Below, one piece after another: positions 1-64,000 of a DNA stretch of 64,000 nt; positions within the stretch are counted from its first letter, which is position 1; every line of letters starts with the position of its first letter. The stretch lies in the sequence record KM190144; one strand, given 5' to 3'. The translations under genes and the position numbers were made by a program. The stretch comes from Escherichia phage Av-05. The notes beneath the pieces are model-generated. The model had not been told where the DNA came from, did not search any database, and was given only the letters and a program-made list of their open reading frames with translations.

Positions 1-2
1 TT

Positions 3-275
3 TTGGAAATAACTTATTTTCATTCCACAATGGATTCAGGAACAAGAAGCTATCAAGCATATTTTGAAGTGACAACCAAAGAACAAGAGGTTGTTAGGAT
101 TGCCTTTATAGGGCAGGATGAGTATTATTATCCAGAAGCTGATGCAGGGACAACAATCCTTTGCGATGATGATGGCTGGATACTTTGGGCTAACAAACTC
201 TATTATCTCATCAATTTCCGTTTGCCTCGTACAGGCGACGCAACTTGGTGGAATAAGTGGGCAACTAATGAATAA
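3..275 (+). CDS. structural protein, C-terminal fragment (gene begins upstream of window)
   Basis: ORF open to window edge; followed by terminator; sits upstream of baseplate/tail-fibre genes. Confidence 0.35.
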   Translation: MEITYFHSTMDSGTRSYQAYFEVTTKEQEVVRIAFIGQDEYYYPEADAGTTILCDDDGWILWANKLYYLINFRLPRTGDATWWNKWATNE

Positions 276-278
276 TGG

Positions 279-306
279 AAAGGGGCATAAGCCCCTTTAT
301 TTGTGT
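279..306 (+). terminator. rho-independent terminator
   Basis: hairpin AGGGGC-ataa-GCCCCT at 281-296 followed by T-rich run. Confidence 0.55.
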
Positions 307-380
307 TTACTATTTATAATTAAGACATATTGTGGTAAAATAACCACATCTTATAATAATTTACAAGAGGAGGCATAATC

Positions 381-695
381 GTGGCTGCTCAATTTGGATT
401 AAATGACTACGGTTTTTCAATTCCGTCCCTTGATGACTTGATAACAGATACCAAGCAATCCCTTATTAGAGCTTTTGGTGAAAACTTTAACACCCAAACT
501 AACTCCGTTGTTGATAAGATCACTACTATTTTCAACGAAAGGGAATATCAATTAATTCTTTTGGCTGCATCTATTTATGCAGCACAAACGTTAGCAGGGG
601 CAGAAGGTATATATCTTGACGAGATTCTTGGTCGTCGTGGGATATTCCGTAGAGGAAAAACCAAAGGGTCCGGTACTGGTTCAAATGGTAATTAA
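381..695 (+). CDS. baseplate wedge-like protein, N-terminal segment (possibly one frameshifted gene with 616-1875)
   Basis: GTG start at 381 preceded by AGAGGAGG; ORF ends 80 nt inside the next ORF, which is in the +1 frame; A-run GAAAAACC at about 654-661. Confidence 0.4.
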   Translation: MAAQFGLNDYGFSIPSLDDLITDTKQSLIRAFGENFNTQTNSVVDKITTIFNEREYQLILLAASIYAAQTLAGAEGIYLDEILGRRGIFRRGKTKGSGTGSNGN

Positions 696-1875
696 TAACA
701 CAGTGCCGTATAATATGATTTATGATGCCGCAACATACAGTATTGACGGTGGGAATTTTGTGTTAACAGAAGATACTGCCGTTGCTGGTAATATCATAGC
801 GCAGCAAATAACCAATCAGGATTGGGTTCTTGGTAACTACACCATCCAGATAGTTAACCAGAATGATGGGACAACAAAGACACTGAACCTATCTCTGAAA
901 AACAAAACCCCAAACAGCACCGAATTAAACTCTTTTATGATGGCTATGAAAGAGTTTATAGTCGATAATACAACTTATCTGAACGAAGATAAGATCTTTA
1001 TCGAATCTTCTTCAGGAAGTATGTTTATAGGTTATGATCAAAATAAGAAAATGATTGGTCTTAATGCTCCTGTTGACTTTAGAACATCACCCCTGCTTGG
1101 TCAAAGAACAATAACCATGGATGTTATTGCTGTTGAAGCAGGAGAAATATCTAGAGAAGCAGAGACAGTTACCAACATAAGCCCGACACCAAGTGGTTTT
1201 GTTAGCTTGACGAACAGGGAAGCATTTAGTGATGGTACAGATGTTGAGACGGATACAGAATATAAGCTGAGGGCTTCGAGCACCACATCAACAGGTGCTG
1301 CCGCAACACGGCCAGCTATTGTTTCTGCTGTTTTAAATGTGCCTGGTGTAAGTAAGGTTAAAATTTTCTCCAACAATACTGGTGTGACAAACGAGTACGG
1401 TGTTCCAGCGTATAAGTTTGAGACAGTAGTCTATGGTGGGGCCACAGAAGATATCAGTAAGGCACTTTATAATACCATAGCACTCTCTAATGCTACTTAT
1501 GGTGATGTATTCTATGATGTGACTACAGAAGATGACCAAGTAGAAAGAATTTATCATAGCAAGGCAAAAGTAAGGCAACTTGAAATTCGTGTCAGATATA
1601 AAGGTAAATTACTATCCCTTACAGAACAGAACACGATCAGGGATTCCCTTAAAGCTGTTGTTGATCCTCTTAACATTGCAGATACGTTGTACAATATCCA
1701 ACTTGTTTCTGCTGTGGGGTCATCCATCTCATCAGGTAGATTTACTCAACTTTTAGTAGATGTCAAAAACAAAGGTGAACCAGACAGTACGTATACTAAT
1801 GATGATATTGTTGCTACTATGACAGAAGTTTTCGCTGTAGAGTTAAATGACATAACTTTCCAGCAAGTTCTTTAA
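616..1875 (+). CDS. baseplate wedge-like protein, C-terminal segment
   Basis: 419-codon ORF; track start is TTG; first ATG (682) lacks a Shine-Dalgarno; position in a baseplate-like gene order. Confidence 0.45.
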   Translation: MTRFLVVVGYSVEEKPKGPVLVQMVINNTVPYNMIYDAATYSIDGGNFVLTEDTAVAGNIIAQQITNQDWVLGNYTIQIVNQNDGTTKTLNLSLKNKTPNSTELNSFMMAMKEFIVDNTTYLNEDKIFIESSSGSMFIGYDQNKKMIGLNAPVDFRTSPLLGQRTITMDVIAVEAGEISREAETVTNISPTPSGFVSLTNREAFSDGTDVETDTEYKLRASSTTSTGAAATRPAIVSAVLNVPGVSKVKIFSNNTGVTNEYGVPAYKFETVVYGGATEDISKALYNTIALSNATYGDVFYDVTTEDDQVERIYHSKAKVRQLEIRVRYKGKLLSLTEQNTIRDSLKAVVDPLNIADTLYNIQLVSAVGSSISSGRFTQLLVDVKNKGEPDSTYTNDDIVATMTEVFAVELNDITFQQVL

Positions 1876-1885
1876 GGATGTTATT

Positions 1886-2563
1886 ATGGCAGACTATTTA
1901 AAAGATGTAAATCATATACACACACTGCCAGATTTCGTTGAGGGAGGTATTGACTATCTCCCTGGTGATTTTCTGAAAGAGAAAAAGAATCTTGTAAAAT
2001 TTCTGACAATATACCTTGAAAGATTGAAAGCTGTTGATGAGATGCTTGTAAAGCTATCAGAAGGTAGATTATTAAGGAATGCCGCAGGGCTGAATCTTGA
2101 TGAGATAGGTAATCAGGTTGGTATTGAGAGAAACGGGCTTGATGATGCCACCTATAGGGCAATAATAATGATCTTGGCTGCTGGATCTGCAAGACACGGT
2201 ACAAGACCAGAGTTTATTGAAACATTAAATCAACTGTTTGGTGTTGGAAATTTTACAACTTACAAAGGGGATAATTACCGTTTTGACGTAAACGTATCGA
2301 AAAGCTGTTTCGACTTAGCAGCAGCGATAGATGAGATACTTGACCTATTACCGTTACCAACGCATCTTAGACTAACAGAGTCTGTGGGTTTGGCGTTTGG
2401 TTTTAAGAATGACAAACATGCACTTGGATTCGGATCTGTGACAGAGAAATCAAGAACTGGTGATGGTGGTTTAGCCCATCTAGTTTACGTACCGGATCCA
2501 CCAAGAACATCGGATGACATCCTTATTTATGTTGACAATATTTCTGTAGATGCTACAGAGTAG
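1886..2563 (+). CDS. baseplate/tail protein
   Basis: 225-aa ORF tightly packed between baseplate-like and fibre-like genes. Confidence 0.4.
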   Translation: MADYLKDVNHIHTLPDFVEGGIDYLPGDFLKEKKNLVKFLTIYLERLKAVDEMLVKLSEGRLLRNAAGLNLDEIGNQVGIERNGLDDATYRAIIMILAAGSARHGTRPEFIETLNQLFGVGNFTTYKGDNYRFDVNVSKSCFDLAAAIDEILDLLPLPTHLRLTESVGLAFGFKNDKHALGFGSVTEKSRTGDGGLAHLVYVPDPPRTSDDILIYVDNISVDATE

Positions 2564-2575
2564 AGGAGACCACAT

Positions 2576-4639
2576 ATGACAGAGGCTATTTTCACAGCCA
2601 GAAGAGAAGATGACTCTGTAGCTGTTAGCTTTGACTATGAAACAATATCAAACACAGCTATTGCTGGAAGAGATTATACACCCAAAGTAGGTACGGCAAC
2701 AATTCCTAAAGGGGAAAAGTCTGTACAGATACCTGTGGAGATAAAACAACATCCTAAAAACTCATTACCAAGAGAATTTACCTTGAAAATGAGTAATCCG
2801 TCTTTTGGTGCAAGGCTAGACAGGCTGGCTTCCAGATGTGTTATTAGCACCAAGGAGGATATGTCTGAGTTGGGGTGGGGAACAAAAGAAGAGAAAATGT
2901 TTCTACCTAAATATTGGACAATTGATTCTCAGCCCACAGAAAGTTGCTCTATAATATCTAATGGTAATATACTTACAGCTTATATGACTAATAGAACTGT
3001 AAGCGGTTTAGCAGGGGTTATTTGGAGCACAAAAGATAAGTATGATCATAAAGGGATCTCTTTTCAAGATCACACAGATCTTCGAAACGCTAAACTGTGG
3101 TTCGATATAGAGTTGGGCGACGGAATGCCTGATTTTAATAATGAGAAATTGACCCCGACATTAACTCTTAAACTTTTAGATGGGGCGACCCATTATATCC
3201 CTCTGTACGCTTATGCTGAAAATATCGGTGAGGATTATAAAAGAGCCACAATCAAACTTGATTTTTCAAATTTAAAATCCGGCCCTGATGTGAACGTGCC
3301 AGTGGATACCTCTCAAGTGGATCAGTTTTTCTTTTCTATGATATCTGAGAAGTATGCAGAAGGAGAAGATGTTGTCCCTAAAGAAAATCAGAACCTTATG
3401 TTGAAAATAACTCTTAAAGAGCCTGATACAGGCTATACAATGATGAGAGTTAATAATTTGACAATTCCTGCACATGATGTGCGTATGTGTACATCCTATG
3501 ATGATATGTATAACCTGACACCTGAACGAGTGGTGGACAACTGCTTGAAACTTGGGTACAGGGATATGATAAACCACTATAATGGTATGTCGCATTATTA
3601 CGAGTTCTCTTGGGAAAGCTCCGCATGGAAACTGAACAAAGATGTCCCTGTCAATAATGCAACCCTACAATGGATGAATAACTATTTCGCACTGACACGA
3701 GCAAATGGTTATAAGGTTATCAATTCTATTAGTTTTGAGTTGATGAGTACTGTATGTCCGGCAGAATGGGTGCAGCATGATTGGAATGATGCATTAGCTG
3801 AAACAGGATACACACCACCAAGTTGGGTATTATCTCCTAATATTAATGAGGGTATGCAATATATCCAAAGTGTGATAAATAAAATAGCAGCCACATGCGA
3901 ACAAGCTAACCAGGTTGTTATCATTCAGATAGGGGAGCCTTGGTGGTGGTATAATACTGCTACAAATTTACCTTGTGTGTATGATTATACTACAAAAGCG
4001 CGTTTTAATGAAGAGACTGGATTGTATGCTCAAGACATGGGGACAATTTATGACTTTAAGACCGGAACACCCTATGATGAGTATGTAGATTTTCTAAGAC
4101 AGTGCTTAGGGGAGCGAGTGGTAAAATTCGGTGCTGATCTTAAAAAATCTTATCCTAATGCAAAAATAACACTTTTACCGTTTTTACCATCCATTATTGG
4201 TAATGGTATTATGGAAAAGATAAATTTCCCTAGTGGTAGTTATACACCTGAGAATTTTGATCTCTATTGCTCCGAGTGCTATGACTGGTTACTCCAAGGG
4301 AAAATGGAAAAATCATTCCAAGCCATCACCATTCCGCGAGATGTCTTAAAATTTAAAGAAGATAAGATACATTATCTGGCAGGATTTGTTCCAGACGAAG
4401 GGCTAGCACCATTATACGGATTTGACCCTAATTCTAATTATAGAGAATATCTTTGGAAAATGATTATAGGGAACATTGTCCTTAATGAGTTTAAGTTTCC
4501 AGGTATTTATCAATACATATGGGCGTATCCACAAGTAATGCATGATTCTATAACAGTGCACAACTCTCAATCCGCAGTCTTTCATATGGGGCATACAGCA
4601 TTGAAAGGGTATTTAAAAGATACCCCACCAGAAGTTTAA
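2576..4639 (+). CDS. tail fibre/tailspike-like protein with Calx-beta-like N-terminal segment
   Basis: 687-aa ORF; N-terminal ...GRDYTP...GEKSVQIPVEI... resembles Calx-beta; large Trp/Tyr-rich C-terminal domain. Confidence 0.4.
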   Translation: MTEAIFTARREDDSVAVSFDYETISNTAIAGRDYTPKVGTATIPKGEKSVQIPVEIKQHPKNSLPREFTLKMSNPSFGARLDRLASRCVISTKEDMSELGWGTKEEKMFLPKYWTIDSQPTESCSIISNGNILTAYMTNRTVSGLAGVIWSTKDKYDHKGISFQDHTDLRNAKLWFDIELGDGMPDFNNEKLTPTLTLKLLDGATHYIPLYAYAENIGEDYKRATIKLDFSNLKSGPDVNVPVDTSQVDQFFFSMISEKYAEGEDVVPKENQNLMLKITLKEPDTGYTMMRVNNLTIPAHDVRMCTSYDDMYNLTPERVVDNCLKLGYRDMINHYNGMSHYYEFSWESSAWKLNKDVPVNNATLQWMNNYFALTRANGYKVINSISFELMSTVCPAEWVQHDWNDALAETGYTPPSWVLSPNINEGMQYIQSVINKIAATCEQANQVVIIQIGEPWWWYNTATNLPCVYDYTTKARFNEETGLYAQDMGTIYDFKTGTPYDEYVDFLRQCLGERVVKFGADLKKSYPNAKITLLPFLPSIIGNGIMEKINFPSGSYTPENFDLYCSECYDWLLQGKMEKSFQAITIPRDVLKFKEDKIHYLAGFVPDEGLAPLYGFDPNSNYREYLWKMIIGNIVLNEFKFPGIYQYIWAYPQVMHDSITVHNSQSAVFHMGHTALKGYLKDTPPEV

Positions 4640-4654
4640 GAAGGAGATACTTTT

Positions 4655-5725
4655 ATGGCTATACCAAGTATACCAATCGAGATTTGGGCAGCGGGAGATG
4701 TAATTCTCCCTAATACTCACGGGGAGAACAAAATAAGACCTATTGACGACCTTTGGTTAAAAGGTTGGGATATGGGAGAAAAACCAGCTTGTGAAGAGTT
4801 TAACTATGTTCTTCATATGATGACAAGTTGGATAAAATATGTTACAGGGGATCAAATTCCTGAATTAGATACAAGATTTTTAAGAAGAAGTGAAAATCTG
4901 TCTGATTTAGCGGATAAGGAAACATCCAGAGTCAACCTTGATGTGTGGAGCAGATCAGAGGCCGACAACCGTTACGTGAATGTAACGGGAGATACAATGA
5001 CAGGAGCTTTGTCATTGCCGAGATTGAATTTTCAACCTTCTGAGACAGATACTGCGTATATCACAACTACAAATCCGGCTTCTGACTGGACGTACTGGGA
5101 TTTTGTTCTTGGAGATAATCCAGGAACAGCAGGGACAAACGGTGTAGATTCTATACGTTTCCGATTCTCTCCTTCAGGTAACTCTGGGATGTTCACTATG
5201 ATGGAGCTTAATGCTATTAGCTCCTCAGCGGCTTTGTGTAAAGTAACAGGAAATGTTGTTGCCACAGGCACTGTACAAGGAACAAATGTTAATGGCACAA
5301 ATGCAACATTCACCACAACAAGAACATCCTCTTTGACGGCTACAGGGCAAATTCAAGGTCAAACTGTTGTAGCAACAAGCTCATTAACAACACCATATGC
5401 AAGGGTTAATGGGGAAGCGAATGTAAATTCACTGGTTGTAAATAATAACTCTGCAAGGGTTGCGGGGAGAAATATCGTAAGATCTGTTAATGGTGTAGGT
5501 GCTGACGGGAATGGTAATGTTAACTTACCAACAGGAAGTGTTCAGCAAATAAGACTTGGTAATCGTTTCTCTGCGGGGGTTGTTGAGTCTACGTTTTATC
5601 CTGGACATGTAATGACTGGCTGGGCATTTGGTAATAAAAAGGAATTGAGAGGTGGTACGTATTACACTGCTCCTTTGCAATATCTTGTGAATGGTCAATG
5701 GGTAACAGTAACAAATTTAAACTAA
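4655..5725 (+). CDS. tail fibre protein
   Basis: GDTMTG motif typical of phage tail fibres; Thr/Asn/Gly-rich beta repeats; followed by Tfa-like gene. Confidence 0.55.
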   Translation: MAIPSIPIEIWAAGDVILPNTHGENKIRPIDDLWLKGWDMGEKPACEEFNYVLHMMTSWIKYVTGDQIPELDTRFLRRSENLSDLADKETSRVNLDVWSRSEADNRYVNVTGDTMTGALSLPRLNFQPSETDTAYITTTNPASDWTYWDFVLGDNPGTAGTNGVDSIRFRFSPSGNSGMFTMMELNAISSSAALCKVTGNVVATGTVQGTNVNGTNATFTTTRTSSLTATGQIQGQTVVATSSLTTPYARVNGEANVNSLVVNNNSARVAGRNIVRSVNGVGADGNGNVNLPTGSVQQIRLGNRFSAGVVESTFYPGHVMTGWAFGNKKELRGGTYYTAPLQYLVNGQWVTVTNLN

Positions 5726-5728
5726 GGG

Positions 5729-6280
5729 GTGCATATGTACAAAATCTATGGTAATTTTCAGCCTTACACACCTGAAAGAACAGAGTATAATTCGGCCTTC
5801 ATAGACACAGGGGCAGGTTTCCTTAAAGACAGTGATGGTAGAGATTGGTATGAATTATCAAAAGAACTAGCTGATAACAAAGCGGAAAACCAAAAATTTT
5901 TGCTTCTGACTTCGGATGATATAGTCCTCTGTGTCTCACAAGACCCAACCGCTTATTTTCCTTATGGAATGAAAATAGTAGTTATTGAGAATCTTACTGT
6001 AAACTTAGACCCTAAACTCGGGCATATAAAATTTACAGATGGAGAATTTTTTGATTATAACAAAGAAGCGGTAGAACAAGCTCAATCAATTATAGAAACA
6101 GAAATGATGTGGGCTTCTAATCAAATCTCTACCTTGGAGGATATGATCTCTATGGGATTGGGTACAGAGAGTAGAAAAAAATATCTGGAAAAATTAAAAG
6201 AGTATCGCATAAAACTGTTTTCGTTAGACCCTGAAGAAGATATGAATATTTCTTTACCAGACAGACCTTCTAAAAAATAA
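5729..6280 (+). CDS. tail fibre assembly chaperone (Tfa/gp38-like)
   Basis: 183-aa ORF directly downstream of fibre gene; Tfa-like C-terminus. Confidence 0.5.
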   Translation: MHMYKIYGNFQPYTPERTEYNSAFIDTGAGFLKDSDGRDWYELSKELADNKAENQKFLLLTSDDIVLCVSQDPTAYFPYGMKIVVIENLTVNLDPKLGHIKFTDGEFFDYNKEAVEQAQSIIETEMMWASNQISTLEDMISMGLGTESRKKYLEKLKEYRIKLFSLDPEEDMNISLPDRPSKK

Positions 6281-6291
6281 GGAGACAAGGA

Positions 6292-6606
6292 ATGTCTATT
6301 GACCTATTTGCTATCTTAAAAGCCGTATGGGGTGTATTGACGTTTTTCTTAGTTGGTGTTCTGAAGTTAACATACTCAGACTATAAAAAGACACAGCAAC
6401 GTCTTGATGAACTTGATAGGGACATCATAAGAATTAAGGCAGAGATGGTCACTAAAGAGAAACTTGATGAGATTCTTGATAAAAAACTGAAAGCTGTCCG
6501 CGATGATGTTTCAGATTTTAGAAAAGACTTAAAAGAGGATGTGAGCAGTTTGAGAGTTGATCTTATAGACCAGCTTAAAATTCTTATAGAGAGTCAAATG
6601 AAATGA
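6292..6606 (+). CDS. membrane-anchored coiled-coil protein
   Basis: N-terminal hydrophobic helix then charged heptad-like region. Confidence 0.35.
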   Translation: MSIDLFAILKAVWGVLTFFLVGVLKLTYSDYKKTQQRLDELDRDIIRIKAEMVTKEKLDEILDKKLKAVRDDVSDFRKDLKEDVSSLRVDLIDQLKILIESQMK

Positions 6607-7076
6607 TAAGTTCTGCACTGTACTTTATATGCTTTGCAGTGCTACTTCTTGATAATGACAAAGGGATCCGAGCCATGTCAGTATTTGGCATGGTTCATAT
6701 CGTGGCAGAGAATATACTGTACTGGTGGTTCTGTTCCCATATCTACGCATTTGACTTGTCACTCTACCTAACCTTTTGTTGGTTCTTGGATATATCTCTG
6801 ATTTTCTTTACTGCATGTGCTTTGACAGGATGGAGAAAAAAGCTAATGCTTACACTATCTCTTCCTGTTCTGTTTTGCCAAATTTTAGTTATGCAGTTCC
6901 CATTTATTTTACCAATCGCATTAGGCTTCACGATAAATTCATCATATCCAACATTTATGGAAGTTCTTTTATTATGCGCAGCATACAAAAGCGGCACAAT
7001 AAAAGAATTGCTTGAGACTTCTGTTGTTGTTGGTTTCATAATTATAGCCAGAATTGTTCCTGGAGTAAATTATTGA
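6603..7076 (+). CDS. polytopic membrane protein
   Basis: 157 aa with several hydrophobic segments; start overlaps upstream stop (ATGA). Confidence 0.35.
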   Translation: MISSALYFICFAVLLLDNDKGIRAMSVFGMVHIVAENILYWWFCSHIYAFDLSLYLTFCWFLDISLIFFTACALTGWRKKLMLTLSLPVLFCQILVMQFPFILPIALGFTINSSYPTFMEVLLLCAAYKSGTIKELLETSVVVGFIIIARIVPGVNY

Positions 7077-7091
7077 GGATTCTAATGTATT

Positions 7092-7355
7092 ATGCTAAAA
7101 TCAATATTGAAATTTTTAAAAGACCTTGTCAGATCCCCAGTAAATCCAGAGAAGGCCTCTCACACAAAATTTTGGAGTAATATCGGCTTGGCTGCAATGA
7201 CAGCAGTTTTTTTAGATTGGGGTTTCAAAGGCACATTGACGGAGTGGTATATGTGGGTGTATGCCCCCACAGTGGCTGCTCCACAGTTAATAAGTAAGTT
7301 AATATCTCTACGTTGGGGTGTAGAAGCACAACGTAGGGAAGAATCAGACCAATAA
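7092..7355 (+). CDS. small membrane protein (holin-like?)
   Basis: 87 aa, central hydrophobic segment, charged C-terminus. Confidence 0.3.
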   Translation: MLKSILKFLKDLVRSPVNPEKASHTKFWSNIGLAAMTAVFLDWGFKGTLTEWYMWVYAPTVAAPQLISKLISLRWGVEAQRREESDQ

Positions 7356-7365
7356 GGAGATTCTT

Positions 7366-9120
7366 GTGGCAGACATGACTAAATTTGAACAGGCGGTCGA
7401 TCAGGTTGTAGAAGATTCTGAACGCCTTCATAAAGTTGTCAATGGGGCAGCTACTGAAACTGTAGTTACAGAGGATGGCAGTCTGATACCTACAGTCAGA
7501 AAAGCATTTCTTGACAATTTATTCTTTAAAACACCTCCACTACCGTGGGTTGCTGGACAACAGGCAACGGTATTTAATCAGTTGTATGCTTATACAGGGG
7601 AAAGAGGTGTCCAATGGTGGTATGCACCCGGTGCGACAGAGAGTTCACCTGTAACACTACCTTCTAATCCAGTCAACAATGTTAACTGGAGATTATACAA
7701 CGATTCAGAATCTATGTCTCAGCTATTTGCGCCTATTGACAGCCCTATCTTTACAGGGAACCCTCAAGCACCAACACCATCAGCGGATAGTAACAGTACA
7801 ACTCTGGCAACAACACAATTCGTTACCAGAGCTATTGCTACCGCTTTGGCTGGAATTGCGGGTGGAAATGGTACATTCGCAGATCTTACTGTAACAGGTT
7901 TAGCTAGTCTTAATACGCTTTCTGTTGGCGGTGTATCAACATTTAATGGGCCTGTTAATGCTGACAACCAAACAGGAAAATTCCAGAATCTTATCTTAAC
8001 AAAAGATAATTCAAGCCTATCTTTTGCCTACAGTGATGATTCTAACCCGACGTTTATAAAAACAAGGCTTGAAGCATACTCAGCACAGACCCATCAGTTA
8101 CATACAGATATCATCATAAACGGTGTGCCAGTAGCAGACAATACAACAATGTCTTTCACAGGTCTTGGTAATAATACCTTCGACTATGTTTATATTACAG
8201 GCAACTCTAAAAAAGACCCATCTGAAGCTCGTCTCAAAGTTTCTGGGATGACAGAACTTGAAAACTTAAAGATCACAGGTACTGTAACAGGACTTTCTTT
8301 TTCTGTCAATGGGGAAGACATCTCGCCTAATTCTGTAACAACGGCACAAGGGGTTACTGTAGGTGGTGATTTACAAGTCAATGGTAACACCAATCTCAAC
8401 AGTACAACATGTGAGAGCTTAGAAGTTACTAACAACCTTGTTGTTAATGGACAAACCAGCCTCAAGGATTTCTCCTCTACAACTGGTAATGTCACAGGGC
8501 TATTAACTTTAGGGGAGGGATTCACTGCGACTGGTGACGGGTCTGTAGGTGGTGATCTAACTGTCAACGGAACTTCAACCCTTGGTAAGATAATATCTGA
8601 TGGTGATGTGACTTTAAATAGATCTTCTGGCACAACAACAGTAAACAATTTGGTTGTTAAGGGGACTGTATCTGGTATTACGTTTGATTTGACAGGACAA
8701 AACGTAAACGTAGCATCTCTTTCTGCTCAAAGCAGTGTAACGACAAATCAGTTATTTGTTAACGGCCAGGCACAACTTTCTTCCACCAATGTAAGTTTCC
8801 TAACTTTACAATCGGAAGAGGTTGACGATCCAACAGCAACATGGACACCAAGCGGCACATCCAACATTTATAATATCACAGTGAATAAAAATCTGACAAT
8901 CGGAGCATGGCCTGATCCACAGCAACCTTTCTCCGCTATGATTTATCTGACGCAGGATGCCACAGGTGGACACAGTGTAACTCTGGATCCTAATTATGTT
9001 GTCCTTAACAGTGAAACTGTTAATACGGCAGCAAATTCAGTTACCATCCTTCAATTAACCTTTAATGGTGTTGAAGATGGGGTTGTTGACACCATTATTG
9101 TCCGTAGACCACAACCATAA
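7366..9120 (+). CDS. tail fibre protein
   Basis: 584 aa; ...PIFTGNPQAPTPSADSNSTTLATTQFV... fibre motif; long Thr/Gly/Asn/Val repeat region. Confidence 0.55.
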   Translation: MADMTKFEQAVDQVVEDSERLHKVVNGAATETVVTEDGSLIPTVRKAFLDNLFFKTPPLPWVAGQQATVFNQLYAYTGERGVQWWYAPGATESSPVTLPSNPVNNVNWRLYNDSESMSQLFAPIDSPIFTGNPQAPTPSADSNSTTLATTQFVTRAIATALAGIAGGNGTFADLTVTGLASLNTLSVGGVSTFNGPVNADNQTGKFQNLILTKDNSSLSFAYSDDSNPTFIKTRLEAYSAQTHQLHTDIIINGVPVADNTTMSFTGLGNNTFDYVYITGNSKKDPSEARLKVSGMTELENLKITGTVTGLSFSVNGEDISPNSVTTAQGVTVGGDLQVNGNTNLNSTTCESLEVTNNLVVNGQTSLKDFSSTTGNVTGLLTLGEGFTATGDGSVGGDLTVNGTSTLGKIISDGDVTLNRSSGTTTVNNLVVKGTVSGITFDLTGQNVNVASLSAQSSVTTNQLFVNGQAQLSSTNVSFLTLQSEEVDDPTATWTPSGTSNIYNITVNKNLTIGAWPDPQQPFSAMIYLTQDATGGHSVTLDPNYVVLNSETVNTAANSVTILQLTFNGVEDGVVDTIIVRRPQP

Positions 9121-9126
9121 TATAAA

Positions 9127-9151
9127 AGGCCACAGCAGTGGCCTTTGTTTT
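9127..9151 (+). terminator. rho-independent terminator
   Basis: hairpin AGGCCACagcaGTGGCCT then TTGTTTT. Confidence 0.5.
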
Positions 9152-9161
9152 AGGAGGATTA

Positions 9162-11105
9162 ATGTATCCAATCCCTTGTTTTTATATCATAATTTCCAAT
9201 AACCCTCTAGCCAACTCCATTTCCTTAACCTCCCTCGGTACGTGTCTTAAAGGAGGCAAAGCACAATTAATATGGTCTGTTGTGCCAGAAGGTGCAGACT
9301 TGCATGATATAACATTTACACCAGACAAACCGACAATTGTATCTGTTGATCCTACGGGGCTAGTATCTTTTCTTGAAGATGGTGATTTTATCATCACAAT
9401 GTCTGCAAAGACTGGCAAAGGAGATGAAGAAAAGACCTTAACAGCACAAATCAATGGGCATGTTGACACATTACGCATTGATGTTGATCCTATAGGCAGC
9501 AGAAGCATTAGTGATAGATTCTGGTTTGTCTACAAAGGCGACCCGTCTTTTGACCCAGGCAATCCGAATCCGAATATGATTGGCTTTAACATCTCCCCAG
9601 CAGAAGTTATGGAGGAGGATGACTTTTATGTCACCGCAGTTTCTGAAACACCTGATATATTAAGTCTGGCTCCTAGTGGTATCATTACATGTGTTAGTAA
9701 AGGTGTTGGGCATTGTGGCATGAAAGGAACCTATAAAGATGTGACAGTAACGACGCTTACCGATGTATATGTGGATATAGCACCAGCACTTATAAATCCG
9801 ACTGCTGTAGCCAACAGTTATGGTGACGTTAAGATAGCGTGGGATGTTCAATTTCCCTCCTCGGATGATATTTATACCGTAGAGGTTTATGACCCTAAAA
9901 TGCCAGATGCTGTGTGGAGTAAGAAAACCAAAGACACATTCGTATTCTTTGATGTTACAGAATCAGTGCCTATCTTTGGATTCGCCCCTACATATCTTGA
10001 TGTGGTCATCAAAGGATCAAATCCAGAAACACAACCTATAAGTCCTGATAGGAATATAACTGTTGACGACTCTTTTGTTAAAGAGGTGCTTGTTTTTGCT
10101 GGCGGTGATAACGCAGCAGCGCATTTTAACTCTTTTTCTGGTAGGGATAAAACAACCCAAAGTGCGACCACAGCACGTAATGAGTATGCTCTCAGCAAAG
10201 GGTTTTACCCAGCAGAAGTATTACCAATCAATGCCGCATTCATTACATCTTGTGCAGAAGCACAGGCAAACTCCTCTACAGGGTTAGCCACAAATTACTG
10301 GTATGACGTTAGTTCCTCCACAGCAGGTCCGTGTCTAACACAGTTCCTTGCGAAGGTTAAACCTTATAAGGATAAAATTAAGGCTGTTTTCTGGTCGTTA
10401 GGGGAACAAGATGCCATGGTAGCAGCAGCAAAACAAGAGGGAAAACATAGCGATGATGCTCGTTTTCAGACTGCTATGACCGCCATCTTTGAAAATATCC
10501 GATCTGTTATCACAAATCCTGAAGCCAAGATTGTATTGCAGACACTTGGCAGATGCTTTGATGATGATGTGGAAGTAGGTGGTGTTGAGTGGTATCGTTA
10601 TAGAAATATTCAACAACAGTTAGTGGTAGATTCCAAGGGTGGAGTTATAATTGGCTCTTGGGTTGATGGCGCTGAACACTACGGCAATTATGTTGTTTCA
10701 GGGGCAGGGGGTGGTTTAAGAATACACTACCGACCAACAATTTATAAGAATGCCGCAATATCCTTGGCTAACATGGAGGACTTGTCGAGCACACCTCCTG
10801 CTTGGGTGGATATGAAAGTTCCCATGGGAGGAAAGGCAGTAAGGCAAGCAAACCAAGATATTCTTTTATCATGGGATACCAGAGACTACAGCAAGTTCTC
10901 TCTTTTTAACTTTGATGTCCTGACAGGGGCTGTTATATCCCAACAAACATTGACCACCAATAGTTACACATTTACCTACGCAGATCAAGTAAAACAGTAC
11001 GGGTATGCTGCGGGTACAGTTTTGTTTGGTGTTGCATATGTTCAAACAACCAGTAAAGGTGATATTACATCTCCGTTGGCGAAATTCAATATTAATGTAG
11101 CGTGA
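9162..11105 (+). CDS. tail fibre/tailspike protein
   Basis: ATG at 9162 with TAGGAGGA SD (track start 9138 is a GTG inside the terminator hairpin); large beta-rich protein. Confidence 0.45.
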   Translation: MYPIPCFYIIISNNPLANSISLTSLGTCLKGGKAQLIWSVVPEGADLHDITFTPDKPTIVSVDPTGLVSFLEDGDFIITMSAKTGKGDEEKTLTAQINGHVDTLRIDVDPIGSRSISDRFWFVYKGDPSFDPGNPNPNMIGFNISPAEVMEEDDFYVTAVSETPDILSLAPSGIITCVSKGVGHCGMKGTYKDVTVTTLTDVYVDIAPALINPTAVANSYGDVKIAWDVQFPSSDDIYTVEVYDPKMPDAVWSKKTKDTFVFFDVTESVPIFGFAPTYLDVVIKGSNPETQPISPDRNITVDDSFVKEVLVFAGGDNAAAHFNSFSGRDKTTQSATTARNEYALSKGFYPAEVLPINAAFITSCAEAQANSSTGLATNYWYDVSSSTAGPCLTQFLAKVKPYKDKIKAVFWSLGEQDAMVAAAKQEGKHSDDARFQTAMTAIFENIRSVITNPEAKIVLQTLGRCFDDDVEVGGVEWYRYRNIQQQLVVDSKGGVIIGSWVDGAEHYGNYVVSGAGGGLRIHYRPTIYKNAAISLANMEDLSSTPPAWVDMKVPMGGKAVRQANQDILLSWDTRDYSKFSLFNFDVLTGAVISQQTLTTNSYTFTYADQVKQYGYAAGTVLFGVAYVQTTSKGDITSPLAKFNINVA

Positions 11106-11110
11106 TAGCA

Positions 11111-11141
11111 AAATAAAAGGGAGCTAAAAGCTCCCTTTTAT
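11111..11141. terminator. bidirectional terminator between convergent late (+) and early (-) blocks
   Basis: hairpin AAGGGAGCtaaaAGCTCCCTT flanked by A-run and T-run. Confidence 0.55.
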
Positions 11142-11158
11142 ATTAACAAATGCTACTT

Positions 11159-12331
11159 TTAGAAAGGAATATCTTCATCGTAGTCAAACTCAGGTGCTGG
11201 CGACTCCATATTCGGAATATCGCTGTTAGCACTGTTCAAAGGTTCCTTAGCATCCTGTTTGTTCTCTTGTTGTGTCTTCCCATCACCTTTAGATAAGAAC
11301 TCGTAAAAAGGCTCTGACAGCGTTAGGTAAACATCTTTAGCGGCATTAAGAATGCCATCTTCTGTTAGTTTATCGATTTGATGATACAAAGCACAAGCTA
11401 CTAAGATAGCATTACCCGCACTAGCACCCACCGCATTAGATTCCACATCTTTTCCTGTTCTCTCTGCCACAAAAGCCTTCATAGCTACTGTAGCGTTGTG
11501 AACCATCTTCGCGGCAGAGAGACGATCCTCGATCTTAAAACCAGCTTTAATGAGTTCCTTCACACCGTTGATGCCGTGCCCACAAGCAACACCTAAAGCA
11601 TCATAGCCGCCAGATGACTTCTTAGTCTGCCCAGCAGGACCGTAGGCTTTAAATCCACTTAAGACCGTACCATCACTTAGGTTAACAATCGCAGTGACAC
11701 GACCACCTACTGCAACTTGCGACAATTGCTCATCTGTGAGGACAAGGTTTCCTTGACCATTCTTCTCATCATTAACTGTCACCACATTGCCAACGATTGC
11801 AGCAATCTCACCATAAATTTTAGTGCCTTTAACTTGGGCATTTGCAGGTGATTGGGTCGAAGATTGCTGGCGAGGAGCACTTTGACCAACTTTGCTTTCA
11901 TCAAGAATGCTGAAGGTCTTTCCGTTTAAAGTGCCGTTTGTATACGTTTTATCCACACTCTTAGTAATTTTGAGAGGGAAAGAAACAACCATCCCCGCCA
12001 CAATATCTTTGTATCCAGAATCAAATTTCACCTGAATTTTGTCTGCATGGCTTGGGTGAAGTTTTTTCTCACCCATAGAAATCCACTCACCTTGGCTCTG
12101 TGGGTCAATAACGTTGTTATTATCGTCAACCTCTTGCATCAGGAAACTGATTGAGTGCGTGGCCTCAATAACTTTAGCTGGTTGCCCATTGCGAGCAGGG
12201 ATATGGGTACGCCGGATACCATCTGCGTCAGCGTTTTTCACTGGACGAATATTAACATACTTGATAAAACCTTTCGCAAAATAATCAACTTTTCCGTTGA
12301 TTGGGTTTTTAAATTCATTGATTACGCTCAT
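11159..12331 (-). CDS. DNA-binding protein with SSB-type acidic C-terminal tail
   Basis: C-terminus ...EFDYDEDIPF matches the E. coli SSB tip (DDDIPF); start taken at internal ATG with AAGGAGAG SD. Confidence 0.4.
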   Translation of the reverse strand: MSVINEFKNPINGKVDYFAKGFIKYVNIRPVKNADADGIRRTHIPARNGQPAKVIEATHSISFLMQEVDDNNNVIDPQSQGEWISMGEKKLHPSHADKIQVKFDSGYKDIVAGMVVSFPLKITKSVDKTYTNGTLNGKTFSILDESKVGQSAPRQQSSTQSPANAQVKGTKIYGEIAAIVGNVVTVNDEKNGQGNLVLTDEQLSQVAVGGRVTAIVNLSDGTVLSGFKAYGPAGQTKKSSGGYDALGVACGHGINGVKELIKAGFKIEDRLSAAKMVHNATVAMKAFVAERTGKDVESNAVGASAGNAILVACALYHQIDKLTEDGILNAAKDVYLTLSEPFYEFLSKGDGKTQQENKQDAKEPLNSANSDIPNMESPAPEFDYDEDIPF

Positions 12332-12344
12332 TCTCTCTCCTTTA

Positions 12345-12686
12345 TTACTTAACGCCTTCAGCAGTTTCGTTTCCAACGCTCAACATCTTATCTACCACTA
12401 AATCTTCAACTTGATTTAGCAGGTTCAATGCAAAAGTGGAAGCAGTATTTAATTTCAACAAATTGTTGCGGTGTCCTCGGATCCATGAAATTGCATCCTC
12501 TACCGTTTTATAGTTACCACTTTGGATGAGCTTTAGCATCTCTTCTCGAATTTCTTTCGACCCGATTACTGTTCCCATCTGGTGGCTGGCGCTGGACAAG
12601 TATACAATTGTTCCAAACTGCCCTTCATCAAGATCAAGAAAACGGATATCTTCTTTGCTTTCAGGTGTTTGTTTTTCTTCAGACAT
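12345..12686 (-). CDS. hypothetical protein
   Basis: 113-codon ORF in co-directional array. Confidence 0.35.
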   Translation of the reverse strand: MSEEKQTPESKEDIRFLDLDEGQFGTIVYLSSASHQMGTVIGSKEIREEMLKLIQSGNYKTVEDAISWIRGHRNNLLKLNTASTFALNLLNQVEDLVVDKMLSVGNETAEGVK

Positions 12687-12941
12687 GTCTATTCCTTACA
12701 AGGTTGGTGAGTATTACATCTTACACTATGCGTGTATGTATGTCAAGATGATTTTTTGTCTTTTTCTTGGAGAAAAGACAGGACAAATGCTGTAACCGCT
12801 ATAATCAAAGGTGGCATGACAACAATTGCCCATGGTAGGTATAGAGGGGCAAGAACTAACCACCAAGACCAGTCTATAATCTCACACAACTTCAACGCTA
12901 TGAAGAGAATGCTTAACGCAGATAAAAATCTCATAGAGACC

Positions 12942-13223
12942 TCAAGAGAAAAACTCTTCTATAACTTCCCAAACCCTTTCCGAATCCCCTCCTGAAAGGA
13001 TACTCCAAATAACCATATCTTGATAGCCTTTCTTACACACATCCACTTGTCGAAATGCTTTATGGAAACCCTCTGGACAACTATATTCCACAGGGAGCAT
13101 ATCCACATTATCTTCGAAATATTTAAGTAGCAATTCCTCTTCTAAAGAGGGATTGTTGCGAAGTTTCTCTTTGAGATTCTCAACAAGTTGTGCACCTGTT
13201 AACTTTTTGTTTGTCATGTCCAA
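12942..13223 (-). CDS. hypothetical protein
   Basis: 93-codon ORF. Confidence 0.3.
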   Translation of the reverse strand: MDMTNKKLTGAQLVENLKEKLRNNPSLEEELLLKYFEDNVDMLPVEYSCPEGFHKAFRQVDVCKKGYQDMVIWSILSGGDSERVWEVIEEFFS

Positions 13224-13570
13224 TCTCCATTTTTAATTTCTAGTACATCCACGCTCTCTGTTGGTACAAAACCAACAACAGGCTTCATACATTTCTCTTT
13301 TACATTGTCGAAAACATACATTTCATCCAATGCTTTTTGTGTTGTGCACGATTCCCAGTTTTTTGTGTACTCTTTGTAGCCATCCTCGTAAAGGAGAAAG
13401 TAGTTAATAGTTGTTGCCCCAAGAATAACGAACATAACAAAAGAGACAACAACGTGTTTCCATGTTCCTTTGTACGATAAAATGAAAGCCCAAATAGAAC
13501 ACAACACATAAAACGATAAAGCAGGGAACCAGTTATTATGCACCTGGACCCACTCTAAAAAAGACATCAT
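13214..13570 (-). CDS. membrane protein
   Basis: 118 aa with hydrophobic helices. Confidence 0.3.
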   Translation of the reverse strand: MMSFLEWVQVHNNWFPALSFYVLCSIWAFILSYKGTWKHVVVSFVMFVILGATTINYFLLYEDGYKEYTKNWESCTTQKALDEMYVFDNVKEKCMKPVVGFVPTESVDVLEIKNGDWT

Positions 13571-13574
13571 GTTT

Positions 13575-13868
13575 CTATCCTTTATTCATATATCTCTTCC
13601 AGTCAGAAACAATGTTAGATGCAAGCTGATAAGTTCCGTTGGCATGCCCATCAGCTTTTGCAGCCGCTTTTACATATGGTAGGGCTTGTTCGAGAGCATC
13701 CACAATCAAGGGACACATTGCAATAGCCAAAGCTAGGTTCCCGTTTTCAGCGGTACAGATTGGGGAGTAGCTCTCTATTCCGTTTCCGTATTTCTCAAGA
13801 CTACCTTTAACAATAACTTGGTTTTCACCGAACAAATCCTCGTGATGTTCCCACATTTCTTTGGTCAT
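13575..13868 (-). CDS. hypothetical protein
   Basis: 97-codon ORF. Confidence 0.3.
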   Translation of the reverse strand: MTKEMWEHHEDLFGENQVIVKGSLEKYGNGIESYSPICTAENGNLALAIAMCPLIVDALEQALPYVKAAAKADGHANGTYQLASNIVSDWKRYMNKG

Positions 13869-14090
13869 CTAGTTGTTCCTCAATTTTGCCATTGCATTAT
13901 TAAATATTTTTTCGAGTTTCCTGTATTTAATCTTTTGTTTTATGCTTAACTTTTTTCTCTCTCCGGCAACCATTGCGCCATAATACTTAAATAAAACAAC
14001 ACGTCTATTGCTTACTTTTAATACTTGGGATTCCCTTTTCCTTGGCAGGAGAAGGATTTTAGCTTTGCGATTTTTCAACTTTACCTCCAA
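13869..14090 (-). CDS. small basic protein
   Basis: 73 aa, Lys/Arg-rich. Confidence 0.3.
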   Translation of the reverse strand: MEVKLKNRKAKILLLPRKRESQVLKVSNRRVVLFKYYGAMVAGERKKLSIKQKIKYRKLEKIFNNAMAKLRNN

Positions 14091-14601
14091 TCATCTTATC
14101 CAGTTTTCGCCACATATCCCACACACCACCATTACCTATTGTGTTTTTCGATGGAGTCACACAGGCGATAAATTCCAGATCAGTGCCCTTATTCATAAGA
14201 TATTCAGATACCAACCCTGAAGCGATCAGTTTTATATTTTCAAGGTCTTCTTCAAGCTCCTGAATACGAGCCTGTGCTTTTTCAATTTCTTCCTTATGTC
14301 TTTTGTATTCTTGAAAAGCGTGCCAAGATTGTCCTTTATGAACACTTTCACAAATGGCCTCTACTTGCTCTTTTGAGAGCACAGTGAGTGGTTGAGATGG
14401 GAAAATCATTATTTGTCCACTATCCCAATCGAATCCTGCATGTATAGATTGAACATCAACCGAAGGTGTTGCTCCAACAGTGCCTGGGGAATGAATAACG
14501 ATTGTTACTTTAGTGTCTGGATCCAGATATTGTTTTCCACGTAGAGATGCTATGTGATTAACCAAGTCTGTAAATTTTGAAAATTTCATGTAAAACCTCA
14601 A
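14059..14601 (-). CDS. hypothetical protein
   Basis: 180-codon ORF with C-terminal coiled-coil-like segment. Confidence 0.35.
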   Translation of the reverse strand: MRFYMKFSKFTDLVNHIASLRGKQYLDPDTKVTIVIHSPGTVGATPSVDVQSIHAGFDWDSGQIMIFPSQPLTVLSKEQVEAICESVHKGQSWHAFQEYKRHKEEIEKAQARIQELEEDLENIKLIASGLVSEYLMNKGTDLEFIACVTPSKNTIGNGGVWDMWRKLDKMIGGKVEKSQS

Positions 14602-15008
14602 TATGCAAAATAAACTGTTGCCACGCCGTTATAGTGGTCAAACGATACGGCGTTTACTTCATAGCTGGCCGGGAGCTTCGAGCCGAGAACGTATCTGGGC
14701 CACGTATTCCATGGAGTTTCTATACCCTTACCATTTTTATATACGACACATCCAAGCGAACCTACAACCTCCCCAGAACGTTTGCCACATGTTACGAAAC
14801 CTATATTTTTGTTGCTGTCATTAATAACTATTTGGTCATACCTGACTGATGCATTAGCAGCACGCTGTGCCAGTTGAGTTGCGATATTCGTAGAGTTCGC
14901 AGCAGCCACAGTAGCCATGGTCGCGGCGGTAGATGCCATAATAGCCGTTGAAGCCTGCACCTGTTGGGTAATTGTCAGCAATGCCGCTGCAAAAATGATC
15001 TTCTTCAC
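14598..15008 (-). CDS. secreted protein
   Basis: N-terminal signal peptide MKKIIFAAALLTITQQVQA. Confidence 0.35.
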   Translation of the reverse strand: MKKIIFAAALLTITQQVQASTAIMASTAATMATVAAANSTNIATQLAQRAANASVRYDQIVINDSNKNIGFVTCGKRSGEVVGSLGCVVYKNGKGIETPWNTWPRYVLGSKLPASYEVNAVSFDHYNGVATVYFAY

Positions 15009-15073
15009 TTGTTATCTCCTTGATGAAGCTGGGCAACTAACCTATCACAGATATGCCAAATATTTGTTAATGT

Positions 15074-15328
15074 TCATGCGGCATCGCTATGGTAGATAAA
15101 GTCTTCTTTGAACTGTTTGTATGTTAAGCAGTGCTCTAAATAACCCTCGTTAATTTTAATCAAAGGGAAGTCAGTAATCAAGACATGATTTAAACCAACG
15201 GCAGTAACAAGGTATTTCTGCTCTGGATCCCAAGACAATTTAGACTTGTACAAACAACCTTGTCTAATTTTAAAATCTTCCATATACCCACCCTTCGCAG
15301 TTGTGATCACGACATCCTTCAAAATCAT
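15074..15328 (-). CDS. hypothetical protein
   Basis: 84-codon ORF. Confidence 0.25.
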   Translation of the reverse strand: MILKDVVITTAKGGYMEDFKIRQGCLYKSKLSWDPEQKYLVTAVGLNHVLITDFPLIKINEGYLEHCLTYKQFKEDFIYHSDAA

Positions 15329-16043
15329 AAGGATTGTACTGCCAGGTTATTTTTCCGCAGTGCGGACAATTCCAGCGCACCTTCCCGCTTCGCGACTTCT
15401 TTCTTCTGTTCTGCTTTTTCAACCAGTCAGGCATGACCAAACCTGCGCCCTGAACCATTGTTCTGCGGTTAAAGTTATTGATATTGAACGTCAGGCGCTT
15501 TGCTGAATCAGCAATGGAAAATGGCAACCAAACTATTCCTGGTTCGTTTTTGTTGGCGACGCTAAAGATGGTCGCTTTACTGAAGTCATCTGTTGGCAAT
15601 CCACCGTGTTGAAGCCAGTAAACATCGTTGCCGTTCCAGCTACCTTTTTTGTAGGCCACATACGCAGTGCAATCTGGCTCAATCAGGTTTTCTGTAGGGA
15701 TGTACTGGCAATCAACGTGCCACACAGCCATTGCATCAACGCTATCAGCGCAAACAGGCCGATCGATATCTCGACCACAATTCCAGGCTTTTTGGGCTTC
15801 TTCCAGCGTGTAAACATGGGCGCGATCGATATCAGAACTGTAACCATTACCGTTATGGCAATGGAATGAGGCGTTATTACCTACAGTTTCACGCAAGCAC
15901 ATCATGTAAAAACGATTTTTACACATCTTTAGCAACCACCTGTAGACAAGTGAGTAAACCCATGATAAAAGCACCAATATGCCCAGCAAAAAGCAGCCCT
16001 TTATGAACAGGTAGCCCCGCCATAACCAACGCCACAGGAACAC
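15270..16043 (-). CDS. Cys-rich zinc-ribbon protein (start uncertain)
   Basis: C-terminal CPHCG...CRDHNCEGW; GC-richer codon usage than surrounding genes. Confidence 0.35.
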   Translation of the reverse strand: MFLWRWLWRGYLFIKGCFLLGILVLLSWVYSLVYRWLLKMCKNRFYMMCLRETVGNNASFHCHNGNGYSSDIDRAHVYTLEEAQKAWNCGRDIDRPVCADSVDAMAVWHVDCQYIPTENLIEPDCTAYVAYKKGSWNGNDVYWLQHGGLPTDDFSKATIFSVANKNEPGIVWLPFSIADSAKRLTFNINNFNRRTMVQGAGLVMPDWLKKQNRRKKSRSGKVRWNCPHCGKITWQYNPYDFEGCRDHNCEGWVYGRF

Positions 16044-16257
16044 TTACAAGTGTGAACAGGAATGCCCATAATAATTCTTTCATTATTTTCTCTTATGTTT
16101 TGACTTTCTACGTATCTTAGCTGCTCGTCGTGCCGCTGCAATACCTGTACGGCGTTTCGAGGTTGTGATGCCGTTGCCACCCTTCTCTGGCTCTAGAGTG
16201 CCTGTGGCATCCAAAAACGGATCGGATATGGTAATAAACTACATAATGCCACACGCA

Positions 16258-16716
16258 TTACTCACCTCCTTTGCGAAGCTCTGCGGCGAAATATACGGCT
16301 GCGGAAACAATAGCTGCATGTAGGTTTTCACCATCAGAAAATAAAGGATCCCCCTTAAGTGCATTGACGATACTCTGATGATTTTTTGCCAACATCTCCA
16401 CCCCCTGCGCCCGTACTTCAGCCAAGAAAGCATCTGTTGCCGGAGTTTCAGGAATCAGTCTCCTCATCAGTCCTATTGCATGATTGAACCCGAAATCTTC
16501 AGCAAGAGATACGTCATCCATATTGTCATTGTCGTCCTCAATATCCCGTGGTTCTGGAATTGCAGACTTTATTGCCGCATTCTCCGCAGCCAGCGCCGCA
16601 AGATTAGCTTCCAGTTCTGAGATTTTCTTTTTGTCATGGTATTTCTCTTCTAAAAGAGTTGCACATTTAGCACCAAGGCGTTTGATTTCATCAATGTACA
16701 CCGATTTCTCAGTCAT
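16258..16716 (-). CDS. hypothetical protein
   Basis: 152-codon ORF in GC-richer island. Confidence 0.35.
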   Translation of the reverse strand: MTEKSVYIDEIKRLGAKCATLLEEKYHDKKKISELEANLAALAAENAAIKSAIPEPRDIEDDNDNMDDVSLAEDFGFNHAIGLMRRLIPETPATDAFLAEVRAQGVEMLAKNHQSIVNALKGDPLFSDGENLHAAIVSAAVYFAAELRKGGE

Positions 16717-17056
16717 GGCTAATTACCTCTCCCTTCAACAACTTGACATTAATTTTGAGTTCTGCAATTTGACACATAGCGTCAATATTTGTGTCTTCTA
16801 ACTTCTTAATTTCATCAAGAAGTGCCAGCACAAGCTGGGGCGTGACCATAGCACGGTAGTCAGTTATTTCTTGATGAGTACCACCATCTTTTGCTATCTC
16901 TGCTAACTTACGTAATTCTTGGTAGTCAATTTTCATAACTTGATAAGTCCTGTGTTGTTTTATTGACTGCATTATATGCCTCTTTGAGCACCCAGTCAAC
17001 AGCATCTTTCCATGCTCCGGTTTCGACGGGTGGATTCTCACGCTTAACCTGCTCAT
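16709..17056 (-). CDS. hypothetical protein (start uncertain)
   Basis: ORF overlaps the upstream ORF in another frame. Confidence 0.3.
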   Translation of the reverse strand: MSRLSVRIHPSKPEHGKMLLTGCSKRHIMQSIKQHRTYQVMKIDYQELRKLAEIAKDGGTHQEITDYRAMVTPQLVLALLDEIKKLEDTNIDAMCQIAELKINVKLLKGEVISHD

Positions 17057-17312
17057 AGAAGCGCACTGCTTTAATCAATCCTTCTAAGGTTACAGGTGTG
17101 GTGTATAACGCCTGAATTTCGTAGTTTGGTCTGTCGTTACAATCTTCTTTTGTTGGGACATATTTCCAGTCACCAGTCCACAGATTTCCCTGTTTTACAT
17201 AACGATAGCGCCAAGCAACTGGTTGTTGGGTTGCTGTTTTAAGGCTTGGTGACGAAGGTGGGAGCGAAACATTAGCCATTTCCGAGATGACAGGTTGATA
17301 ACCATTGCTCAT
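16926..17312 (-). CDS. hypothetical protein
   Basis: 128-codon ORF, GC-richer. Confidence 0.3.
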   Translation of the reverse strand: MSNGYQPVISEMANVSLPPSSPSLKTATQQPVAWRYRYVKQGNLWTGDWKYVPTKEDCNDRPNYEIQALYTTPVTLEGLIKAVRFYEQVKRENPPVETGAWKDAVDWVLKEAYNAVNKTTQDLSSYEN

Positions 17313-17487
17313 CTAAATCTCCTCCTGCCTCATATGCCACTTGTAACCAATACATAAATGTTTCAATAGAAACACAACCACAATCCACATCAATCTGGTC
17401 ATGTTGTTGTTCCAACCACTGCTGAAAACGTGATTTTTGAGTGTCATTCTCTGGCTGTTCTTTTATCATTATCACCCCCATCGGCAA
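17272..17487 (-). CDS. hypothetical protein
   Basis: 71-codon ORF. Confidence 0.25.
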   Translation of the reverse strand: MPMGVIMIKEQPENDTQKSRFQQWLEQQHDQIDVDCGCVSIETFMYWLQVAYEAGGDLDEQWLSTCHLGNG

Positions 17488-17551
17488 ACTGAGTACACTG
17501 CAAAGGCTACAGCCATTACAACCCCTACCGTTGTGAATGCTTCAGGCCAAG

Positions 17552-18214
17552 TCATTGATTCATCCCCTTCTTCTTGAGCATGGCGGCACGGCAAGCGTTC
17601 CAGCCATCAACATAATCAAACGTATTACTATCGTCTGGCTCGATTTCATCCGGTACTGCCAATGTCGGCTGGGCGGCAACATTGGCAAAGGCTGCACGCA
17701 ACCCTGTCTTAATTTCCTCTACCTCATCAGCGCCTAGCGATGAATCTGACAGTGCATGATGGAATGCGTATGCCATGTCGTCGTTTACTGTTATCGGTTC
17801 CACTTTCTGTACTGTAAGTGTTGGCGGCACATGATACAACGGGATTACACGACGCGGGTCTGTGCCTTTACCTGGTGGGTACGGCATTATCCAGCCTAAA
17901 CCAATCTGATCAACATCCCGCAACTCCTCTTCGTCCGTCCATCCCACCGGTTCTGCTCTCAACTCCACCTGTGCATTAGGGGAGGTGTAGAGCGGGATTC
18001 CTTTCCTCCCACCAGAAAATTCATTGCGAGCGTTATACTCACGACCATCTGCGTCCTCACACATCCATGCTACAGGCTTTGTCTCCAGCACTGCCAAAGC
18101 AATCCGTGCCAGTTCTTGCGCTTCTTCTGCTGGCAGTACAACGTTGCTACCAAGTCCGTATGTTTCACGCCACTGCTTGATTGTCAGAAGGCGTTCTTTG
18201 GTAAGAATACTCAT
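17552..18214 (-). CDS. hypothetical protein
   Basis: 220-codon ORF, about 50 percent GC. Confidence 0.35.
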   Translation of the reverse strand: MSILTKERLLTIKQWRETYGLGSNVVLPAEEAQELARIALAVLETKPVAWMCEDADGREYNARNEFSGGRKGIPLYTSPNAQVELRAEPVGWTDEEELRDVDQIGLGWIMPYPPGKGTDPRRVIPLYHVPPTLTVQKVEPITVNDDMAYAFHHALSDSSLGADEVEEIKTGLRAAFANVAAQPTLAVPDEIEPDDSNTFDYVDGWNACRAAMLKKKGMNQ

Positions 18215-18216
18215 AT

Positions 18217-18480
18217 CTATTTCACCTTAATCTCAACATTTCTCACATCTAGCTCTACGGGGAGTTCTGCCTTTCCAGTCAGTGCTAATGCAAGATTTTC
18301 TGGAGTAATAATGACAGTTATTGTTTTTCCTCTCTCCAGACGAATAGCCATTCTTATCTTGTCATCATCATCACCTGTGTTAGGTCGAGTAATTGATATT
18401 TGTCCGTTCATATATTTATCCTCTGTTATTAACATGCCAATCCTTAACAAATGGTTATGTGAATGAAAGAAAGCAGCCAA
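18217..18480 (-). CDS. hypothetical protein
   Basis: 87-codon ORF. Confidence 0.3.
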   Translation of the reverse strand: MAAFFHSHNHLLRIGMLITEDKYMNGQISITRPNTGDDDDKIRMAIRLERGKTITVIITPENLALALTGKAELPVELDVRNVEIKVK

Positions 18481-18587
18481 AGAATTGACTCAATAGCTGC
18501 CCAACCAATAACTGCACAAACAACACCAAGAAACAAGAAAAAACCAGGACCTGGCAAATTATTGAACATCCTCACTCCCCTTTGTTA

Positions 18588-18893
18588 TTAGCACGCTGTA
18601 AAAGCAAGTGGTGAAGTGTACACTTCAATTTTTCCGTTATCAATAGGCCATTCTCCATCTTTGATATAGTCGCTTGTACCATCGACTCGCTGCTCTGCGA
18701 TATGGAAAGCACCAATCGGTTTTGCTTCTAATGCATTTAATGCGATCTTGGCAATCTCCAAATCAAGAGATACCATATCAAAAATCTTCTTATACTCATC
18801 CCCAGCCTCACCAACACGCTGTTGGAGGTCTTTCAGATGGTCAACATTAGAGCGCACATGCTTAAGTAGCTTCTCTTTTGTAAATCTTTTCAT
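18588..18893 (-). CDS. hypothetical protein
   Basis: 101-codon ORF. Confidence 0.3.
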   Translation of the reverse strand: MKRFTKEKLLKHVRSNVDHLKDLQQRVGEAGDEYKKIFDMVSLDLEIAKIALNALEAKPIGAFHIAEQRVDGTSDYIKDGEWPIDNGKIEVYTSPLAFTAC

Positions 18894-18901
18894 AAGTCAC
18901 C

Positions 18902-19165
18902 TTATCCTGCTGTACTTGCCACTACCGAGGGAAATGTAATACTCTCTTCAAACAAAGCGCCAAGGTTTTCAACAGCCATGCAAAAATCAAATGCCGTCCC
19001 AGAGTCCAGTGCCTTAAAAATTTCATCTTCACGGCGTAAATCGTACAGATAAATATGCCTATCCCCTATGGTATAAAAACCTATCCTTTTTGGGGATGGG
19101 TAACGATCAATGATGCTTTGAAGGTCTCTTAACCACTTCTTTTCTTCTTTTGTCAGTTTTGGCAT
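18902..19165 (-). CDS. hypothetical protein
   Basis: 87-codon ORF. Confidence 0.3.
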   Translation of the reverse strand: MPKLTKEEKKWLRDLQSIIDRYPSPKRIGFYTIGDRHIYLYDLRREDEIFKALDSGTAFDFCMAVENLGALFEESITFPSVVASTAG

Positions 19166-19167
19166 AG

Positions 19168-19659
19168 TTACTCTTCCCTTTTGAATAATACATCCCGTAA
19201 TACAGGAACGCTTTTATCCATACTTGCTTCAAGTTGCTTACTGTCCGCACTTGCCCATGCATACACAACCATTTTAGCAACGTCGCTCAAAGTTTCATAC
19301 TTATTTCTTAAAGCTCCTTGCTCCTTCTTGAAAAAATCTATATTGTCTTGTACCCATTGCAAGCGTTCTTTGTTCTCATGGCAAGTATTTTTAAACATTT
19401 CTCTACTATAGGGACTTGTCTGGTTAAAAGGCAATCTTTTATCTAGCCCCGCCTTTTCGAAATCATCATGCAGCATGTCTAGTAGGTCATCTCTGTAGCC
19501 GGACAAATGATTCACATTACACCAATCATATAAATTAGCACACAAACCGCAGTCACGAGAGAAAATATCAGAGTCTGGTGCTCCTCTTTTTACCCAAGCA
19601 TCGTAAGAAAGGTAAAAACTTTGTAATAAGACATGTAGCTTTGTAATATCAAAATTCAT
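19168..19659 (-). CDS. hypothetical protein
   Basis: 163-codon ORF. Confidence 0.3.
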   Translation of the reverse strand: MNFDITKLHVLLQSFYLSYDAWVKRGAPDSDIFSRDCGLCANLYDWCNVNHLSGYRDDLLDMLHDDFEKAGLDKRLPFNQTSPYSREMFKNTCHENKERLQWVQDNIDFFKKEQGALRNKYETLSDVAKMVVYAWASADSKQLEASMDKSVPVLRDVLFKREE

Positions 19660-20117
19660 TGCTCGAAATCTCCATTGCGAAGTTGCTCTGCATAAAGAAG
19701 GGCTTGTTTTCCCGCATAGATGATGCTTTCTTCTTGCTCCTGCTCTCCGATACGGATTGTGAGCATACCGTACATATGAACACCTTGAGCCATCATCTCT
19801 GTGGAGAACTTCTTTGTGGCTTCCAAACTGGGCATCAAAGGTGACTGATCTGCTGGGGTATATGCATCAGAGATATCAGATTGTTCCCCATCAAAAACAT
19901 AACAACTCTCACGAATGAACTTCTTTAGGAGTGCATTTTCTGATGCTACGTCAATGAACATACCCTCCAGTTTCTTGTAGTCATCGTAAGAAACCATGTC
20001 TGTACAGAAGGAACTCCCTTGTACAGGGGGTGATAAATAGTCACTTGGTATTGCATGTATCTTTACATTTCTCATAGAAATTCTCCACAAAGTGTCAGGT
20101 AGTGAAATGATACACAA
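19656..20117 (-). CDS. hypothetical protein
   Basis: 153-codon ORF. Confidence 0.3.
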   Translation of the reverse strand: MCIISLPDTLWRISMRNVKIHAIPSDYLSPPVQGSSFCTDMVSYDDYKKLEGMFIDVASENALLKKFIRESCYVFDGEQSDISDAYTPADQSPLMPSLEATKKFSTEMMAQGVHMYGMLTIRIGEQEQEESIIYAGKQALLYAEQLRNGDFEQ

Positions 20118-20141
20118 ACAGATTGCCTATAGCAAGTGTTC

Positions 20142-20513
20142 TTAATTAGCCAATTCAGCATCCAACGACATTATATACTCAGGTAGCTTTCGAATGTTCT
20201 CATACAGCACAATCTCTCCGTGTGTCAATGGCCTGATTTCTTTATCCACACCAACATTATTATGGTAATCCCAATCTGCATCGACATGGACGAAGACCAG
20301 CGTTCCTCTATTGCCAGTCTTAGCGGCCTTTCTTACGATAATCTCTCCGTCTATTGAAGGTAGGCATCTTTTAAAGAACTTGTTTAAAAGTTTTTGTTGA
20401 ATTGCTTCTGCCAAGATCATTTTGTCTTGGCTATCTATGATTCTTTTAATTTCAGAGTTGTTTACTTCAACATCAATAAGTTGTGTTGTTGTCTGGGTTC
20501 CTTTTACTTTCAT
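20142..20513 (-). CDS. hypothetical protein
   Basis: start taken at internal ATG with TAAGG SD just after the HNH stop; longer track ORF overlaps the HNH gene. Confidence 0.3.
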   Translation of the reverse strand: MKVKGTQTTTQLIDVEVNNSEIKRIIDSQDKMILAEAIQQKLLNKFFKRCLPSIDGEIIVRKAAKTGNRGTLVFVHVDADWDYHNNVGVDKEIRPLTHGEIVLYENIRKLPEYIMSLDAELAN

Positions 20514-20523
20514 TATTTTTACC

Positions 20524-21162
20524 TTACTCTGATATAGGGTCTGTTTTTGATCTTCTTTTCTGGACTTTCTTGGGTCTTCCTGTGATATGTGACCATGAGT
20601 ATCCATTATTTAAAGAAGATATTGTATTTCTGGAAACTCCGAATAGTTCCGCAATAGCTTTGTGTGTTATCCCACAATCAATAAGCCGTACAATCTCTAA
20701 AACTTTCTCCTTTGTAAGGACAGATAAATGATAATCATCACCAAATTTTTGGATTCTCCCCATACTATAAGCCACTGTATTGTTATGGCTATAGGTACAC
20801 CACTCAAGATTTTCAACTCTATTATTATGTCTGTTACCATCTATGTGGTTTATAATTGGAACTCCTAGCACAGTTTTTCTGCATTCTTTCTGCAATTCTG
20901 GAGAAGGAGGCTCTTTAAAAGCCTCCGCTACAAGTCTATGGACTGAAAAACTTTTCCCTGAATCTTTACCCCTTTTGTACAAGCACACGCTCGGATAGCA
21001 TTGTGGAGATAAATTTTCACTTTTAGTTTTTAAATATTTCCACATTCCTGATTTAAAAGATCTTACATTTCCATAATTACTTACTTGATAATCAGGATAC
21101 CCTACAATATCCTTCCAAATTTCCTCTACTTCATCAGTGGGAATCTGCCCATGTGTATCCAC
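20524..21162 (-). CDS. HNH homing endonuclease, free-standing
   Basis: YQVSNYGNVRS (NUMOD4-like) and INHIDGNRHNNRVENLEW... (HNH) motifs; overlaps 3' end of polymerase exon 3. Confidence 0.65.
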   Translation of the reverse strand: MDTHGQIPTDEVEEIWKDIVGYPDYQVSNYGNVRSFKSGMWKYLKTKSENLSPQCYPSVCLYKRGKDSGKSFSVHRLVAEAFKEPPSPELQKECRKTVLGVPIINHIDGNRHNNRVENLEWCTYSHNNTVAYSMGRIQKFGDDYHLSVLTKEKVLEIVRLIDCGITHKAIAELFGVSRNTISSLNNGYSWSHITGRPKKVQKRRSKTDPISE

Positions 21163-21433
21163 AAAGATATTCTCCTGTAATTAAAACGGGAAGCCCCATT
21201 ATCTTAGACGCTTTTTCTACACATTTTGTTGCAAGCTCTCCTACTGGGCAATGCAGTATCCTGTATTTCCCATACACATCAGGTTCAACAATAACTTTAC
21301 CTGCTTTCACATAATGTCCGTCGAAACGATGGCCTTTTTCAAGCATCATATCTACATAGCTTTGTGCAGCCTCTAAGTTAGAATGCTCCGTTATTGATTT
21401 AAATCTTTCCGGTACTTGTACCTGTATCTCATC
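21134..21433 (-). CDS. DNA polymerase, family A (T7 gp5-like), exon 3 of 3
   Basis: starts DEIQV (motif C HDE after splicing to ...YYH); C-terminus resembles T7 gp5 end. Confidence 0.6.
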   Translation of the reverse strand, partial: DEIQVQVPERFKSITEHSNLEAAQSYVDMMLEKGHRFDGHYVKAGKVIVEPDVYGKYRILHCPVGELATKCVEKASKIMGLPVLITGEYLCGYTWADSH

Positions 21434-22276
21434 CACTAGTTCAAGGAGTTCGCTACTCTCCCCCGCACCGTTACGTGCATAGCCACAAGATTTCTCCTGT
21501 GGGTCAGACTATATCATAACCCTTTTTCAAGGGTTCCTCCCGTTTGGACCGCGCTTGCTGGCCTACTCTACTCGCTTCTTCACATCAGATGAAGCTGATG
21601 CTATGCTTTCGATAGTCGTTGAACGTCACTTACCAAGTATAGTCTTTAGAGATATGCACCCACAATCTCCGTTGTTTAATTCCTTTTACGGATGGGTAGG
21701 GGTATCCGAGATCTCTAATCTCGCATTGCCTTAGCCCTGACTGTAGCAATTCACAAATCTCTCTCACATCTTTTTCTGTGAGAATGGCATTCGCATTGTT
21801 TTCACCAATAGGTATAACACGTAATCCTGTATCGTAAGCATGTTTTATATTGCTGCCATGTGTCCCCCACTCAAGATTCCACGCTGCGTTATTAAGTTTG
21901 TTTCCATCTTTATGATTAACGCTGGTGAATCTTTCTGGATCTGGATTAGGCACAAAACATTCTGCCACCATCCGATGTATGGCTTTCGTACAGGACTTAC
22001 CGTCTATCCTTATAATTGTACACAGATATCCCCTCCCATTATCAAATACCTGCAAGGGAAGTTTATCTCTTTTTGAAAGAGGCGTGGAACCATCTTCAAA
22101 AACTGTATACCCATGGTAATCTTTTGCTTTTACCATTTTACTATACCTCTTTAAGTTTTCGCTGCGGATTGGCATATTGTCCTTATAACACAATACATTA
22201 TAAGAATCAACTTAGCTTTCCCGACAATTAGAGAGGTTTTCGACATGCATTACTGCATGAAGCCACAATGTTATTT
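21434..22276 (-). mobile_element. group I intron 2 in DNA polymerase gene
   Basis: on sense strand: starts right after exon T, in-frame stop, P-like aattgtcgggaaa, Q-like caatccgcagcg, R-like cgttcaacgactatcg, S-like gatatagtctga, ends in G; boundaries within a few nt. Confidence 0.6.
21630..22136 (-). CDS. intron-encoded HNH homing endonuclease
   Basis: HKDGNKLNNAAWNLEWGTHGSN HNH motif; start at ATG preceded by AAGAGG. Confidence 0.6.
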   Translation of the reverse strand: MVKAKDYHGYTVFEDGSTPLSKRDKLPLQVFDNGRGYLCTIIRIDGKSCTKAIHRMVAECFVPNPDPERFTSVNHKDGNKLNNAAWNLEWGTHGSNIKHAYDTGLRVIPIGENNANAILTEKDVREICELLQSGLRQCEIRDLGYPYPSVKGIKQRRLWVHISKDYTW

Positions 22277-22609
22277 ATGGTAGTAGATAACCCTTCTGAC
22301 ACCCTGGTCGTACCATCCCCGTTTCACCAATTCCCAATGGAACAGGACTCCCATGAGGTCAAACAATGAAGCACCACCGTTTTGTTGGTAAGCATTCAGC
22401 AGAGAATGTTTAGAACGAGTCCAAATTTTACGCCCATCCATACCTGGAATATAGCGTCTCCCATTTGCCTCCCAGAATTTTTCTAACCACTCCCTACGCA
22501 TTTTCAACCCGAAGTTACTATCCCAGAATGCGTCTATTACAGCCTGTGCTCTATTAAGGGGGATACCCAGCATTGCGGCTATCTTAGGAGCTTGTGCTCC
22601 ATACATGAT
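22277..22609 (-). CDS. DNA polymerase, family A, exon 2 of 3
   Basis: IMYGAQ... and GMDGRKIWTRSKHSLLNAYQQNGGASLF align with T7 gp5 motif B region and downstream. Confidence 0.6.
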
Positions 22610-23343
22610 CATATTGTTCAACATGGCTCGCTACACCATGCCCGTCCTTTTAGGAACTGCTACATATTTCTATGCAGATCAGACTATATCTTCATCCTTT
22701 TCAGGATGCCCACCGCTTCGGCAGTCTGAAAGACTGGAGGTTTCCCTCACCGCTTGGCCCTACGCCTTTCGGCTAGTCGTTGAAGTTTCGAATGCTTCCC
22801 AACATTTATGTTCTATTTGATGGCATTTTTTACAAAGTAATTCAAAATTACTTATTTCGTTATTCGTCCTGTCATGGTCAATATGATGAACGCACCATTC
22901 ATCTTTACCTGCATAAAGAAGATCTTTATTACATCTATTACAGTATCTTCTCTGTTCCTTTATGACAGGGGATAACTTACGAAACATCGATATGCCATTT
23001 TTATAAAATTTGGACAATTTCCCACGAGGCTGCCCACCACCTTTTCCTATGCCAACTCTGTCAAGCCTATTTTCTCTTTCGGCCTTTCTGCGTCTATATT
23101 CTCTGGTTTTTATCTTTGAATATTCTCTTCTACAACCTTCAGAGAGACATACTTTTTGATTTTTACCAGTTTTAACACATTGTTCACCGCAGATTATACA
23201 ACAAAATGTGCCCATATTCTCCCTCCTTTTGTAAGAGGGAAGCATTCGCTTACCTGCTGATTATCTTCGACATAACTCGGTCAGATTTCCCAGCAATTCA
23301 ATGGGTGCACCTTACAAATTACTTTGTAAGGGGGCTATCATTA
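22610..23343 (-). mobile_element. group I intron 1 in DNA polymerase gene
   Basis: sense strand begins taa after exon ...ITYG; P-like aattgctgggaaa, Q-like aatcagcagg, R-like cttcaacgactagcc, S-like aagatatagtctga; boundaries within a few nt. Confidence 0.6.
22760..23215 (-). CDS. intron-encoded HNH homing endonuclease
   Basis: Cys-rich N-terminus, CVHHIDHDRTNNEISNFELLCKKCHQIEH HNH motif; ATG with AAAAGGAGGG SD. Confidence 0.65.
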   Translation of the reverse strand: MGTFCCIICGEQCVKTGKNQKVCLSEGCRREYSKIKTREYRRRKAERENRLDRVGIGKGGGQPRGKLSKFYKNGISMFRKLSPVIKEQRRYCNRCNKDLLYAGKDEWCVHHIDHDRTNNEISNFELLCKKCHQIEHKCWEAFETSTTSRKA

Positions 23344-25380
23344 ACCATACGTAATCCCCTTTCCTCCAGAGCGTGTTACCTCCTTTCCTGCTGCTATTGT
23401 GTATGCTCTTGCGTTTCGTTCATGGGCATCCTCTTCCATCATGATACGTAAATACTCACCACCATCAAACTCAAAAGCCCCTGCTGCAGCAATCATACCT
23501 TCTAAGTTAGACCCGTCACAACCCATCAGGTAGTAGCCTTCAGGGACTGTCCAAAGACCCCGCATTTCTTTTCCCAACAAAACCTTCGGATCAGGCTTGG
23601 GCATGTTTGCGCAAACAGTGTGCTTGCACCTGCCCGTGTTAGTGATTCCAGAAAAACGTGCTGGAAGTTTTCCGTCAATGTCTAAACGAGGGTGATTTAA
23701 TAACCCTGTATCCGTCTTGTCCTCATCCATTGGGTCTAAAACAGATCGCCTGTTACGAAGTGATAACCACTTAACAATCTGTTTTGCCATATGCACATCA
23801 ATTTTCTCCAGATTTGGACACAGATGCCCAAAATTATCTTTTAGTTGAGGAGATGTCGGTAACTGGCGTGCCTTACGCCGAAATTTCTTAAATATCTCTG
23901 AATAACCTCTTTCAGATGCATGTCGATGGTCAAACTTACGCTCTGAAATGTTGAATTTCTCATCTGAATCATTAAGGTAGTCAAGAATAAGAGATTTATA
24001 CTCAGACTCAGCCAACTCTTCTATGTACTTCTTAACTAGTACATCAATTTCAGAATCTTCTCTGGCCTTTTTAAATTGATCCTTCGTAACGTCCTTTACA
24101 CGCCACAGTGTAGGTTTCCAACCAGCATCTTTGATCAGATATTTTTTAATGTCATCTTGATTGGAGATTTTCATTGGAACCATTAAATCTGGCATTTTTC
24201 TGTTTCGAAGGTCTTCTTTAGCCTTCTCTAGAAGATCCGGCGGCAAAGGTTCGAGTGTGTTCTCTTTGGTTCGCTGGGAACGAATGAAATTACCGTATAA
24301 AGCCGGATCTTCAATGCCATTCTGGATGCAATATCTCTCCCCTGCTGCACTTACATCCCCATTACTCTTAAAAGCTGTTTTTGGTGGGGCTTTAAACTCT
24401 AGAGCTTCTCTGTTAACAGGATAACCAAGTTTATATTCCAACCAATTCCACCCATGATAAGATATATTACCCGCTGTGTCAAAAGGGTTAGCTGGGAATT
24501 TTGGTTGTTGGGATTTCGTCATCTCTTTTTTTGGAAGAAGTGGTTCTACCTCTTCTTCAATCTCCCGCATCATCTTATCTATGCGGTCTCTTAATTTTTC
24601 TGCCTCCTCTCGATTAAAGTATACACCCTGTATTTCTTGCTCTATCATCAAATAGTCTGTGAGCATTCTCCTACGTAATGCATTTTTCCAATTAATCTGG
24701 TGCATCCCGTGAGGTTTATCAGCATACATGAACTGCTTGTCATCAGGCCATCGCGTACCATTTGACTCGTCAATAAGAGCTTTCCACACAAGTTCGTTAA
24801 TGATAACGTCTTCCCACACACGGTTTACATATTCCCACAATGGTTGATTACGCCAATCATCAATCTGTACTTTCTTGTTTGCCACACGATAACCCCATGC
24901 CAATAAGCCGTGTGGCCCAACCCTATCACGTTTTCCTGTTACAGGGTTTAATACAGAGTCTGGGCAGCCATTAGGCAATGGGCGATCTGGGTAAAGAACA
25001 CGACTCATTGAAAGAGTGTCGTAAAGATTTACCTGTTTATTACCTATCGTCCCCATACATTTTGGGTCTTTGAACATATCATATTCAATCCCAGAAAGTT
25101 TTTTCCACAGACGTAAATCATAGCCAAACAGGTTATGTATTGCTATCCCTCTTGGTTCGGTCTGTAACCAAGAGTAAAAATCATCATAAGAAAGGATTCG
25201 TAAATTAACACCTTCTTTGCTGCGTGCAAAATTAACTGCACTCTGGTATTCCTTGTGAGCAGGATCGAGAAACAACACCCAGTTATTTACAGCATATTCT
25301 TTAAAAAGTGTGCAGTGATATTTAGTTGCCTCTTCTAATAATCCGTCAGCCTCTGTATCGGCTAAAAAAAGTCCTTTCAT
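23344..25380 (-). CDS. DNA polymerase, family A, exon 1 of 3 (3'-5' exonuclease plus N-terminal polymerase part)
   Basis: MKGLFLADTEADGLLEEATKYHC resembles T7 gp5 N-terminus (exo motif I); ends KGITYG at motif B; start at ATG with TAGGAGGAG SD. Confidence 0.65.
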
Positions 25381-25575
25381 ACTCCTCCTATTCAAGATGG
25401 GCTTGACTGTATCGTCGCCCATCTCTTAGTTGGTTATAGATTATGTGGAAAACTACCTATTTTTGATTTATGTTTCTTTGCCAAAGGGCTTCTCTTGGCG
25501 GGAATGTATCCCTCAAGCCCCTTGGCAACACGAATAGCTAACTCATCATATTTTACATGTATCCTCTTTTTTCTC

Positions 25576-27576
25576 TCAAAATGGAGAATCGCTATCTAAA
25601 TCTTCAGGTTGCTCAATCACAACAGCAGGTTCTTGTTGAGGAACAGAAACAGCAATTTTCCCCACAGGTGTTTCAAGTTCCAGACTTTGAATCATTGATT
25701 TAGGTCTTAGCATTACCTCCCCATTAAGTTTAAACATACCATCTTCCCACACCCAACCAGATGCATCAGAAAACTGACCATTATCATCCATAATCAGAGT
25801 ATCCGCTATGCCTAATTTTTTGTGTGGACGGTTTTTCAAAACAACACTACGAATACGCCCACGAGATCGGTCAGGGAGTTCTTCAGGCTCGACACCTAAG
25901 ACAACCCACGATAACTGTTCGAGTGCTGCACTTCCCCTTAAAGATTCTTTTCTCACCGGATACCAGAAAGGTAACAAATTACCTTCTTTATCTTTCGGAA
26001 TTTGTATATCAACACGCTTCATATGACTGATACTGAGGATAAACACGTCATATTTTTTGCAGAAGGCAGCCAATTCCGTCATGATGTTATCTAAATCTCT
26101 TCTCTCGTTATCAGATTTTAATCCTGATATCACCATCGACAAGTGATCTAAAATAATCCACCTACACCCGTCAAGGAAAACCATCTGTTTCAATTTTTGT
26201 AGTAATTGGTCAGTCGGTATTGAACCAAAGTGATCAAAAATTTTAACCTTATCTTCGGCAATCCACCGTTGGTGTATAGCTAAGTGCTGCTCATCGGTAA
26301 GAAATTGCTCTGGATCTGCAACAAATGCTTTCGGGTCAATTTTTAACTCCTCAGCATATAGACTGTTTACAGACTCCTCTTCATCCTCCTCTAGACGGAT
26401 AATTGCAATTTTCTCGTTCTCTTTCCAACCGTCCAGTCGGGGAATATCCATGTTACGGAGGTACTCGATAATTGCATACTCAATCTTTCTTGAGAAAGTT
26501 GATTTCCCAGCTCCAGATGGGCCTGTCAGTGTCCACAATTCTCCTGTTCGTGGGCCTCTTGTTAGTTCATACAAACGAGGAAAGCACGGCAACGGAACGC
26601 CATCTTTTTTCTTTTTACGGAGATTTTCAATAGATATTCTCTCCAACCCAATCAATTTGTCTGGAACATATTTATCCTGCGCTTTAGCAAACATGTTCCA
26701 GATATCCATCCACTTACCTTTTTTGTAAATATCCCGGATATCTTTAACACCATTTGGGTCATTGCGTTCATTTGGGTATCGTGCAACGTAGATATTGTCA
26801 GACAGTAAAAAACCTGCGACATCATCTGTAGCTTCCTTGCCTTTCTTAATTCTGTGTTCTTTTTCCCTTGCTGTGGCTTCATCATTGTCTAAACCAAGGA
26901 CAATCTTTTCATATTCCCTGATAAACTTTTCGTTGTGGGCAAATGTATCTACCGCATTGGCTGTTCCACAGTTCAACCCGATAAAAGGTAATGTCGGGCA
27001 ATTAGAAACCTCCTCACCATCCTGAATGGCTTTGATACCTTTTAAAGCATTGTTTGCCCACTCACGTACTGAACGTGACGTATTAGGATTACTATGAAGA
27101 AATTTAATATACTCAAACCCAGCTTGCCAGCCAGCCGTTACATCGCCTTCCCCCTCAACAATAAAGATCTGTTTTTTACCAGATCCCATAGAGGCCTCAT
27201 GTTGACCAAAAAATTGAGAGGAAGCCTTTACTGTGCCAACAACAGAGAAATGCCCCTTTTTCTCTTTCGGAACAGTCCAGTCTCGTTTCTTGTACCCTGT
27301 CAATTTCCCATATTTGTCATAATATGGAAGATATGTTGCCACTACTGTAGTACCGTCTTTCAAATCTGTTGCAGATCTGATCTTGAAGTACTTAGCTGCA
27401 TCTAAACTAATATCCATTTGGGGGACAGCCAAGATCCTTGTACTATCCAGGACAGACTCTACAGTTTCTTCTTCTTTTTTCTGATAATTCACTTTACCAC
27501 CACTTTTTGTAGGTCGGAATGCTTTTGGGTTCTCACCTTCAAAGTATGCACCAGCCCCCCATTTTGTAATCTTCAT
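25576..27576 (-). CDS. primase-helicase (T7 gp4-like)
   Basis: Walker A GPSGAGKST, Walker B-like WIILDH, acidic C-terminal tail ...DSDSPF. Confidence 0.6.
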   Translation of the reverse strand: MKITKWGAGAYFEGENPKAFRPTKSGGKVNYQKKEEETVESVLDSTRILAVPQMDISLDAAKYFKIRSATDLKDGTTVVATYLPYYDKYGKLTGYKKRDWTVPKEKKGHFSVVGTVKASSQFFGQHEASMGSGKKQIFIVEGEGDVTAGWQAGFEYIKFLHSNPNTSRSVREWANNALKGIKAIQDGEEVSNCPTLPFIGLNCGTANAVDTFAHNEKFIREYEKIVLGLDNDEATAREKEHRIKKGKEATDDVAGFLLSDNIYVARYPNERNDPNGVKDIRDIYKKGKWMDIWNMFAKAQDKYVPDKLIGLERISIENLRKKKKDGVPLPCFPRLYELTRGPRTGELWTLTGPSGAGKSTFSRKIEYAIIEYLRNMDIPRLDGWKENEKIAIIRLEEDEEESVNSLYAEELKIDPKAFVADPEQFLTDEQHLAIHQRWIAEDKVKIFDHFGSIPTDQLLQKLKQMVFLDGCRWIILDHLSMVISGLKSDNERRDLDNIMTELAAFCKKYDVFILSISHMKRVDIQIPKDKEGNLLPFWYPVRKESLRGSAALEQLSWVVLGVEPEELPDRSRGRIRSVVLKNRPHKKLGIADTLIMDDNGQFSDASGWVWEDGMFKLNGEVMLRPKSMIQSLELETPVGKIAVSVPQQEPAVVIEQPEDLDSDSPF

Positions 27577-27727
27577 CTCTTCTCCTTAGAAGGGTTTGGC
27601 AACTACAGCCATATACCAGCCATTACACACAGATATGCCACCTGAGATACAGTAGCCTTTTCTAAACCAAGTGTTTAGTTTTGATTCTAATTCTGAAATA
27701 CTGGTTCCTGTGAGAATCTTGACATTT

Positions 27728-28468
27728 TTATCCACCAACCCTCCTAAAATCATTATATAGGAATACAGCTTTGGCAAAACCTCTTGGGGTTAACGATCTT
27801 ATAACCTTTGTCTTTTTTGATTTGCCACCCAATTTTAGGTGCTGCTCAGAATACCCGTCTAACACGGGGACGGGTAATTTCTCAGGCATCTTAAAACCAT
27901 TGCCTGTCCACAAACAAGTCTTTTTAGGGTAGGCATCTCTGGGTTTTATGTATTCTGGAAAAAATGGATGAACATCATTCTCTGGTAGATACCCGCCGTA
28001 CTCATAAGGATGAAATGAATAGTCTGGTTTACGCCACAGAGAAGATAGAACACTAACTGGATTTTCTATCATGTAAGGGCAGCCGTATTCATCTGCCAGC
28101 CTTGCTGCCACTTTTGCTGTATTTACAGCCTTTATCTGGAATAAAGGGTCTTTTGCAGCTTTTCTTGCGAAATGCGCTGCGCCACTAACAGCCATATCTG
28201 TGCATGGTGGGAATGCGAATATAATACTTGGCGTACATATCCCTATCTCTACTGGGTTAAACTGGTCGTCTATCCAAACATTGATATATTCTATATTTTT
28301 GTGTTTTATTCTGATACTTTCATAACCACCGTGATCAGCGCCATCATAGTTAAGGCATATTACTTTGTACCCATTCTTTGCCCACTCATAACCCATGATG
28401 CCGGATCCGTCAAACATGCACAAAACTGTATCACTCAATACACCTCCTATACCAGAAAACAGGCCCAT
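27728..28468 (-). CDS. DNA (cytosine-5) methyltransferase-like protein
   Basis: FSGIGG (motif I-like), PPC (motif IV-like), ENP (motif VI-like); short, no obvious target-recognition domain. Confidence 0.4.
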   Translation of the reverse strand: MGLFSGIGGVLSDTVLCMFDGSGIMGYEWAKNGYKVICLNYDGADHGGYESIRIKHKNIEYINVWIDDQFNPVEIGICTPSIIFAFPPCTDMAVSGAAHFARKAAKDPLFQIKAVNTAKVAARLADEYGCPYMIENPVSVLSSLWRKPDYSFHPYEYGGYLPENDVHPFFPEYIKPRDAYPKKTCLWTGNGFKMPEKLPVPVLDGYSEQHLKLGGKSKKTKVIRSLTPRGFAKAVFLYNDFRRVGG

Positions 28469-28495
28469 AGCTGGGCCTTTTAAGTTACGCTAAAA

Positions 28496-28717
28496 TCAGT
28501 GCAATACTGCATGAACAGGGCTTCCATCAGCCCCGTAAGGAATGTCTCGTACCTGGGCCAGCCTTTTCACTAAAGTATACACCAGCCAACCTTCAGCTTC
28601 ATGTTGTCCTGCAATATCATAACCATCATCAAGAAGTTCAGCCAGTTTGTTCTCTACTTCTTCTCTTTTTGTTCTGCTAATTTTGAACTCAATGAGTTTA
28701 ACAGTGTTTTTAACCAT
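28496..28717 (-). CDS. hypothetical protein
   Basis: 73-codon ORF. Confidence 0.3.
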   Translation of the reverse strand: MVKNTVKLIEFKISRTKREEVENKLAELLDDGYDIAGQHEAEGWLVYTLVKRLAQVRDIPYGADGSPVHAVLH

Positions 28718-28721
28718 AATT

Positions 28722-29006
28722 CTAGAAACCTTCTTCTCTATTGTAACACCCGTTTATCTCTAGATCTCTCAGGTATTCTCTTAAATGATGGTATAGCACA
28801 TCATCTGGAATGTCAAGATAGATTTGCTTACCGTTTTTGAATACAGCGTAATATTCCAGTTCCTGAAAGCCGTTGTAATCCCAGTCGCTTTCTTTACTGA
28901 AGAAGTCAGGTTTTTGAACAGAAAATAGAGCTTCGACAACCACCAATCCGCAATCCTCATGGTCGTATTCGAACTCAATGTCTACCATAGGGGATTTGCT
29001 ATTCAT
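28722..29006 (-). CDS. hypothetical protein
   Basis: 94-codon ORF. Confidence 0.3.
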   Translation of the reverse strand: MNSKSPMVDIEFEYDHEDCGLVVVEALFSVQKPDFFSKESDWDYNGFQELEYYAVFKNGKQIYLDIPDDVLYHHLREYLRDLEINGCYNREEGF

Positions 29007-29472
29007 ACTCCCCCAACTCTTGTTTTAACTCAATATTTTCTTTTAACAGGGCATTCACAAAAGCTAATATGTGAACAAGAGAACTCTGACAACCATTAGC
29101 ATATAGTTCAGCTTCTACACGCTTTTTCAATTTCGCACCATAACCGTCTAAGTTGTCGAGATGCTCTTTAATTTTATCATAAGCATCTCGTTTTCCTCTT
29201 AGCTCATTAATAATGTACAGAACATTATCTGGGCTTGCGGTGGCAATGTAACTGGCATCGTAGTCATTTTGCCAGTGAGATAAATTCCCAGTTCCCTCAT
29301 GTCTCTTTGCCGGACCCATTTTAGGATCTGTGATGAAAACAGTTTTTACCTCCTTATCATCCTGAAAGGATACCATCGAATGTCCATGGCTATCTATCCA
29401 CCAGTGCCCTCTGGTGGCTTTCTTTGCCAGTTTCTCAATATCTCCGATTAAGATATCAGCTTTTGTCTGCAT
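28999..29472 (-). CDS. hypothetical protein (Ea22-like?)
   Basis: 157 aa; ATRGHWWIDSHGH N-terminal motif and C-terminal coiled coil. Confidence 0.3.
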   Translation of the reverse strand: MQTKADILIGDIEKLAKKATRGHWWIDSHGHSMVSFQDDKEVKTVFITDPKMGPAKRHEGTGNLSHWQNDYDASYIATASPDNVLYIINELRGKRDAYDKIKEHLDNLDGYGAKLKKRVEAELYANGCQSSLVHILAFVNALLKENIELKQELGEYE

Positions 29473-29725
29473 TGATATCCTCCTTCTTCAAGACTAAACT
29501 TGCTCTTGAGATCTCAGAAGAAACATACTCTATGTGACTAATCACATATGTCGTTACTTCGCTTCCATCGCCAAAAATATTATCAAGATCTACGATAACA
29601 AGATCACCATTCTCCGGTTTTTCTACATCATCGGATAAGATAATCACAGCTTCTGCAACCTCCCCAGATTGGTTGAGACGCAGTGTAATATCATGACCAT
29701 TACCCCTATACTCAGTAAAATCCAA
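29456..29725 (-). CDS. hypothetical protein
   Basis: 89-codon ORF. Confidence 0.3.
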   Translation of the reverse strand: MDFTEYRGNGHDITLRLNQSGEVAEAVIILSDDVEKPENGDLVIVDLDNIFGDGSEVTTYVISHIEYVSSEISRASLVLKKEDINADKS

Positions 29726-29938
29726 AACCTTTTTCTGCTTTTTGGTGTGGTGGGAAAAACCACTTAAAGAGCTTCTTCAACATGCATTCGCTCCTTAATT
29801 TCATTTAGGATGTCTTCGTATCGCTGCCACGACTCTTCGGCAGACAACTTTGCTTCGAGAAAGTTGTCTCGTGCAACATCTCGTAATTTCAACAATTTTT
29901 CAGTTGAAACTTGACTCAAATCTGTAAAGTCTTCGACT

Positions 29939-30310
29939 TTAAACATCTTTATTTTCCTTAAAGTAGTTAAATAAATCAGTGATTTTCTCTTCCACACCTT
30001 TATAGAAGAGATACTTTGTGTCTGCCATACGAGAATTATATGCGTCTTGACCTTTTTCCTGCAACCAGAAGAACGCTTGTGCAAACTCACCCTCTTTGAG
30101 GGTCGGGTCATATTCAAAACCAATTCTTTTACAGGCTTGCAAAGACTGATGGATAAGAACATCCAAGGAGTTTATTATATGTGCAGCATTCTCAACATCG
30201 CACGCCATACGATGCTCACCTTTTGCAGAGAGTTCTTTAGAAATCTCCATAAGTCGACGGAAAGTTTCTTCTGCCACTGTTCTTGTACCTTTACTTGTAG
30301 ATATTTTCAT
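29939..30310 (-). CDS. hypothetical protein
   Basis: 123-codon ORF. Confidence 0.3.
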   Translation of the reverse strand: MKISTSKGTRTVAEETFRRLMEISKELSAKGEHRMACDVENAAHIINSLDVLIHQSLQACKRIGFEYDPTLKEGEFAQAFFWLQEKGQDAYNSRMADTKYLFYKGVEEKITDLFNYFKENKDV

Positions 30311-30312
30311 AA

Positions 30313-30738
30313 TTAGTCCTCGAATTTAATCCAACGCTTCTGGGATTTGATCTGACCTTTCTCACCTTTACCTTTCAAACGCTGGACAGCCACCTGTTGT
30401 ACAATTTTACTCCGTAAAGCAAAGCTGATAGCGTCAGGAGCTAAAACACGAGCTTTACAAACACAATTATTATGAAGTGACACAGCATCTTCAAAAGACA
30501 GGTTTAAAGGGTGTTTTTCAGAACCCCAAACACGATAATATCCAAAACGACCATCCTTAACATCTGGGTAGTTAGGTAGTAAACGAGGTGCATATCCTAA
30601 TGCAGCCATCATTTCATCAACCGATGCCATCTGGATATGTGTGGTGTCTTTACCATGATGAGATTCTTTATTATCCCACCAACCCTTTAATTCAGCTTTA
30701 AATTTCTTCAAAAGTTCACTTTTTGAATATGAGGTCAT
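30313..30738 (-). CDS. hypothetical protein
   Basis: 141-codon ORF. Confidence 0.3.
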   Translation of the reverse strand: MTSYSKSELLKKFKAELKGWWDNKESHHGKDTTHIQMASVDEMMAALGYAPRLLPNYPDVKDGRFGYYRVWGSEKHPLNLSFEDAVSLHNNCVCKARVLAPDAISFALRSKIVQQVAVQRLKGKGEKGQIKSQKRWIKFED

Positions 30739-30748
30739 CAGCTATCTC

Positions 30749-32053
30749 CTACTTACCAGGGAAAGTCTCTTCATAAAACTTAACAAGACGTTGATCAACG
30801 ATAATATCTTTATCCCTGATCCTACGTAATAACCTTAATCCTTTTGCACTTGTTGCTCTGCTAAAAGCCACGTATGCCATGCCCGGTGCAAAAGTCCCAT
30901 TGCCAAAGTCAACATTAACTTCCGGTAATGTTAATCCTTGTGCTTTGTGTATTGTAACAGCCCACCCAAGACGAATCGGTAAAGCCCTGTACTCACCAAT
31001 GATAATCTTCTCAATTTCTTCAGTTATTGTACCATCTGGGTTTTTCACCTTTATGGGGTTATACTCAACATTTTCCCACACATAAGGTTCTACGTCAACA
31101 ATATCCCCATTTTCAAGACGGACTCTAACACTGTACCTACGTAGTTCAACAATCTCTCCACGGGAACCATTCACATAGCTTGGTTCATTTAGTCCTTTAG
31201 GGTCATTGACAGTAATCATCACCTGCGCCCCCTCTTTCAGATACAACTCTTCCGGTACAGGTGTCTGGTTAAATTGCCCTGTCTTTTTTGCCTTGTAAAC
31301 TGTTGGGATTCCAGGTATTGCATCAAAACGTTTTTTGTTTATTTTGTCTGCTGCCGCGTTTGTTGAGGTTATTGTTATAGCATCCAAGGGTTTTCCCATG
31401 TTGTAGCAATAAGTATTCATAAACTCAACAATCTCTGGAATACGCTCTCCCTTGCGAAGGCAATTAAGAAGTGTTGAAAAATGAACACTACTTTGCCTGT
31501 ATATTTTATCAAGAAATACAGGATATGGGTTCAATTCTTTCCATGTTTTAGAAAAGCAACAAAGTTCTGTGTCGTGGAACTGGTAGTAGATCTCTTTTTC
31601 TTCACCTTTCAAAACAGGTGGATTCTGTAAGAAATCCCCGAACATGCACACCTGCAAACCACCGAAAGGCTCTTTAGGTTTTTTACGTGCCAGACGACAT
31701 TTCATGTCCATTTCCCAAAGTTTGTCTGCCCTGAACATACTTATCTCTTCAATAATAAGAATCTTCAGTGCTTTACTTTTAAGCAACTTCTTAGCCTTTG
31801 CCTTTATCTCTTCTGCATCTTTTTTAGTGGACACGCCTAATGAAAGTCCGAAAGCTCTGTGTGCCGTCATACCATCCACATTAATGGCAGCAGCCCCTGT
31901 AGGGGCCACTGTCAAGACTGAACCTGCGTATAAGGATTGGATAGTTTTTATGGTATGGCTCTTTCCAGCACCTGCATAACCACTGATAAACACATTTTCA
32001 CCGGACATTATAGCGCCAAGAGCATCTTCAACGCCAACCCCGTATTGAGACAT
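30749..32053 (-). CDS. SF1 DNA helicase (Dda/RecD-like)
   Basis: Walker A GYAGAGKSHT; C-terminal HKAQGLT...AYVAFSRA helicase motifs. Confidence 0.6.
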   Translation of the reverse strand: MSQYGVGVEDALGAIMSGENVFISGYAGAGKSHTIKTIQSLYAGSVLTVAPTGAAAINVDGMTAHRAFGLSLGVSTKKDAEEIKAKAKKLLKSKALKILIIEEISMFRADKLWEMDMKCRLARKKPKEPFGGLQVCMFGDFLQNPPVLKGEEKEIYYQFHDTELCCFSKTWKELNPYPVFLDKIYRQSSVHFSTLLNCLRKGERIPEIVEFMNTYCYNMGKPLDAITITSTNAAADKINKKRFDAIPGIPTVYKAKKTGQFNQTPVPEELYLKEGAQVMITVNDPKGLNEPSYVNGSRGEIVELRRYSVRVRLENGDIVDVEPYVWENVEYNPIKVKNPDGTITEEIEKIIIGEYRALPIRLGWAVTIHKAQGLTLPEVNVDFGNGTFAPGMAYVAFSRATSAKGLRLLRRIRDKDIIVDQRLVKFYEETFPGK

Positions 32054-33066
32054 CAGTCCTCCTTAGATTCTTGTAGATAAATCTCTTCAAGAATTTTACC
32101 CTGTACACCAATGACAATAATATCTGGCGCACCTGCTGGTTTTGGTGTTCCTGTCAGAACTTCATAACGACAGCAACGGCATTTTTTCTGGTTATAGTCA
32201 TAAGGGACACTGACAATATCTGCCGGATCCACAGATACTTCTACAAGTACCCTTGAAGTCTTCTCAAAGGTAGTGGCATAGTCAATAGATGCAACATGCA
32301 AACCTTGGCTACATGTTCTATTGGGATTATCCTCAACCATATTACGTGGCATGGAAATAACTTGCCCTTTATAATTAGGAACTTTACCTGTATGACAATC
32401 TCGTGGGCCATCTACAGTTATCTTAATTTTCTTGTATGCCTTAATATTTCCGTTTTCAAGGATCTCAAGATCATTATGTTTTACAAAATCATAAAGCATT
32501 TTAACAGAAGCATACGACGGGTTGTGTAGCAACTTCTGCATGAATTTGACATATCGTTCGTCAAAGCAATCATTCTCAATATCTTTAATGATTCGTTTAG
32601 CAATACTGCTTTCCTGTTTTTGCCCGTGCCAATACAAAACACCATCTATCAATACTAAATTATCACCAAAATCAATGGTCTTTTTCTTTTCTGCTTCTTT
32701 CTCTTCTAAAATACGTTGTACAGCAGCATCTATTCCTCCTGTCCAAAGGATAACACCAACTTCTTTGAAGATGGGGCTGCTACTATTTAGAGTATATTGT
32801 TCACCATTTAACAAAGTGATATGAATATTGTCTTGGGTAACAAGGACAATTGGTTGTGCAAGAGAATGCACTGGCTTCATAATACCTACAGGATCTTCCT
32901 TGGCCTTTTTGGTTGTCGGCATTCCTTTTTTGGGTGCAACTGTCCAGCGTTTAAGAACATTTAGACCACGATCAACAACCATCATATTATTTTTCTTAGC
33001 GTATTCACGAGCTTCACGACGTGACATGAATAAAGGATTACTCACCTTTTCCTCCTTTGCTGTCAA
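32053..33066 (-). CDS. rIIB: rIIB-like protein
   Basis: C-terminal region ...RTCSQGLHVASIDY...VSVPYDYN... resembles T4 rIIB; directly downstream of rIIA; start uncertain. Confidence 0.7.
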   Translation of the reverse strand: MTAKEEKVSNPLFMSRREAREYAKKNNMMVVDRGLNVLKRWTVAPKKGMPTTKKAKEDPVGIMKPVHSLAQPIVLVTQDNIHITLLNGEQYTLNSSSPIFKEVGVILWTGGIDAAVQRILEEKEAEKKKTIDFGDNLVLIDGVLYWHGQKQESSIAKRIIKDIENDCFDERYVKFMQKLLHNPSYASVKMLYDFVKHNDLEILENGNIKAYKKIKITVDGPRDCHTGKVPNYKGQVISMPRNMVEDNPNRTCSQGLHVASIDYATTFEKTSRVLVEVSVDPADIVSVPYDYNQKKCRCCRYEVLTGTPKPAGAPDIIVIGVQGKILEEIYLQESKED

Positions 33067-35038
33067 TAAATTTACGATACTCTAGCATCTCTGGAGTATT
33101 GAAATGCCTAATATTAATGTATTTTAACAATGGGTAGCGATCTTTCTTAATTTGTAGCAGCTTTTTACCAATTCTCTTCTTGGCCTCTATCATCCATAAT
33201 GCTTTCTCACGGCTATCTTCGTAGCCAGGAACTGAACAATAACTGGGCATGTTTACCTTCATCTCCCATTTTGGGAAACTGGCTACCATCACACCAAAAT
33301 AGCTAAGCTCTTTAACAATGTTATGATACTCATGATCTTTCCCCACTTCTTGATATAAATGATATTCAAGAAGGTTAGTTTTTGCAAGAGCATGAATATC
33401 CTCCTCAGTTATAACCCGTGCCTCATCTGGCAGCCAACTTGATCTGTTTAAAGGCACAATGTATAACTTACCTGCCACACCAAGATGTTTAAGAAATGTT
33501 GGTGGTTGCTTTCTCCAAGTTGTTCTAAGATTGGAAACGTATCCTAACGGGCATAATCCTTTCACCTGCCCACCCCAGTAGACCATAGCCGCCTCAATAT
33601 CTTCAAATTGAGCACGGGAAATACGGGTTACATCTACGGAGCCATCTTGGTTGATTATCCAAACTTTATGACCCGGTTCGTAATAACCATAGCCACCATA
33701 CTTTTTATCTGCTTTTTGCACTGGTCGTTTTTCAAGTTCAGATAACTTGAAAATCATCCCTTCAAAGAATTTATCACTGTATAAGGACAGAGCGTAATCA
33801 GCATCGGTTATAAACGATCTCTTACCGAACTTCTCTGCAAGCCAGTTACATTTAGAACGCACATACTTGCGATCATCATTGTAAACCAGTGGATGACCAT
33901 TCATCAACTCTGCGTATGAATAACGCTCATCCTTACCACGGCGTGAGCCTTCGCCACCATATGTTTCACAGTAATCTATGTAAGAACCATCAGTATAATT
34001 CTTGAATTTATTTGCAATAAAAGCAGCACCGTATTTTGTGGCGAAGTAACCGCCAATAAACTTCATATGATCAAGGACTGCTTTTAAAGTTGGCAGATCG
34101 CTTAATTCTTTTGTGATTTCTTCTCCGCGAAGTCGGATAGCTTTCGTCACAAAACTTTCAAGTTTATCACGGAATCCTCCGTCATTCTTTCCTTCTACTG
34201 TCCATTCTCGGCCTGGGTCTACATTACAATCCCCAATAGGGATAGATACCGTCATCATGGGCAGTTCTTTACGAGTCGAGAGATAATCAGAAAGATATGG
34301 TTGCTGACCCATGATAACAACACTATCCGCGTTTCTTGAAATGCTACTATACATCTCAAGAACCCAGCCAGTCTCCTCATCCTCATAACGATACTGAACA
34401 GGATAAGTGCGATCTTCAATCTGAGTTTTAACAAAAGGATCGTTAATGATATATGGAAATTTAGCATAGCGAAGGCATTTTACAATAGCCAGCCGATAAG
34501 CTCCTGTTTCCCAAGTGTTTACGTTAAATTTAACCTCTACACCATTCTCCTCTGTTGTTTCACAAGAGAATAAAGGCACAACCTCTGGGATTCCACTGTT
34601 TTTATGGACAGAGTATGTTGTTTTCACTCCATCTTTAACAGAAATAACTGTGAACATATCTGTTACTGCAAGAGGCGCTTTTGACCCAATACCTTTCGCG
34701 CCAATCAGATCATTACTGTTTCTTTTTGTGGACTCACCAATCATCATGAATGTACGTGTTACCATCTCATGATCCATACCTAACCCTGTATCCTTAACAG
34801 AATACCAAGGTTCCAAGTCTGTTGGTGAGTGGATGATGATGGGTTTGTCAGAACACCCTGCCTCTGTGTGAGCATCTACAGCGTTGAAGAGAGGCTCTCG
34901 TACTGCTGCTAAAGGTTTATCTTTATAAATTCCATCGATAAGAATACTGAAAGTCTCAGGATTCATTGCAATTGATGCTTGGTATCTTTCTACGTTCCCA
35001 GTTACCTGAACTTTGTTGTCAGATCTTTGAATAATCAT
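33038..35038 (-). CDS. rIIA: rIIA-like protein
   Basis: GHKL/HATPase-like N and G boxes (EPLFNAVDAH, GAKGIGSKAP) as in T4 rIIA; size 666 aa. Confidence 0.7.
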   Translation of the reverse strand: MIIQRSDNKVQVTGNVERYQASIAMNPETFSILIDGIYKDKPLAAVREPLFNAVDAHTEAGCSDKPIIIHSPTDLEPWYSVKDTGLGMDHEMVTRTFMMIGESTKRNSNDLIGAKGIGSKAPLAVTDMFTVISVKDGVKTTYSVHKNSGIPEVVPLFSCETTEENGVEVKFNVNTWETGAYRLAIVKCLRYAKFPYIINDPFVKTQIEDRTYPVQYRYEDEETGWVLEMYSSISRNADSVVIMGQQPYLSDYLSTRKELPMMTVSIPIGDCNVDPGREWTVEGKNDGGFRDKLESFVTKAIRLRGEEITKELSDLPTLKAVLDHMKFIGGYFATKYGAAFIANKFKNYTDGSYIDYCETYGGEGSRRGKDERYSYAELMNGHPLVYNDDRKYVRSKCNWLAEKFGKRSFITDADYALSLYSDKFFEGMIFKLSELEKRPVQKADKKYGGYGYYEPGHKVWIINQDGSVDVTRISRAQFEDIEAAMVYWGGQVKGLCPLGYVSNLRTTWRKQPPTFLKHLGVAGKLYIVPLNRSSWLPDEARVITEEDIHALAKTNLLEYHLYQEVGKDHEYHNIVKELSYFGVMVASFPKWEMKVNMPSYCSVPGYEDSREKALWMIEAKKRIGKKLLQIKKDRYPLLKYINIRHFNTPEMLEYRKFIDSKGGKGE

Positions 35039-35058
35039 TCAATACCTCTATGAACTAA

Positions 35059-35604
35059 TTATGCGTCAGGATGCTTGTAAAAAATATGATTCCCAACCTT
35101 CACTGTTCTCACCATAACTTTTGTCCAAGATGGTCTAACAGTAGTTGCATGATAGTACGTTGCTGATTTTGTGTAGTCAAGAGCTTTGTATAAACTTTTG
35201 TGGTCTTTATGCAATCTCATCAAGATTTTAGCATAAAATTTAGCCCTCAACCATCTATCCTTTTCATAAACTTTAAAGGATTGCCCACCGAATGTCCAAG
35301 AGAATTGCCCTCGCTGATAAACTACTTTCTTGATAGTACGAGGGAAATTTTTGTCATCCTTTCTGTTCAGCGTGGCAAACGCGACACCCATCATTCCATA
35401 ATCGCCTTCACCTCTTCCTTCTTTATACATATTACAGGCAAGAATATTAAGCTCTGTATCATTCTTCTTGCAAATGTGAAGAACTCTGGGCTTCTTTGCA
35501 CTTTCTTTGGCTAGAACAGGAGTAATAGACAGAGAAAGTGCACAGCAAACTGCAAATAATAAAGATCTTATTTTCAAAACTAACTCCAGACAAATAAGCC
35601 CCAT
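35059..35604 (-). CDS. secreted SleB/CwlJ-like cell-wall hydrolase
   Basis: signal-peptide-like N-terminus; GRGEGDYGMMGVAFATLNR and YQRGQFSW motifs; start uncertain. Confidence 0.45.
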   Translation of the reverse strand: MGLICLELVLKIRSLLFAVCCALSLSITPVLAKESAKKPRVLHICKKNDTELNILACNMYKEGRGEGDYGMMGVAFATLNRKDDKNFPRTIKKVVYQRGQFSWTFGGQSFKVYEKDRWLRAKFYAKILMRLHKDHKSLYKALDYTKSATYYHATTVRPSWTKVMVRTVKVGNHIFYKHPDA

Positions 35605-35618
35605 GAAGGGGCTTCTTG

Positions 35619-35960
35619 TTAACGATGGGTAATATCTCCAGATATTGTGTTCACACTACCATGGATCGTATTTGCGCAAACATCACCAGACACCGAAGAC
35701 ACATTGCCTAAAATATCTTTTTCAACATTAATATCCCCAGATGTTGAGATCACACCATTAGAGACATTTCCATAAACATTGATACCACCTGATGTTGTGC
35801 GTACCTCTTTAGCATCACCTTTGATAATAACTGTGATGTTTTTATCGTTTGTGGTGTGAACTAAATCACCATTGATATATACATTATCACCCTTAGTAGT
35901 GATAGAGATACTACCATTGGTATAGTTTCCAGAAATTGTATTGCCGTTAATTGTAATCAT
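35619..35960 (-). CDS. beta-repeat protein (bactofilin-like?)
   Basis: repetitive ...INGNTISGNYTNGSISITT...GDINV...GNVS... pattern; start at internal ATG. Confidence 0.35.
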   Translation of the reverse strand: MITINGNTISGNYTNGSISITTKGDNVYINGDLVHTTNDKNITVIIKGDAKEVRTTSGGINVYGNVSNGVISTSGDINVEKDILGNVSSVSGDVCANTIHGSVNTISGDITHR

Positions 35961-36131
35961 TGTTTTGTTTCTCTTTAACAATATGTGCTTTCTGAACAGA
36001 GTATACAAATGTTTTATTGTCTTCAATAAACTCTCTGCCCTGTTCTTCATTCTCAAAAATAATTGTGTCACACTTTGCCTTTAACATACCACGTTCTACA
36101 GTTGTGTGTGTCGTAGAAACAATTAAAGCCA

Positions 36132-37172
36132 TTAAGACACCTCGTTAAGTTGTTCCATGTACCAGCTACGGGCTTTATTTGTTGTAAATTTTGCCACGTC
36201 TTTCATAGAAAGAGAATTGGCTTCTAGCACATCAGCTTCTTCTTTGTTGATATCTCGGTTAACCCATGCGATAAATGCCCCCAGAGATGCGATGTCCAAT
36301 CCAATCTCTTGCAAACCTTGTTGCAAGCGGTTCTCGGTGACTGCATACTCCACAAAATCTTTGATAGATTGCAGTTTCACAGGATCAACAAAGGCTAGGG
36401 TTTTCACTTTAGAGACAGAATGTTTTTGCCCTTTCACTTTAAACCAAAGTGCAGAAACATGTGCCAAGTGGCGATCTTTAGGTGTCCATACCACACCCTC
36501 ACCAACACCAGATACACCAAAATATTTACCTACTGGGCACTCTTTTTCCACACCTTCGGTGATCTGTGCAATTTCTGATTGCACTGTCTCTGGCATGTTA
36601 AAAGGAATATCCAGTTCCCACTTACCAAAAGTTAAAATATTATAAATGCGTTGTTCTGGTAATCCAATGCCAAGAATATCGTCTAAAGCTAACCATTTTC
36701 GATGGTCATTCTCTTTTCCTACTGCCACACGGAAAATAGTAAAGAAAGGCATGATTTCAGATACCGCAACACCTTTCTGGATACCTTTTCCTGAAAATTC
36801 TCCAGCAATTTCTACTGGGAACTTAAATTCAATACCCCGATCTTCGCAGAGTTGCTTAACTTGCTCCAACAGGAGCTTATGGTCCTTTTCAACCATAAAG
36901 GCCATAAACCCATAATTGTCTTCTTCCAAAGACAAAACGCGTTCTTTGGACTGGTATACAACCTCATCTTCAGAATTAAAGACTACACGGCAATTAGTCC
37001 CGTGAATTTTAACTGTTCCCACATAAGGAATGAGATATTGGTCTGGAGAGGCAACCTTACGCTTTATATTGCCATTCTCATCACGACCATCATAGGTTAA
37101 ACGATCATGAATCGCTCGGATAACATTGCGAAATTGGCTAGTGCTTGGATACTTAGTTACTTGCATTATCAT
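36132..37172 (-). CDS. RNA ligase 2-like (Rnl2 family)
   Basis: nucleotidyltransferase motif I KIHGTN and EFSGKGIQK segment as in T4 Rnl2. Confidence 0.6.
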   Translation of the reverse strand: MIMQVTKYPSTSQFRNVIRAIHDRLTYDGRDENGNIKRKVASPDQYLIPYVGTVKIHGTNCRVVFNSEDEVVYQSKERVLSLEEDNYGFMAFMVEKDHKLLLEQVKQLCEDRGIEFKFPVEIAGEFSGKGIQKGVAVSEIMPFFTIFRVAVGKENDHRKWLALDDILGIGLPEQRIYNILTFGKWELDIPFNMPETVQSEIAQITEGVEKECPVGKYFGVSGVGEGVVWTPKDRHLAHVSALWFKVKGQKHSVSKVKTLAFVDPVKLQSIKDFVEYAVTENRLQQGLQEIGLDIASLGAFIAWVNRDINKEEADVLEANSLSMKDVAKFTTNKARSWYMEQLNEVS

Positions 37173-37539
37173 CTTCCTTATTAATAAAAGTCACACCAAG
37201 AGTTGCCTGGGCAAGAAGTTTCGTGATCTCCTGGCTCCATACAGGACTGGAGATAAAATGTTGTAATTGGAGGCTACCTAAGCGATAGGCACTGTTCATC
37301 GTAATAGCATAGATTTCTCCATCGTGCAGGATCAGACTTTCGACAACAGAAGTCCTGATATTAGAACCACTAAATCCACGCTTTTTGAGGTCATCTGCTA
37401 AGTATCCACAAATGCATCGAACATCTTTTGTATAACCAAAACCGAAATAGGGTTCAGCACCGAACAGGATACCAGCGTATCTCTTCCCACAGACATAGGT
37501 ATCTTTAGATATGCCTGTTACAGATTTACTTTCCATCAT
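37153..37539 (-). CDS. hypothetical protein
   Basis: 128-codon ORF. Confidence 0.3.
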   Translation of the reverse strand: MMESKSVTGISKDTYVCGKRYAGILFGAEPYFGFGYTKDVRCICGYLADDLKKRGFSGSNIRTSVVESLILHDGEIYAITMNSAYRLGSLQLQHFISSPVWSQEITKLLAQATLGVTFINKEDDNASN

Positions 37540-37739
37540 TGGCCCTCCACATCGTCAATATCTTCCATACCATCTTGCCACAGAACTTCATAGCAAGCGT
37601 CATAAATTGCGCTCATAGCATCTTTACGATCTAACACATCTACAATTTTTGGATCAATACTTTTAATTGCTTCCGCAATTTTATCGTAAGCAATATCAGG
37701 ATGCATGTTCTTTTTTGCCATCTGGGATCTCCTCTTCAT
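37536..37739 (-). CDS. hypothetical protein
   Basis: 67-codon ORF. Confidence 0.25.
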   Translation of the reverse strand: MKRRSQMAKKNMHPDIAYDKIAEAIKSIDPKIVDVLDRKDAMSAIYDACYEVLWQDGMEDIDDVEGQ

Positions 37740-38217
37740 TTAAGACATAAATTGTCACATCACAATCATGGAGAACAGATTCTATCATAGTTTCTATGAT
37801 TTTCCAATCCCCACCTGCTAGTCCAGCACCTATTTTTGGCAGCCCGATCTTATAATCAGACATAAAACCATCTGTGTGCCTTTGCAAACAATCTCGCATT
37901 GCTGCTAAGGAATCGTAAAGGGCGTTATAATTCAGATCCCTCACACCCATTCTACGCCCATTATAACCGTATTGTGTGTACAGATTAAAACCAGCCAGTT
38001 TACCTTCGTTCATGACAACCCAAGTATAACTGCCCAGTTTTGTTCGATCACCTTTCTCTGTCTTTAAATCTTCAGCATACATTTTTGGGAATGCATTCTT
38101 TATTTCTTTAGCAATTCCAGACCCCATGGTGCAAAATGTATTACAACCATGAGCTATTACATTAACATCCCTTTTAAGTGCTGCCTCTATTAAGCAACCA
38201 ACTTTATACTTAAGCAT
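37696..38217 (-). CDS. macro-domain protein
   Basis: VIAHGCNTFCTMGSGIAKEI and IGAGLAGGDW motifs; paralog of 54450-54917; start by alignment to paralog. Confidence 0.55.
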   Translation of the reverse strand: MLKYKVGCLIEAALKRDVNVIAHGCNTFCTMGSGIAKEIKNAFPKMYAEDLKTEKGDRTKLGSYTWVVMNEGKLAGFNLYTQYGYNGRRMGVRDLNYNALYDSLAAMRDCLQRHTDGFMSDYKIGLPKIGAGLAGGDWKIIETMIESVLHDCDVTIYVLNEEEIPDGKKEHAS

Positions 38218-38564
38218 TGTCTGATACCTCTTCGCATTCGTATGGATAGATATCCAGTCTTTTCCCATTCCATTCGCAAGAGTAACACTCAAGAAAACTA
38301 CCATTAAATATTTCTTCTCTTACTTCAAGAATATCTCCTGTTTTTGGATATCCATCAACATCCGAAAAATCAGAAATCATTTTAACCTTCATTCACAACT
38401 CCTTTCAAGGAAGGCATTCATACTTTCCAATGCCTCGCTTTTATTTTTAGCACAAACAACAAACACACGCTTATTTTTATAGGTGTATCCTGCCATGACC
38501 ATATCGGATCTTTCAATCCACCATTTCTCATGTAGCTGGTCTTTCTTAAATTTATGTTTTGCCA

Positions 38565-38981
38565 TCAACGATTATACCATACCACATGTGTGGCCCAGTC
38601 TGGTTTTTTATCCCATACTGAAACGTCAGATTCATAGCTATCGTTAGGACACCAGTATCCGTTCCCATCTTCAGGGCTGAAAATCGCAGCTAGGACACCA
38701 AAATTCCAATCATCAAGATCCATCACCTTAGCCCCAGCGGTCTTAAAATTAGCCTCTGTTTTAAGATGATCTTTCAGAAAATCACTGATAGATGGAATTG
38801 GCATGTAAGCAATAACAGGTTCAAAATCAAAGTAGAAAGACCCATTGATGACATGAATAATACAGTTATTGCCTTGATAGGATTCACAAATGCCAATCTT
38901 ACCATCTGCCAAGACGACAAGCCATCTACCAACATCAAGATCTTCAACACCATTGGGAGTTTTTATCCACACATCATTCAT
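38565..38981 (-). CDS. hypothetical protein
   Basis: 138-codon ORF. Confidence 0.3.
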   Translation of the reverse strand: MNDVWIKTPNGVEDLDVGRWLVVLADGKIGICESYQGNNCIIHVINGSFYFDFEPVIAYMPIPSISDFLKDHLKTEANFKTAGAKVMDLDDWNFGVLAAIFSPEDGNGYWCPNDSYESDVSVWDKKPDWATHVVWYNR

Positions 38982-39021
38982 TTAGGTATTCCTAGGAAAA
39001 GCAGCCATTAGGCTGCTGCTA

Positions 39022-40230
39022 TTAATTTAAAATTGCATCTACATCTTTTGCAAAGTTCTTGTGATATTCAGTAATAATCTGCATGACAACAGGATACTTC
39101 TTAAGTAACTTCGCTGGCAGTCTGTCACGAAGGCCATCTAACAAAATACCCTTCCCTGTAGAGCTGTCATTAATAAACGTCATGAAGACAGATGATACAA
39201 AATCACGGTTGGAATGAGCATCATCTTTACCAAAGTTATCATACAGATATTGCAAGAAATTGGCTGAGAAGTCAATAATCTGATCATCTGTGTAGTTGGT
39301 ATTCTTCATAGCCTTACGTAGCCAGATGCAACCTTGTGATCCTAGCGTCCACAATACATCAGAGCTATCAGAGCCAGTGTGTTCTTTAATTGAACCATCC
39401 ATTACTTTCTCAATGGGGACCATATCAGCAACGCGAGTATGGTAATACCATAACTCTTTCATTAATGGCCCACCAATACACCCTTGCAAAGCAGCCATTG
39501 CAAGACGGGAAGTCAGATCACCATCCTCATACGCATACAGAATATCACTTGCAGTAACCCAAGTTCGTGGTGTGGCATATGCAGGACTGTTAATCTCATA
39601 CATGGCCTCGAAGTTTTCCAGTTTATCGGGATTGGCCTGGATAAAACCAATTACTGATGGATGCACATTTTTACGCAACGCATAATCCTGCATCCACACA
39701 GAGGCATCGTAATCAAGTTCCACAACAATAAAACGGTTAGCCAAAGGAGCTTCCATCATGGTCACTGCCGTACCATCACCAGGACGGTTCCCTGCCGCTG
39801 CAAAAACTGCACCTTTTGGAAAGGTGTACTTACCAATTTTATGATCCAAAACAATCTGGAAAGCTACTTTCTGTAAGTAGTTATCTGCATGTAAAAGTTC
39901 ATCAAGGAAAATAATACCTTCCCAATCTGGGTCTTCTGGCCAGAAATCTGGTAGCGCATAGACTGTACGTGTTTTTCCATTGTCGTCTGTTACAGGAATC
40001 TGTACACCTACAACGTCTGTCGGATCTTTATCCGCAAGACGAAAATCAACGAGATTATCATCTCGTTCACCAAACATCTCATTGGCAACTTGCTTCATGA
40101 CTTGACTCTTACCAAGCCCAGCACCACCAAACATCATAAGTGCTTTGTTTGCCTTCTTACAAAATTTCATGAGGCTTGGAATATCACGGAGTGTAACACG
40201 ATGATCTTCAAAAATATTTCTACTAGACAT
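39022..40230 (-). CDS. MoxR/CobS-like AAA+ ATPase
   Basis: Walker A GGAGLGKS, Walker B IIFLDELL, arginine-finger region. Confidence 0.6.
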   Translation of the reverse strand: MSSRNIFEDHRVTLRDIPSLMKFCKKANKALMMFGGAGLGKSQVMKQVANEMFGERDDNLVDFRLADKDPTDVVGVQIPVTDDNGKTRTVYALPDFWPEDPDWEGIIFLDELLHADNYLQKVAFQIVLDHKIGKYTFPKGAVFAAAGNRPGDGTAVTMMEAPLANRFIVVELDYDASVWMQDYALRKNVHPSVIGFIQANPDKLENFEAMYEINSPAYATPRTWVTASDILYAYEDGDLTSRLAMAALQGCIGGPLMKELWYYHTRVADMVPIEKVMDGSIKEHTGSDSSDVLWTLGSQGCIWLRKAMKNTNYTDDQIIDFSANFLQYLYDNFGKDDAHSNRDFVSSVFMTFINDSSTGKGILLDGLRDRLPAKLLKKYPVVMQIITEYHKNFAKDVDAILN

Positions 40231-40465
40231 TCGTCTCGTTCCTTAAATCGTTCTTCTGCTCAAGATAACTTTCAATGATACTGTCTATATCTGCTGATTC
40301 AATATCAGCATACAGATTTGTAATGCTTGATGCAAGGTCTTTGGCAGAAAGATTGTCTACTCTTTCTGCACCAAAAACTAAAAACCATTGTCGCCGTGTC
40401 ATCCTCGCTCTAACAACAGTTTTTAAAAACTCCGCTCTCTCTGAAAAATCAAGAGGTTTTACCAC
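40223..40465 (-). CDS. hypothetical protein
   Basis: 80-codon ORF. Confidence 0.3.
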   Translation of the reverse strand: MVKPLDFSERAEFLKTVVRARMTRRQWFLVFGAERVDNLSAKDLASSITNLYADIESADIDSIIESYLEQKNDLRNETNV

Positions 40466-40707
40466 TTATCCACCCAAACTCTGTTCTCATCACACCAGTC
40501 GTAGAACTCGTTCAAAGCCAGATTGAACTGCTGTAGAGGACTCACGATAAGGTTGGGGTTATCTTCTTTACTACAGATTTCCAAGTATTCCTCATATGTG
40601 AGAATATGCTGCATTTCTTCAAGAATATCATATAACCACCCATCGAAGTCAGCATTCTCTTCATCAGTCTGCTTTGGTAAAAGTCGTTTTACTCTTTTTA
40701 CAAGCAT
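40459..40707 (-). CDS. hypothetical protein
   Basis: 82-codon ORF. Confidence 0.3.
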   Translation of the reverse strand: MLVKRVKRLLPKQTDEENADFDGWLYDILEEMQHILTYEEYLEICSKEDNPNLIVSPLQQFNLALNEFYDWCDENRVWVDKW

Positions 40708-40807
40708 ATCTACAAACAGGTGAATATTATCATCTGCCCAAGGCTCTACCTTACCTTCTACGGGATTACCTTTCCAGATATCACGTAAATCAAGTCGATG
40801 TTTCCTT

Positions 40808-41005
40808 TTATAGCTCCTTAAGAGATTCTAAATCAAGATAGTCAATATCTTCGTCCACTCGTTTACCGTCTTCCTTACGGTATTTTACCTTAGTTTCAAA
40901 TGCTACCCAATAATCACCTTCATCTTTAAAGGTATCTTCCCACCCTAACCGGACTGCTGTCTTCCTGATGGTTCCTTTGTGAGTATATATCTGTTTACAA
41001 TACAT
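40808..41005 (-). CDS. hypothetical protein
   Basis: 65-codon ORF. Confidence 0.25.
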   Translation of the reverse strand: MYCKQIYTHKGTIRKTAVRLGWEDTFKDEGDYWVAFETKVKYRKEDGKRVDEDIDYLDLESLKEL

Positions 41006-41006
41006 T

Positions 41007-41222
41007 CTAATCCTCCCATTTTATCCATAAAGGGTATTCTGCAACATGCACTTTCTTACCCTTTTTGTTAATAAAAGTATACTCAACAAACTTTGCTATG
41101 TAAAACCTATTGTAATCCTCTGTACCTTTAACAGGACAGTCTGTCTTCCTTCTCTCCACCCATTCTCTGTGGATCACCGCTTTGTTCTTTGGATCAAAGG
41201 GGTGTGGTTGATAAACATCCAT
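41007..41222 (-). CDS. small conserved protein (paralog of 54899-55126)
   Basis: QPHPFDPKNKAVIHREW...EYTFINKKGKKVHVAEY shared with the + strand ORF. Confidence 0.4.
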   Translation of the reverse strand: MDVYQPHPFDPKNKAVIHREWVERRKTDCPVKGTEDYNRFYIAKFVEYTFINKKGKKVHVAEYPLWIKWED

Positions 41223-41719
41223 TATTTCCCCTCGAATCTTTTTCTTGCATCAACAAGTTTAAGATGCATTTCATGGTATTTCTTTAACCTTACCAAATCC
41301 TTATCTGATAAGGATTTAAGACGTTTTACGTCCATATTGTCTTTTAAATCAGCGAGTTTTACACGAATCGCATCATAATTAGTACAGATGCCCTCAATGT
41401 ACTCTTCTTCAGTCAGGCTCTGTTTCTTTGTTAGCAGAAGAACTGCATCTTTTACTCTGTTAGTGAACCCCAACATTACCAAATCGTAAGCTGTAACTTT
41501 GGTATCCTCAAGGATATCGTGAAGGACACCGATTGCCATTAGCTGTAAGTCATCATTACCAAGTTCATGCATCACCCTTAATGGGTGAAGAATGTATGGC
41601 ATTCCACCACGATCTTTCTGCTTAAGATGGTTTTCAGAGGCCAACTTTATAGCTAAAGCTAACTCCTGATGGGGTCTTAAATCTTGCATGTTACTAGGGA
41701 CAGACTTCGATTGTACCAT
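41222..41719 (-). CDS. HD-domain hydrolase (small alarmone hydrolase-like)
   Basis: HPLRVMHELG...VLHDILEDT resembles the SpoT/Mesh1 HD motif. Confidence 0.5.
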   Translation of the reverse strand: MVQSKSVPSNMQDLRPHQELALAIKLASENHLKQKDRGGMPYILHPLRVMHELGNDDLQLMAIGVLHDILEDTKVTAYDLVMLGFTNRVKDAVLLLTKKQSLTEEEYIEGICTNYDAIRVKLADLKDNMDVKRLKSLSDKDLVRLKKYHEMHLKLVDARKRFEGK

Positions 41720-42534
41720 TCATATGCCTCTTTCATATCAAAGGGTTTTATACCAATATTATCAAAATCTACAAGAGAATCAAGAAAAAATTCTCCTTTG
41801 TACCCAGCCATTTCTATCATTAAGCGTTCCTCTTGGGTAGGGATCTCCCCCAAGATAAGCTCTTCCAGCTCCTTTTCTACAACACGATGATACATTACTT
41901 CTTGGGTATTACACACCAAGTAGTAGTGCGATTTCTTATTCTCTACGCCTGGTGTGTTGGTTATCTTAATTCCAGCATGGCCTACATAATCATACATCTT
42001 TGTTTGGTAACGCATTCCATAACAACCTACCAGGGAAAAGGGTCCACAACTGGAATTAATCTCCCTGATGTGGAGAATATCTGGGTTTGTTCTGACATAG
42101 GAAGCCTTTATGGAAAACATATTACCATCCCAATGCCCCAATTGGGACAAAACAGACAGGAATTTTTGTGTTCGTGCAGACAACGACCCTGCTAAACATA
42201 TTCCATAATTAAAGCCTTGGAAAGAGATTGTTATTTGCCCACAAGTAATATCATAGCTTGAAAACTCATGCGTTAAGTTTACGCTTGCCATGTAAGCACG
42301 CTCGTCAGCTTCAACATAATATTTCCAATAACATTTCCTATCCCGAGTATCAAAACACATAAGCACAGCATGTTTTATGAGTTCTATTAAAGGGTTTGGT
42401 TCATGGTGGCGACTTTCAACTTCCCTTATAATGGCTTCACGGAGTGCATTAAAATTTATTTTCATAGATTTTGTGTGATGCAGGTAGTCATCAAAATAAA
42501 AATCCCCTTTATAATCCGTCAGCTTCTTCATCAT
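41677..42534 (-). CDS. hypothetical protein
   Basis: 285-codon ORF, first gene of the minus-strand early block. Confidence 0.35.
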   Translation of the reverse strand: MMKKLTDYKGDFYFDDYLHHTKSMKINFNALREAIIREVESRHHEPNPLIELIKHAVLMCFDTRDRKCYWKYYVEADERAYMASVNLTHEFSSYDITCGQITISFQGFNYGICLAGSLSARTQKFLSVLSQLGHWDGNMFSIKASYVRTNPDILHIREINSSCGPFSLVGCYGMRYQTKMYDYVGHAGIKITNTPGVENKKSHYYLVCNTQEVMYHRVVEKELEELILGEIPTQEERLMIEMAGYKGEFFLDSLVDFDNIGIKPFDMKEAYEWYNRSLSLVTCKI

Positions 42535-42644
42535 GTCTGTCCTCTAAAAAACTTTCATTAGCTCTTAAGAGAGTACAGAACTAAAAAATCAAAGTCAACG
42601 CTTGACAAACTGGAAATTTGTGAGATACTACGAACACAAGCTAA

Positions 42645-43460
42645 GTGACAGAGATATTCTGTATGGACTGGAATGAAGAGTTTACAACCAAAGAGATAAG
42701 GTATCTCAAAACACGACTCTTTTTCAAAAAGAGGAATGCCAAAGCAAGGGGTATAGAGTTTAATCTGACAGAAGATGACTGGTTTATGATGGGTAAAGGC
42801 TTACTTGGGAAAGGTGTTTGTGATTACACAGGCCTACCTTTTTCTGCAACACCTAATGACCCTCTCTACCCATCTGTTGAACGAATAGATGACAAAAAAG
42901 GGTATGTTCGTGGAAACGTTTGTGTAGTCGGCAAGAGAGCAAACCAGTTAAAAGATTTTCTTGTAGACAAAAAGAAAGCTCTAACGATTGTAGACCCACT
43001 TGACATGGATATCGTCCAAGGGATGATATTAAATATGTCAAAGGACCACTTGGAAAAGTTAAAACTTAAACACATACCTACGGAAACAGATATGAAAGAG
43101 ACAGAGAATGTAATTATTAATGAGCAGGTTGAAGAGATGAAAGAAAAATCTCTTCCTGACGATGTTGAAATTGCACTTGCATACGCAAACTACTGTAAAA
43201 CATTTGCGGAAGCAGGTATGAATGTTAGCGTTACTTATGCACAATTTAAGGCTAAATATTCAAGAAACACCTGTTCTCTGACAGGGGAGAAGTTAACAAA
43301 AACACCAAAACCTATTCTCATTATGGATTTAGATCTTGGGTTCGCAAAAGACAACTTTATTATTGTTTCTGAAAAGATGGAAACAGCATTAACACAACTC
43401 ATGATCAATACGAAAATGAGTTTACCAAAAATCACAGCTATGCTGAATAAGGTGGTTTAA
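42645..43460 (+). CDS. hypothetical protein with two internal repeats
   Basis: two C.(Y/S)TG... modules; first gene of + early block. Confidence 0.35.
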   Translation: MTEIFCMDWNEEFTTKEIRYLKTRLFFKKRNAKARGIEFNLTEDDWFMMGKGLLGKGVCDYTGLPFSATPNDPLYPSVERIDDKKGYVRGNVCVVGKRANQLKDFLVDKKKALTIVDPLDMDIVQGMILNMSKDHLEKLKLKHIPTETDMKETENVIINEQVEEMKEKSLPDDVEIALAYANYCKTFAEAGMNVSVTYAQFKAKYSRNTCSLTGEKLTKTPKPILIMDLDLGFAKDNFIIVSEKMETALTQLMINTKMSLPKITAMLNKVV

Positions 43461-43663
43461 TGAAAGATTTTCTACCAAAACAGTGTCCATTTTGTAAAAA
43501 TGATGCACTTTTGCTTAAACAGAAACGCTCTGGGCAAACAGTTTTCCACTACATTTATTGTCAGAAATGCGGGACTTCTGGACCCCACGCGCTGAGTGAG
43601 CTTAGTGCTATAAGTTGGTGGAATATCGGCAGCAAGAAATTAAAGGTAAAAATGTATGTTTGA
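43460..43663 (+). CDS. Lar-like zinc-ribbon protein (restriction alleviation family?)
   Basis: CPFC...C.KCG...WN pattern in 67 aa. Confidence 0.4.
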   Translation: MKDFLPKQCPFCKNDALLLKQKRSGQTVFHYIYCQKCGTSGPHALSELSAISWWNIGSKKLKVKMYV

Positions 43664-43919
43664 AGAAATTCTTGGGAGACCAGCTACCCTTCAGGAAGCC
43701 CAGATGATTGAATCTGGAAATAAGCCAAATTTTAAAGTTGGTGATAGGGTTATTTATAAAAATGCAAAGAACATTAAAACTTCTGTAGAAGCTATCGTAC
43801 TTTTTATGTTCCCAAGCCAACCATCAGGAAAGCAAGTTCCTGTATGGGGAGCCAGATTAACTGGTGGTAATAATTTTATGCCGCTTGATACCATAGAATT
43901 ATTTACAAGTAAAAAATAA
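43656..43919 (+). CDS. hypothetical protein
   Basis: 87-codon ORF. Confidence 0.3.
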   Translation: MFEEILGRPATLQEAQMIESGNKPNFKVGDRVIYKNAKNIKTSVEAIVLFMFPSQPSGKQVPVWGARLTGGNNFMPLDTIELFTSKK

Positions 43920-43970
43920 CAAGTATAATAGGCTGTCGAAAGATAGCCTATTTTTGTATGGAGAATAGTT

Positions 43971-45407
43971 ATGCAAAAAGAAGAATATGAAATGATTGCC
44001 AGATTAGAGAAGGATGCTGTAAAAATTATCCAATCGGCACGAATAGCTCTTTTAAAGTACCGACCATTCTACGGTACTTTGTTAAGTTCTCTTCCTTTAG
44101 TTGCGAACTGGAAATGGTTGCCAACAGCAGCTACTGACCACAAAAACCTCTACTTCAACCCTGAGTTTATTATGGGTATGCCTGAAGAAAGGAAGAAGAA
44201 GGTTTTTGAGCGTGTGGATAATCACCCCACAATGACACAACAAGAAAAAGATGACTATAAAGACTATGTGAACGTATTTTATCGTAAGAAAACACCCAAA
44301 GAGGTTGTTGTTATTCTTATGCACGAGCTACGTCATATTACAAATGACCATCTATCTCGTGGAAAAGCATTTGACTCTAAAACCTACAACACAGCAGCGG
44401 ACCACTATATCAATACAGATTTGGTAGTATCAGATCTCGGACCGCGCTCAAACCAGATGTGTTTCTTCCCAATGGGGAAACAGACAATCTTTGACAAAGA
44501 TAAAGAGTTTGGGTTTATGGCTTATTGCTATTGTGATTTTAATTTCCACGGCATGACAGCAGAGGAGATTTACAGTCTCATAAACAAAGGCCAGCCGTCT
44601 GTTGGCAAACCTATGGGCACACACATAGGGGATTATGATCAGGACAGCAATATCCTAGGGTATGAAGATCCTCACCCAGTGCCAAGCCAGACAGAAAAAG
44701 ATGATAATATGTCGTGGTCATCTGGTCTTATCGAAGCAGCAATGGAAGCAGCGGGAGGAGAGGGGCCGAAAGAGGTGCGTGATGTTATTGCAAGAATGCG
44801 TAAACCACACATAAATTATCTTCAGATAATAAAACAGCGTATGCTTTCTCGGATCAAGTCTAACCTGACATACAGGAAGCCATCTCGTAGGTCTGGATCT
44901 ATGACACAGGCACTTCGACAGTACGGAGCTATCGGTAAAAAACAGCATATCGTTTTACCAGGAAGAGAGTACGATAATACTATCGATATAGTTATTGGTT
45001 TTGATGTGTCTGGATCAATTTCGAAGGCAAATTTGGACAAAATCTTTGGAGAAATCGTAGGATTATGCCAGCTTTACCGTGTTTTTCGCGTGACATTGTT
45101 CTGTTGGTCAACAAAAGTCGGAGAGGTTAAAGTTTATACACACGAAAACATCAAGGAAATGCTTGATTATAAAGTGAATTCTACTGGTGGGACTCTTGCA
45201 GCATCAGCTTTTGAGTATATTGAAAATAACATTTTTGATGCAAAAGACGTTATTATTTTTACAGACGGGTATATAGAGGATTTAAGCCACAAGAAAAAAG
45301 ATTGGGGACGCAAATGGGATATTCTTTGGGTTATTTGTGGTCGTGGAAATAATAAATTTGTACCACCTTTCGGAAGGGCTGTAAATTTAGATGAACACGC
45401 AAAATAA
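43971..45407 (+). CDS. vWA-domain protein with N-terminal HExxH metallopeptidase-like motif (CobT/CoxE-like)
   Basis: LMHELRHITNDH motif; C-terminal MIDAS-like DVSGS; likely partner of the AAA+ ATPase at 39022-40230. Confidence 0.55.
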   Translation: MQKEEYEMIARLEKDAVKIIQSARIALLKYRPFYGTLLSSLPLVANWKWLPTAATDHKNLYFNPEFIMGMPEERKKKVFERVDNHPTMTQQEKDDYKDYVNVFYRKKTPKEVVVILMHELRHITNDHLSRGKAFDSKTYNTAADHYINTDLVVSDLGPRSNQMCFFPMGKQTIFDKDKEFGFMAYCYCDFNFHGMTAEEIYSLINKGQPSVGKPMGTHIGDYDQDSNILGYEDPHPVPSQTEKDDNMSWSSGLIEAAMEAAGGEGPKEVRDVIARMRKPHINYLQIIKQRMLSRIKSNLTYRKPSRRSGSMTQALRQYGAIGKKQHIVLPGREYDNTIDIVIGFDVSGSISKANLDKIFGEIVGLCQLYRVFRVTLFCWSTKVGEVKVYTHENIKEMLDYKVNSTGGTLAASAFEYIENNIFDAKDVIIFTDGYIEDLSHKKKDWGRKWDILWVICGRGNNKFVPPFGRAVNLDEHAK

Positions 45408-45825
45408 ATTAAAAGTTTTCGACATGTTAGTGGATATTCACTTCCTGTCTCTGGGGTGTGCTATAGATATATCATGGAAGAGTTGGAACGGTGGCAAATT
45501 TATTTTTGGGTCGCTTAGACAAGATACCACAAAATATTTTGTAAGTTGCACAAGGAAATCTCTTGAAATACAGAAATTTTCTGGGTCTGGTTGGAAAACA
45601 TTAATTGACCCCAGCATGACACTTGACCCACAAAATATCTCAGAGAGTGAAAAACTCTTGGTAAATATCCTCCCAGGACTGACCGATTTTGAGAGGGAAC
45701 TCTACGAAGTGGCTGGGAATGTGGCTAAAATGTGGGCAGATGACCACACACAAGAAACGGATGCAAGGGAGTACGTGAGGAAGTTTCTCCGCAGACATCT
45801 CGATTGGGATACAACAGAAGAGTAA
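45391..45825 (+). CDS. hypothetical protein
   Basis: 144-codon ORF. Confidence 0.3.
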   Translation: MNTQNKLKVFDMLVDIHFLSLGCAIDISWKSWNGGKFIFGSLRQDTTKYFVSCTRKSLEIQKFSGSGWKTLIDPSMTLDPQNISESEKLLVNILPGLTDFERELYEVAGNVAKMWADDHTQETDAREYVRKFLRRHLDWDTTEE

Positions 45826-45928
45826 AATTTAACCACACAGGGAGGCTAACGCACGTAGTCTCCCATATGTCCCCATTTCAGGGACTATGTTATAGTAGTC
45901 CTAACAAAACAACAAAATGGAACCTAAA

Positions 45929-46192
45929 ATGAAAACTTTCAACGAATTCATCTCAGAATCGTCTGGTGTGAAAATTAACAAAGCGGTCAATCAGGTTATT
46001 GCTGATATTCTTAATTTGTATAACATTGACTTAACTCCGCATATCACGCTTGGTAACAAACGAAACTTTTTCATATTTAACACATCCGAACTTGACGAAA
46101 ATCAGTTCAATAACATTCAACGTTTTGCGAATGATAAAGGTCTTCGACATGAGCCTGGTGGCTATAAAAAATACGCAATATATTTGAAATAA
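45929..46192 (+). CDS. internal-protein-like small protein
   Basis: N-terminus MKTFNEFISES resembles the T4 internal protein capsid-targeting sequence. Confidence 0.4.
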   Translation: MKTFNEFISESSGVKINKAVNQVIADILNLYNIDLTPHITLGNKRNFFIFNTSELDENQFNNIQRFANDKGLRHEPGGYKKYAIYLK

Positions 46193-46252
46193 AGGTATAC
46201 AAGCCTATAGGACTATGTTATAGTAGTCCTATTAAAACATGAGGAGAATATT

Positions 46253-46558
46253 ATGAAATTAGGCGAAACCAACCGAATTGGTCTTTTTACAATATTTGCA
46301 TCACCTTTTTACGCAGCTCTTTCTGTTGCAGTATTACAAAAGGCTTACGATATGGATGGTGTTCCTGGTTTTGTATTCTTATCACCATTTTTATTATTCG
46401 TCGGGGCTTTGTTATTATATGCCACGACTAGTTTTGACCATAACGTCTGGGTTAATTATAAATGTAAATTGTCTGAAGAAGAACATGCAGAAGCTCGTAA
46501 AAAAGCTATTGAATCTACCAATCTAGAAAATTTCATTAAAGAATGCCGAGGAAAATAA
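46253..46558 (+). CDS. membrane protein
   Basis: hydrophobic helices. Confidence 0.3.
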   Translation: MKLGETNRIGLFTIFASPFYAALSVAVLQKAYDMDGVPGFVFLSPFLLFVGALLLYATTSFDHNVWVNYKCKLSEEEHAEARKKAIESTNLENFIKECRGK

Positions 46559-46559
46559 T

Positions 46560-47246
46560 ATGAATAGTTCTAAAGTGTTTAATAGTCAAGCTCGTGCAGT
46601 AGGTGGTTTTGCTCATAACGTACAAAATGACCAAATCAAAAATGAACCAATGTTCTTTAACTGTGATTTGAGTTTTGCTTGGGATAACGGTGGTCCAATT
46701 ACTCGTAGCTTTATCCAAAATCTCCCTGACGATTGGAAAGGCTCGGATGTAGTATTTGATTCACGAGTCCACATGCTGATGCCTGGTTGGTATCCTGCTA
46801 TTCCTGGATATCACCATGATGATGTTCCTCGCCCTGATATTCCAGTCGGCCAACACTTTATTACTGCAGGACAACCTGACTATGATAACCCTCGTTACCA
46901 TTCTGAACATATTCTTGGTCTTGTTAACGCTGATGTGTGTCCTACTCATTTTGCAACAGGAACTGCAGAGTTCAGTCAGATTCCTGATGGCGAACTTATC
47001 TATCGCCAGTGGCACAAAGAAGTCCTCGAAAAAATTGAAAAAGGTGAACTAGAGAAATGGGAAGCTCCGGACCGTACTCTTCTTCAGTTTGATTGGCAAA
47101 CATGGCACACTGGTTCTCGTGCAATTAGTAATGGATGGCGTTGGTTCGGACGTGTATCTCGTAATACAGACCGAGTTAAAAAGATTACTAATGAAATTCG
47201 TGTCAATGCTCAAGTTTATCTGGAATTCCCTATGGAAGGCTGGTAA
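46560..47246 (+). CDS. hypothetical protein
   Basis: 228-codon ORF, His/Asp/Trp-rich. Confidence 0.35.
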   Translation: MNSSKVFNSQARAVGGFAHNVQNDQIKNEPMFFNCDLSFAWDNGGPITRSFIQNLPDDWKGSDVVFDSRVHMLMPGWYPAIPGYHHDDVPRPDIPVGQHFITAGQPDYDNPRYHSEHILGLVNADVCPTHFATGTAEFSQIPDGELIYRQWHKEVLEKIEKGELEKWEAPDRTLLQFDWQTWHTGSRAISNGWRWFGRVSRNTDRVKKITNEIRVNAQVYLEFPMEGW

Positions 47247-47737
47247 TGATTAACAAAACATATTGGTCTAATATAGACGACGGTAATGAAGGTATTTCGT
47301 ACTATTCAGTAGATTGGACAGGATGTCCATCCTACTTAGTGAAACGTATTTGTCAAGAATTTAAAATCGACCAGCCAGCAGGTATTATCGTGAACAGATA
47401 CATTAATGGATATCAACCTATCGATGAAGTAATACGAACAACTCAAGCTGAGCTTGAAAAGTTTTTCAATAAGTGCCAATGGATAACAGGATGGATTATA
47501 TTTGTACCGTCGGTATGGTTTTTTAGTACTAAAGTAAGTGCCTTTGCCATACCAGATATTATCGCTATATTATTAGCATCTACTATCGTAAGTATTATTG
47601 GTGGTATTATTGGTGGAGGTACTATAGGCATCATTATTAATCTTGTTAAAAGTAGTTTACAGGAACGTAAAGACAAGATAAAGGCCAAGAATAATGAAGT
47701 TGAACGTTTTATTACCGAATGCAGGAATTTGAGATGA
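47246..47737 (+). CDS. membrane protein
   Basis: hydrophobic segment with GG(I/T)IG repeats. Confidence 0.3.
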   Translation: MINKTYWSNIDDGNEGISYYSVDWTGCPSYLVKRICQEFKIDQPAGIIVNRYINGYQPIDEVIRTTQAELEKFFNKCQWITGWIIFVPSVWFFSTKVSAFAIPDIIAILLASTIVSIIGGIIGGGTIGIIINLVKSSLQERKDKIKAKNNEVERFITECRNLR

Positions 47738-47970
47738 GTATAGCAATTTACATTAAATCAGAATCATGTGATAGTTATCTGTACACATATGATAAAGATG
47801 TGTCAGAAGAAAAAATCAAAGACGATCTTAATATGGACCTTGATATGTTCTGTCCTATTGCAGATTACAAACTTGCGGTTTCTAATAGTGAAAGTCCATC
47901 TAAAGAAACGCGCATTGAAGAATTTATGTCCGAATTAATGGCCAAATCATGGGACCGAGATGATGAGTAA
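47719..47970 (+). CDS. hypothetical protein
   Basis: 83-codon ORF. Confidence 0.3.
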   Translation: MQEFEMSIAIYIKSESCDSYLYTYDKDVSEEKIKDDLNMDLDMFCPIADYKLAVSNSESPSKETRIEEFMSELMAKSWDRDDE

Positions 47971-48418
47971 GAAAAATAAAGTGAAAGAACTATCAGCCGG
48001 TATTATCTTCATGACAAAAGATAAAGAGTTATTCATGGGCCGTGTAACTGGTTCTCGTCCTAAAGGTGCATTAGCTCATCGGTGGGATATTCCTAAAGGC
48101 CGTGTCGAGCCAGGTGAATCTCCTATTGAAGCCGCTATTCGTGAATGCGAAGAAGAAACTGGGTTTACACAATATGACCCTGCCTTCCTGAAAGACCTAG
48201 GCGAACATCATTACTCAGACAATAAGAATATTCATCTATTCCAATATACCATCCCTGTAGAGCACGAGCAATTCAGAAACAGTGTTTGTAATTCCTATCA
48301 TACATTCCCAGACGGACGACAGATTCCTGAATTTGATGCATTCGCTTTAATTAAACCTTCTCAATGGGAATATGTAATGGGCAAATCATTATATAAGGTG
48401 CTCACTACCATCCTATAA
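47960..48418 (+). CDS. nudE: Nudix hydrolase
   Basis: Nudix box GRVEPGESPIEAAIRECEEETG; immediately upstream of e as in T4. Confidence 0.6.
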   Translation: MMSKKNKVKELSAGIIFMTKDKELFMGRVTGSRPKGALAHRWDIPKGRVEPGESPIEAAIRECEEETGFTQYDPAFLKDLGEHHYSDNKNIHLFQYTIPVEHEQFRNSVCNSYHTFPDGRQIPEFDAFALIKPSQWEYVMGKSLYKVLTTIL

Positions 48419-48425
48419 GTAATAA

Positions 48426-48451
48426 ATACCTCCTATAAACGTAGGAGGTAT
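48426..48451 (+). promoter_or_regulatory. SD-sequestering hairpin with late-promoter-like TATAAACG in the loop
   Basis: perfect inverted repeat ATACCTCCTA/TAGGAGGTAT; 3' arm is the ribosome-binding site of e. Confidence 0.5.
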
Positions 48452-48452
48452 T

Positions 48453-48941
48453 ATGAATATATTTGAAATGCTTCGTAATGACGAAGGTCTTAGACTGACT
48501 TTATACAAAGACACCGAAGGCTTTTGGACGATTGGCATAGGCCATTTAGTAACAAAGAACCCGTCTTTAGCCGTAGCTAAAGCTGAACTTGACAGAATGA
48601 TCGGTCGTAAATGCAACGGTACAATTACCCTTGATGAGGCTGAAAAGCTATTTAATGAAGACGTCGATAAAGCCGTTCGCGGAATCTTGGGTAATGCTAA
48701 ACTTAAACCGGTATATGATTCTTTAGATGCGGTTCGTCGATGTGCATTGGTCAATATGGTCTTTCAAATGGGTGTAGCAGGCGTTGCTGGTTTTACTAAT
48801 TCTCTTCGTATGCTTCAACAGAAACGTTGGGATGAAGCGGCAGTAAATCTAGCCCAATCTAAATGGTATCGTCAGACACCTAATCGCGCGAAACGCGTAA
48901 TCTCAACATTTAAAACAGGAACTTGGAAAGCGTATATATGA
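48453..48941 (+). CDS. e: T4-type lysozyme (endolysin)
   Basis: about 80 percent identical by eye to T4 lysozyme (MNIFEMLR...EGLRL...YKDTEG...TIGIGHL...). Confidence 0.9.
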
Positions 48942-49219
48942 AAACATACAGTGAATTTTTATCAGAATCTATTCTTAACGAAGCTACTGACACATTTGCA
49001 ACTAAGCTAGGTGCAGCTTTAGTTGAAGCTGAAAGTCTATTAGCACGTATTTCTGAACTTGCCAGTAAGATAGATACTCGCAAATTTGAGCGCACCAGTG
49101 ATATCGTTAAGCTTGAAGCACTGCTGCGTATGTGCGATAAACCGGAAGAAATCGCTAAGAACGGCTCGTTAATGAAACAACGTCTTGAAAAATATATTTC
49201 AGGCGCTTCAGAAAAATAG
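48938..49219 (+). CDS. internal-protein-like protein
   Basis: N-terminus [11 protein letters not shown]; ATG overlaps the e stop (ATGA). Confidence 0.5.
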
Positions 49220-49220
49220 T

Positions 49221-49250
49221 GTTTACTTCCTCCAAGGGTTTTGATACTAT
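49221..49250 (+). promoter_or_regulatory. T4-early-type promoter
   Basis: -35 GTTTAC, 17-18 nt spacer, -10 TACTAT; spacer is inverted-repeat partner of the denV SD. Confidence 0.5.
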
Positions 49251-49277
49251 ACATCTATCAACTACTTGGAGGAAATT

Positions 49278-49691
49278 ATGACTCGTATCAATTTAACACT
49301 TGTTTCTGAACTGACCGACCAACATCTTATGGCTGAGTATCGTGAATTACCTCGTGTATTCGGTGCAGTCCGTAAACATGTTCAAAATGGTAAACGTGTA
49401 AAAGATTTTAAAATCTCTCCAACATTTATTTTAGGCACGGGCCACGTAACATTCTTTTACGACAAACTCGAATTTTTACGTTTACGTCAAATCGAGCTAA
49501 TAGCTGAATGTTTGAAACGTGGTTTCAAAATCAAGGACACGACAGTCCAGGATATTTCCGACATTCCTGTAGAATTTCGTAATAATTATGTCCCGTCCGA
49601 AGCGTCCATTGCGATAAGTCAAGCACGCTTAGATGAAAAAATTGCTCAACGTCCCACTTGGTACAAATACTATGGTAAATCAATTTACTAA
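49278..49691 (+). CDS. denV: endonuclease V (pyrimidine-dimer glycosylase)
   Basis: near-identical by eye to T4 endonuclease V ([12 protein letters not shown]...[16 protein letters not shown]...). Confidence 0.9.
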
Positions 49692-49697
49692 GGAAAA

Positions 49698-49958
49698 ATG
49701 AAAATGTATCAAGAATTTATCACTGAAGCGGATGCCAAAGACCCCAAATTTAAAGTTAAAGCTTTCATTGGTGATGCGGAAGACTTTGGCTCATTAAAAC
49801 GTAATGGGTATTCTTTCTTAGGTGGCGATGGTAAAGAAATCAACACCTATGCAAAACGTAGTGAAATTGCTTATGTTGTAGCAAGTCCTAAAGTAGATGC
49901 TGATGATATTGGATACGATTTTAACAACTTCGGAATTATTTCTGGCGGTAAAGCTTAA
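49698..49958 (+). CDS. internal-protein-like protein
   Basis: N-terminus MKMYQEFITEA. Confidence 0.5.
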   Translation: MKMYQEFITEADAKDPKFKVKAFIGDAEDFGSLKRNGYSFLGGDGKEINTYAKRSEIAYVVASPKVDADDIGYDFNNFGIISGGKA

Positions 49959-49961
49959 ATT

Positions 49962-49991
49962 GTTTACGCTTAAGTATTAATATGGTATAAT
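49962..49991 (+). promoter_or_regulatory. T4-early-type promoter
   Basis: -35 GTTTAC, about 18 nt spacer, -10 TATAAT. Confidence 0.45.
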
Positions 49992-50021
49992 TACTCTATC
50001 AAAACAAACAAGGAAACAAAA

Positions 50022-50600
50022 ATGAAAACATATAAAGAATTTATCGCCGAGGCCTTTGCAGGAAAAGCTCAAGGCATTAATAAGGACGAGTGGAATTATC
50101 GTGGCGGAAATGGTTTTGACCCTAAAACTGCTCCACTTGAACGATATCTAGCCACAAAAGCTTCTGATTTTAAAGCCTTCGCTTGGGAAGGACTACGCTG
50201 GCGTAACGATCTAAATATTGAAGTTGACGGACTTAAATTTGCTCATATTGAAGATGTTGTTGCTAGTAACTTAGACGCAGCTTTTGTTAAAGCCGACAGT
50301 GACCTTCGTCGCTGGAATTTAAAACTGTTCTCTAAACAAAAAGGCCCGAAGTTTGTGCCTAAAGCAGGTAAATGGGTCATTGATAATAAATTGGCTAAAG
50401 CTGTCAACTACGCTGGTCTTGAATTTGCCAAGCATAAATCATCATGGAAAGGTCTTGATGCAATGACTTTCCGTAAAGAATTTGCCGATGTTATGGCTAA
50501 AGGTGGCTTTAAGGCAGAAATAGATACCTCTAAAGGTACGTTTAAAGACGCTAATGTTCAGTACGCTTACGCCGTCGCTAATGCGGCCCGTGGTAATTAA
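50022..50600 (+). CDS. internal-protein-like protein
   Basis: N-terminus MKTYKEFIAEA matches the T4 capsid-targeting sequence. Confidence 0.5.
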   Translation: MKTYKEFIAEAFAGKAQGINKDEWNYRGGNGFDPKTAPLERYLATKASDFKAFAWEGLRWRNDLNIEVDGLKFAHIEDVVASNLDAAFVKADSDLRRWNLKLFSKQKGPKFVPKAGKWVIDNKLAKAVNYAGLEFAKHKSSWKGLDAMTFRKEFADVMAKGGFKAEIDTSKGTFKDANVQYAYAVANAARGN

Positions 50601-50629
50601 TAAGGCCTATTTACATTTAAAGGAAACAT

Positions 50630-50959
50630 ATGAAAACGTATCAAGAATTTATCACTGAAGTTACATTATCTGCGGAACAGAAAGCTGCTATCGAAGAAGG
50701 TAAAAATCCCAAAGTAACATATAAAGTAAATGGTAAAGGCGTTTTTGATGGCTTGGTTCAAGACCCTGAATTGAAAAAAGCTCTTTCTAAAACTAATGCA
50801 TACTTTGCTCCTAAATTTAACGCAGCTGGTGTACTTATTGGATTGGATGTATTCAACTCTAAAGGTGTTCTATCTAATGCCTTTGGTTATGCCGCTAACA
50901 AAATTACCAAAGCCGCATGGGAATCCAATACCAAACAAGCTCAAAAGCCTAGAGTATAA
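50630..50959 (+). CDS. internal-protein-like protein
   Basis: N-terminus MKTYQEFITEV. Confidence 0.5.
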   Translation: MKTYQEFITEVTLSAEQKAAIEEGKNPKVTYKVNGKGVFDGLVQDPELKKALSKTNAYFAPKFNAAGVLIGLDVFNSKGVLSNAFGYAANKITKAAWESNTKQAQKPRV

Positions 50960-51133
50960 TTCTTGCCTAATAAAGGGAAACGCAACCTCTCCTCATGAAC
51001 GTCGAGTCCTCTGAGTGATGTACCTTTTCCAACCTGTAATAAGGTCGAGCCCAAGTGCGGTAATGGGTTTACATAGCGAGTCGAAGGACCTAACATGTGC
51101 CATGGAATGGCCCCAACCTAAAAGAGAAACTAA

Positions 51134-51673
51134 ATGAGAACATTTTTAACCGGACCTTATCTATCCCTGATGAATGCTTTTACACACCATTCTGATGCTA
51201 GAGTAGAAGAAATTTGTAAGAACGGTTATGCCCCACCATTTGAAGACGTACTCAAGCAGTACTGTACACTTCGTTTAGACGGCGGCAGACAATCAGGTAA
51301 ATCGACCGCAGTAACTAATTTTGCTGTTAATTGGCTGTATGATGGCGGAACAGTTATTGTTCTTTCTAATACTTCAGCTTATTCTAAAATTTCTGCTGGC
51401 AACATTAAAAAAGAATTTTCTCGTTATTCTAGCGACGATATTCGATTCCGTTTATTTACTGATTCTGTTCGTAGTTTTATTGGCAATGAAGGTTCTAAAT
51501 TCCGTGGATTAACGCTTTCTCGTATTCTATACATAATTGACGAGCCTATTAAAGCTCCTGATATGGATAAGATTTACAATGTACATATTAAAACAGTCCA
51601 ACACTGTTGCAAAAGCAAATATTGCAACGGCGGTAATGCTCGTCCTCAATTTTTTGTGATTGGAATGCAATGA
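51134..51673 (+). CDS. P-loop NTPase-like protein
   Basis: Walker A GGRQSGKST and Walker B-like ILYIIDEP. Confidence 0.4.
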   Translation: MRTFLTGPYLSLMNAFTHHSDARVEEICKNGYAPPFEDVLKQYCTLRLDGGRQSGKSTAVTNFAVNWLYDGGTVIVLSNTSAYSKISAGNIKKEFSRYSSDDIRFRLFTDSVRSFIGNEGSKFRGLTLSRILYIIDEPIKAPDMDKIYNVHIKTVQHCCKSKYCNGGNARPQFFVIGMQ

Positions 51674-51978
51674 TGACCACTATTGAAGTTTTTGAGTATT
51701 GTTATAACAGCCCAGTATGCAATAAAAGGGCTCTTGTAGAAAATTACGAGATTTACCATTTTAAACCTAAACGATATCGTTTGACTAAAGGTCCGTTCGC
51801 AGGGCAGCAGGTTCTTTGTACTGCTCCTAATGCACGACTGATGACTAGTATTCCGCATTTCAAAATGGAATTTATTGATGGGCCATTTAAGGGATTAATC
51901 ACTCAAAGTTTAATGGCGTTTAATTCCGACCCATTTTTGATTAAAGAAAAAACTTGGATAAATTTATTTTCTAATTGA
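51670..51978 (+). CDS. hypothetical protein
   Basis: 102-codon ORF. Confidence 0.3.
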   Translation: MMTTIEVFEYCYNSPVCNKRALVENYEIYHFKPKRYRLTKGPFAGQQVLCTAPNARLMTSIPHFKMEFIDGPFKGLITQSLMAFNSDPFLIKEKTWINLFSN

Positions 51979-51984
51979 GGTTAT

Positions 51985-52347
51985 ATGAAAGCATATCAAA
52001 TTCTTGAAGGTACACATAAAGGCACTATTTATTTTGAAGACGGTACTCAAGCCCGGATTATTGTCTCTAAGACTTTTAAAGAAGACGCTATTGTAGACCC
52101 GGAAATTTTCTACGGTTTGAATGCCCGTGAAATTGAAATTGAACATCAACCTAAAGTTAAAATTGAAGGTGGTCAACATCTGAACGTTAACGTTCTGCGT
52201 CGGGAAACTCTGGAAGATGCAGTTAAGCATCCGGAAAAATATCCGCAGCTGACCATCCGTGTATCCGGTTATGCAGTTCGCTTTAACTCTCTGACTCCGG
52301 AACAGCAGCGCGACGTTATCGCTCGTACCTTTACTGAGAGTCTATAA
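51985..52347 (+). CDS. autonomous glycyl-radical cofactor (GrcA/YfiD-like; T4 Y06I-type)
   Basis: C-terminal 60 aa with RVSGYAVRF glycyl-radical motif appears identical to E. coli GrcA; codon usage shifts mid-gene. Confidence 0.7.
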
Positions 52348-52571
52348 TGGCTAAATTGATTATAGAAGGGTCTGAAGATGTTTTAAAATGTTTTGCCGCC
52401 TGGTTTAGTTGCTCAGGCGAGCAATCATTCACTGAAGCATTTAGAATGGGTGATATTACTGGAAACTATCCGACAACTGATATCATTGTACGTGGATATG
52501 GTATTAATGAGCCTATCCAATTGGTCGAATATGACCTTGCCACCGATGAGGAAATTCCTTATGTCGATTGA
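52347..52571 (+). CDS. hypothetical protein
   Basis: 74-codon ORF. Confidence 0.3.
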   Translation: MAKLIIEGSEDVLKCFAAWFSCSGEQSFTEAFRMGDITGNYPTTDIIVRGYGINEPIQLVEYDLATDEEIPYVD

Positions 52572-52827
52572 AGATATTAAAGGCTACAAGCCACATACCG
52601 ACGATAAAATAGGTAAAGTGAACGCTATTAAAGATGCAGAAGTCCGTCTTGGATTGATGTTTGATGCTCTGATTGAAGAAGCCTATATCTTGAAAGAAAA
52701 TGAAACAGAGCATCAAACCAAAGAAGATATGGATGCAGTGCAGGCTCTTAAGTACGCTAAGCAACATCTAAAAGAAGCCAGCATGTGGGCCTGTCGTGCA
52801 GTATTTCGTCCTGAGGAAAAATACTAA
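52560..52827 (+). CDS. hypothetical protein
   Basis: start at ATG 52560 overlapping the upstream gene end. Confidence 0.3.
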
Positions 52828-53042
52828 TGGCTTCTACTATTACTGGGTTATTGGACTTCCAGGAAAAGGTCAACAAAATTTGTAGTGAATACTTAAAGTA
52901 TCTTGAAGAAGACCTTGAAGATTGTAAGGAAGAAGGCGAAGAAGATTATGCTGACCAGCGTCGTCGCCAAATCGAAGAGATGAGACATTTCGCCGATATG
53001 GTATCTAAAGAATCTTGGACTTTAACTCCATTTTATCAATAA
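52827..53042 (+). CDS. hypothetical protein
   Basis: 71-codon ORF, acidic. Confidence 0.3.
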   Translation: MASTITGLLDFQEKVNKICSEYLKYLEEDLEDCKEEGEEDYADQRRRQIEEMRHFADMVSKESWTLTPFYQ

Positions 53043-53046
53043 AGTA

Positions 53047-53075
53047 GTTTACTTCTCCTCTAGTTGTGTTACTAT
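53047..53075 (+). promoter_or_regulatory. T4-early-type promoter
   Basis: -35 GTTTAC, 17 nt spacer, -10 TACTAT; spacer TTCTCCTCTAGTTG is the perfect inverted repeat of CAACTAGAGGAGAA at the regB SD. Confidence 0.55.
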
Positions 53076-53103
53076 AGACCTGTCAACTAGAGGAGAAATA
53101 AAA

Positions 53104-53562
53104 ATGACTATCAATTCGGAAGTTTTTATCCGTCGCAATAAACTCCGTCGAATCTTTGAAACGGAGTTTCGTCAAATCAATGCCGGTATAAAAGATGCTG
53201 CAAAGTCTCTTGGACTACCAGGCTTTCATATCAAGTATTCTCAACATCTCTTAGATCGTGCCATCCAGAGAGAAATAGATGAGAATTACGTTTTTGAATT
53301 ATTTCGTAAAGTAAAAAATCACGTTAAAGAAGTTGCAGAATTTTTATCAATGCCGGCACGTCCAGATGTTGATGAAGATTTTGTCGAAGGTGTCGAATAC
53401 CGCCCAGGCCGTTTAGAAATAACTGATGGAAATCTTTGGTTAGGCCTTACAGTTTGTCGCGAAAATCCGGCATTCAAAATGAAGACTCTTCAATGTAGAA
53501 TGGCTATTATTAACAATAAACGACTACCAGGAAAAGCTTCTAAAGCAGTGATTAAAATCTAG
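53104..53562 (+). CDS. regB: RegB endoribonuclease
   Basis: close match by eye to T4 RegB (MTIN.EVFIRRNKLRR...YSQHLLDRAIQREIDE...LQCRMAIIN..RLPGKASKAVIK). Confidence 0.85.
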   Translation: MTINSEVFIRRNKLRRIFETEFRQINAGIKDAAKSLGLPGFHIKYSQHLLDRAIQREIDENYVFELFRKVKNHVKEVAEFLSMPARPDVDEDFVEGVEYRPGRLEITDGNLWLGLTVCRENPAFKMKTLQCRMAIINNKRLPGKASKAVIKI

Positions 53563-53570
53563 AGGTAAAC

Positions 53571-54113
53571 ATGAGAAAAGCACTACTCGCTGGTCTATTT
53601 GCTCTTTCATTATCAGCACATAGCTCCGAGCATACTTTTAGTAATGTCCAACTCGATAACTTGAATTATGCTTATCAGTTTGGGGAACAATTTTCTAAGG
53701 ACGGAAAATTTAAAACGCATGAAAATATGCATAAGAAAGGACTTGGATACATAATGGCCGCAATACTATGGCAAGAATCATCTGCCGGTATTAATCTTAA
53801 AGATAAGAAAGGTCACCATGCGTATGGAATGTTCCAAAACTATCTACCAACAATGAGGGCAAGAATTAACCAGCTTGGTTATAATATGACTGATGCCCAA
53901 ATTAAGAAAATGCTATCTAAGCGGTCTAATTCAGCCAGATGGGCTTATATCGAATTTTCTTATTGGTTAAATATACATAACGGGGATATAAGAAAAGCTA
54001 TATCCTCATATAATGCGGGATGGAAGACAAGTGCTGGAAGTAAATATGCTTCTGAAGTCCTAGAAAAGGCTAATTACCTTAAATCAAATAAACTACTGGA
54101 AATAAAAGAATGA
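53571..54113 (+). CDS. secreted lytic-transglycosylase-like protein (T4 vs.1-like)
   Basis: signal peptide; position after regB. Confidence 0.45.
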   Translation: MRKALLAGLFALSLSAHSSEHTFSNVQLDNLNYAYQFGEQFSKDGKFKTHENMHKKGLGYIMAAILWQESSAGINLKDKKGHHAYGMFQNYLPTMRARINQLGYNMTDAQIKKMLSKRSNSARWAYIEFSYWLNIHNGDIRKAISSYNAGWKTSAGSKYASEVLEKANYLKSNKLLEIKE

Positions 54114-54457
54114 CCAAAATGTTGGCTTTAATAGTTAGCTTGGTTTCATTTAACGCTCTTGCTAATACTACATATACTGATGTAACGGAGTATACAAACA
54201 GAACGGCGTCTGATTACTGTGGTAAAAGTCAAGAGTGTAAAGTAGATTTTTCACAAAAATTGTTATATGCGTATAAAGACGGAGAAAAAGATGGGGCGTC
54301 TAGTAGGTTCAAGGCGTCTACCTTAATTAAACGATATCATAAAAAATGGCAAATATTAGAATGCTCGGTGGCGGAACCTAAAGATAAGGCAGCATGCAAT
54401 TCTATGGTGGACCGTCTAGTTGACTCTTATACTAGAGGACTTGTAGCAAGTGATTAA
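54110..54457 (+). CDS. secreted protein
   Basis: signal peptide MTKMLALIVSLVSFNALA. Confidence 0.35.
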   Translation: MTKMLALIVSLVSFNALANTTYTDVTEYTNRTASDYCGKSQECKVDFSQKLLYAYKDGEKDGASSRFKASTLIKRYHKKWQILECSVAEPKDKAACNSMVDRLVDSYTRGLVASD

Positions 54458-54917
54458 AAACTATATCAAGGGCGATATTGTCGCCCTGTTTTCTAAAGGT
54501 AATAATATTGCTCATGGGTGCAATTGTTTTCATACAATGGGCGCCGGTGTAGCAGGTCAATTGGCAAAGGCTTATCCAAAAATTCTGGAAGCCGATAAAC
54601 TTCAAACTGAATTCGGAGACGAGTCTAAACTTGGGACTTATTCGGTTTATGAAAAATATTTTAAGACTCATAAAGCTTATTGCTTTAATCTTTATACTCA
54701 GTTTGAGCCGGGACCTAATTTTGAGTACTCTGCTTTAATGAATTGTATAATAGAATTAAATGAATTCGGAAAAAATAAGATAACAAAGCCTGTGATTTAC
54801 ATGCCAAGAATTGGAGCAGGTATAGGTGGTGGAAACTGGGATATCATTGAAGAAATTCTTGATACATATTCCACTAAACTAGAAATTGTGATTGTTGATT
54901 GGGAACCATTGTTATGA
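54450..54917 (+). CDS. macro-domain protein
   Basis: NIAHGCNCFHTMGAGVAGQLAKAYP and IGAGIGGGNW motifs; paralog of 37696-38217. Confidence 0.55.
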   Translation: MIKNYIKGDIVALFSKGNNIAHGCNCFHTMGAGVAGQLAKAYPKILEADKLQTEFGDESKLGTYSVYEKYFKTHKAYCFNLYTQFEPGPNFEYSALMNCIIELNEFGKNKITKPVIYMPRIGAGIGGGNWDIIEEILDTYSTKLEIVIVDWEPLL

Positions 54918-55126
54918 ATGTGCATTATCCTCACCCGTATGACCCAAAGAATAAAGCAGTTATTATTCGTGAATGGGAAGAAATTCGTCAGACTAAGTGT
55001 CCTATTAACACCCCTCACGATGTTGAACGTCGTTATCATGGACGCTTTATGGAATATACCTTTATTGATAAGAAAGGTCGTAAAAAGCATGTCGAAGAAT
55101 ATTGCATGCAGGTCAAATGGTTATGA
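54899..55126 (+). CDS. small conserved protein (paralog of 41007-41222)
   Basis: shared HPYDPKNKAVIIREWEE...EYTFIDKKGRKKHVEEY. Confidence 0.4.
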   Translation: MGTIVMNVHYPHPYDPKNKAVIIREWEEIRQTKCPINTPHDVERRYHGRFMEYTFIDKKGRKKHVEEYCMQVKWL

Positions 55127-55329
55127 GCCAAACAAAAATTCTTACAGGTGCTAAATGCGAAAAATGCGAATGGCCTGTAGTTTTTGCTTTATGCAATGAC
55201 GAAATGGCTTGTGATTTTGATTATTGGTGTTACTGTTCGAACAAAGGTTGTAGCAATCATAAAGGTGAAGGGTTTTACTCAGGATTTTACCCTTACCCAG
55301 ATTTCGTTAAAGAAGGTGAACCTAAATGA
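55102..55329 (+). CDS. Cys-rich small protein
   Basis: 75 aa with CxxC pairs. Confidence 0.3.
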   Translation: MHAGQMVMSQTKILTGAKCEKCEWPVVFALCNDEMACDFDYWCYCSNKGCSNHKGEGFYSGFYPYPDFVKEGEPK

Positions 55330-55508
55330 AATTGACTAAAGAAGAGAAAACTAAACTGTTCGAACTTATCCATGACCTATTGGATGAGCAAGCAGCCACC
55401 AATGCGTACGATGAATATGCTCCTTTAACAGACGAAGAATATCAAGCATTGATGGAATCATTTGACAGGAAAGAACAAGAACTCATTGACTACGTGAATT
55501 CACTATAA
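55326..55508 (+). CDS. hypothetical protein
   Basis: 60-codon ORF. Confidence 0.3.
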   Translation: MKLTKEEKTKLFELIHDLLDEQAATNAYDEYAPLTDEEYQALMESFDRKEQELIDYVNSL

Positions 55509-55517
55509 GGGACTCTT

Positions 55518-56099
55518 ATGGCTAGTTTAATTTTTACCTATGCCGCTATGAACGCTGGTAAGTCTGCTTCATTACTTACTGCCGCACATAACTATAAAGA
55601 ACGTGGCATGGGTGTATTAGTTCTTAAACCGGCTATTGATACTCGCGATTCAAAAGGTGAAATAGTCTCTCGTATTGGTATTCGTCAGGATGCCAATATA
55701 ATTACAAAAGACATGGATATCTTTGAATTTTATAAATGGGCTGCAGCACAAAAGGATATTCACTGTGTATTTGTTGACGAAGCTCAGTTCTTAACTACTG
55801 AAAAGGTGTATCAACTTAGTCGTATTGTTGACGTATACAATGTGCCGGTAATGGCATACGGACTACGAACAGATTTTAAAGGTAATCTATTTGAAGGTTC
55901 TCAAGCATTAATGGCTATTGCCGATAAGCTTGTTGAACTTAAAGGTGTCTGTCATTGCGGTAAAAAGGCCACAATGGTAGCTAGAGTCACGGAAGACGGA
56001 CTTCCAATTACAGATGGCAGTCAAATTGAAATTGGTGATACCGATAGATACGTGTCATTATGCCGGAAGCATTGGAATGATTTGACAGGGTTGTTATAA
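55518..56099 (+). CDS. tk: thymidine kinase
   Basis: MASLIFTYAAMNAGKS P-loop, VFVDEAQF, C-terminal CHCG...C zinc motif; close to T4 Tk by eye. Confidence 0.9.
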   Translation: MASLIFTYAAMNAGKSASLLTAAHNYKERGMGVLVLKPAIDTRDSKGEIVSRIGIRQDANIITKDMDIFEFYKWAAAQKDIHCVFVDEAQFLTTEKVYQLSRIVDVYNVPVMAYGLRTDFKGNLFEGSQALMAIADKLVELKGVCHCGKKATMVARVTEDGLPITDGSQIEIGDTDRYVSLCRKHWNDLTGLL

Positions 56100-56126
56100 A
56101 TACTAATATCTAACCAAGAGGTATAT

Positions 56127-56339
56127 ATGCAGCAATTAAACGAAAGACAACTTCGTAATCTTACTGTAACCCAATTGGACGAAATCCGAAGAGAATTAGG
56201 ACATTCTATTTCTCATTTAAACGAGGATATTCGTCAAACTGGTTCTAAAGCTGATTATACACGCAAGCGCAAGCTGGAAAAATACCTCGCAGATGTTAAG
56301 GCCGTTCAAAGGCGAAAAATAAATACTGGCCAAAATTAA
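56127..56339 (+). CDS. hypothetical protein
   Basis: 70-codon ORF, basic. Confidence 0.3.
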
Positions 56340-56351
56340 CAGGAGGCCTAT

Positions 56352-56654
56352 ATGGCCTTAAGAGCGATAGCTGTCATGGCGATGCTGGGGTTTTTTGCAG
56401 CAACAACTCCTATTGTTGGCACTGCATATGTTGACCCGTACTTTGATAACTTTATGGAATCAGGGATTAAAAACGTATATACTTTGTTCGAAATTCAAAA
56501 TGTTGAGAATTCTGAAAAATTTTATAAGTATATGGCAAAGCATTACAAAAATAGCCCCTGTGATGATGCATTTGAATGTCATGAACAAGGCATAAAAACT
56601 GCCAGAAAATTTGCTGAGTTCATGAAAATAAAATTAGAGCCTACATCTATCTAA
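56352..56654 (+). CDS. secreted protein
   Basis: signal peptide MALRAIAVMAMLGFFAA. Confidence 0.35.
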   Translation: MALRAIAVMAMLGFFAATTPIVGTAYVDPYFDNFMESGIKNVYTLFEIQNVENSEKFYKYMAKHYKNSPCDDAFECHEQGIKTARKFAEFMKIKLEPTSI

Positions 56655-56660
56655 TTTACT

Positions 56661-56690
56661 AGCCCCTTCCGAAAGGTTGGGGCTTTTTTG
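56661..56690 (+). terminator. rho-independent terminator
   Basis: AGCCCC-ttccgaaaggtt-GGGGCT then TTTTTG. Confidence 0.55.
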
Positions 56691-56699
56691 CATCTATCA

Positions 56700-56728
56700 G
56701 TTTACTTCTCCTCAGGTTGTGTTATAGT
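56700..56728 (+). promoter_or_regulatory. T4-early-type promoter
   Basis: -35 GTTTAC, 17 nt spacer, -10 TATAGT; spacer TTCTCCTC is complementary to the downstream SD GAGGAGAA. Confidence 0.5.
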
Positions 56729-56755
56729 AGACCTTACTTACTAGAGGAGAACGTT

Positions 56756-56935
56756 ATGTCACGTAAAGAAAAAATTTCTAAGTTAATGTTTTTGATTGAA
56801 GAGTACGCTAACGCTGTATCCGATTGGGAAAATGCCCATGGGTGTGAAGACGGTGATATCGATATCAATAAGGCAATGAAAAAGATGGCTGATACGCACA
56901 CTGAATTGCAAATGTATGTTAACGAGATTATGTGA
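56756..56935 (+). CDS. hypothetical protein
   Basis: ATG at 56756 with GAGGAG SD. Confidence 0.35.
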   Translation: MSRKEKISKLMFLIEEYANAVSDWENAHGCEDGDIDINKAMKKMADTHTELQMYVNEIM

Positions 56936-56942
56936 GGATATT

Positions 56943-57149
56943 ATGCTTTACGATTATACTGGAAAATCTGAAGACGGTGTACTTGAACTTTTACCTGAAA
57001 GCGCTGAAGATGATGATATGGTGGCGATGTTTTGTAAAAATGGTCCTGGGGATAAGGGATGGATTTATCTTCGACAAGAAAATGACTTAATTGTTTTGGA
57101 CCCTAAACAAGTTGAAGAACTTTATCAACATTTAAAACACAATCGGTAG
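56943..57149 (+). CDS. hypothetical protein
   Basis: ATG at 56943 with GAGGAT SD, overlaps the upstream stop. Confidence 0.3.
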   Translation: MLYDYTGKSEDGVLELLPESAEDDDMVAMFCKNGPGDKGWIYLRQENDLIVLDPKQVEELYQHLKHNR

Positions 57150-57180
57150 TTTACATCTTGGTAGGACTAAAAAAAAAATT

Positions 57181-57690
57181 TTAAGATGCTTCTAATTCAG
57201 ATTTAAGATCAGCAATCATCTTTTCAAAGGATTTGTTCTTAGTCAGTGTAACACCTTTAGAAAGTGCAAACTCAACTAATCTATCTTTACTACCTTTTTT
57301 ATCAGCTTCATCATTCAGAGACATTGCTTCCTCTAAAATCAGATCAATAGATAGATTTTCTTTGTCATCCTTTTTATCTTGCACTTCTACAATCTTGGCA
57401 TCAACTGCCTTACCCATACTATTTGGATTAGGAATATCTTTGTTAAAGAATACAATATAAGAACCCATACGAATAGTAGAGTGCTGTGCATCAACATCAA
57501 GACCAGACATCTCAGCAAGAGCAGTGAAAAACTCAACAGTGTTTCTGAATGCCTTGTGTTGTGTCCCCACACATAAACCATTCAAAGGCAGTCTTGCAGA
57601 TACCGCTGCATTCAATTGTGGTGCATATGCTCCGAAAAACTTAAACAGTTCCACTTTATTAGGGAAAATACGATAATTTTGATTTGCCAT
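57181..57690 (-). CDS. hypothetical protein (head-module associated?)
   Basis: 169-codon ORF downstream of the major capsid gene. Confidence 0.35.
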   Translation of the reverse strand: MANQNYRIFPNKVELFKFFGAYAPQLNAAVSARLPLNGLCVGTQHKAFRNTVEFFTALAEMSGLDVDAQHSTIRMGSYIVFFNKDIPNPNSMGKAVDAKIVEVQDKKDDKENLSIDLILEEAMSLNDEADKKGSKDRLVEFALSKGVTLTKNKSFEKMIADLKSELEAS

Positions 57691-57764
57691 AAAATCTCCT
57701 TTTATTCCTTAGTAAAAACCACTTGACAACACAGGATAAGTGGCTATTATTAAGGTCAGAATGT

Positions 57765-57794
57765 GAAAAAGGGGAGGTGATAATTCACCTCCCC
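57765..57794 (-). terminator. rho-independent terminator after major capsid gene
   Basis: 10-bp stem GGGGAGGTGA/TCACCTCCCC, followed on the minus strand by a U-run. Confidence 0.55.
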
Positions 57795-57820
57795 TCATTA
57801 GAGGTAGCATTTAAGCTATC

Positions 57821-58834
57821 TTATGCGAAAGTACCAGTAGAACGTACAACCAGTTCAGGACGGGTGTTAACCGTCAGGAAGGAAGTTTCAGATTCAACTT
57901 TCTCTTCACGCAGATATGCAGAAGATTTGTACCACAGATACAGTTCTTCAGCTACAGTGTTTGCTTCACGAACATCATCTGCCGGAGCATAATGGATCTG
58001 GAACATATCATCAATACCTTGCGGCAGGATGTATGCTTCACCATCTGGGATATATCCAGAGATGTCTTCAATGTAGGTTACGTTCTTATGAACAAACATA
58101 CGGTTGTTGGCATTCTCAGAACCCATACCCAGACGACGACGCAGCGGTTCTTGGGTAGAAGAGTAATACTGGTAAGCGTTCATGATCAGCGGGTGGGCGA
58201 TCAGAGCAGAGAACCATTTACGAGAAGCCAGAACAATGATATTATAGTTATTGCCGTTATCACCTGCATTGTCGATGATGTATGCACGAGCGTCTTTCTC
58301 AATCAGATCAGACGGGTCAACTGCAACATCTGTGAAGTTGATATTGGCAGTATGCTGGGTAACTCCCCACTCAGTAAAGTAGTTGTACTGTGCGGTCGGA
58401 TCTTGTGGAGACCATGATTTACCCATGATTGCCTGAACCATTGCTTTTTCTTTCAGTTGTTCATGAGAAACGCGAATACGCTTAACTACGCGAGCAACTA
58501 CGTCTTCAACAGTTCTCGGAGCGTCCGTAGTGAAGTATTTACGGAAGTTCTGAACATCTGCCGCAGTGATCTGACGATCCAGAGGGAAGAACGGAATGTT
58601 GAAGTTCTTGATTTGGGCTTTTTCACTACCCACATAGTTACGTTCTCCACCACGACGACGTGCAGGAATATCCGCAACAATTTCGTCAACACGCTCAACA
58701 CGAGCAATTGTGGTTTCACCATGGTAGGCGGTGAACAGATCCATGTTGGTAATCAGGCGATACTGACGTGGAACAAGTTCCAGTGCTGCGCCAAGGTTTA
58801 CGATTTGAAAGTCGTTAGTCTGTACTGCTGCCAT
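57821..58834 (-). CDS. major capsid protein (lambda gpE-like)
   Basis: 337 aa; several segments parallel lambda gpE; highly expressed-type codon usage. Confidence 0.6.
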   Translation of the reverse strand: MAAVQTNDFQIVNLGAALELVPRQYRLITNMDLFTAYHGETTIARVERVDEIVADIPARRRGGERNYVGSEKAQIKNFNIPFFPLDRQITAADVQNFRKYFTTDAPRTVEDVVARVVKRIRVSHEQLKEKAMVQAIMGKSWSPQDPTAQYNYFTEWGVTQHTANINFTDVAVDPSDLIEKDARAYIIDNAGDNGNNYNIIVLASRKWFSALIAHPLIMNAYQYYSSTQEPLRRRLGMGSENANNRMFVHKNVTYIEDISGYIPDGEAYILPQGIDDMFQIHYAPADDVREANTVAEELYLWYKSSAYLREEKVESETSFLTVNTRPELVVRSTGTFA

Positions 58835-58857
58835 TTATAAATTCTCCTTGATGCAAA

Positions 58858-59280
58858 TTAGCTGATAGCCGTTACTTTAATATCTTCAGAACCATCGAAA
58901 TATTTATCGGTGATTTTCAGACCTCTTGCCTCAAGAGCTTTAATAGCAGTCTCGTCAATTCCTGTGGAACCATCAGAGAACACAATCTTGGACTTATTCA
59001 GAGTAAGGCCACGAACAGCAACAACAAAATTATATTTGGTTCCTACTTTGAACGGGGTAACAGGTTCGTATGCAGGTACAAGGTCATGGTCAACCAGAAC
59101 ACCATAAGCCTGAGCAGCATCACCAGATGCAGCTAAAGTACCGTCTTCTTTAACGATCATACCTGCTTTCATACCTGCTGCGTACTGAATCTCCATTTCC
59201 TTGAAGCTATAGCCTTGGTCAGAAGAATCAACTTTACCCAGTACAATGTCAGAGTAGAAACCTTGAATTGGATTAGCCAT
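58858..59280 (-). CDS. head decoration protein (gpD-like)
   Basis: 140 aa between scaffold and capsid genes. Confidence 0.45.
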   Translation of the reverse strand: MANPIQGFYSDIVLGKVDSSDQGYSFKEMEIQYAAGMKAGMIVKEDGTLAASGDAAQAYGVLVDHDLVPAYEPVTPFKVGTKYNFVVAVRGLTLNKSKIVFSDGSTGIDETAIKALEARGLKITDKYFDGSEDIKVTAIS

Positions 59281-59298
59281 TTATTTAATCTCCTCGAA

Positions 59299-60300
59299 TT
59301 ACGCTTTCATTGCAGCCGCTTCGCGTGCACGGGCGCGAGCTTTTTCTACGTTGGCTTTCAGAATATCTTCAGCAGACTTATTAATGTCGTCTGTAGTAGC
59401 TTCAGCACCGGAACCATGTTCAGCGGTAGCAAATTCTTTTTTCACAGTCTTAACTTCTTCTTCAAGTTCCTTAATACGAGCCTGTGCTTTTTCCAGAATA
59501 GCCACCACAGGAGCATTAGCTTTCTCGATAATAAAGTTAGCCAGTGCTTCATGATCAGAGTCAGCAGCGAAAGTGAAAGTTTTTGCTTTATTCAGAGCTT
59601 CTTTCTTTTCCACTTCAACGGCAGCTTTGATAATTTCATCAGCTTTAGCAGCTTTGGCTTCAGCTTCTTCTAATTTTTTAACCAGATCCAGATATTCCTG
59701 AGATTTGGTCACATCAACATTATTAGACACTGAGGTCTCCTCTTTTTTCTTGGATTTATCAACTACAGGTTTTGAACCTGCTTCTTTGACGACCCCAGTC
59801 ACCTGGAGATCTTTATCATCACCCTCTACGAAAGTGACTCCTAATTCTGCAACACCTTTTTCAAACAATTGTTGTAATTTTAGCAACTCATATTGTTTAG
59901 CGAGATCTAATTCTTTACCTTCGTGAGCAGCTTTAGCAATTGTTATTGCTTGCACGCGTTCTTCAAGAAATTCTTGATGTTGTGCATTCCATGCCACAAT
60001 AAATTCATCATCAGGGTTTTGCGCCGCATCGTATTCAAGTTCAGTTTCAAAACCAAGAAGTTTTGCCAGCAGTTCTGCATCATCATGCCACATGTAGAAG
60101 AATCTACGCAGAAATTCTTCAAAGCTCATTGTAACAGTTACTTGCTGGAGGGCTTTGATAACGTCTTTAGTAAGCTGCTCAGGTTTAAGATCAGACTTCA
60201 TAAGAAGTGATACTGGTCTTAAATTAGCAGAATACCCTTGAAGCTCATGACACAGTGCAATACCCTTCTCCTTAATGGCTTTGGCCTTTACAATTGTCAT
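59299..60300 (-). CDS. scaffolding protein
   Basis: 333 aa, Ala/Glu/Lys-rich coiled coil; between protease and decoration genes. Confidence 0.5.
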   Translation of the reverse strand: MTIVKAKAIKEKGIALCHELQGYSANLRPVSLLMKSDLKPEQLTKDVIKALQQVTVTMSFEEFLRRFFYMWHDDAELLAKLLGFETELEYDAAQNPDDEFIVAWNAQHQEFLEERVQAITIAKAAHEGKELDLAKQYELLKLQQLFEKGVAELGVTFVEGDDKDLQVTGVVKEAGSKPVVDKSKKKEETSVSNNVDVTKSQEYLDLVKKLEEAEAKAAKADEIIKAAVEVEKKEALNKAKTFTFAADSDHEALANFIIEKANAPVVAILEKAQARIKELEEEVKTVKKEFATAEHGSGAEATTDDINKSAEDILKANVEKARARAREAAAMKA

Positions 60301-60986
60301 TCGTCCTCTTCCTCTGTTTCATCTAGATAACCCAGACATTCGATACCGAAATCAACATCTGTTATTTCTCCTGTTGCTGTGTCCACACGCCCAGAGCACT
60401 GGATGCTTAAACCACCAACAACATTTGCTTTTTTCAAATCCCACAAAGCAGGATCATTATACTTAACCTTGGCTACCCATGTTCCTGCTTTAATTATCTG
60501 TTCCGTCCCAATGACCACAACATCCAGTTCTTCTTGAATCCAAGTTTTTTCAATAGTGAATGCATCAGTCTCGCTAAGATGGAATAAATTTTCTTTCACC
60601 AAACCAGCAGCGAGTGCCTTATCGTAGGATTCTTTTGCCTTTACTATCGTTTCAGGAGACATCCACTCTCCATGGGCATCCTTAGTGTTTGGCTCATAAA
60701 TAACCTCATAAGAGATCATTTGTTCCGCATCTTTTTGGATATTAACTACAGATGTTTCTTTATTAAGACTCTTTTTAAGATTTAGAGATAAAACTCTCTC
60801 AGAAGCCTTTTCTACAGAAATTTCTGGAGAATGGCCTGAGGCAATCAGGCCATTAGCGATATTCAGTATCTTGCTCTTTTGAACAAGAGACAGATCAGAT
60901 ACTGATGAAGGAAGGTCTTTAATGCTTTTAAATTTCATTATTTCCCCATTAACAGTTATTTTAACATCGTTCTTTTTCTTTTGCAA
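60297..60986 (-). CDS. prohead protease
   Basis: 229 aa between portal and scaffold; acidic C-terminus. Confidence 0.45.
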   Translation of the reverse strand: MQKKKNDVKITVNGEIMKFKSIKDLPSSVSDLSLVQKSKILNIANGLIASGHSPEISVEKASERVLSLNLKKSLNKETSVVNIQKDAEQMISYEVIYEPNTKDAHGEWMSPETIVKAKESYDKALAAGLVKENLFHLSETDAFTIEKTWIQEELDVVVIGTEQIIKAGTWVAKVKYNDPALWDLKKANVVGGLSIQCSGRVDTATGEITDVDFGIECLGYLDETEEEDE

Positions 60987-61007
60987 GTTATTTCAGAAGG
61001 TTGAGTG

Positions 61008-62549
61008 TTAATTCTCTAAATTAGAAACAGAATTATCCCTGACAGTAGATATTTTTGATGTTCCGTTACCTGTTGATCCTGGTGTCATACCATCTCCAGA
61101 ACGGCTTACATCCTGACCAAGAATTTGCAACAATTCATCAAGCTCCATATCTTCAGGGATTTCTTCGTCAAAGCCACCAACCTCAAGAATTTTATTAATA
61201 ACTGTAGGTGTTTTAGGCAAATACCCAACAGCACCAATACGCTGAACAAATTTAGAGAAGCCTTCCATATCGACTTCTTGAATAAGTCCAGGTTTCAGTC
61301 TTGGCATATCTTCGTCAGACAATCTTATATCGTTCAAAGCAAGAAGTTGAGGTATTAAGTTCTTATTGAACGCCTCAACAATAATATCAATATCTCTCTG
61401 GACAAAATGACCATGAATAGTTTGTTTTGATTCTGAAAGATTATAAGATCCTTGCCCATCGTTACCTAAGTTAATAAACCCCGCACCAAAACGATCAAGA
61501 ATAGCCTTCTTGCGAGAATTAACAAGCTCTTGAGTGCTGTATTGTTTACCTGCCCCATCTATCCCTTTGAGGGACATTTCATATTGTTTGCCACCTTGGT
61601 TATTGAGATCAGATGGTAAAATAAAGTAGGCTTGTTCTCCAGCATGTGCGTTAGCAGCATCTGCCATTAATCCTTGCACCATAGCAGCTTCTGGTGATGT
61701 TGGATCTATTGCTGCTTTATTAAGGATTTGGGAAGGTATTTTAAGTTCTATGATACCACCAAGGTCTTTAGATGCCCCAATAGTCTCCAAATTTTCTATA
61801 AGGATCTTCTCTCGGAATGCCCTATAACAACCCACTAATGGTGATACCCCAGCCGGGTTTGATTCTGTGCCTCCCAAACTCATTATCATTAACTTATTAA
61901 CTGGAATAAAAACATCATCACCATTAGTTAATTTACGGATAATGCTTAAAGTGTCACCTAGCATTCCGTTTTGTAAATTAGAGAAAGCCAAACTGCTTTG
62001 GTTAATGCCCTTCAGCGTCTTGCCATCGGCATCAAATACCCAAGGCTTTGATCTAGAAAGGCTGCACTGTGGCCTGAATGCAATTTTATCAATCGTAATA
62101 TACCCAGCATACCTTGAAGTCTCTGACTCAGTACGATAAACTTTTTCAAATATCGAAAACCCATACTCATTGAACGTTGCTGCGCTTCGGGCTATATCAC
62201 GCAGAGTTTGTTGGTTAGCAAGATTCTTCAGCGCATACTCCACAAACTCAGCAGCTTTCTTAGATTTTCTGCTACCTCTGTTGTACAAGATTTTAAAATC
62301 ATTGAATGCTTTGGTCACAAAGACATACTTTGTATCAAGGGCTGTGGAAACTGTATGGTCTTGCTTCATGGCTTCAACAGTGGCGATGAAATTAGGCCAT
62401 CTCAACTCCTTAACTTTCATAATCTCTGATTCAGCCCTAAGTTGAGAAAGAGCACCAGAGCCTAACTCTCCGGTGCGAAGACGACTAACAGCAAGTCTCT
62501 CATTACCTGCTTTAGAAATCTCTTCTTGTTGTGCAAATCTTGTTGACAC
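61008..62549 (-). CDS. portal protein
   Basis: 513 aa immediately downstream of terminase fragment. Confidence 0.55.
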   Translation of the reverse strand: MSTRFAQQEEISKAGNERLAVSRLRTGELGSGALSQLRAESEIMKVKELRWPNFIATVEAMKQDHTVSTALDTKYVFVTKAFNDFKILYNRGSRKSKKAAEFVEYALKNLANQQTLRDIARSAATFNEYGFSIFEKVYRTESETSRYAGYITIDKIAFRPQCSLSRSKPWVFDADGKTLKGINQSSLAFSNLQNGMLGDTLSIIRKLTNGDDVFIPVNKLMIMSLGGTESNPAGVSPLVGCYRAFREKILIENLETIGASKDLGGIIELKIPSQILNKAAIDPTSPEAAMVQGLMADAANAHAGEQAYFILPSDLNNQGGKQYEMSLKGIDGAGKQYSTQELVNSRKKAILDRFGAGFINLGNDGQGSYNLSESKQTIHGHFVQRDIDIIVEAFNKNLIPQLLALNDIRLSDEDMPRLKPGLIQEVDMEGFSKFVQRIGAVGYLPKTPTVINKILEVGGFDEEIPEDMELDELLQILGQDVSRSGDGMTPGSTGNGTSKISTVRDNSVSNLEN

Positions 62550-62564
62550 GAATTATCCCCTCTG

Positions 62565-63350
62565 TTATATTCTTTTATACAAGGTAGGAGCTACAATTTT
62601 TGGAATAACAACAGGTTTGACTATTTCTTCTTTTTCAAGATAATTTATCCCAGAAGAAATGGCGTCGACCCAATCGTCTTTTCTTGTCGTCGTACTCCTT
62701 TCCCCATTGAACTTTTCAAGCTCTGTCATAAGGGCTTCATAAGTTTTAGGATCAAAACTATCACGAACTATTCTCACCATACCTGCTTGAGCAAGTTTTG
62801 CAAACGGTGTGAATCGTGTTAATTTTGATTTATTGCTTGGTGTAGGATCTTTTTCTACTGTAAACCCTTCCGCTATTAGTTCACGGGAGCTTGTTAAAAA
62901 TTCACTTATTCCTGCTTGTCCTGGGTCAACACTGAAAATTATGGTGACATCATCACCATCAAAATAAGCCTGTTTCTTAATGATAACATCACGTTCCCCA
63001 GCTTTTTTACAGAATCTTCCCTGCGTTTGAGTCGAATATCTACCATCATCAAAAAATTCAGGACAATAATCACCAGACAAGTAGTAAAAACCATCATTGT
63101 CTTTACTTACCTTAACAGATGCTGTAAAGTCAGGATATCTGTTTCCAGATGTTCTTTCTGTACCTGCTTTATCATACGGACGAACAGATACAACACCGAG
63201 AGGTAAGCAGGGAACCTCTTTTAAATAAGATCTCTGGAAATAGTTTGCCCCTTCAGGTCTTGCATTCCAGTTCCCATGCAACAACTGGGCTTTTTCTACC
63301 TCTGGAAGACCTTCAAGGAATGCTAGATAATCTGGGTTATTCTCCAGCAT
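62565..63350 (-). CDS. terminase large subunit, nuclease-domain portion (N-terminal ATPase portion not contiguous)
   Basis: RNase H-like motifs incl. ...RKDDWVDAISSG...; no Walker A/B; reading frame open only to 63374. Confidence 0.55.
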   Translation of the reverse strand: MLENNPDYLAFLEGLPEVEKAQLLHGNWNARPEGANYFQRSYLKEVPCLPLGVVSVRPYDKAGTERTSGNRYPDFTASVKVSKDNDGFYYLSGDYCPEFFDDGRYSTQTQGRFCKKAGERDVIIKKQAYFDGDDVTIIFSVDPGQAGISEFLTSSRELIAEGFTVEKDPTPSNKSKLTRFTPFAKLAQAGMVRIVRDSFDPKTYEALMTELEKFNGERSTTTRKDDWVDAISSGINYLEKEEIVKPVVIPKIVAPTLYKRI

Positions 63351-63398
63351 GGGAGGATTATCGAATCCTTGTATTCAAGGTTGGACGCAACGCCAACC

Positions 63399-63450
63399 CC
63401 CGCACCGCTACGTGCTGCTGCATGTCACCAGCAGCACGTAGTGGTGCGGG
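63399..63450. repeat. 22-bp palindrome with 8-nt loop (one G-T pair)
   Basis: CCCGCACCGCTACGTGCTGCTG / CAGCAGCACGTAGTGGTGCGGG; each arm continues into sequence resembling the 3' end of pol intron 2. Confidence 0.8.
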
Positions 63451-63864
63451 ATAAGAGTAGCGATCTTATCTGAACAAAAAACGACACAATTCACATGGTC
63501 ACAGATAGATTATCTGATATCTCGTCTACGTTCAAACTCTAAATATCCGAGCAGGATGGTTATTTCTTGTAACCCTGATCCAGATCATAAGATCAAGGAG
63601 TTGATTTCTTGGTATTTAGATGATGAGGGATATCCTATACCTGAACGCGATGGGGTGATTAGATGGTTTATAAGACGTGACGGGGAGTTTATCTGGGGTG
63701 AATCAGAGCAAGAATTAATTGAAAAGTATTGGGATGGCAAGGATGAGAAAAGAAAGCCTAAACCACTTTCATTTTCCTTCATTTCCGCAACCATTAAAAG
63801 AATAGTGGCTTCATGCAGTAATGCATGTCGAATAACTTCGTTAATTGCTGGAAACTCTCAATAA
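63442..63864 (+). other. open frame on opposite strand with possible terminase ATPase motif-III-like segment
   Basis: frame open 63442-63864; ...SRMVISCNPDPDH... loosely resembles terminase ATPase motif III; ends with TAA directly before intron-like core. Confidence 0.3.
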
Positions 63865-64000
63865 GAGACAATCAGCAGCGAAGCGTCTATTGACGAACGT
63901 TCAACGACTATCCCGTAAGGGAGTAGAGCGCAAGCTAATGGCGTTCGAAAAGCGAAGCACCCATTATGTGTGGGTGGTGATATAGTCTACTCTGCATGGT
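63865..64000 (+). mobile_element. group I intron-like core on + strand, truncated by window end
   Basis: Q-like caatcagcagcg, R-like cgttcaacgactatcc, S-like gatatagtctac in plus orientation, near-identical to pol intron elements. Confidence 0.5.

Follow-up and report, generated by a model that had tools for sequence, protein, structure and literature searches.

In Escherichia phage Av-05, genes for a putatively secreted SleB/CwlJ-like cell-wall hydrolase, a repetitive beta-rich protein and an Rnl2-like RNA ligase stand side by side next to rIIA and rIIB. The locus raises the question of whether the three genes work together, and of why the phage should carry a hydrolase separate from a T4-type lysozyme and an RNA ligase with no visible kinase partner. 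An earlier note on the 64,000-nucleotide stretch analyzed here (sequence record KM190144; hereafter, the window) had described the trio as an accessory cluster. The three genes are real and unrelated, they are already annotated in the Av-05 RefSeq record, and the hydrolase has already been discussed in subfamily papers. We consider it quite probable that this is a leftward accessory region of independent genes that are neighbors by descent, encoding an accessory lysin, an Rnl2-type ligase and a bactofilin-like beta-solenoid. The main use of the analysis is corrective, since it flags a probable chimera and gives the RNA ligase partners in its lineage; otherwise, the locus as originally filed is of limited importance.

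Gene layout at the rII locus

Av-05 is a member of the Vequintavirinae (genus Avunavirus), an rV5-type myovirus and not a T4-type phage. Four proteins of the window are identical to RefSeq entries of Av-05, and the closest complete relative, the Vequintavirinae phage TH18, shares 95% nucleotide identity with the window. The three genes stand at the positions given in the earlier note, profile searches reproduced the domain calls, and the folds of the hydrolase and the ligase are settled by matches to solved structures. All cluster genes are carried on the minus strand, and the features are listed below in the direction of transcription.

37153..37539, minus strand: 128-aa protein (PHROG 16099, E=1.3e-60), whose 3' end overlaps the ligase start
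36132..37172, minus strand: Rnl2-like RNA ligase (PF09414, PHROG 548), likely start M3 at 37166
35947..36132, minus strand: 61-aa protein (PHROG 9816, E=1.6e-30), flanked by the ligase and repeat-protein genes
35619..35960, minus strand: 113-aa beta-solenoid protein (PHROG 3163, E=9.5e-28)
35596..35614, minus strand: terminator-like GC-rich hairpin from the terminator scan, between the beta-solenoid and hydrolase genes
35059..35577, minus strand: SleB/CwlJ-type (Hydrolase_2) cell-wall hydrolase (PF07486), within an ORF of 35059-35604
33038..35038, minus strand: rIIA (PHROG 612, E=3.6e-125; HATPase_c_3)
32053..33066, minus strand: rIIB (PHROG 609, E=5.1e-67)

The trio does adjoin rIIA and rIIB, as the earlier note had it, but it does not lie downstream of them: transcription passes through the cluster before it reaches rIIA, which makes the cluster upstream, and 20 nt separate the hydrolase stop from the rIIA start. 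The gene for the 61-aa protein, which has no Pfam or NCBIfam match, shares a TAATG with the ligase stop through its ATG, and its 3' end overlaps the start of the beta-solenoid gene. The 128-aa protein carries the PHROG label 'methyltransferase' and has a homologue at the same position in PVP-SE1 (gp237); no methyltransferase domain was detected in it, and Pfam and NCBIfam gave no match. It was considered as a Hen1-like repair partner and rejected because of its small size and the missing domain.

The hairpin consists of AAGCCCC-TTCAT-GGGGCTT followed by AUUUGU, with an MFE of -16.3 kcal/mol (z=-3.0). In PVP-SE1 and rV5, equivalent hairpins with other stem sequences occupy this place, and one is also found upstream of the PAK_P4 homologue of the hydrolase gene. 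The order of hairpin, GGAG and a TTG or GTG start is common to Av-05, PVP-SE1 and rV5, so that a hairpin terminator and a non-ATG start precede the hydrolase gene in three genera, which is a small new point. The conserved terminator and the weak start suggest that the dose of the hydrolase matters; it would be held low by the hairpin directly before the ribosome-binding site and by the TTG start. The gene appears to be cotranscribed with rIIA and rIIB.

The SleB-type hydrolase and the T4-type lysozyme

The assignment of the first gene to a SleB/CwlJ-like hydrolase with a signal peptide held on closer inspection. Its product matches positions 1 to 100 of the 100 positions of Pfam PF07486 Hydrolase_2 (E=2.1e-19, 70.5 bits, cut-off 27), PHROG 938 'endolysin' (E=1.3e-25) and the Bacillus SleB catalytic domain of PDB 4F55 (E=3e-7). 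Residue E53 (172-aa numbering), in the motif YxE(A/G)RGE, does not vary among 20 homologues and lines up with YGESRGE of Bacillus SleB, in a position that we take, following the SleB structure papers, to be that of the catalytic Glu. Homologues are held in 1,218 phage records; a word-indexed protein search with the same query, which has low sensitivity, returned 22 matches. The Hydrolase_2 catalytic domain and the conserved Glu in E-x-R-G-E are shared with Bacillus SleB (PDB 4F55, 4FET; TIGR02869), whereas the phage enzyme has no N-terminal peptidoglycan-binding domain and a plain Sec signal peptide. With the spore SleB equivalog TIGR02869, it scored 47.9 bits against a cut-off of 236.5, and only profile positions 82-201 were matched. 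Because the host has no spore cortex, the substrate cannot be muramic-delta-lactam peptidoglycan.

The true start of the gene is likely the TTG at 35577, giving a protein of 172 aa: a GGAG at 35584-35587 lies 6 nt upstream, and the homologues begin at the equivalent MK. The public Av-05 entry, YP_009111224, which the protein matches exactly, starts from the ATG at 35604 (181 aa), and that ATG falls within the hairpin loop. From the TTG, the N terminus reads MKIRSLLFAVCCALSLSITPVLA followed by KE and has the n (MKIR), h (SLLFAVCCALSLSIT) and c (PVLA, before KE) regions of an export signal. The predicted signal peptide covers residues 1-23 (nt 35509-35577), the h-region reaches a 12-residue Kyte-Doolittle mean of 2.49, and the PVLA-K cleavage site is kept in the relatives; the call is based on these sequence features and on conservation. 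The predicted mature enzyme has 149 aa and a pI of ~10. Export signals are also present in the T5-like and PAK_P4 homologues. A lipoprotein was rejected, as the Cys residues of the h-region make up no conserved lipobox, with none in rV5.

Signal-peptide SleB-like hydrolases have previously been described and are conserved in all genera of the Vequintavirinae (PMC7344957, PMC11370258). By comparing the Av-05 protein with rV5 SleB, PVP-SE1 gp243, Pectobacterium phage CB7_83 and Cronobacter phage CR3_087, we found the same family at 50-64% identity, with the same size and signal peptide. In rV5, the gene directly precedes rIIA, the same position as in Av-05; in PVP-SE1, it follows the ligase and beta-helix genes. 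Nothing substantive differs apart from the choice of start codon, the public Av-05 record using the upstream ATG in the hairpin.

It is most likely that the enzyme is a holin-independent, Sec-exported accessory lysin. Its cleavable Sec signal peptide would direct it to the periplasm, where the SleB/CwlJ-type catalytic domain with the conserved catalytic Glu would cut peptidoglycan, as an additional muralytic enzyme beside the canonical GH19 endolysin of the lineage. Such an n/h/c signal ahead of a muralytic domain is also found in the Sec-exported endolysins of Oenococcus phage fOg44 (Lys44) and Campylobacter Fletchervirus, and signal-peptide endolysins are exported independently of holin (PMC7692668). 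In contrast to those enzymes, the Av-05 protein has another catalytic fold, a second, canonical endolysin in its lineage and a gene that lies in an early-type region and has no holin as a neighbor. A literature search on PF07486 endolysins found no experimental data.

The SleB-like protein could instead be the principal endolysin, either of the signal-peptide type or as a membrane-tethered SAR enzyme freed by a pinholin, which would fit its name of 'endolysin' in public records, its N-terminal export signal and the precedent of Sec-dependent endolysins in phages of Gram-negative bacteria (PMC7692668). The SleB-like hydrolase with its signal peptide is also toxic when expressed, and in Certrevirus the homologue shares an overlap with a candidate holin (PMC7344957). 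However, the relatives have a separate canonical PG_binding_1 plus GH19 endolysin, and TH18 encodes its own, adjoining PhoH. The characterized endolysin is the homologue PVP-SE1 gp146. The Av-05 gene lies in the early region adjoining rIIA, behind a terminator and with a TTG start, and because it stands among early-region genes with no adjacent holin, its position supports no late lysis role. As for the SAR type, it was rejected because a strongly hydrophobic h-region with a conserved Pro-x-x-Ala cleavage site after it (Pro at -4, Ala at -1) is unlike SAR domains. We therefore regard a principal endolysin as unlikely and keep to the accessory lysin.

The hydrolase may also have no part in lysis and act instead as an early, deliberately low-dose peptidoglycan-remodeling factor of the periplasm, with a function tied to the rII membrane proteins. 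The conserved terminator, the non-ATG start and the fixed place ahead of rIIA/rIIB in the Vequintavirinae are hints in this direction; if it were true, the hydrolase and the rII proteins could serve envelope conditioning or the control of lysis timing. A modest lead is the presence of such a putatively secreted wall hydrolase in more than 1,200 phage genomes alongside an existing endolysin.

The coexistence of this enzyme with a T4-type lysozyme, which had seemed puzzling, is largely explained by the composition of the window. The lysozyme (48453-48941) lies inside an 11.3-kb block at about 45882-57169, which is 100.0% identical over 10,963 bp to the T4-like phage phiC120, a phage from the same laboratory as Av-05 (PMC4463512, PMC8022965). 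The block sits exactly at the end point of TH18 and of two independent metagenome contigs, and its flanks are not colinear with the relatives: they map, in opposite orientation, to TH18 positions 71 and 58,378 and split the tail and head modules. According to the complete identity with a same-laboratory phage and this broken colinearity, the block is probably an assembly chimera. A genuine horizontal acquisition, with the T4-type lysozyme and the SleB-like enzyme truly coexisting, would agree with a deposited sequence that runs contiguously through the block, with a left junction that shows only the short microhomology GGAC, as illegitimate recombination leaves, and with a right junction that is intergenic. 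We hold it to be quite improbable, because besides the identity and the breakpoints, the assembly was made from 36-bp reads, the Av-05 authors noted PVP-SE1-like ORFs and also 97% identity to RB69, the Av-05 record has 120.9 kb whereas contigs with close homologues of the same genes reach 131-138 kb, and the block encodes T4 internal proteins whose T4-type N termini suggest that they need T4 head assembly. Since the record thus joins a Vequintavirinae genome with a probable T4-like chimera, it is unsafe to reason across the two parts, as in speaking of a 'second lysozyme' or a 'T4-type phage'.

The Rnl2-like RNA ligase and its proposed end-healing partners

The ligase gene is an ORF of 346 aa, or 344 aa from the likely start M3, and its product is identical to Av-05 YP_009111227. 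Its place in the Rnl2 family was borne out by PF09414 (E=1.1e-9) and PHROG 548 'RNA ligase' (E=3.3e-72), and a search of its family profile against the PDB returned a single solved structure, that of T4 Rnl2 (2HVQ; E=6.4e-11), over residues 52-340 and both domains. Motifs I (KxHGxN), III, IIIa, IV and V are all present, with the active-site lysine K55 in KIHGTN; across 26 family members there is no variation at K55, H57, G58, N60, E125, F147, E225, K245 or K247, and these residues line up with the motifs of T4 Rnl2. The Rnl2-specific helical C-terminal domain is present as well, the profile aligning to 2HVQ residues 35-332, and R282 and D307, likewise invariant, fall at the positions of T4 R266 and D292, two residues that we take to be functionally important. 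Our literature search on Rnl2 C-domain residues retrieved no experimental data.

The two-domain architecture and the nucleotidyltransferase motifs are therefore those of T4 RNA ligase 2 (RnlB, gp24.1; 2HVQ), whereas the sequence is strongly divergent (single-sequence E about 0.01) and reaches 36.3 bits with the curated equivalog TIGR02307, whose cut-off is 197.15. The protein falls in a large separate phage clade of 2,535 matches, some members of which are natural fusions to a metallophosphoesterase. Judged by these sequence comparisons, the ligase belongs to a divergent sister clade and is not an RnlB orthologue, and as its score lies so far below the curated Rnl2 cut-off, its substrate preference could differ from that of T4 Rnl2. 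It would act as a divergent ATP-dependent Rnl2-type enzyme, with an adenylyltransferase domain and the Rnl2-specific C-terminal domain, that seals nicks with 3'-OH and 5'-phosphate ends in RNA of structured or duplex form.

The apparent lack of a kinase partner largely disappears when the lineage is considered, because TH18 encodes a kinase/phosphoesterase cassette outside the part covered by the window. It lies near the end of the TH18 genome and combines a metallophosphoesterase and an AAA_33 kinase with a ligase of the Rnl1 type and a protein that carries the cyclic-phosphate-processing domain cREC; the larger set Metallophos/Rnl1/cREC/AAA_33/SIR2/DNA ligase is found in TH18 and in two independent metagenome contigs, and one metagenomic phage contig holds cREC, a Metallophos-ligase fusion, Rnl1 and an AAA_33 kinase within about 4 kb. 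For the window itself, phmmer searches with T4 Pnk and with contig-derived queries gave no match, Pfam and PHROG scans of window ORFs below 42.6 kb gave no kinase or phosphatase, and a Pfam scan of the concatenated ORFs from 11 to 42.5 kb yielded few domains, with no kinase/phosphatase and no lysozyme among them. Pfam and PHROG scans of single candidates revealed an HD phosphohydrolase and a protein labeled 'thymidylate kinase' but no Pnkp. The 'thymidylate kinase'-labeled protein has no visible P-loop. Among the 40 members listed per cluster (clusters of 41-83), there was no Av-05 copy of the repair cassette.

From the gene content of its relatives, it seems that the RNA ligase is not orphaned, the lineage having a split kinase/phosphoesterase/cREC/Rnl1 cassette. 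End healing would then take place in trans, through a split Pnkp-like set (AAA_33 kinase, metallophosphoesterase and cREC) with an Rnl1-type ligase at the other genome end, and together with the Rnl2-like ligase this set would make up a T4-like RNA-repair toolkit against host ribotoxins. The steps in TH18 and the contigs would be the same as in the T4 Pnkp plus Rnl1 tRNA repair and in the cREC-containing RNA-repair cassettes of bacteria and phages, namely, healing of the ends and then sealing. Unlike in T4 Pnkp, two separate small proteins provide the kinase and the phosphatase, the latter being a metallophosphoesterase and not of the HAD type, and the cassette, unlike the T4 pathway, lies at the genome end opposite the Rnl2-like gene.

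The beta-solenoid protein and the descent of the gene order

The repetitive protein described as beta-rich is predicted with confidence to be an all-beta solenoid (AlphaFold2 pLDDT 90.8). It has 113 aa, with SG[GD] turns about every 17 residues, and no signal peptide, and is predicted to be cytoplasmic; it may be a bactofilin-like protein, translationally coupled to the ligase operon. Its family, PHROG 3163, comprises 743 cluster representatives. Homologues were sought by exhaustive HMMER searches, as a word-indexed protein search gave just 6 matches, and two of the contigs with homologues had no usable context, one being 534 bp long and the other unannotated.

The fold class and the ~17-residue coil are those of bactofilins and other small right-handed beta-helices (Thermus bactofilin 6RIA, the MinC C-terminal domain and the DUF4097 'toastrack'), and PHROG 3163 may be an unrecognized class of bactofilin-like phage scaffolds. 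A phage bactofilin proper, as a polymer-forming scaffold that reorganizes the infected cell (by disturbing its division or positioning, for instance), would be consistent with the modeled right-handed beta-helix and its coil period of about 17 residues, with the weak Pfam Bactofilin matches of 4 of the 60 family members (best E=2.8e-5) and with one BFVD match that carries the name Bactofilin. However, the Av-05 protein itself does not match Pfam Bactofilin (PF04519) at E<=0.01 or belong significantly to any of these sequence families, DUF4097 and FapA are matched about equally often by the family members, Foldseek against the PDB gave nothing significant, and, unlike those beta-helices, the protein has no terminal tails and also no membrane-targeting segment. 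These points make the bactofilin identity unlikely. Taken jointly, the chance that the hydrolase is an early, low-dose periplasmic peptidoglycan remodeler or that PHROG 3163 is a bactofilin-like phage scaffold class is small. A literature search on phage bactofilins turned up no experimental data. The uncharacterized, widespread small beta-helix family is itself a small new point and offers a second modest lead.

With the three products described, the linkage between their genes can be judged. PVP-SE1 has the same full gene order as Av-05, and the maintenance of the order macro/128-aa/ligase/small ORFs/beta-helix/SleB/rIIA at only 55-68% protein identity would speak for one functional module, such as an envelope- and RNA-directed counterdefense unit. 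So would the overlaps between the ligase, 61-aa and beta-helix genes, which suggest translational coupling, and the SleB-like gene of the unrelated phage PAK_P4, which has genes for DNA ligase, HD, phosphoesterase and Rnl1 around it. However, the linkage of the three genes fails outside the subfamily. Phage rV5 has MoxR, one gene, SleB and rIIA, with no ligase or beta-helix gene, and in distant phages the beta-helix gene is found in other contexts, its homologues having NAD-salvage, ClpP, lipoprotein, Gam or ERF genes as neighbors and neither SleB nor an RNA ligase in the vicinity; ligase homologues, for their part, occur alone or with repair enzymes. In Av-05 itself, the hairpin terminator stands between the ligase operon and the hydrolase, and the predicted compartments of the products differ (periplasm versus cytoplasm). 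Because rV5 keeps only SleB-rIIA and the beta-helix gene occurs elsewhere in distant phages, we may conclude that the gene order is inherited; a functional module is in our view highly improbable. The co-location of a SleB-like gene with RNA-repair genes in PAK_P4 is a hint of a recurring association that 'unrelated neighbors' does not explain.

Gene order around rIIA

All genes between 30 and 42.5 kb of the window lie on the minus strand. Transcription runs from the ligase through the hydrolase into rIIA, which places the cluster upstream of rIIA rather than downstream, where the earlier note had put it. Profile searches reproduced the domain assignments of that note for the hydrolase and the ligase as well as its rIIA and rIIB identities; its observation was confirmed, and its interpretation was partly supported.

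Genes of the rIIA region in transcription order (all minus strand)
37696-38304, macro-domain protein, first gene
67-aa ORF, between the macro-domain and 128-aa protein genes
37153-37539, 128-aa protein, directly before the ligase
36132-37172, RNA ligase (PF09414, PHROG 548)
35947-36132, 61-aa protein, between the ligase and beta-repeat genes
35619-35960, beta-repeat protein (PHROG 3163)
hairpin, between the beta-repeat and hydrolase genes
35059-35577/35604, hydrolase (PF07486), start at 35577 (TTG) or 35604 (ATG)
33038-35038, rIIA (PHROG 612, E=3.6e-125)
32053-33066, rIIB (PHROG 609, E=5.1e-67)
Dda/Pif1-type helicase, last gene, after rIIA and rIIB

Neighboring genes overlap from the 128-aa ORF through the beta-repeat gene, suggesting that they may be translationally coupled. 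The region shares 95% identity with a member of the Vequintavirinae, Escherichia phage vB_EcoM_TH18. By exact-sequence look-up, four of its proteins are those of Escherichia phage Av-05, on which the genus Avunavirus is typed (PMC11370258): in that 120,938-bp record RefSeq calls the ligase "RNA ligase family protein," the hydrolase "endolysin / cell wall hydrolase SleB," rIIA "RIIA," and the beta-repeat protein "hypothetical."

In PVP-SE1 the order is macro, 128-aa homologue, ligase, small ORFs, beta-helix, SleB, genome end and rIIA, while rV5 carries MoxR, one gene, SleB and rIIA and lacks the ligase and beta-helix genes in between. Beta-helix homologues of Acinetobacter, Aeromonas, jumbo and metagenomic phages stand in unrelated gene contexts. 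The SleB-rIIA adjacency is the sole stable one within the subfamily, and we read the rest of the order as probable inheritance in a variable accessory region. As a caveat to this reading, the SleB-like gene of Pseudomonas phage PAK_P4 (79.5-84.8 kb) is surrounded by genes for a DNA ligase, an HD phosphohydrolase, a metallophosphoesterase and an Rnl1 RNA ligase, a neighborhood of SleB-like and RNA-repair genes that may be recurrent.

The SleB-like hydrolase, predicted to be secreted

The hydrolase covers the full PF07486 profile (E=2.1e-19) and matches PHROG 938 "endolysin" and the Bacillus SleB catalytic domain (4F55, E=3e-7). It consists of the catalytic domain alone, scoring 47.9 bits, below the spore-SleB equivalog cut-off of 236.5, and the Glu of its YxE(A/G)RGE motif is invariant in the alignment. 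Phage records with a homologue number 1,218, T5-like phages and Pakpunaviruses among them.

The ATG at 35604 falls inside the hairpin loop, and the TTG at 35577 has GGAG 6 nt upstream and yields the MK from which homologues align, giving the N-terminus MKIRSLLFAVCCALSLSITPVLA|KESAKK. A strongly hydrophobic h-region (Kyte-Doolittle mean 2.49 over 12 residues) followed by a P-V-L-A|K motif conserved among homologues suggests a cleavable Sec signal peptide, in agreement with the signal-peptide-bearing enzyme first proposed. The same two features led us to reject a SAR anchor, and a lipoprotein was also rejected, as the N-terminal Cys residues form no conserved lipobox. Export signals are found in distant homologues too (Stitch, MKAALLLIAALTYSFNSHA|; PAK_P4, an N-terminal TMD). 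SleB-like proteins of all Vequintavirinae genera have been described as carrying a signal peptide and being toxic when expressed, and in Certrevirus a holin candidate overlaps the SleB-like gene (CB7 paper, PMC7344957). TH18 encodes a separate PG_binding_1+GH19 endolysin, and the same pair of wall enzymes is reported in the Septuagintavirus paper (PMC11370258).

A small new observation concerns the leader of this gene: in Av-05, PVP-SE1 and rV5, a GC-rich hairpin with a U-rich tail (-14 to -17 kcal/mol) is followed by GGAG and a non-ATG start (TTG, TTG and GTG, respectively). The stem sequences are not alike (AGCCCC/GGGGCT versus CCCCGC/GCGGGG). The hydrolase gene overlaps the rIIA start in rV5 and is separated from it by a 20-nt gap in Av-05. 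A scan of the Av-05 window found no promoter-like site between hairpin and hydrolase start. We infer that expression would rely on read-through and stay low, which fits a toxic periplasmic enzyme; its role and presumed dose control are of residual interest. In PAK_P4, an unrelated phage, the SleB-like gene likewise stands behind an annotated terminator at the equivalent place.

The RNA ligase, its predicted repair partners and the beta-repeat protein

The ligase matches PF09414 (E=1.1e-9) and PHROG 548 (E=3.3e-72) and has 2,535 relatives at E<=1e-3. Invariant in a 26-sequence alignment are K55, H57, G58 and N60 (motif I), E125 (III), F147 (IIIa), E225 (IV), K245 and K247 (V), as well as R282 and D307, which align with T4 Rnl2 R266 and D292, presumably essential C-domain residues. 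Searched against solved structures, the family profile matched T4 Rnl2 only (2HVQ, E=6.4e-11, residues 35 to 332). The Rnl2-family assignment thus stands for the architecture but not as an RnlB equivalog: the ligase scores 36 bits against a TIGR02307 cut-off of 197 bits, and by these profiles belongs to a divergent clade of Rnl2-like architecture. Some family members carry a fused N-terminal metallophosphoesterase; one such fusion, on a metagenomic phage contig, is accompanied by genes for Rnl1-type and DNA ligases, a cREC domain protein and an AAA_33 kinase.

That the ligase has no visible kinase partner holds within the window but not for the relatives. Using T4 Pnk and contig-derived sequences as phmmer queries, we obtained 0 Pnkp-like matches among all window ORFs, and Pfam/PHROG scans of ORFs below 42.6 kb gave none, while in the whole TH18 genome three genes near the right end matched, as Pfam then confirmed.

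RNA-repair cassette of TH18
130,850-133,311, metallophosphoesterase (Metallophos, E=3.9e-8), 66-aa ORF, Rnl1-type ligase (RNA_lig_T4_1, E=1.2e-17), cREC (cREC_REC, E=1.7e-15), AAA_33 (E=4e-10), continuing into SIR2 and DNA ligase genes

A cassette of this same composition occurs on two independent metagenome contigs (L019, L020). The sequence of TH18, like that of both contigs, stops some 0.5 kb upstream of the metallophosphoesterase gene, suggesting a fixed genome terminus. A further TH18 gene encodes an HD-domain CCA-adding enzyme. The closest relatives are thus predicted to encode a split end-healing set and two RNA ligases, analogous to T4 PseT, RnlA and RnlB. Av-05 is not among the listed members of the repair-gene clusters, consistent with an incomplete deposited record.

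The repetitive, beta-rich character proposed for the third protein was borne out by an all-beta AlphaFold2 model (60-sequence alignment, pLDDT 90.8) with SG[GD] turns spaced 16-17 residues apart (pI 5.4). Its family, PHROG 3163, has 104 phage-record matches and 743 cluster representatives. Foldseek against the PDB returned nothing significant; BFVD matches were uncharacterised viral proteins and one named "Bactofilin," and marginal Pfam matches were scattered over Bactofilin, DUF4097 and FapA. The residual interest is an uncharacterised beta-solenoid family.

The T4-like block and other features of the window

The hydrolase is indeed a gene separate from the T4-type lysozyme, but the lysozyme should not be counted as an enzyme of this phage.

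T4-like block and selected genes
45882-57169 (11.3 kb), nudE, e, denV, internal proteins, SLT protein, tk
48453-48941, T4-type lysozyme e
49278-49691, denV
55518-56099, tk

Positions 46206-57169 are 100.0% identical to phiC120, a T4-like phage from Av-05's laboratory (PMC8022965), and share about 96% identity with many Tequatroviruses; the IPIII/IPII-like internal proteins have T4-type N-terminal targeting sequences. T4-like similarity begins at about 45882, and TH18 similarity ends at 45889, which corresponds to TH18 position 71, with the microhomology GGAC at the boundary. The flanks, both of rV5 type, are not colinear with TH18: window 1-45889 is TH18 45.8 kb down to position 71 in reverse complement, and 57170-63435 is TH18 58,378-64,645 forward, so that the window resumes in reversed relative orientation. 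Tail genes amounting to about 12.5 kb are missing between the flanks, and head and tail modules, contiguous on one strand in TH18, are separated on opposite strands. TH18 and two independent contigs all stop at the left boundary, suggesting a natural genome terminus there. Av-05 was assembled from 36-bp reads, and its authors noted ORFs resembling those of PVP-SE1 as well as 97% identity to RB69 (PMC4463512). From these comparisons the block is very probably a chimera that arose in assembly of the Av-05 record.

Two copies of the palindromic motif GGACTATGTTATAGTAGTCCT mark the beginning of the block, at 45875-45895 and 46209-46229, the left junction falling at the GGAC of this motif, and nine A's (57170-57178) directly follow the right junction. 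The block also encodes, at 53571-54113 (+), a protein with an N-terminus signal-peptide-like by eye and an SLT-type "ESS" motif, annotated as SLT transglycosylase in T4-like relatives; secreted muralytic accessory enzymes are therefore common in T4-type phages too.

The macro-domain protein at 37696-38304 (-) matches PF01661, PHROG 335 "phosphatase" and the macro domain of antitoxin DarG (E=6.6e-10, with a score far short of the equivalog cut-off), and could be a candidate DNA ADP-ribosyl glycohydrolase against DarT-type defence. The DNA polymerase seems split within 20524-25422 (-) into a piece of 693 aa (23341-25422) and a C-terminal one of 117 aa (22271-22624), with HNH endonuclease ORFs between and after them (22760-23245, 21630-22175, 20524-21045); two polymerase CDS are annotated in TH18 as well. 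The large terminase gene is also in pieces: window 62565-63350 (-) holds a 261-aa fragment, and in TH18 (63,775-67,488) the pieces are split by an HNH homing endonuclease.

Genes flanking the divergent intergenic region
39022-40230, minus, MoxR-type ATPase (bpMoxR, PHROG 1297)
41222-41719, minus, HD phosphohydrolase (PHROG 990)
43971-45407, plus, DUF2201 metallopeptidase/VWA protein

This divergent region, at about 42.55-42.66 kb, contains a sigma-70-like site, TTGACA-16-GATACT (42602-42629).

Follow-up and report, generated by a model that had tools for sequence, protein, structure and literature searches.

The window analyzed here, a stretch of 64,000 nucleotides from the sequence record of Escherichia phage Av-05 (KM190144), is probably two lytic coliphage genomes joined together, each of which brings the single macro-domain gene of family PHROG 335 that is normal for its lineage and that likely acts against the host toxin DarT2. 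An 11.3-kb block of Mosigvirus DNA would thus lie between two nonadjacent pieces of a Vequintavirinae genome (TH18- or Seunavirus-like), and the join would most likely have arisen when contigs from a mixed sample were put together. The first-pass annotation had described two macro-domain paralogs of one phage, with its early region carrying one on either arm. Instead, the genes belong to two unrelated lineages, and two joined lineages with one ordinary copy each do not make a single phage with two paralogs.

Two macro-domain genes of one family

The two genes, referred to as macroA and macroB, are as follows.

37696..38217, minus strand: macroA, 173 aa, in the Vequintavirinae-like piece; a stand-alone macro-domain protein of PHROG 335 that annotations usually call "phosphatase"
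54450..54917, plus strand: macroB, 155 aa, ortholog of T4 Tk.4 (AdfM) in the T4-like piece

Both genes encode macro-domain proteins. We placed the start of macroA at the ATG at 38217, which is preceded by GAGG and overlaps the stop codon of the upstream gene. A longer, 202-aa reading frame extending to 38304 was rejected, as the homologs are 164 to 173 aa long and all start with MLKYKVG. The start of macroB is a GTG, preceded by GAGGA and overlapping the stop codon of vs. Scores against the Pfam Macro profile (PF01661) were 24.1 bits for macroA and 28.6 bits for macroB, both above the gathering threshold of 22 bits, and both proteins were assigned to PHROG 335 (E = 9e-62 and 5e-67, respectively). 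Aligned with each other, they share 34% identity over 148 residues (E = 4e-25), which is far beyond chance, and the motifs AHGCN..MG.G.A and IGAG..GG.W are found in both.

Structural comparisons gave the same assignment. The AF2 model of macroA was confident (pLDDT 95.2, pTM 0.91), and its top 50 Foldseek matches in the PDB were all macro domains or one design built on a macro domain, with TARG1 (E = 9e-11), BT1257, DarG (E = 1e-9), and Poa1p as the closest folds. By sequence, macroB matched solved macro domains with an E value of 4.5e-11. The PDB entries recovered by sequence were BT1257, Poa1p, SCO6735, TARG1, and DarG. The first-pass annotation had called both ORFs macro-domain genes at these coordinates, had pointed to core motifs common to the two, and had proposed profile HMMs and fold prediction as checks. 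Its assignments were borne out by the Pfam scores, the mutual identity and the alignment, and by a confident macro fold for macroA.

The glycine loops that bind ADP-ribose (GxG after strand 2 and G-x-G...GG before the last helix) are kept in both proteins as MG(S/A)G(I/V)A and IGAG(L/I)(A/G)GG.W. Across 123 members of PHROG 335, N26, G34, and G136 are invariant. The position of the catalytic lysine of DarG (K80) and TARG1 (K84) is likewise invariant but is occupied by glutamine (Q82 in macroA), so chemistry identical to that of DarG is not assured. Residues H23 and T30 of macroA align with H23 and S30 of Poa1p, within the motif HxCN...(S/T)xGxG. Structures of the Poa1p mutants H23A and S30A are present in the PDB.

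macroB aligned with T4 Tk.4 (NP_049723) over 155 of 155 residues at 85% identity. It sits between vs and tk, its position in the early region of T-even phages, and the T4 gene order regB-vs.1-vs-tk.4-tk.3-tk.2-tk.1-tk is retained around it. The synteny anchors are listed below.

53104..54457, plus strand: regB, vs.1, and vs, upstream of macroB (PF10715 RegB, E = 4e-69; phiC120 and T4 annotation)
55518..56099, plus strand: tk (thymidine kinase), downstream of macroB (PF00265, E = 7e-57)

Judged by sequence identity and gene order, macroB is the ortholog of T4 tk.4. macroA is 98% identical to a protein of the TH18 group and 72% identical to a "phosphatase" of Salmonella phage SPLA5a; it is the usual single-copy "phosphatase" or macro gene of Seunavirus-like phages. 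The "phosphatase" label, as used for T4, GAP31, and PHROG 335, is a motif-based annotation only. The family occurred at 2,800 places in 2,797 phage records, with two places in roughly three of them (BEU50, 193 kb, for example). Almost all carriers have a single copy, two copies in one record being an event of about 0.1%, and each of the two lineages normally carries exactly one. Both macroA and macroB are ordinary genes that were already known.

Probable role and substrate

We infer that both proteins enzymatically remove ADP-ribose from DNA. macroB (tk.4/adfM) is an orphan relative of the DarG antitoxin's macrodomain and is expressed early. The host toxin DarT2 would attach ADP-ribose to thymidines of single-stranded phage DNA, and macroB would most likely take it off again, allowing phage replication to continue. 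macroA is the Vequintavirinae counterpart of tk.4 and probably acts in the same way, presumably on the same target.

Much of this reading draws on T4. In a 2025 preprint, tk.4 was renamed adfM, a T4 knockout became sensitive to DarTG2, and tk.4 was the single significant hit in a genome-wide screen against this DNA ADP-ribosylating system (bioRxiv 10.1101/2025.11.20.689424). The T4 evidence for tk.4 is genetic only; the published predicted fold of T4 Tk.4 is DarG-like. Furthermore, an independent phage macrodomain, AdfM of PhiKZ, was shown in vitro to free DNA of the ADP-ribose that DarT2 adds (PMC13309987). The earlier suggestion that the phage counters ADP-ribosylation-based defense with two copies therefore survives in part: the knockout genetics of the T4 ortholog of macroB support the function, and the two-copy phage is not upheld. 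Given the missing DarG lysine, the chemistry or the substrate of the family may differ from that of DarG. From conservation across the family, the phage proteins as a whole may remove DNA-linked ADP-ribose by a lysine-independent mechanism; alternatively, they may protect against DarTG2 by acting on a different substrate.

The strongest competing explanation, which we regard as unlikely, is that small ADP-ribose derivatives, and not DNA, are the main substrates of the macro proteins. Candidates include ADP-ribose-1''-phosphate (as for Poa1p and in the old "A1pp phosphatase" label), O-acetyl-ADP-ribose, and ADP-ribose-derived immune signals or toxins. Among proteins of solved structure, Poa1p and BT1257 matched best by sequence (E = 1e-8 to 5e-11), ahead of DarG, and this ranking favors small substrates, as do the retained equivalents of Poa1p His23 and Ser30 and the loss of the catalytic lysine of DarG and TARG1. 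In 2022, Iyer et al. argued that low-molecular-weight ADP-ribose derivatives are the usual targets of phage macro domains, whose genes often accompany RNA-repair genes (PMC9503650). In the window, macroA is located between the gene for a MoxR-like ATPase and rnlB, and it could on this explanation be tied to RNA repair through the nearby ligase.

36132..37172, minus strand: RNA ligase 2-like gene (RnlB; PF09414, E = 1e-9), called "RNA ligase 2" in the TH18 annotation and RnlB in that of GAP31

The ligase and macroA are on the same strand, two small ORFs apart, and in the TH18 and GAP31 lineages the distance is 2 to 5 genes (five in GAP31), which also speaks for a link to RNA. Against it, no RNA ligase was annotated within 4 kb of the macro gene in one Vequintavirus and one Phapecoctavirus, nor is there one near tk.4 in T4, and neither macroA nor macroB was seen to have a gene for KptA/Tpt1 or a 2H phosphoesterase as its neighbor. 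Thus, the first-pass annotation was right that an RNA ligase lies beside one copy, but this proximity is only loosely conserved. Also against small substrates, the T4 ortholog was the sole significant hit in the DarTG2 screen.

It is far less probable that the T4-like copy reverses or tunes ADP-ribosylation of host proteins or RNA by the phage's own Alt, ModA, and ModB: T4-like phages do encode three ADP-ribosyltransferases (PMC9503650), and the best structural match, TARG1, is an enzyme that takes ADP-ribose off proteins, but both the catalytic Lys and Asp of TARG1 are missing, Alt/Mod homologs are not known in Vequintavirinae or in many of the other phages with this family, and DarTG2 sensitivity is the only phenotype reported. 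Removal of ADP-ribose from DNA is still the activity we favor. The consequences for phage biology are small: both genes are known, abundant, and single-copy, and their likely anti-DarT2 role has already been published.

Pieces and junctions of the window

The window consists of the following pieces and junction elements.

1..45889: Vequintavirinae-like piece 1, matching at about 95% only Escherichia phages 18-1-2, 19-1-2, 24-2-1, and vB_EcoM_TH18
45882..57169, plus strand: T4-like (Mosigvirus) block, 11.3 kb, matching phiC120, phiE142, and other T4-like phages
57170..63441: Vequintavirinae-like piece 2, matching TH18 58377-64645 at 97% and Seunavirus phages at about 78%
45882..45901, plus strand: site of the left junction and first copy of a 20-bp element, GGACTATGTTATAGTAGTCC, which belongs to an early promoter of the T4 type
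46210..46229, plus strand: second copy of the 20-bp element
57150..57169, plus strand: right junction, TTTACATCTTGGTAGGACTA, a -35 box and the first 6 bases of a third element copy, cut off

Piece 1 carries genes for DNA polymerase, a primase/helicase, a PIF1 helicase, rIIA/B-like proteins, RnlB, macroA, the MoxR-like ATPase, and a DUF2201 protein. According to the phiC120 annotation, the T4-like block holds e, denV, internal head protein genes, regB, vs.1, vs, tk.4, and tk. Piece 2 encodes the major capsid protein, head genes, and the large terminase. The labels Ea22 and EaA were considered as signs of a third, lambdoid source, which was rejected because these small genes also occur in TH18. 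With GC contents of 37 to 38% versus 39 to 41%, the pieces are not separable by base composition.

In all four related records, the match to piece 1 breaks off 70 bp before the record ends. From 45882 on, the window matches phiE142 and other T4-like phages, hundreds of which match the block, and positions 46206-57169 are 99.98% identical to phiC120. At the left junction, the window has ...CAGGGACTATGTTATAG where TH18 has ...CAGGGACATGGG. At the right junction, Vequintavirinae-like DNA follows the truncated element copy, at the point where phiC120 continues ...GGACTATGTTATAGTAGTCC. This 20-bp early-promoter repeat is dispersed in phiC120, and the block runs from a complete copy to one that is cut short. 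GAP31 and TH18 carry on with their own genes at the junction points. No record spanning either junction was found; a junction 44-mer had no match in viral contigs, nor did a 31-mer in metagenome and genome contigs. In view of a possible circular permutation, we also inspected the other end of TH18, which held no T4-like DNA. An ENA contig (P0002) with a 95%-identical macroA ends about 3.5 kb short of the left junction.

Could the window instead represent one genuine phage? Illegitimate recombination at an early-promoter element would then have brought a T4-like early block into a Vequintavirus-like genome, which would carry two diverged AdfM-type macrodomains, perhaps with different specificities. 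Both junctions are intergenic, cutting no gene and leaving the flanking genes intact, as in a selected natural recombinant; short microhomologies are present, with GGAC at the left junction and an A-run at the right one; and a T4 early promoter element marks the start of the block. The layout argues the other way. In five complete relatives (GAP31, SalP219, KE23, KE22, and NINP13076), the genes that flank the block are 60 to 90 kb apart, and in four of the five they have the opposite relative orientation, so a simple insertion cannot produce the arrangement. Moreover, the block shares 99.98% identity with a T4-like phage as against 95 to 97% between the flanks and their nearest relatives, its T4-specific virion and DNA-repair genes have no obvious role in a Vequintavirus, searches of viral, metagenome, and genome collections did not recover the junction, and two family copies per record are as rare as given above. 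We consider a true hybrid highly improbable. If it did exist, its two macrodomains, only 34% identical, would give wider protection against different ADP-ribosylating defenses.

Both junctions have the look of joined contigs and not of a biological event, and the apparent two-copy architecture would stem from the composite sequence. The practical value of this result is a warning that conclusions on gene content or synteny drawn across 45.9 kb and 57.2 kb of the window would be unsafe.

Comparison with known macro-domain systems

The yeast ADP-ribose-1''-phosphate phosphatase Poa1p and Bacteroides BT1257 (2FG1/2AFC), which headed the sequence matches, have the HxCN motif and the loop PRIG(A/C)GLAGG.W in common with macroA and macroB, and BT1257 also has the glutamine. 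Their identity to the phage proteins is only 22 to 26%, and BT1257 is without known function; a phosphatase activity like that of Poa1p is putative for the phage proteins and motif-based. Human TARG1/OARD1 was the top Foldseek match of macroA (TM-score of 0.85, normalized to the target). Its catalytic residues K84 and D125, for which the sequence was checked against PDB 2LGR, correspond to Gln and Ala/Gly in macroA and macroB.

DarG of the DarTG2 systems (T. aquaticus, 5M31/5M3E; M. tuberculosis, 5M3I) has the same macro fold (Foldseek E = 1e-9 to 8e-9) and was the only PADLOC and NCBIfam match of the two proteins. The aligned asparagine (DarG N22, family N26) and the glycine loops are kept. 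Nevertheless, the DarG models (NF048014 and PADLOC PDLC02990) gave 39.6 and 30.8 bits, far below the equivalog cutoff of 250 bits, and were covered only in their N-terminal half (about positions 1 to 150 of 329 to 338) by proteins of 155 to 173 aa. The C-terminal DarT-binding domain of DarG is absent, and its Lys80 (T. aquaticus numbering; PMC13309987) is replaced by Gln throughout the phage family. No darT was seen next to either gene, where the neighbors are small phage ORFs, vs, tk, the RNA ligase, and the MoxR-like ATPase. By sequence score, architecture, neighborhood, and the residue at Lys80, macroA and macroB are not full DarG antitoxins.

AdfM of the chimallivirus PhiKZ (gp104) is likewise an orphan phage macrodomain that counters DarTG2, and it is imported into the phage nucleus (PMC13309987). 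It keeps the DarG-type Asn/Lys pair (N23/K78), in which macroA and macroB have Gln for Lys; unlike PhiKZ AdfM, they belong to a BT1257/Poa1p-like branch. ICP1 AdfB was rejected as a comparator: it is a 77-aa mimic of the C-terminal domain of DarG and not a macrodomain. T4 AdfN, the product of gene 30.3, belongs to the NADAR enzymes, acts against DarTG1, and has no relationship to macroA and macroB.

T4 Tk.4 was long annotated as "phosphatase, A1pp motif" and now bears the name AdfM, for anti-DarT factor Macrodomain. From it, macroB differs as a Mosigvirus protein; its second glycine loop, for example, reads GGG where T4 Tk.4 has GKG. macroA comes from another phage subfamily and another gene neighborhood, not between vs and tk, and has an insert after the YTQ strand and a C terminus that is 18 residues longer, but it is 36% identical to T4 Tk.4 and falls in the same PHROG 335.

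Two macro-domain genes and their relatives

Profile HMMs confirmed that both open reading frames (ORFs) encode macro domains, as the first-pass annotation had proposed.

37696-38217, minus strand: macroA, ORF of 173 aa in Vequintavirinae-like sequence
54450-54917, plus strand: macroB, ORF of 155 aa with a GTG start in T4-like sequence

Scores against Pfam Macro were 24.1 bits (macroA) and 28.6 bits (macroB), both above the gathering threshold of 22. The two products are 34% identical across 148 residues (E = 4e-25), and both match the phage family PHROG 335, labeled "phosphatase" (E = 9e-62 for macroA and 5e-67 for macroB). Each gene has a plausible ribosome-binding site and a start that overlaps the stop of the upstream gene.

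Sequence and gene order identify macroB as orthologous to T4 tk.4, which has long been annotated as "phosphatase; A1pp motif." The proteins share 85% identity over 155/155 residues, and macroB lies in the T4 order regB-vs.1-vs-tk.4-tk.3-tk.2-tk.1-tk. macroA is the Vequintavirinae counterpart. Its product is 95 to 97% identical to proteins on ENA contigs, 72% identical to a "phosphatase" of Salmonella phage SPLA5a, and about 50 to 70% identical to many proteins on 140- to 150-kb contigs. The homolog in GAP31, labeled "phosphatase," is flanked by a MoxR ATPase gene and rnlB. Using tblastn, we found the family in about 2,800 to 3,000 phage records, including T4-like phages, Vequintavirinae, Felixounavirus, Pseudomonas PAK_P1-like phages, and Vibrio phages. 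This wide spread agrees with a survey that reported macro domains in 41% of myoviruses (Iyer et al. 2022, PMC9503650). Both macroA and macroB are known and ordinary genes. With 2,800 places spread over 2,797 records, the family is as a rule present once per genome. Two places were seen in only ~3 of the 2,797 records (e.g., OM632671.1, Escherichia phage BEU50); at 193,190 bp, BEU50 is unusually long among T4-like phages and could be composite as well, or could genuinely carry two copies.

In the Vequintavirinae-like sequence, a 402-aa protein without Pfam assignment (39022-40230, minus strand), annotated as MoxR ATPase in GAP31/PVP-SE1, is paired with a DUF2201 metallopeptidase/VWA-like gene (43971-45407, plus strand), a pairing conserved throughout the Vequintavirinae. 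Many relatives carry the RefSeq label "HNH endonuclease" or "tail protein" for the DUF2201 gene, which looks like an annotation error. At 32053-35038 (minus strand), rIIA-like (HATPase_c_3, 666 aa) and rIIB-like (PF26926 on an ENA homolog) genes adjoin a cell-wall hydrolase (35059-35604) and a PIF1-type helicase (30749-32053).

Probable composite structure of the window

Megablast against 50,697 phage records divided the window into three blocks.

Blocks of the window and their matches
1-45889: only four Vequintavirinae records, the TH18 group (Escherichia phages 18-1-2, 19-1-2, 24-2-1, and vB_EcoM_TH18), ~95%
45882-57169: T4-like phages, in the hundreds; identity with Mosigvirus phiC120 is 99.98% over 46206-57169
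57170-63441: a return to the TH18 group at 97%, with genes for capsid and terminase

None of the 50,697 records spanned either junction. The junction 31-mer was absent from viral, metagenome, and genome collections, and a 44-mer version was likewise absent from the viral set. The window is very likely composite, produced either by assembly of mixed phages or by concatenation. The first-pass annotation had described two paralogs in one phage; that architecture would instead be an artefact of two joined lineages.

Sequence features at the junctions suggest that contigs were joined here: each end of the T4 block lies in a short repeat dispersed in the genome the block comes from, and one Vequintavirinae piece stops where independent assemblies of its nearest relatives also stop. 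At the left junction, vB_EcoM_TH18 (TH18) reads ...TTTCAGGGACATGGG and the window ...TTTCAGGGACTATGTTATAGTAGTCC; the switch point falls 70 bp short of the record end in 4/4 TH18-group records. The repeat, GGACTATGTTATAGTAGTCC, is a 20-bp palindromic element that includes the -10 box (TATAGT) of a T4-type early promoter (TTTACA, 17 bp, TATAGT).

45882-45901: copy of GGACTATGTTATAGTAGTCC
46210-46229: copy of GGACTATGTTATAGTAGTCC
57164-57169: first six bases of GGACTATGTTATAGTAGTCC only
phiC120, 3916, 5211, and 16164: three copies in 27 kb

At the right junction, T4-like DNA ends ...TTTACATCTTGGTAGGACTA, six bases into the last of these copies, where phiC120 runs on with TGTTATAGTAGTCC. A run of A residues, with a tail-fibre gene on one side and a head gene on the other, marks the return of Vequintavirinae DNA.

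It is very improbable that the window is a real hybrid phage: its main support, that both junctions are intergenic and cut no gene, would be reproduced by repeat-bounded contigs, and synteny argues against it. The T4 block is preceded on its left by the 478-aa DUF2201 gene (43971-45407) and one encoding 144 aa, and the capsid block comes first on its right. These flanks lie 60 to 90 kb apart in all five complete Vequintavirinae genomes compared (GAP31, SalP219, KE23, KE22, and NINP13076) and are oppositely oriented relative to each other in 4/5, which excludes a simple insertion. In GAP31, the phage's own genes follow the 144-aa homolog. No T4-like DNA was found at the far end of TH18, which carries ordinary Vequintavirinae early genes. 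The block carries T4-specific genes (internal head proteins, e, denV, regB, vs, and tk) for which a Vequintavirus has no obvious need.

Two GGACTATGTTATAGTAGTCC copies flank a 91-aa ORF (45917-46192) that is found in phiE142-type phages and absent at the same spot in phiC120, which looks like promoter-bounded gene-cassette variation. The phiC120 record (NC_055718.1) is 186,570 bp, ~17 kb above the 166 to 171 kb typical of listed relatives, and phiE142, 98 to 99.7% identical to the T4 block, is only 121,442 bp; imperfect assembly may affect these two records as well. Similarity to the TH18 group ends at 63441, within the large-terminase region (window ~63441-64000; TH18 63775-65902). Since the TH18 terminase gene is interrupted by an HNH homing endonuclease, this mobile insert is probably the difference.

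Function and comparison with known macrodomains

The earlier suggestion that these genes counter ADP-ribosylation was right as a general idea, and is already published for tk.4. In a T4 transposon screen, tk.4 was the single significant gene required on a host with the DarTG2 defence system (toxin DarT2, antitoxin DarG); clean deletion made the phage sensitive to DarTG2, and tk.4 was given the new name adfM (bioRxiv 10.1101/2025.11.20.689424). Enzymatic removal of ADP-ribose from thymidine by T4 AdfM is those authors' inference (same preprint). PhiKZ gp104, also named AdfM but unrelated to the T4 protein, was shown in vitro to strip DNA of the ADP-ribose that DarT2 attaches (PMC13309987). Given the T4 genetics and the PhiKZ activity, the best-supported mechanism would be an early-expressed, orphan antitoxin-like glycohydrolase that clears DarT2 adducts off phage DNA. 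For macroA, homology makes the same mechanism an evenly balanced proposition.

A macro fold was predicted with confidence for macroA (AlphaFold2 from a 123-sequence alignment; pLDDT 95.2, pTM 0.91). Top PDB matches of the model were TARG1 (E = 9e-11), BT1257, DarG macrodomains of T. aquaticus and M. tuberculosis, Poa1p, and SCO6735, while sequence ranked BT1257 and Poa1p first for macroA and macroB alike. The only defence-system model matched by either protein was DarG, through its N-terminal macrodomain half (PADLOC, E = 3e-11 and 1e-8).

We aligned DarG and TARG1 sequences, checked against PDB entries, with the phage proteins. His and Ser/Thr residues aligned with Poa1p H23 and S30 are conserved in the family, and the catalytic Lys (DarG K80, TARG1 K84, PhiKZ K78) is replaced by Gln in 123/123 members and likewise in T4 Tk.4/AdfM (Q82 in macroA; the Q of NLYTQ in macroB). 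These residues would suit an enzyme like Poa1p that has small ADP-ribose derivatives as substrates and perhaps a link to RNA repair. This alternative is unlikely, however, as the T4 screen indicates DarTG2 and no KptA or 2H phosphoesterase gene neighbors macroA or macroB. The RNA ligase (PF09414) previously noted beside one copy does lie two small ORFs from macroA, but poor conservation of this proximity also counts against the alternative: the genes are five apart in GAP31, and no ligase is annotated within 4 kb in one Vequintavirus and one Phapecoctavirus.

The anti-DarT2 reading does not make the family a DarG. An active-site Asn matching DarG N22 is invariant (N26), but because Gln occupies the catalytic-Lys position, and with NCBIfam DarG scores of only 39.6 and 30.8 bits against an equivalog cut-off of 250 bits, the phage proteins fall outside DarG membership. 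Gln at this position is instead shared with BT1257, and the sequences suggest that chemistry or substrate may differ from those of DarG.

Follow-up and report, generated by a model that had tools for sequence, protein, structure and literature searches.

Pairs of a MoxR ATPase and a vWA metallopeptidase are already known from phages and bacteria. The 2013 annotation of coliphage rV5 lists gp4 as MoxR and gp12 as DUF2201_N, and a jumbo-phage survey of 2021 reports the MoxR and vWA-metallopeptidase pair, so the domain assignments reported here are not new. In phage N4, the corresponding genes 24 and 25 are middle genes and belong to the core genes (PMC4193335). In NorQD, a NorD finger lies in the pore of NorQ, the MIDAS serves the target, and one NorD is present per hexamer (PMC9976466; PMC13036017). 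Literature searches on DUF2201 in phages, Schitoviridae VWA proteins and Vequintavirinae MoxR proteins yielded no data on the function of either gene. Searches on CRISPRi-ART or transposon essentiality and on anti-defence links gave the same result, both phage Tn-seq preprints concerning other phages, and biochemical data on any DUF2201_N protein were not found. The initial annotation of the locus described below was thus right to be cautious about a role in infection.

We analyzed a 64,000-nucleotide stretch (the window) of Escherichia phage Av-05 (sequence record KM190144), a Vequintavirinae phage that is Avunavirus-like and an rV5-like coliphage. The ORF listing contains both ORFs exactly as the initial annotation had placed them (Table 1), and the MoxR-vWA two-component make-up proposed for them is borne out by profile, structural and context evidence, which concur. 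The two proteins belong to the same families as rV5 gp4 and gp12, N4 gp24 and gp25, and K64-1 gp059 and gp060, with HExxHxxxxH, DxSGS and Walker A/B motifs common to all, and they share 51% and 48% identity with their rV5-type counterparts. Vequintavirinae proteins carry an extra insert of ~40 residues before HExxH and a longer ATPase C-terminus. What is unusual about the Av-05 pair is its divergent placement.

Table 1. Features of the ATPase and zincin-vWA genes of phage Av-05, with positions in the window
Feature	Position	Strand	Remarks
MoxR-class AAA+ ATPase gene, 402 aa	39022..40230	-	rV5 gp4 / N4 gp24 family, phrog_1297
Walker B IIFLDE, residues 106-111	39898..39915	-	F108, D110 invariant; E111 nearly (30 homologues)
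Walker A GGAGLGKS, residues 35-42	40105..40128	-	G38, G40, K41, S42 invariant (30 homologues)
Divergent intergenic region between arms, 110 bp	42535..42644		ORF layout, GC-skew switch
Promoter-like site TTTACA-16-TATAAT (11/12) over 11-bp hairpin and T-tract	43902..43952	+	directly upstream of vWA ribosome-binding site
Zincin-vWA partner gene, 478 aa	43971..45407	+	rV5 gp12 / N4 gp25 family, phrog_1314
N-terminal zincin (metallopeptidase) domain, ~residues 1-205	43971..44585	+	Pfam DUF2201_N
HExxHxxxxH zinc-binding/catalytic motif (H118 E119 L R H122 I T N D H127)	44322..44351	+	homologue alignment
Variable acidic linker, conserved helices and basic hairpin (LTYRKPSRR ...) before vWA strand 1	44586..44975	+	alignment, model
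C-terminal vWA domain, ~residues 336-478	44976..45404	+	MIDAS complete

Profile searches agreed with the vWA assignment directly, and with the MoxR-class AAA+ assignment by way of homologues and a family profile. The ATPase, which matched its PHROG at 3.6e-105, is a MoxR-class AAA+ protein whose Walker A/B, sensor and arginine-finger residues are intact; N148 (sensor 1), R166 (arginine finger) and P221-R222 (sensor 2) are invariant across 30 homologues. Its own Pfam matches were all sub-threshold (bpMoxR, 16.5 bits against a gathering cut-off of 27), and AAA_3/AAA_5 (PF07726/PF07728) were found in the homologues that it matched at E values of 1e-39 to 1e-22. The family profile matched midasin AAA domains (9e-30) and NorQ (1e-5). 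Top Foldseek matches of the AF2 model (pLDDT 86.8) were CbbQ2 (6l1q) and NorQ, both with probability 1.00, and the NorQ-NorD complexes 9qh4-9qhg were also among the top fold matches. The model contains a helix-2-insert hairpin (strands 76-81/87-92 after helix 2) and a pre-sensor-1 hairpin (short strands at 131-136 before strand 4). In the earlier label "MoxR/CobS-like" the first half stands, and CbbQ/NorQ-like is more apt for the second; CobS-like was rejected as imprecise, being valid at the level of the AAA_5 superfamily only. No model or structure specific for CobS or CobT appeared among the Pfam, NCBIfam, profile and fold matches, and the NCBIfam search with both proteins returned noise only. 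A CobT identity for the partner was also rejected, a protease domain being present in place of the CobT N-terminus.

The partner matched its PHROG at 1.7e-114 and passed the gathering cut-offs of two Pfam families, DUF2201_N (a putative metallopeptidase; 2.5e-20) and DUF2201 (VWA-like; 2.9e-10), and its AF2 model reached a pLDDT of 87.8. The label "HNH endonuclease" attached to phrog_1314 is a mislabel. The motif previously called "HExxH-like" was understated: it is a genuine zincin HExxH inside a recognised Pfam family. The N-terminal profile matched the minigluzincin MJ1213 (3e-4) and M48 peptidases in an alignment that covers the edge strand and the HExxH helix. H122 and H127 are invariant, and H118 and E119 nearly so, missing in three bacterial homologues only. 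From these residues the zincin domain looks catalytically intact and is a putative protease, the third zinc ligand of which would be H127 or D144. In the C-terminal domain, the MIDAS residues D345xS347xS349 (45003-45017), T408 and D432 are invariant across 36 homologues. Between the two domains, in alignment columns 240-500, lies the linker region with a basic hairpin of conserved consensus S-Y-x-R-P-S-R-R, and in the model strands 297-304 and 330-334 come before the vWA strand 338-345. By analogy with NorD (PMC9976466; PMC13036017), this hairpin (residues ~296-335) is a candidate "finger" for the ATPase pore.

Bacterial homologues are plain two-gene units in ordinary chromosomal contexts; both bacterial loci, one reached from an ATPase homologue and the other separately from a vWA homologue, have an AAA_5 gene followed directly by a DUF2201_N+DUF2201 gene. 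In 61 of 80 viral loci, collected via the ATPase alignment, the vWA gene is co-directional with and downstream of the ATPase gene (median gap 173 nt), and the other 19 comprise nine divergent loci, nine that end too soon and one with neither. The same adjacent pair occurs as gp24/gp25 in N4-like phages and gp059/gp060 in jumbo phage K64-1, and outside the split clades homologues of the two genes adjoin nearly throughout. N4-like phages, jumbo phages and CR3-like Vequintavirinae have the ATPase and then the vWA gene on one strand, whereas Av-05 and rV5 are divergent. The earlier description of the Av-05 genes as lying on opposite arms, not in an operon, is correct and applies equally to all nine close relatives examined. 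They lie 3.7 kb apart in Av-05, and the arrangement is limited to rV5/Avunavirus-type clades, with the genes 3.4-5.1 kb apart. Since CR3-like relatives keep the genes adjacent, the split order is derived within the Vequintavirinae.

Because the genes occupy two transcription units, the usual operon argument for joint function is lost in Av-05. Both genes are nevertheless co-present in 9/9 split-clade loci, with all catalytic, MIDAS and zinc motifs intact, down to 45% identity. Across loci, the divergence of one protein tracks that of the other closely overall (r = 0.98), but this correlation comes from the Vequintavirinae series and is absent inside the distant clade; it indicates co-inheritance only, not interaction.

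ORFs 41677-42534 (-) and 42645-43460 (+) diverge across the 110-bp gap, where the GC skew flips. The gap holds one good sigma70-like match on the + strand, TTGACA-16-GATACT with a TG extension (extended -10), at 42602-42629, as well as back-to-back TTGAC elements (GTCAACGCTTGAC), and bidirectional promoters were predicted at the equivalent gene 10/11 junction of rV5 (PMC3606486). A promoter scan of the region as a whole found 18 sites against 19.3 expected, which is not above chance, so that single promoter calls serve as leads only. Of the "early divergent promoter region" in the initial annotation, the divergence is confirmed by ORFs and GC skew, and "early" is extrapolated from gene content and rV5. 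The hairpin upstream of the vWA gene (-15.7 kcal/mol, z = -4.8) forms with the promoter-like site a layout that recurs, with differing stem sequences, in six relatives including an adjacent-gene CR3-like locus (L014). As it is also present at that locus, the own-promoter layout of the vWA gene predates the split. The different transcription units, together with the apparent own promoter and insulating hairpin of the vWA gene, could mean that the proteins have functioned independently since the split and that the two-component resemblance is historical. We regard this as most improbable, given the retention of both genes with intact motifs in every split-clade locus, the presence of the layout where the genes adjoin, and the finding that NorD is expressible only with NorQ co-expressed, the same being reported for CbbQO (PMC9976466).

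Gene neighbourhoods suggest an early or middle, non-virion role. In Av-05 the neighbours are Srd-like (sigma70-decoy-like), rIIA, Macro, RNA ligase and HD hydrolase genes; elsewhere they are dCTP deaminase (N4-likes) and ThyA and DHFR (environmental clade), the environmental loci not being independent evidence because they form one related clade. Iyer et al. (2021; PMC7824862) proposed that, in group 2.2 jumbo phages, the MoxR and vWA-metallopeptidase pair takes part in virion assembly. A chaperone and protease that folds, assembles and trims tail or head proteins is possible in Av-05, if doubtful in our view. It would agree with the archaeal virus ATV, where such a role is shown in outline and p618 (MoxR) binds the vWA protein p892 and tail proteins (PMC4124505), with the position of the K64-1 pair behind an Hsp70-like gene and genes for virion structure, and with a second structural module near the gp24/25 homologues of roseophage RPP1. 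Small ORFs flanking the vWA gene in Av-05 fall into PHROGs labelled "tail protein", but PHROG labels are unreliable here, as that of the vWA family itself illustrates. Virion mass spectrometry provides no evidence for rV5 gp4 or gp12, although a chaperone could act in assembly without being packaged. The early region in Av-05, the middle expression in N4 and the dTMP-pathway, non-structural neighbours in several lineages lead us to question the published proposal, and we lean somewhat towards a client from the early or middle phase of DNA or nucleotide metabolism, of phage or host origin, over one from the tail or head.

We consider it probable that the two genes encode halves of one MoxR-type machine, a NorQD-like ATP-driven remodeller that also cleaves its client; in this scheme we infer the physical interaction, the finger, the protease activity, the timing and the client alike. 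The ATPase would assemble as a hexameric ring, onto which one copy of the partner would dock via its vWA domain. The basic hairpin beside vWA strand 1 probably inserts in the central pore, like the NorD finger in NorQ, and the MIDAS site would hold an acidic residue of the client protein. ATP hydrolysis would then rotate the vWA domain against the N-terminal domain, thereby remodelling the client. As the N-terminal domain resembles an active zinc protease, remodelling may be coupled to cleavage. The machine would work inside the infected cell and not as a virion component, and its synthesis most likely precedes late gene expression. Separate promoters probably drive the two genes and could set a ratio of ~6:1.

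If the HExxH domain were a binder of metal or client and not a protease, the pair could serve a phage metalloenzyme as a chaperone for cofactor insertion or maturation. This is the role of NorQD, CbbQO, CoxDE and CobST, NorQ and CbbQ being the closest solved relatives (PMC13036017), and dTMP and nucleotide-metabolism genes recur beside the pair. The catalytic Glu of HExxH is, however, conserved as well as the metal ligands, and in an unsystematic comparison no one metalloenzyme was common to all pair-bearing phage lineages, so that we judge such a role very unlikely.

PADLOC defence-system models gave no match for either protein at E <= 0.1, and an origin as captured defence genes was set aside for that reason. 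A host-directed or counter-defence protease, in which the vWA/MIDAS captures a host protein, the zincin cleaves it and the ATPase unfolds or gates, is a tentative alternative that we think rather unlikely. The host-interaction genes around the pair are consistent with it, as is the strict retention of HExxH throughout the phage members when some bacterial members have lost it, and in bacteria the MoxR-vWA ternary systems that carry peptidase effectors serve in conflict (PMC7159879). Against it, the pair is core in N4-likes and conserved over very different hosts, unlike typical fast-turnover anti-defence genes, and both the PADLOC result and the plain chromosomal setting of the bacterial homologues speak the same way. 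More speculatively, and with distinctly low confidence, the pair might be an early ATP-gated protease of large virulent phages directed against a conserved host protein (e.g. a defence, stress-response or transcription factor), with the rV5-lineage split and a private vWA promoter-terminator cassette tuning a 6:1 stoichiometry. Such a protease would be the phage-side counterpart of bacterial MoxR-vWA-peptidase conflict systems.

The pair is among the few gene sets common to N4-like podoviruses (where it is core), rV5-like myoviruses and Rak2-like jumbo phages. Our analysis adds that the split order is a derived state in the Vequintavirinae and that the catalytic, MIDAS and zinc motifs outlast it. 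The new NorQD structures supply a concrete, testable mechanism for the preferred NorQD-like remodeller, and the genetic tractability of rV5-like and N4-like coliphages puts its function within reach of standard tools.

Among known systems, the bacterial MoxR-vWA ternary conflict systems (VMAP, iSTAND, FtsH and beta-propeller types) share the MoxR-vWA core and sometimes have vWA-fused peptidase effectors (PMC7159879), and the weak bpMoxR match of the Av-05 ATPase points toward them. In contrast to these systems, neither Av-05 nor the bacterial loci have a conserved third component beside the pair, and the Av-05 peptidase, unmatched in PADLOC, is N-terminal and of DUF2201_N type. NorQ-NorD and CbbQ-CbbO share just 13-19% identity with the Av-05 pair; the zincin N-terminal domain of the Av-05 partner is absent from NorD and CbbO, and their clients (cNOR and Rubisco) are irrelevant for a phage. 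The ATV system differs in belonging to an archaeal virus, in that p618, which has an additional domain, is a major component of the virion, and in having no peptidase domain (Iyer et al. 2021, PMC7824862). At the family level it is nonetheless likened to the Av-05 pair, as a viral MoxR ATPase with a vWA partner in which p892 stimulates p618 (PMC4124505).

The initial annotation had placed a MoxR/CobS-like AAA+ ATPase and a vWA protein with an HExxH-like motif on opposite arms of a divergent region rather than in an operon, and the two ORFs were found exactly where it had put them, on either side of a strand switch. The switch falls in a 110-bp gap between two divergent ORFs, where the GC skew changes sign. 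Escherichia phage 18-1-2 and three sister records (Vequintavirinae, Avunavirus) share 94.7% DNA identity with the region; in these records, "hypothetical protein" is the sole annotation of both genes.

Coordinates of features of the ATPase-vWA region
Feature	Position	Strand	Detail
ATPase ORF	39022-40230	-	402 aa
ATPase C-terminal helical region, residues ~335-402	39022-39228		
Overlap of ATPase start with preceding stop	40223-40230		ATGTCTAG
First minus-arm ORF, bordering the gap	41677-42534	-	
Sigma70-like match with extended -10	42602-42629		
Plus-arm ORF bordering the gap	42645-43460	+	
Promoter-like site and hairpin before vWA gene	43902-43952		TTTACA-16-TATAAT
vWA partner ORF	43971-45407	+	478 aa
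vWA insert, residues ~68-110	44172-44300		roughly 40 residues

The arms (30749-38304 and 41222-43460) carry typical early or host-interaction genes, namely a Dda-like helicase, rIIA, RNA ligase, a Macro domain protein and an HD phosphohydrolase that relatives annotate as a ppGpp hydrolase. One arm protein matches both Srd/sigma70-decoy and HNH/endonuclease VII PHROGs. No tRNA or tmRNA genes were detected in the window (1-64000), although the rV5 genome includes a tRNA cluster elsewhere. Three genomes named "Campylobacter phage" (D1, MG065646; A142, MG065662; C5, MG065659) are rV5-like. Compared with the window proteins, their ATPase and vWA genes reach identity, coverage and scores equal to those of rV5-type coliphage records, which suggests that these entries are mislabelled or contaminated.

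The best Pfam match of the ATPase is bpMoxR at 16.5 bits, below the cut-off of 27 bits. Its placement in PHROGs is firm (phrog_1297, "ATPase"), and homologues matching it at E-values of 1e-39 to 1e-22 carry AAA_3 and AAA_5. In a 30-sequence alignment, Walker A (G38, G40, K41, S42), Walker B D110, sensor 1 (N148), the LANRF arginine (R166) and sensor 2 (P221-R222) are invariant, and Walker B E111 is nearly so. Among AAA domains, the family profile matches midasin (9e-30) and also NorQ. The AlphaFold model (pLDDT 86.8) has one beta-hairpin element following helix 2 and another preceding sensor 1. Among solved structures it comes closest to two MoxR ATPases, CbbQ2 and NorQ, the latter also in the 2026 NorQ-NorD complexes. 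Because homologue domains, invariant motifs, profile matches and model agree, the protein is accepted, on alignment and modelling, as a probably active MoxR-class AAA+ ATPase. "CobS-like" is valid at the superfamily level only.

The partner exceeds Pfam thresholds for both DUF2201_N (putative metallopeptidase; 2.5e-20) and DUF2201 (VWA-like; 2.9e-10). Across 36 homologues, its zinc motif (H118-E119-x-x-H122-x4-H127, with D144 and N148) and its complete MIDAS set (D345-x-S347-x-S349, T408, D432) are invariant or nearly so; H118/E119 is lost in three bacterial members only and kept in every phage member. A profile built from just the N-terminal domain aligns with the minigluzincin MJ1213 (3e-4) and with M48 peptidases (BepA, HtpX), the match covering the edge strand and HExxH helix. 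No structure has been solved for any member of the DUF2201_N-vWA family. Judged by its motifs, the N-terminal domain appears to be an intact zincin and a putative protease.

Database names for these families are unreliable in places. The phrog_1314 label for the vWA-zincin family, "HNH endonuclease", is wrong and has spread into GenBank records, including K64-1 gp060 (5363-6748 of that locus), GAP31 and Mydo. Elsewhere, an ATPase record (P0050) is called "ribosomal protein uS19" and a vWA record (P0089) "DNA repair ATPase". The Vequintavirinae versions of both proteins have elements that other clades lack: an insert before the HExxH helix of the vWA protein, and a longer C-terminal helical region of the ATPase. 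These could form a lineage-specific contact between the two proteins.

The pairing of the two families extends well beyond this lineage, in keeping with the two-component make-up originally assigned. Two bacterial chromosomal loci, reached separately from an ATPase homologue and a vWA homologue, both have an AAA_5 gene followed directly by a DUF2201_N+DUF2201 gene. Eighty viral loci were retrieved through the ATPase and then scanned with HMMs of both families. The partner was downstream and co-directional in 61 (median gap 173 nt) and divergent in 9; in another 9 the contig ends too soon, and in 1 there is room and no partner. Gp24 and gp25 of N4-like phages, which are middle genes and belong to the 14 core genes (PMC4193335), are the same two families with one small ORF between them, and gp059 and gp060 of jumbo phage K64-1 are the same pair. 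Relatives in the phage database number 822 records for the ATPase and 488 for the partner. No conserved third gene was found beside the pair.

The 9 divergent loci are the window's closest relatives (ATPase identity 45-76%) and share one layout: [vWA <- small ORF <- Srd-like] <-> [phrog_10920 -> HD -> ... -> ATPase -> ... Macro -> RNA ligase -> rIIA]. The arrangement recurs in rV5: its complement strand carries gene 4 ("MoxR - ATPase"), and its forward strand carries gene 12, whose product is a conserved hypothetical protein containing DUF2201_N. CR3-like Vequintavirinae (38% identity) have HD -> ... -> ATPase -> vWA on a single strand. The genes are adjacent in every outgroup; therefore the divergent order arose inside Vequintavirinae, and it has been stable since, with all motifs retained.

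The start codon of the ATPase gene and the stop codon of the 80-aa ORF before it overlap, which suggests translational coupling within a minus-arm operon. The intergenic gap holds one good sigma70-like match and back-to-back TTGAC elements. Overall, the promoter scan returned 18 sites against 19.3 expected, which is not above chance, and individual calls are therefore leads only. Upstream of the vWA gene, the -10 element overlaps the 5' arm of an 11-bp hairpin (-15.7 kcal/mol, z = -4.8) with a T-tract, followed by GGAG and ATG. The same layout, kept across clades with differing stem sequences, precedes the vWA gene in six relatives (L004, L005, L007, L011, L012, L014). Possibly it acts as a terminator-promoter insulator through which vWA expression is set independently. 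Since at the CR3-like locus (L014) it sits between adjacent ATPase and vWA genes, the partner seems to have been under its own control already before the split, which may explain why the split was tolerated.

As to the client, Iyer et al. (2021, PMC7824862) proposed, by analogy with ATV p618/p892 (PMC4124505), that the pair would act in virion assembly and process proteins by proteolysis. In favor of this, K64-1 has structural genes and an Hsp70-like gene upstream of its pair, and in the window small ORFs flanking the vWA gene carry "tail protein" PHROG labels. However, in the window the pair lies in the early region, adjoining Srd-like, rIIA, Macro, RNA ligase and HD genes; in N4-like phages it consists of middle genes adjoining dCTP deaminase; thymidylate synthase and DHFR are recurrent neighbors in the environmental clade; and rV5 virion proteomics detected neither protein. 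Because of this early or middle context, the dTMP-gene neighbors and the negative proteomics, we slightly favor a pre-late client, which could belong to host takeover or be a replication/nucleotide-metabolism assembly. Less probably, the pair could be an early, ATP-gated, host-directed protease. PADLOC defence models gave no match for the pair.

Genes of the dTMP pathway near the pair were located in an N4-like locus (L084, 6340-6846), K64-1 (L085, 8592-8975), two other related loci (L035, 14308-15330; L048, 20198-20743) and the window. The dCTP deaminase of N4-like loci directly follows gp25, K64-1 has its thymidylate synthase gene about 2 kb beyond the pair on the downstream side, and environmental loci have thymidylate synthase in 21 cases and DHFR in 19. 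In the window, the first minus-arm ORF has a PHROG labelled "thymidylate kinase", without Pfam support.

The system itself is already known. MoxR was named in the 2013 annotation of rV5 and in the record of phage 4MG, BASEL-type records carry "metallopeptidase", and Iyer et al. (2021, PMC7824862) described the pairing explicitly in jumbo phages; no experiment on its function was found in the literature searched. NorQD and CbbQO are the closest characterized systems. In NorQD, each NorQ hexamer binds a single NorD, a vWA-domain finger enters the pore and touches the helix-2 inserts, the MIDAS site is there for the target and not the ATPase, and ATP hydrolysis makes the vWA domain twist relative to the N-terminal domain via a linker (PMC9976466; PMC13036017). 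The phage partner is laid out as NorD is: a variable linker joins its N-terminal domain to a vWA domain at the C-terminus. Its conserved basic hairpin (residues ~296-335; consensus S-Y-x-R-P-S-R-R), immediately followed by vWA strand 1 and the MIDAS aspartate, is a candidate finger. On the simplest reading, the phage pair would be a remodelling machine of the NorQD type that also cuts its own client.
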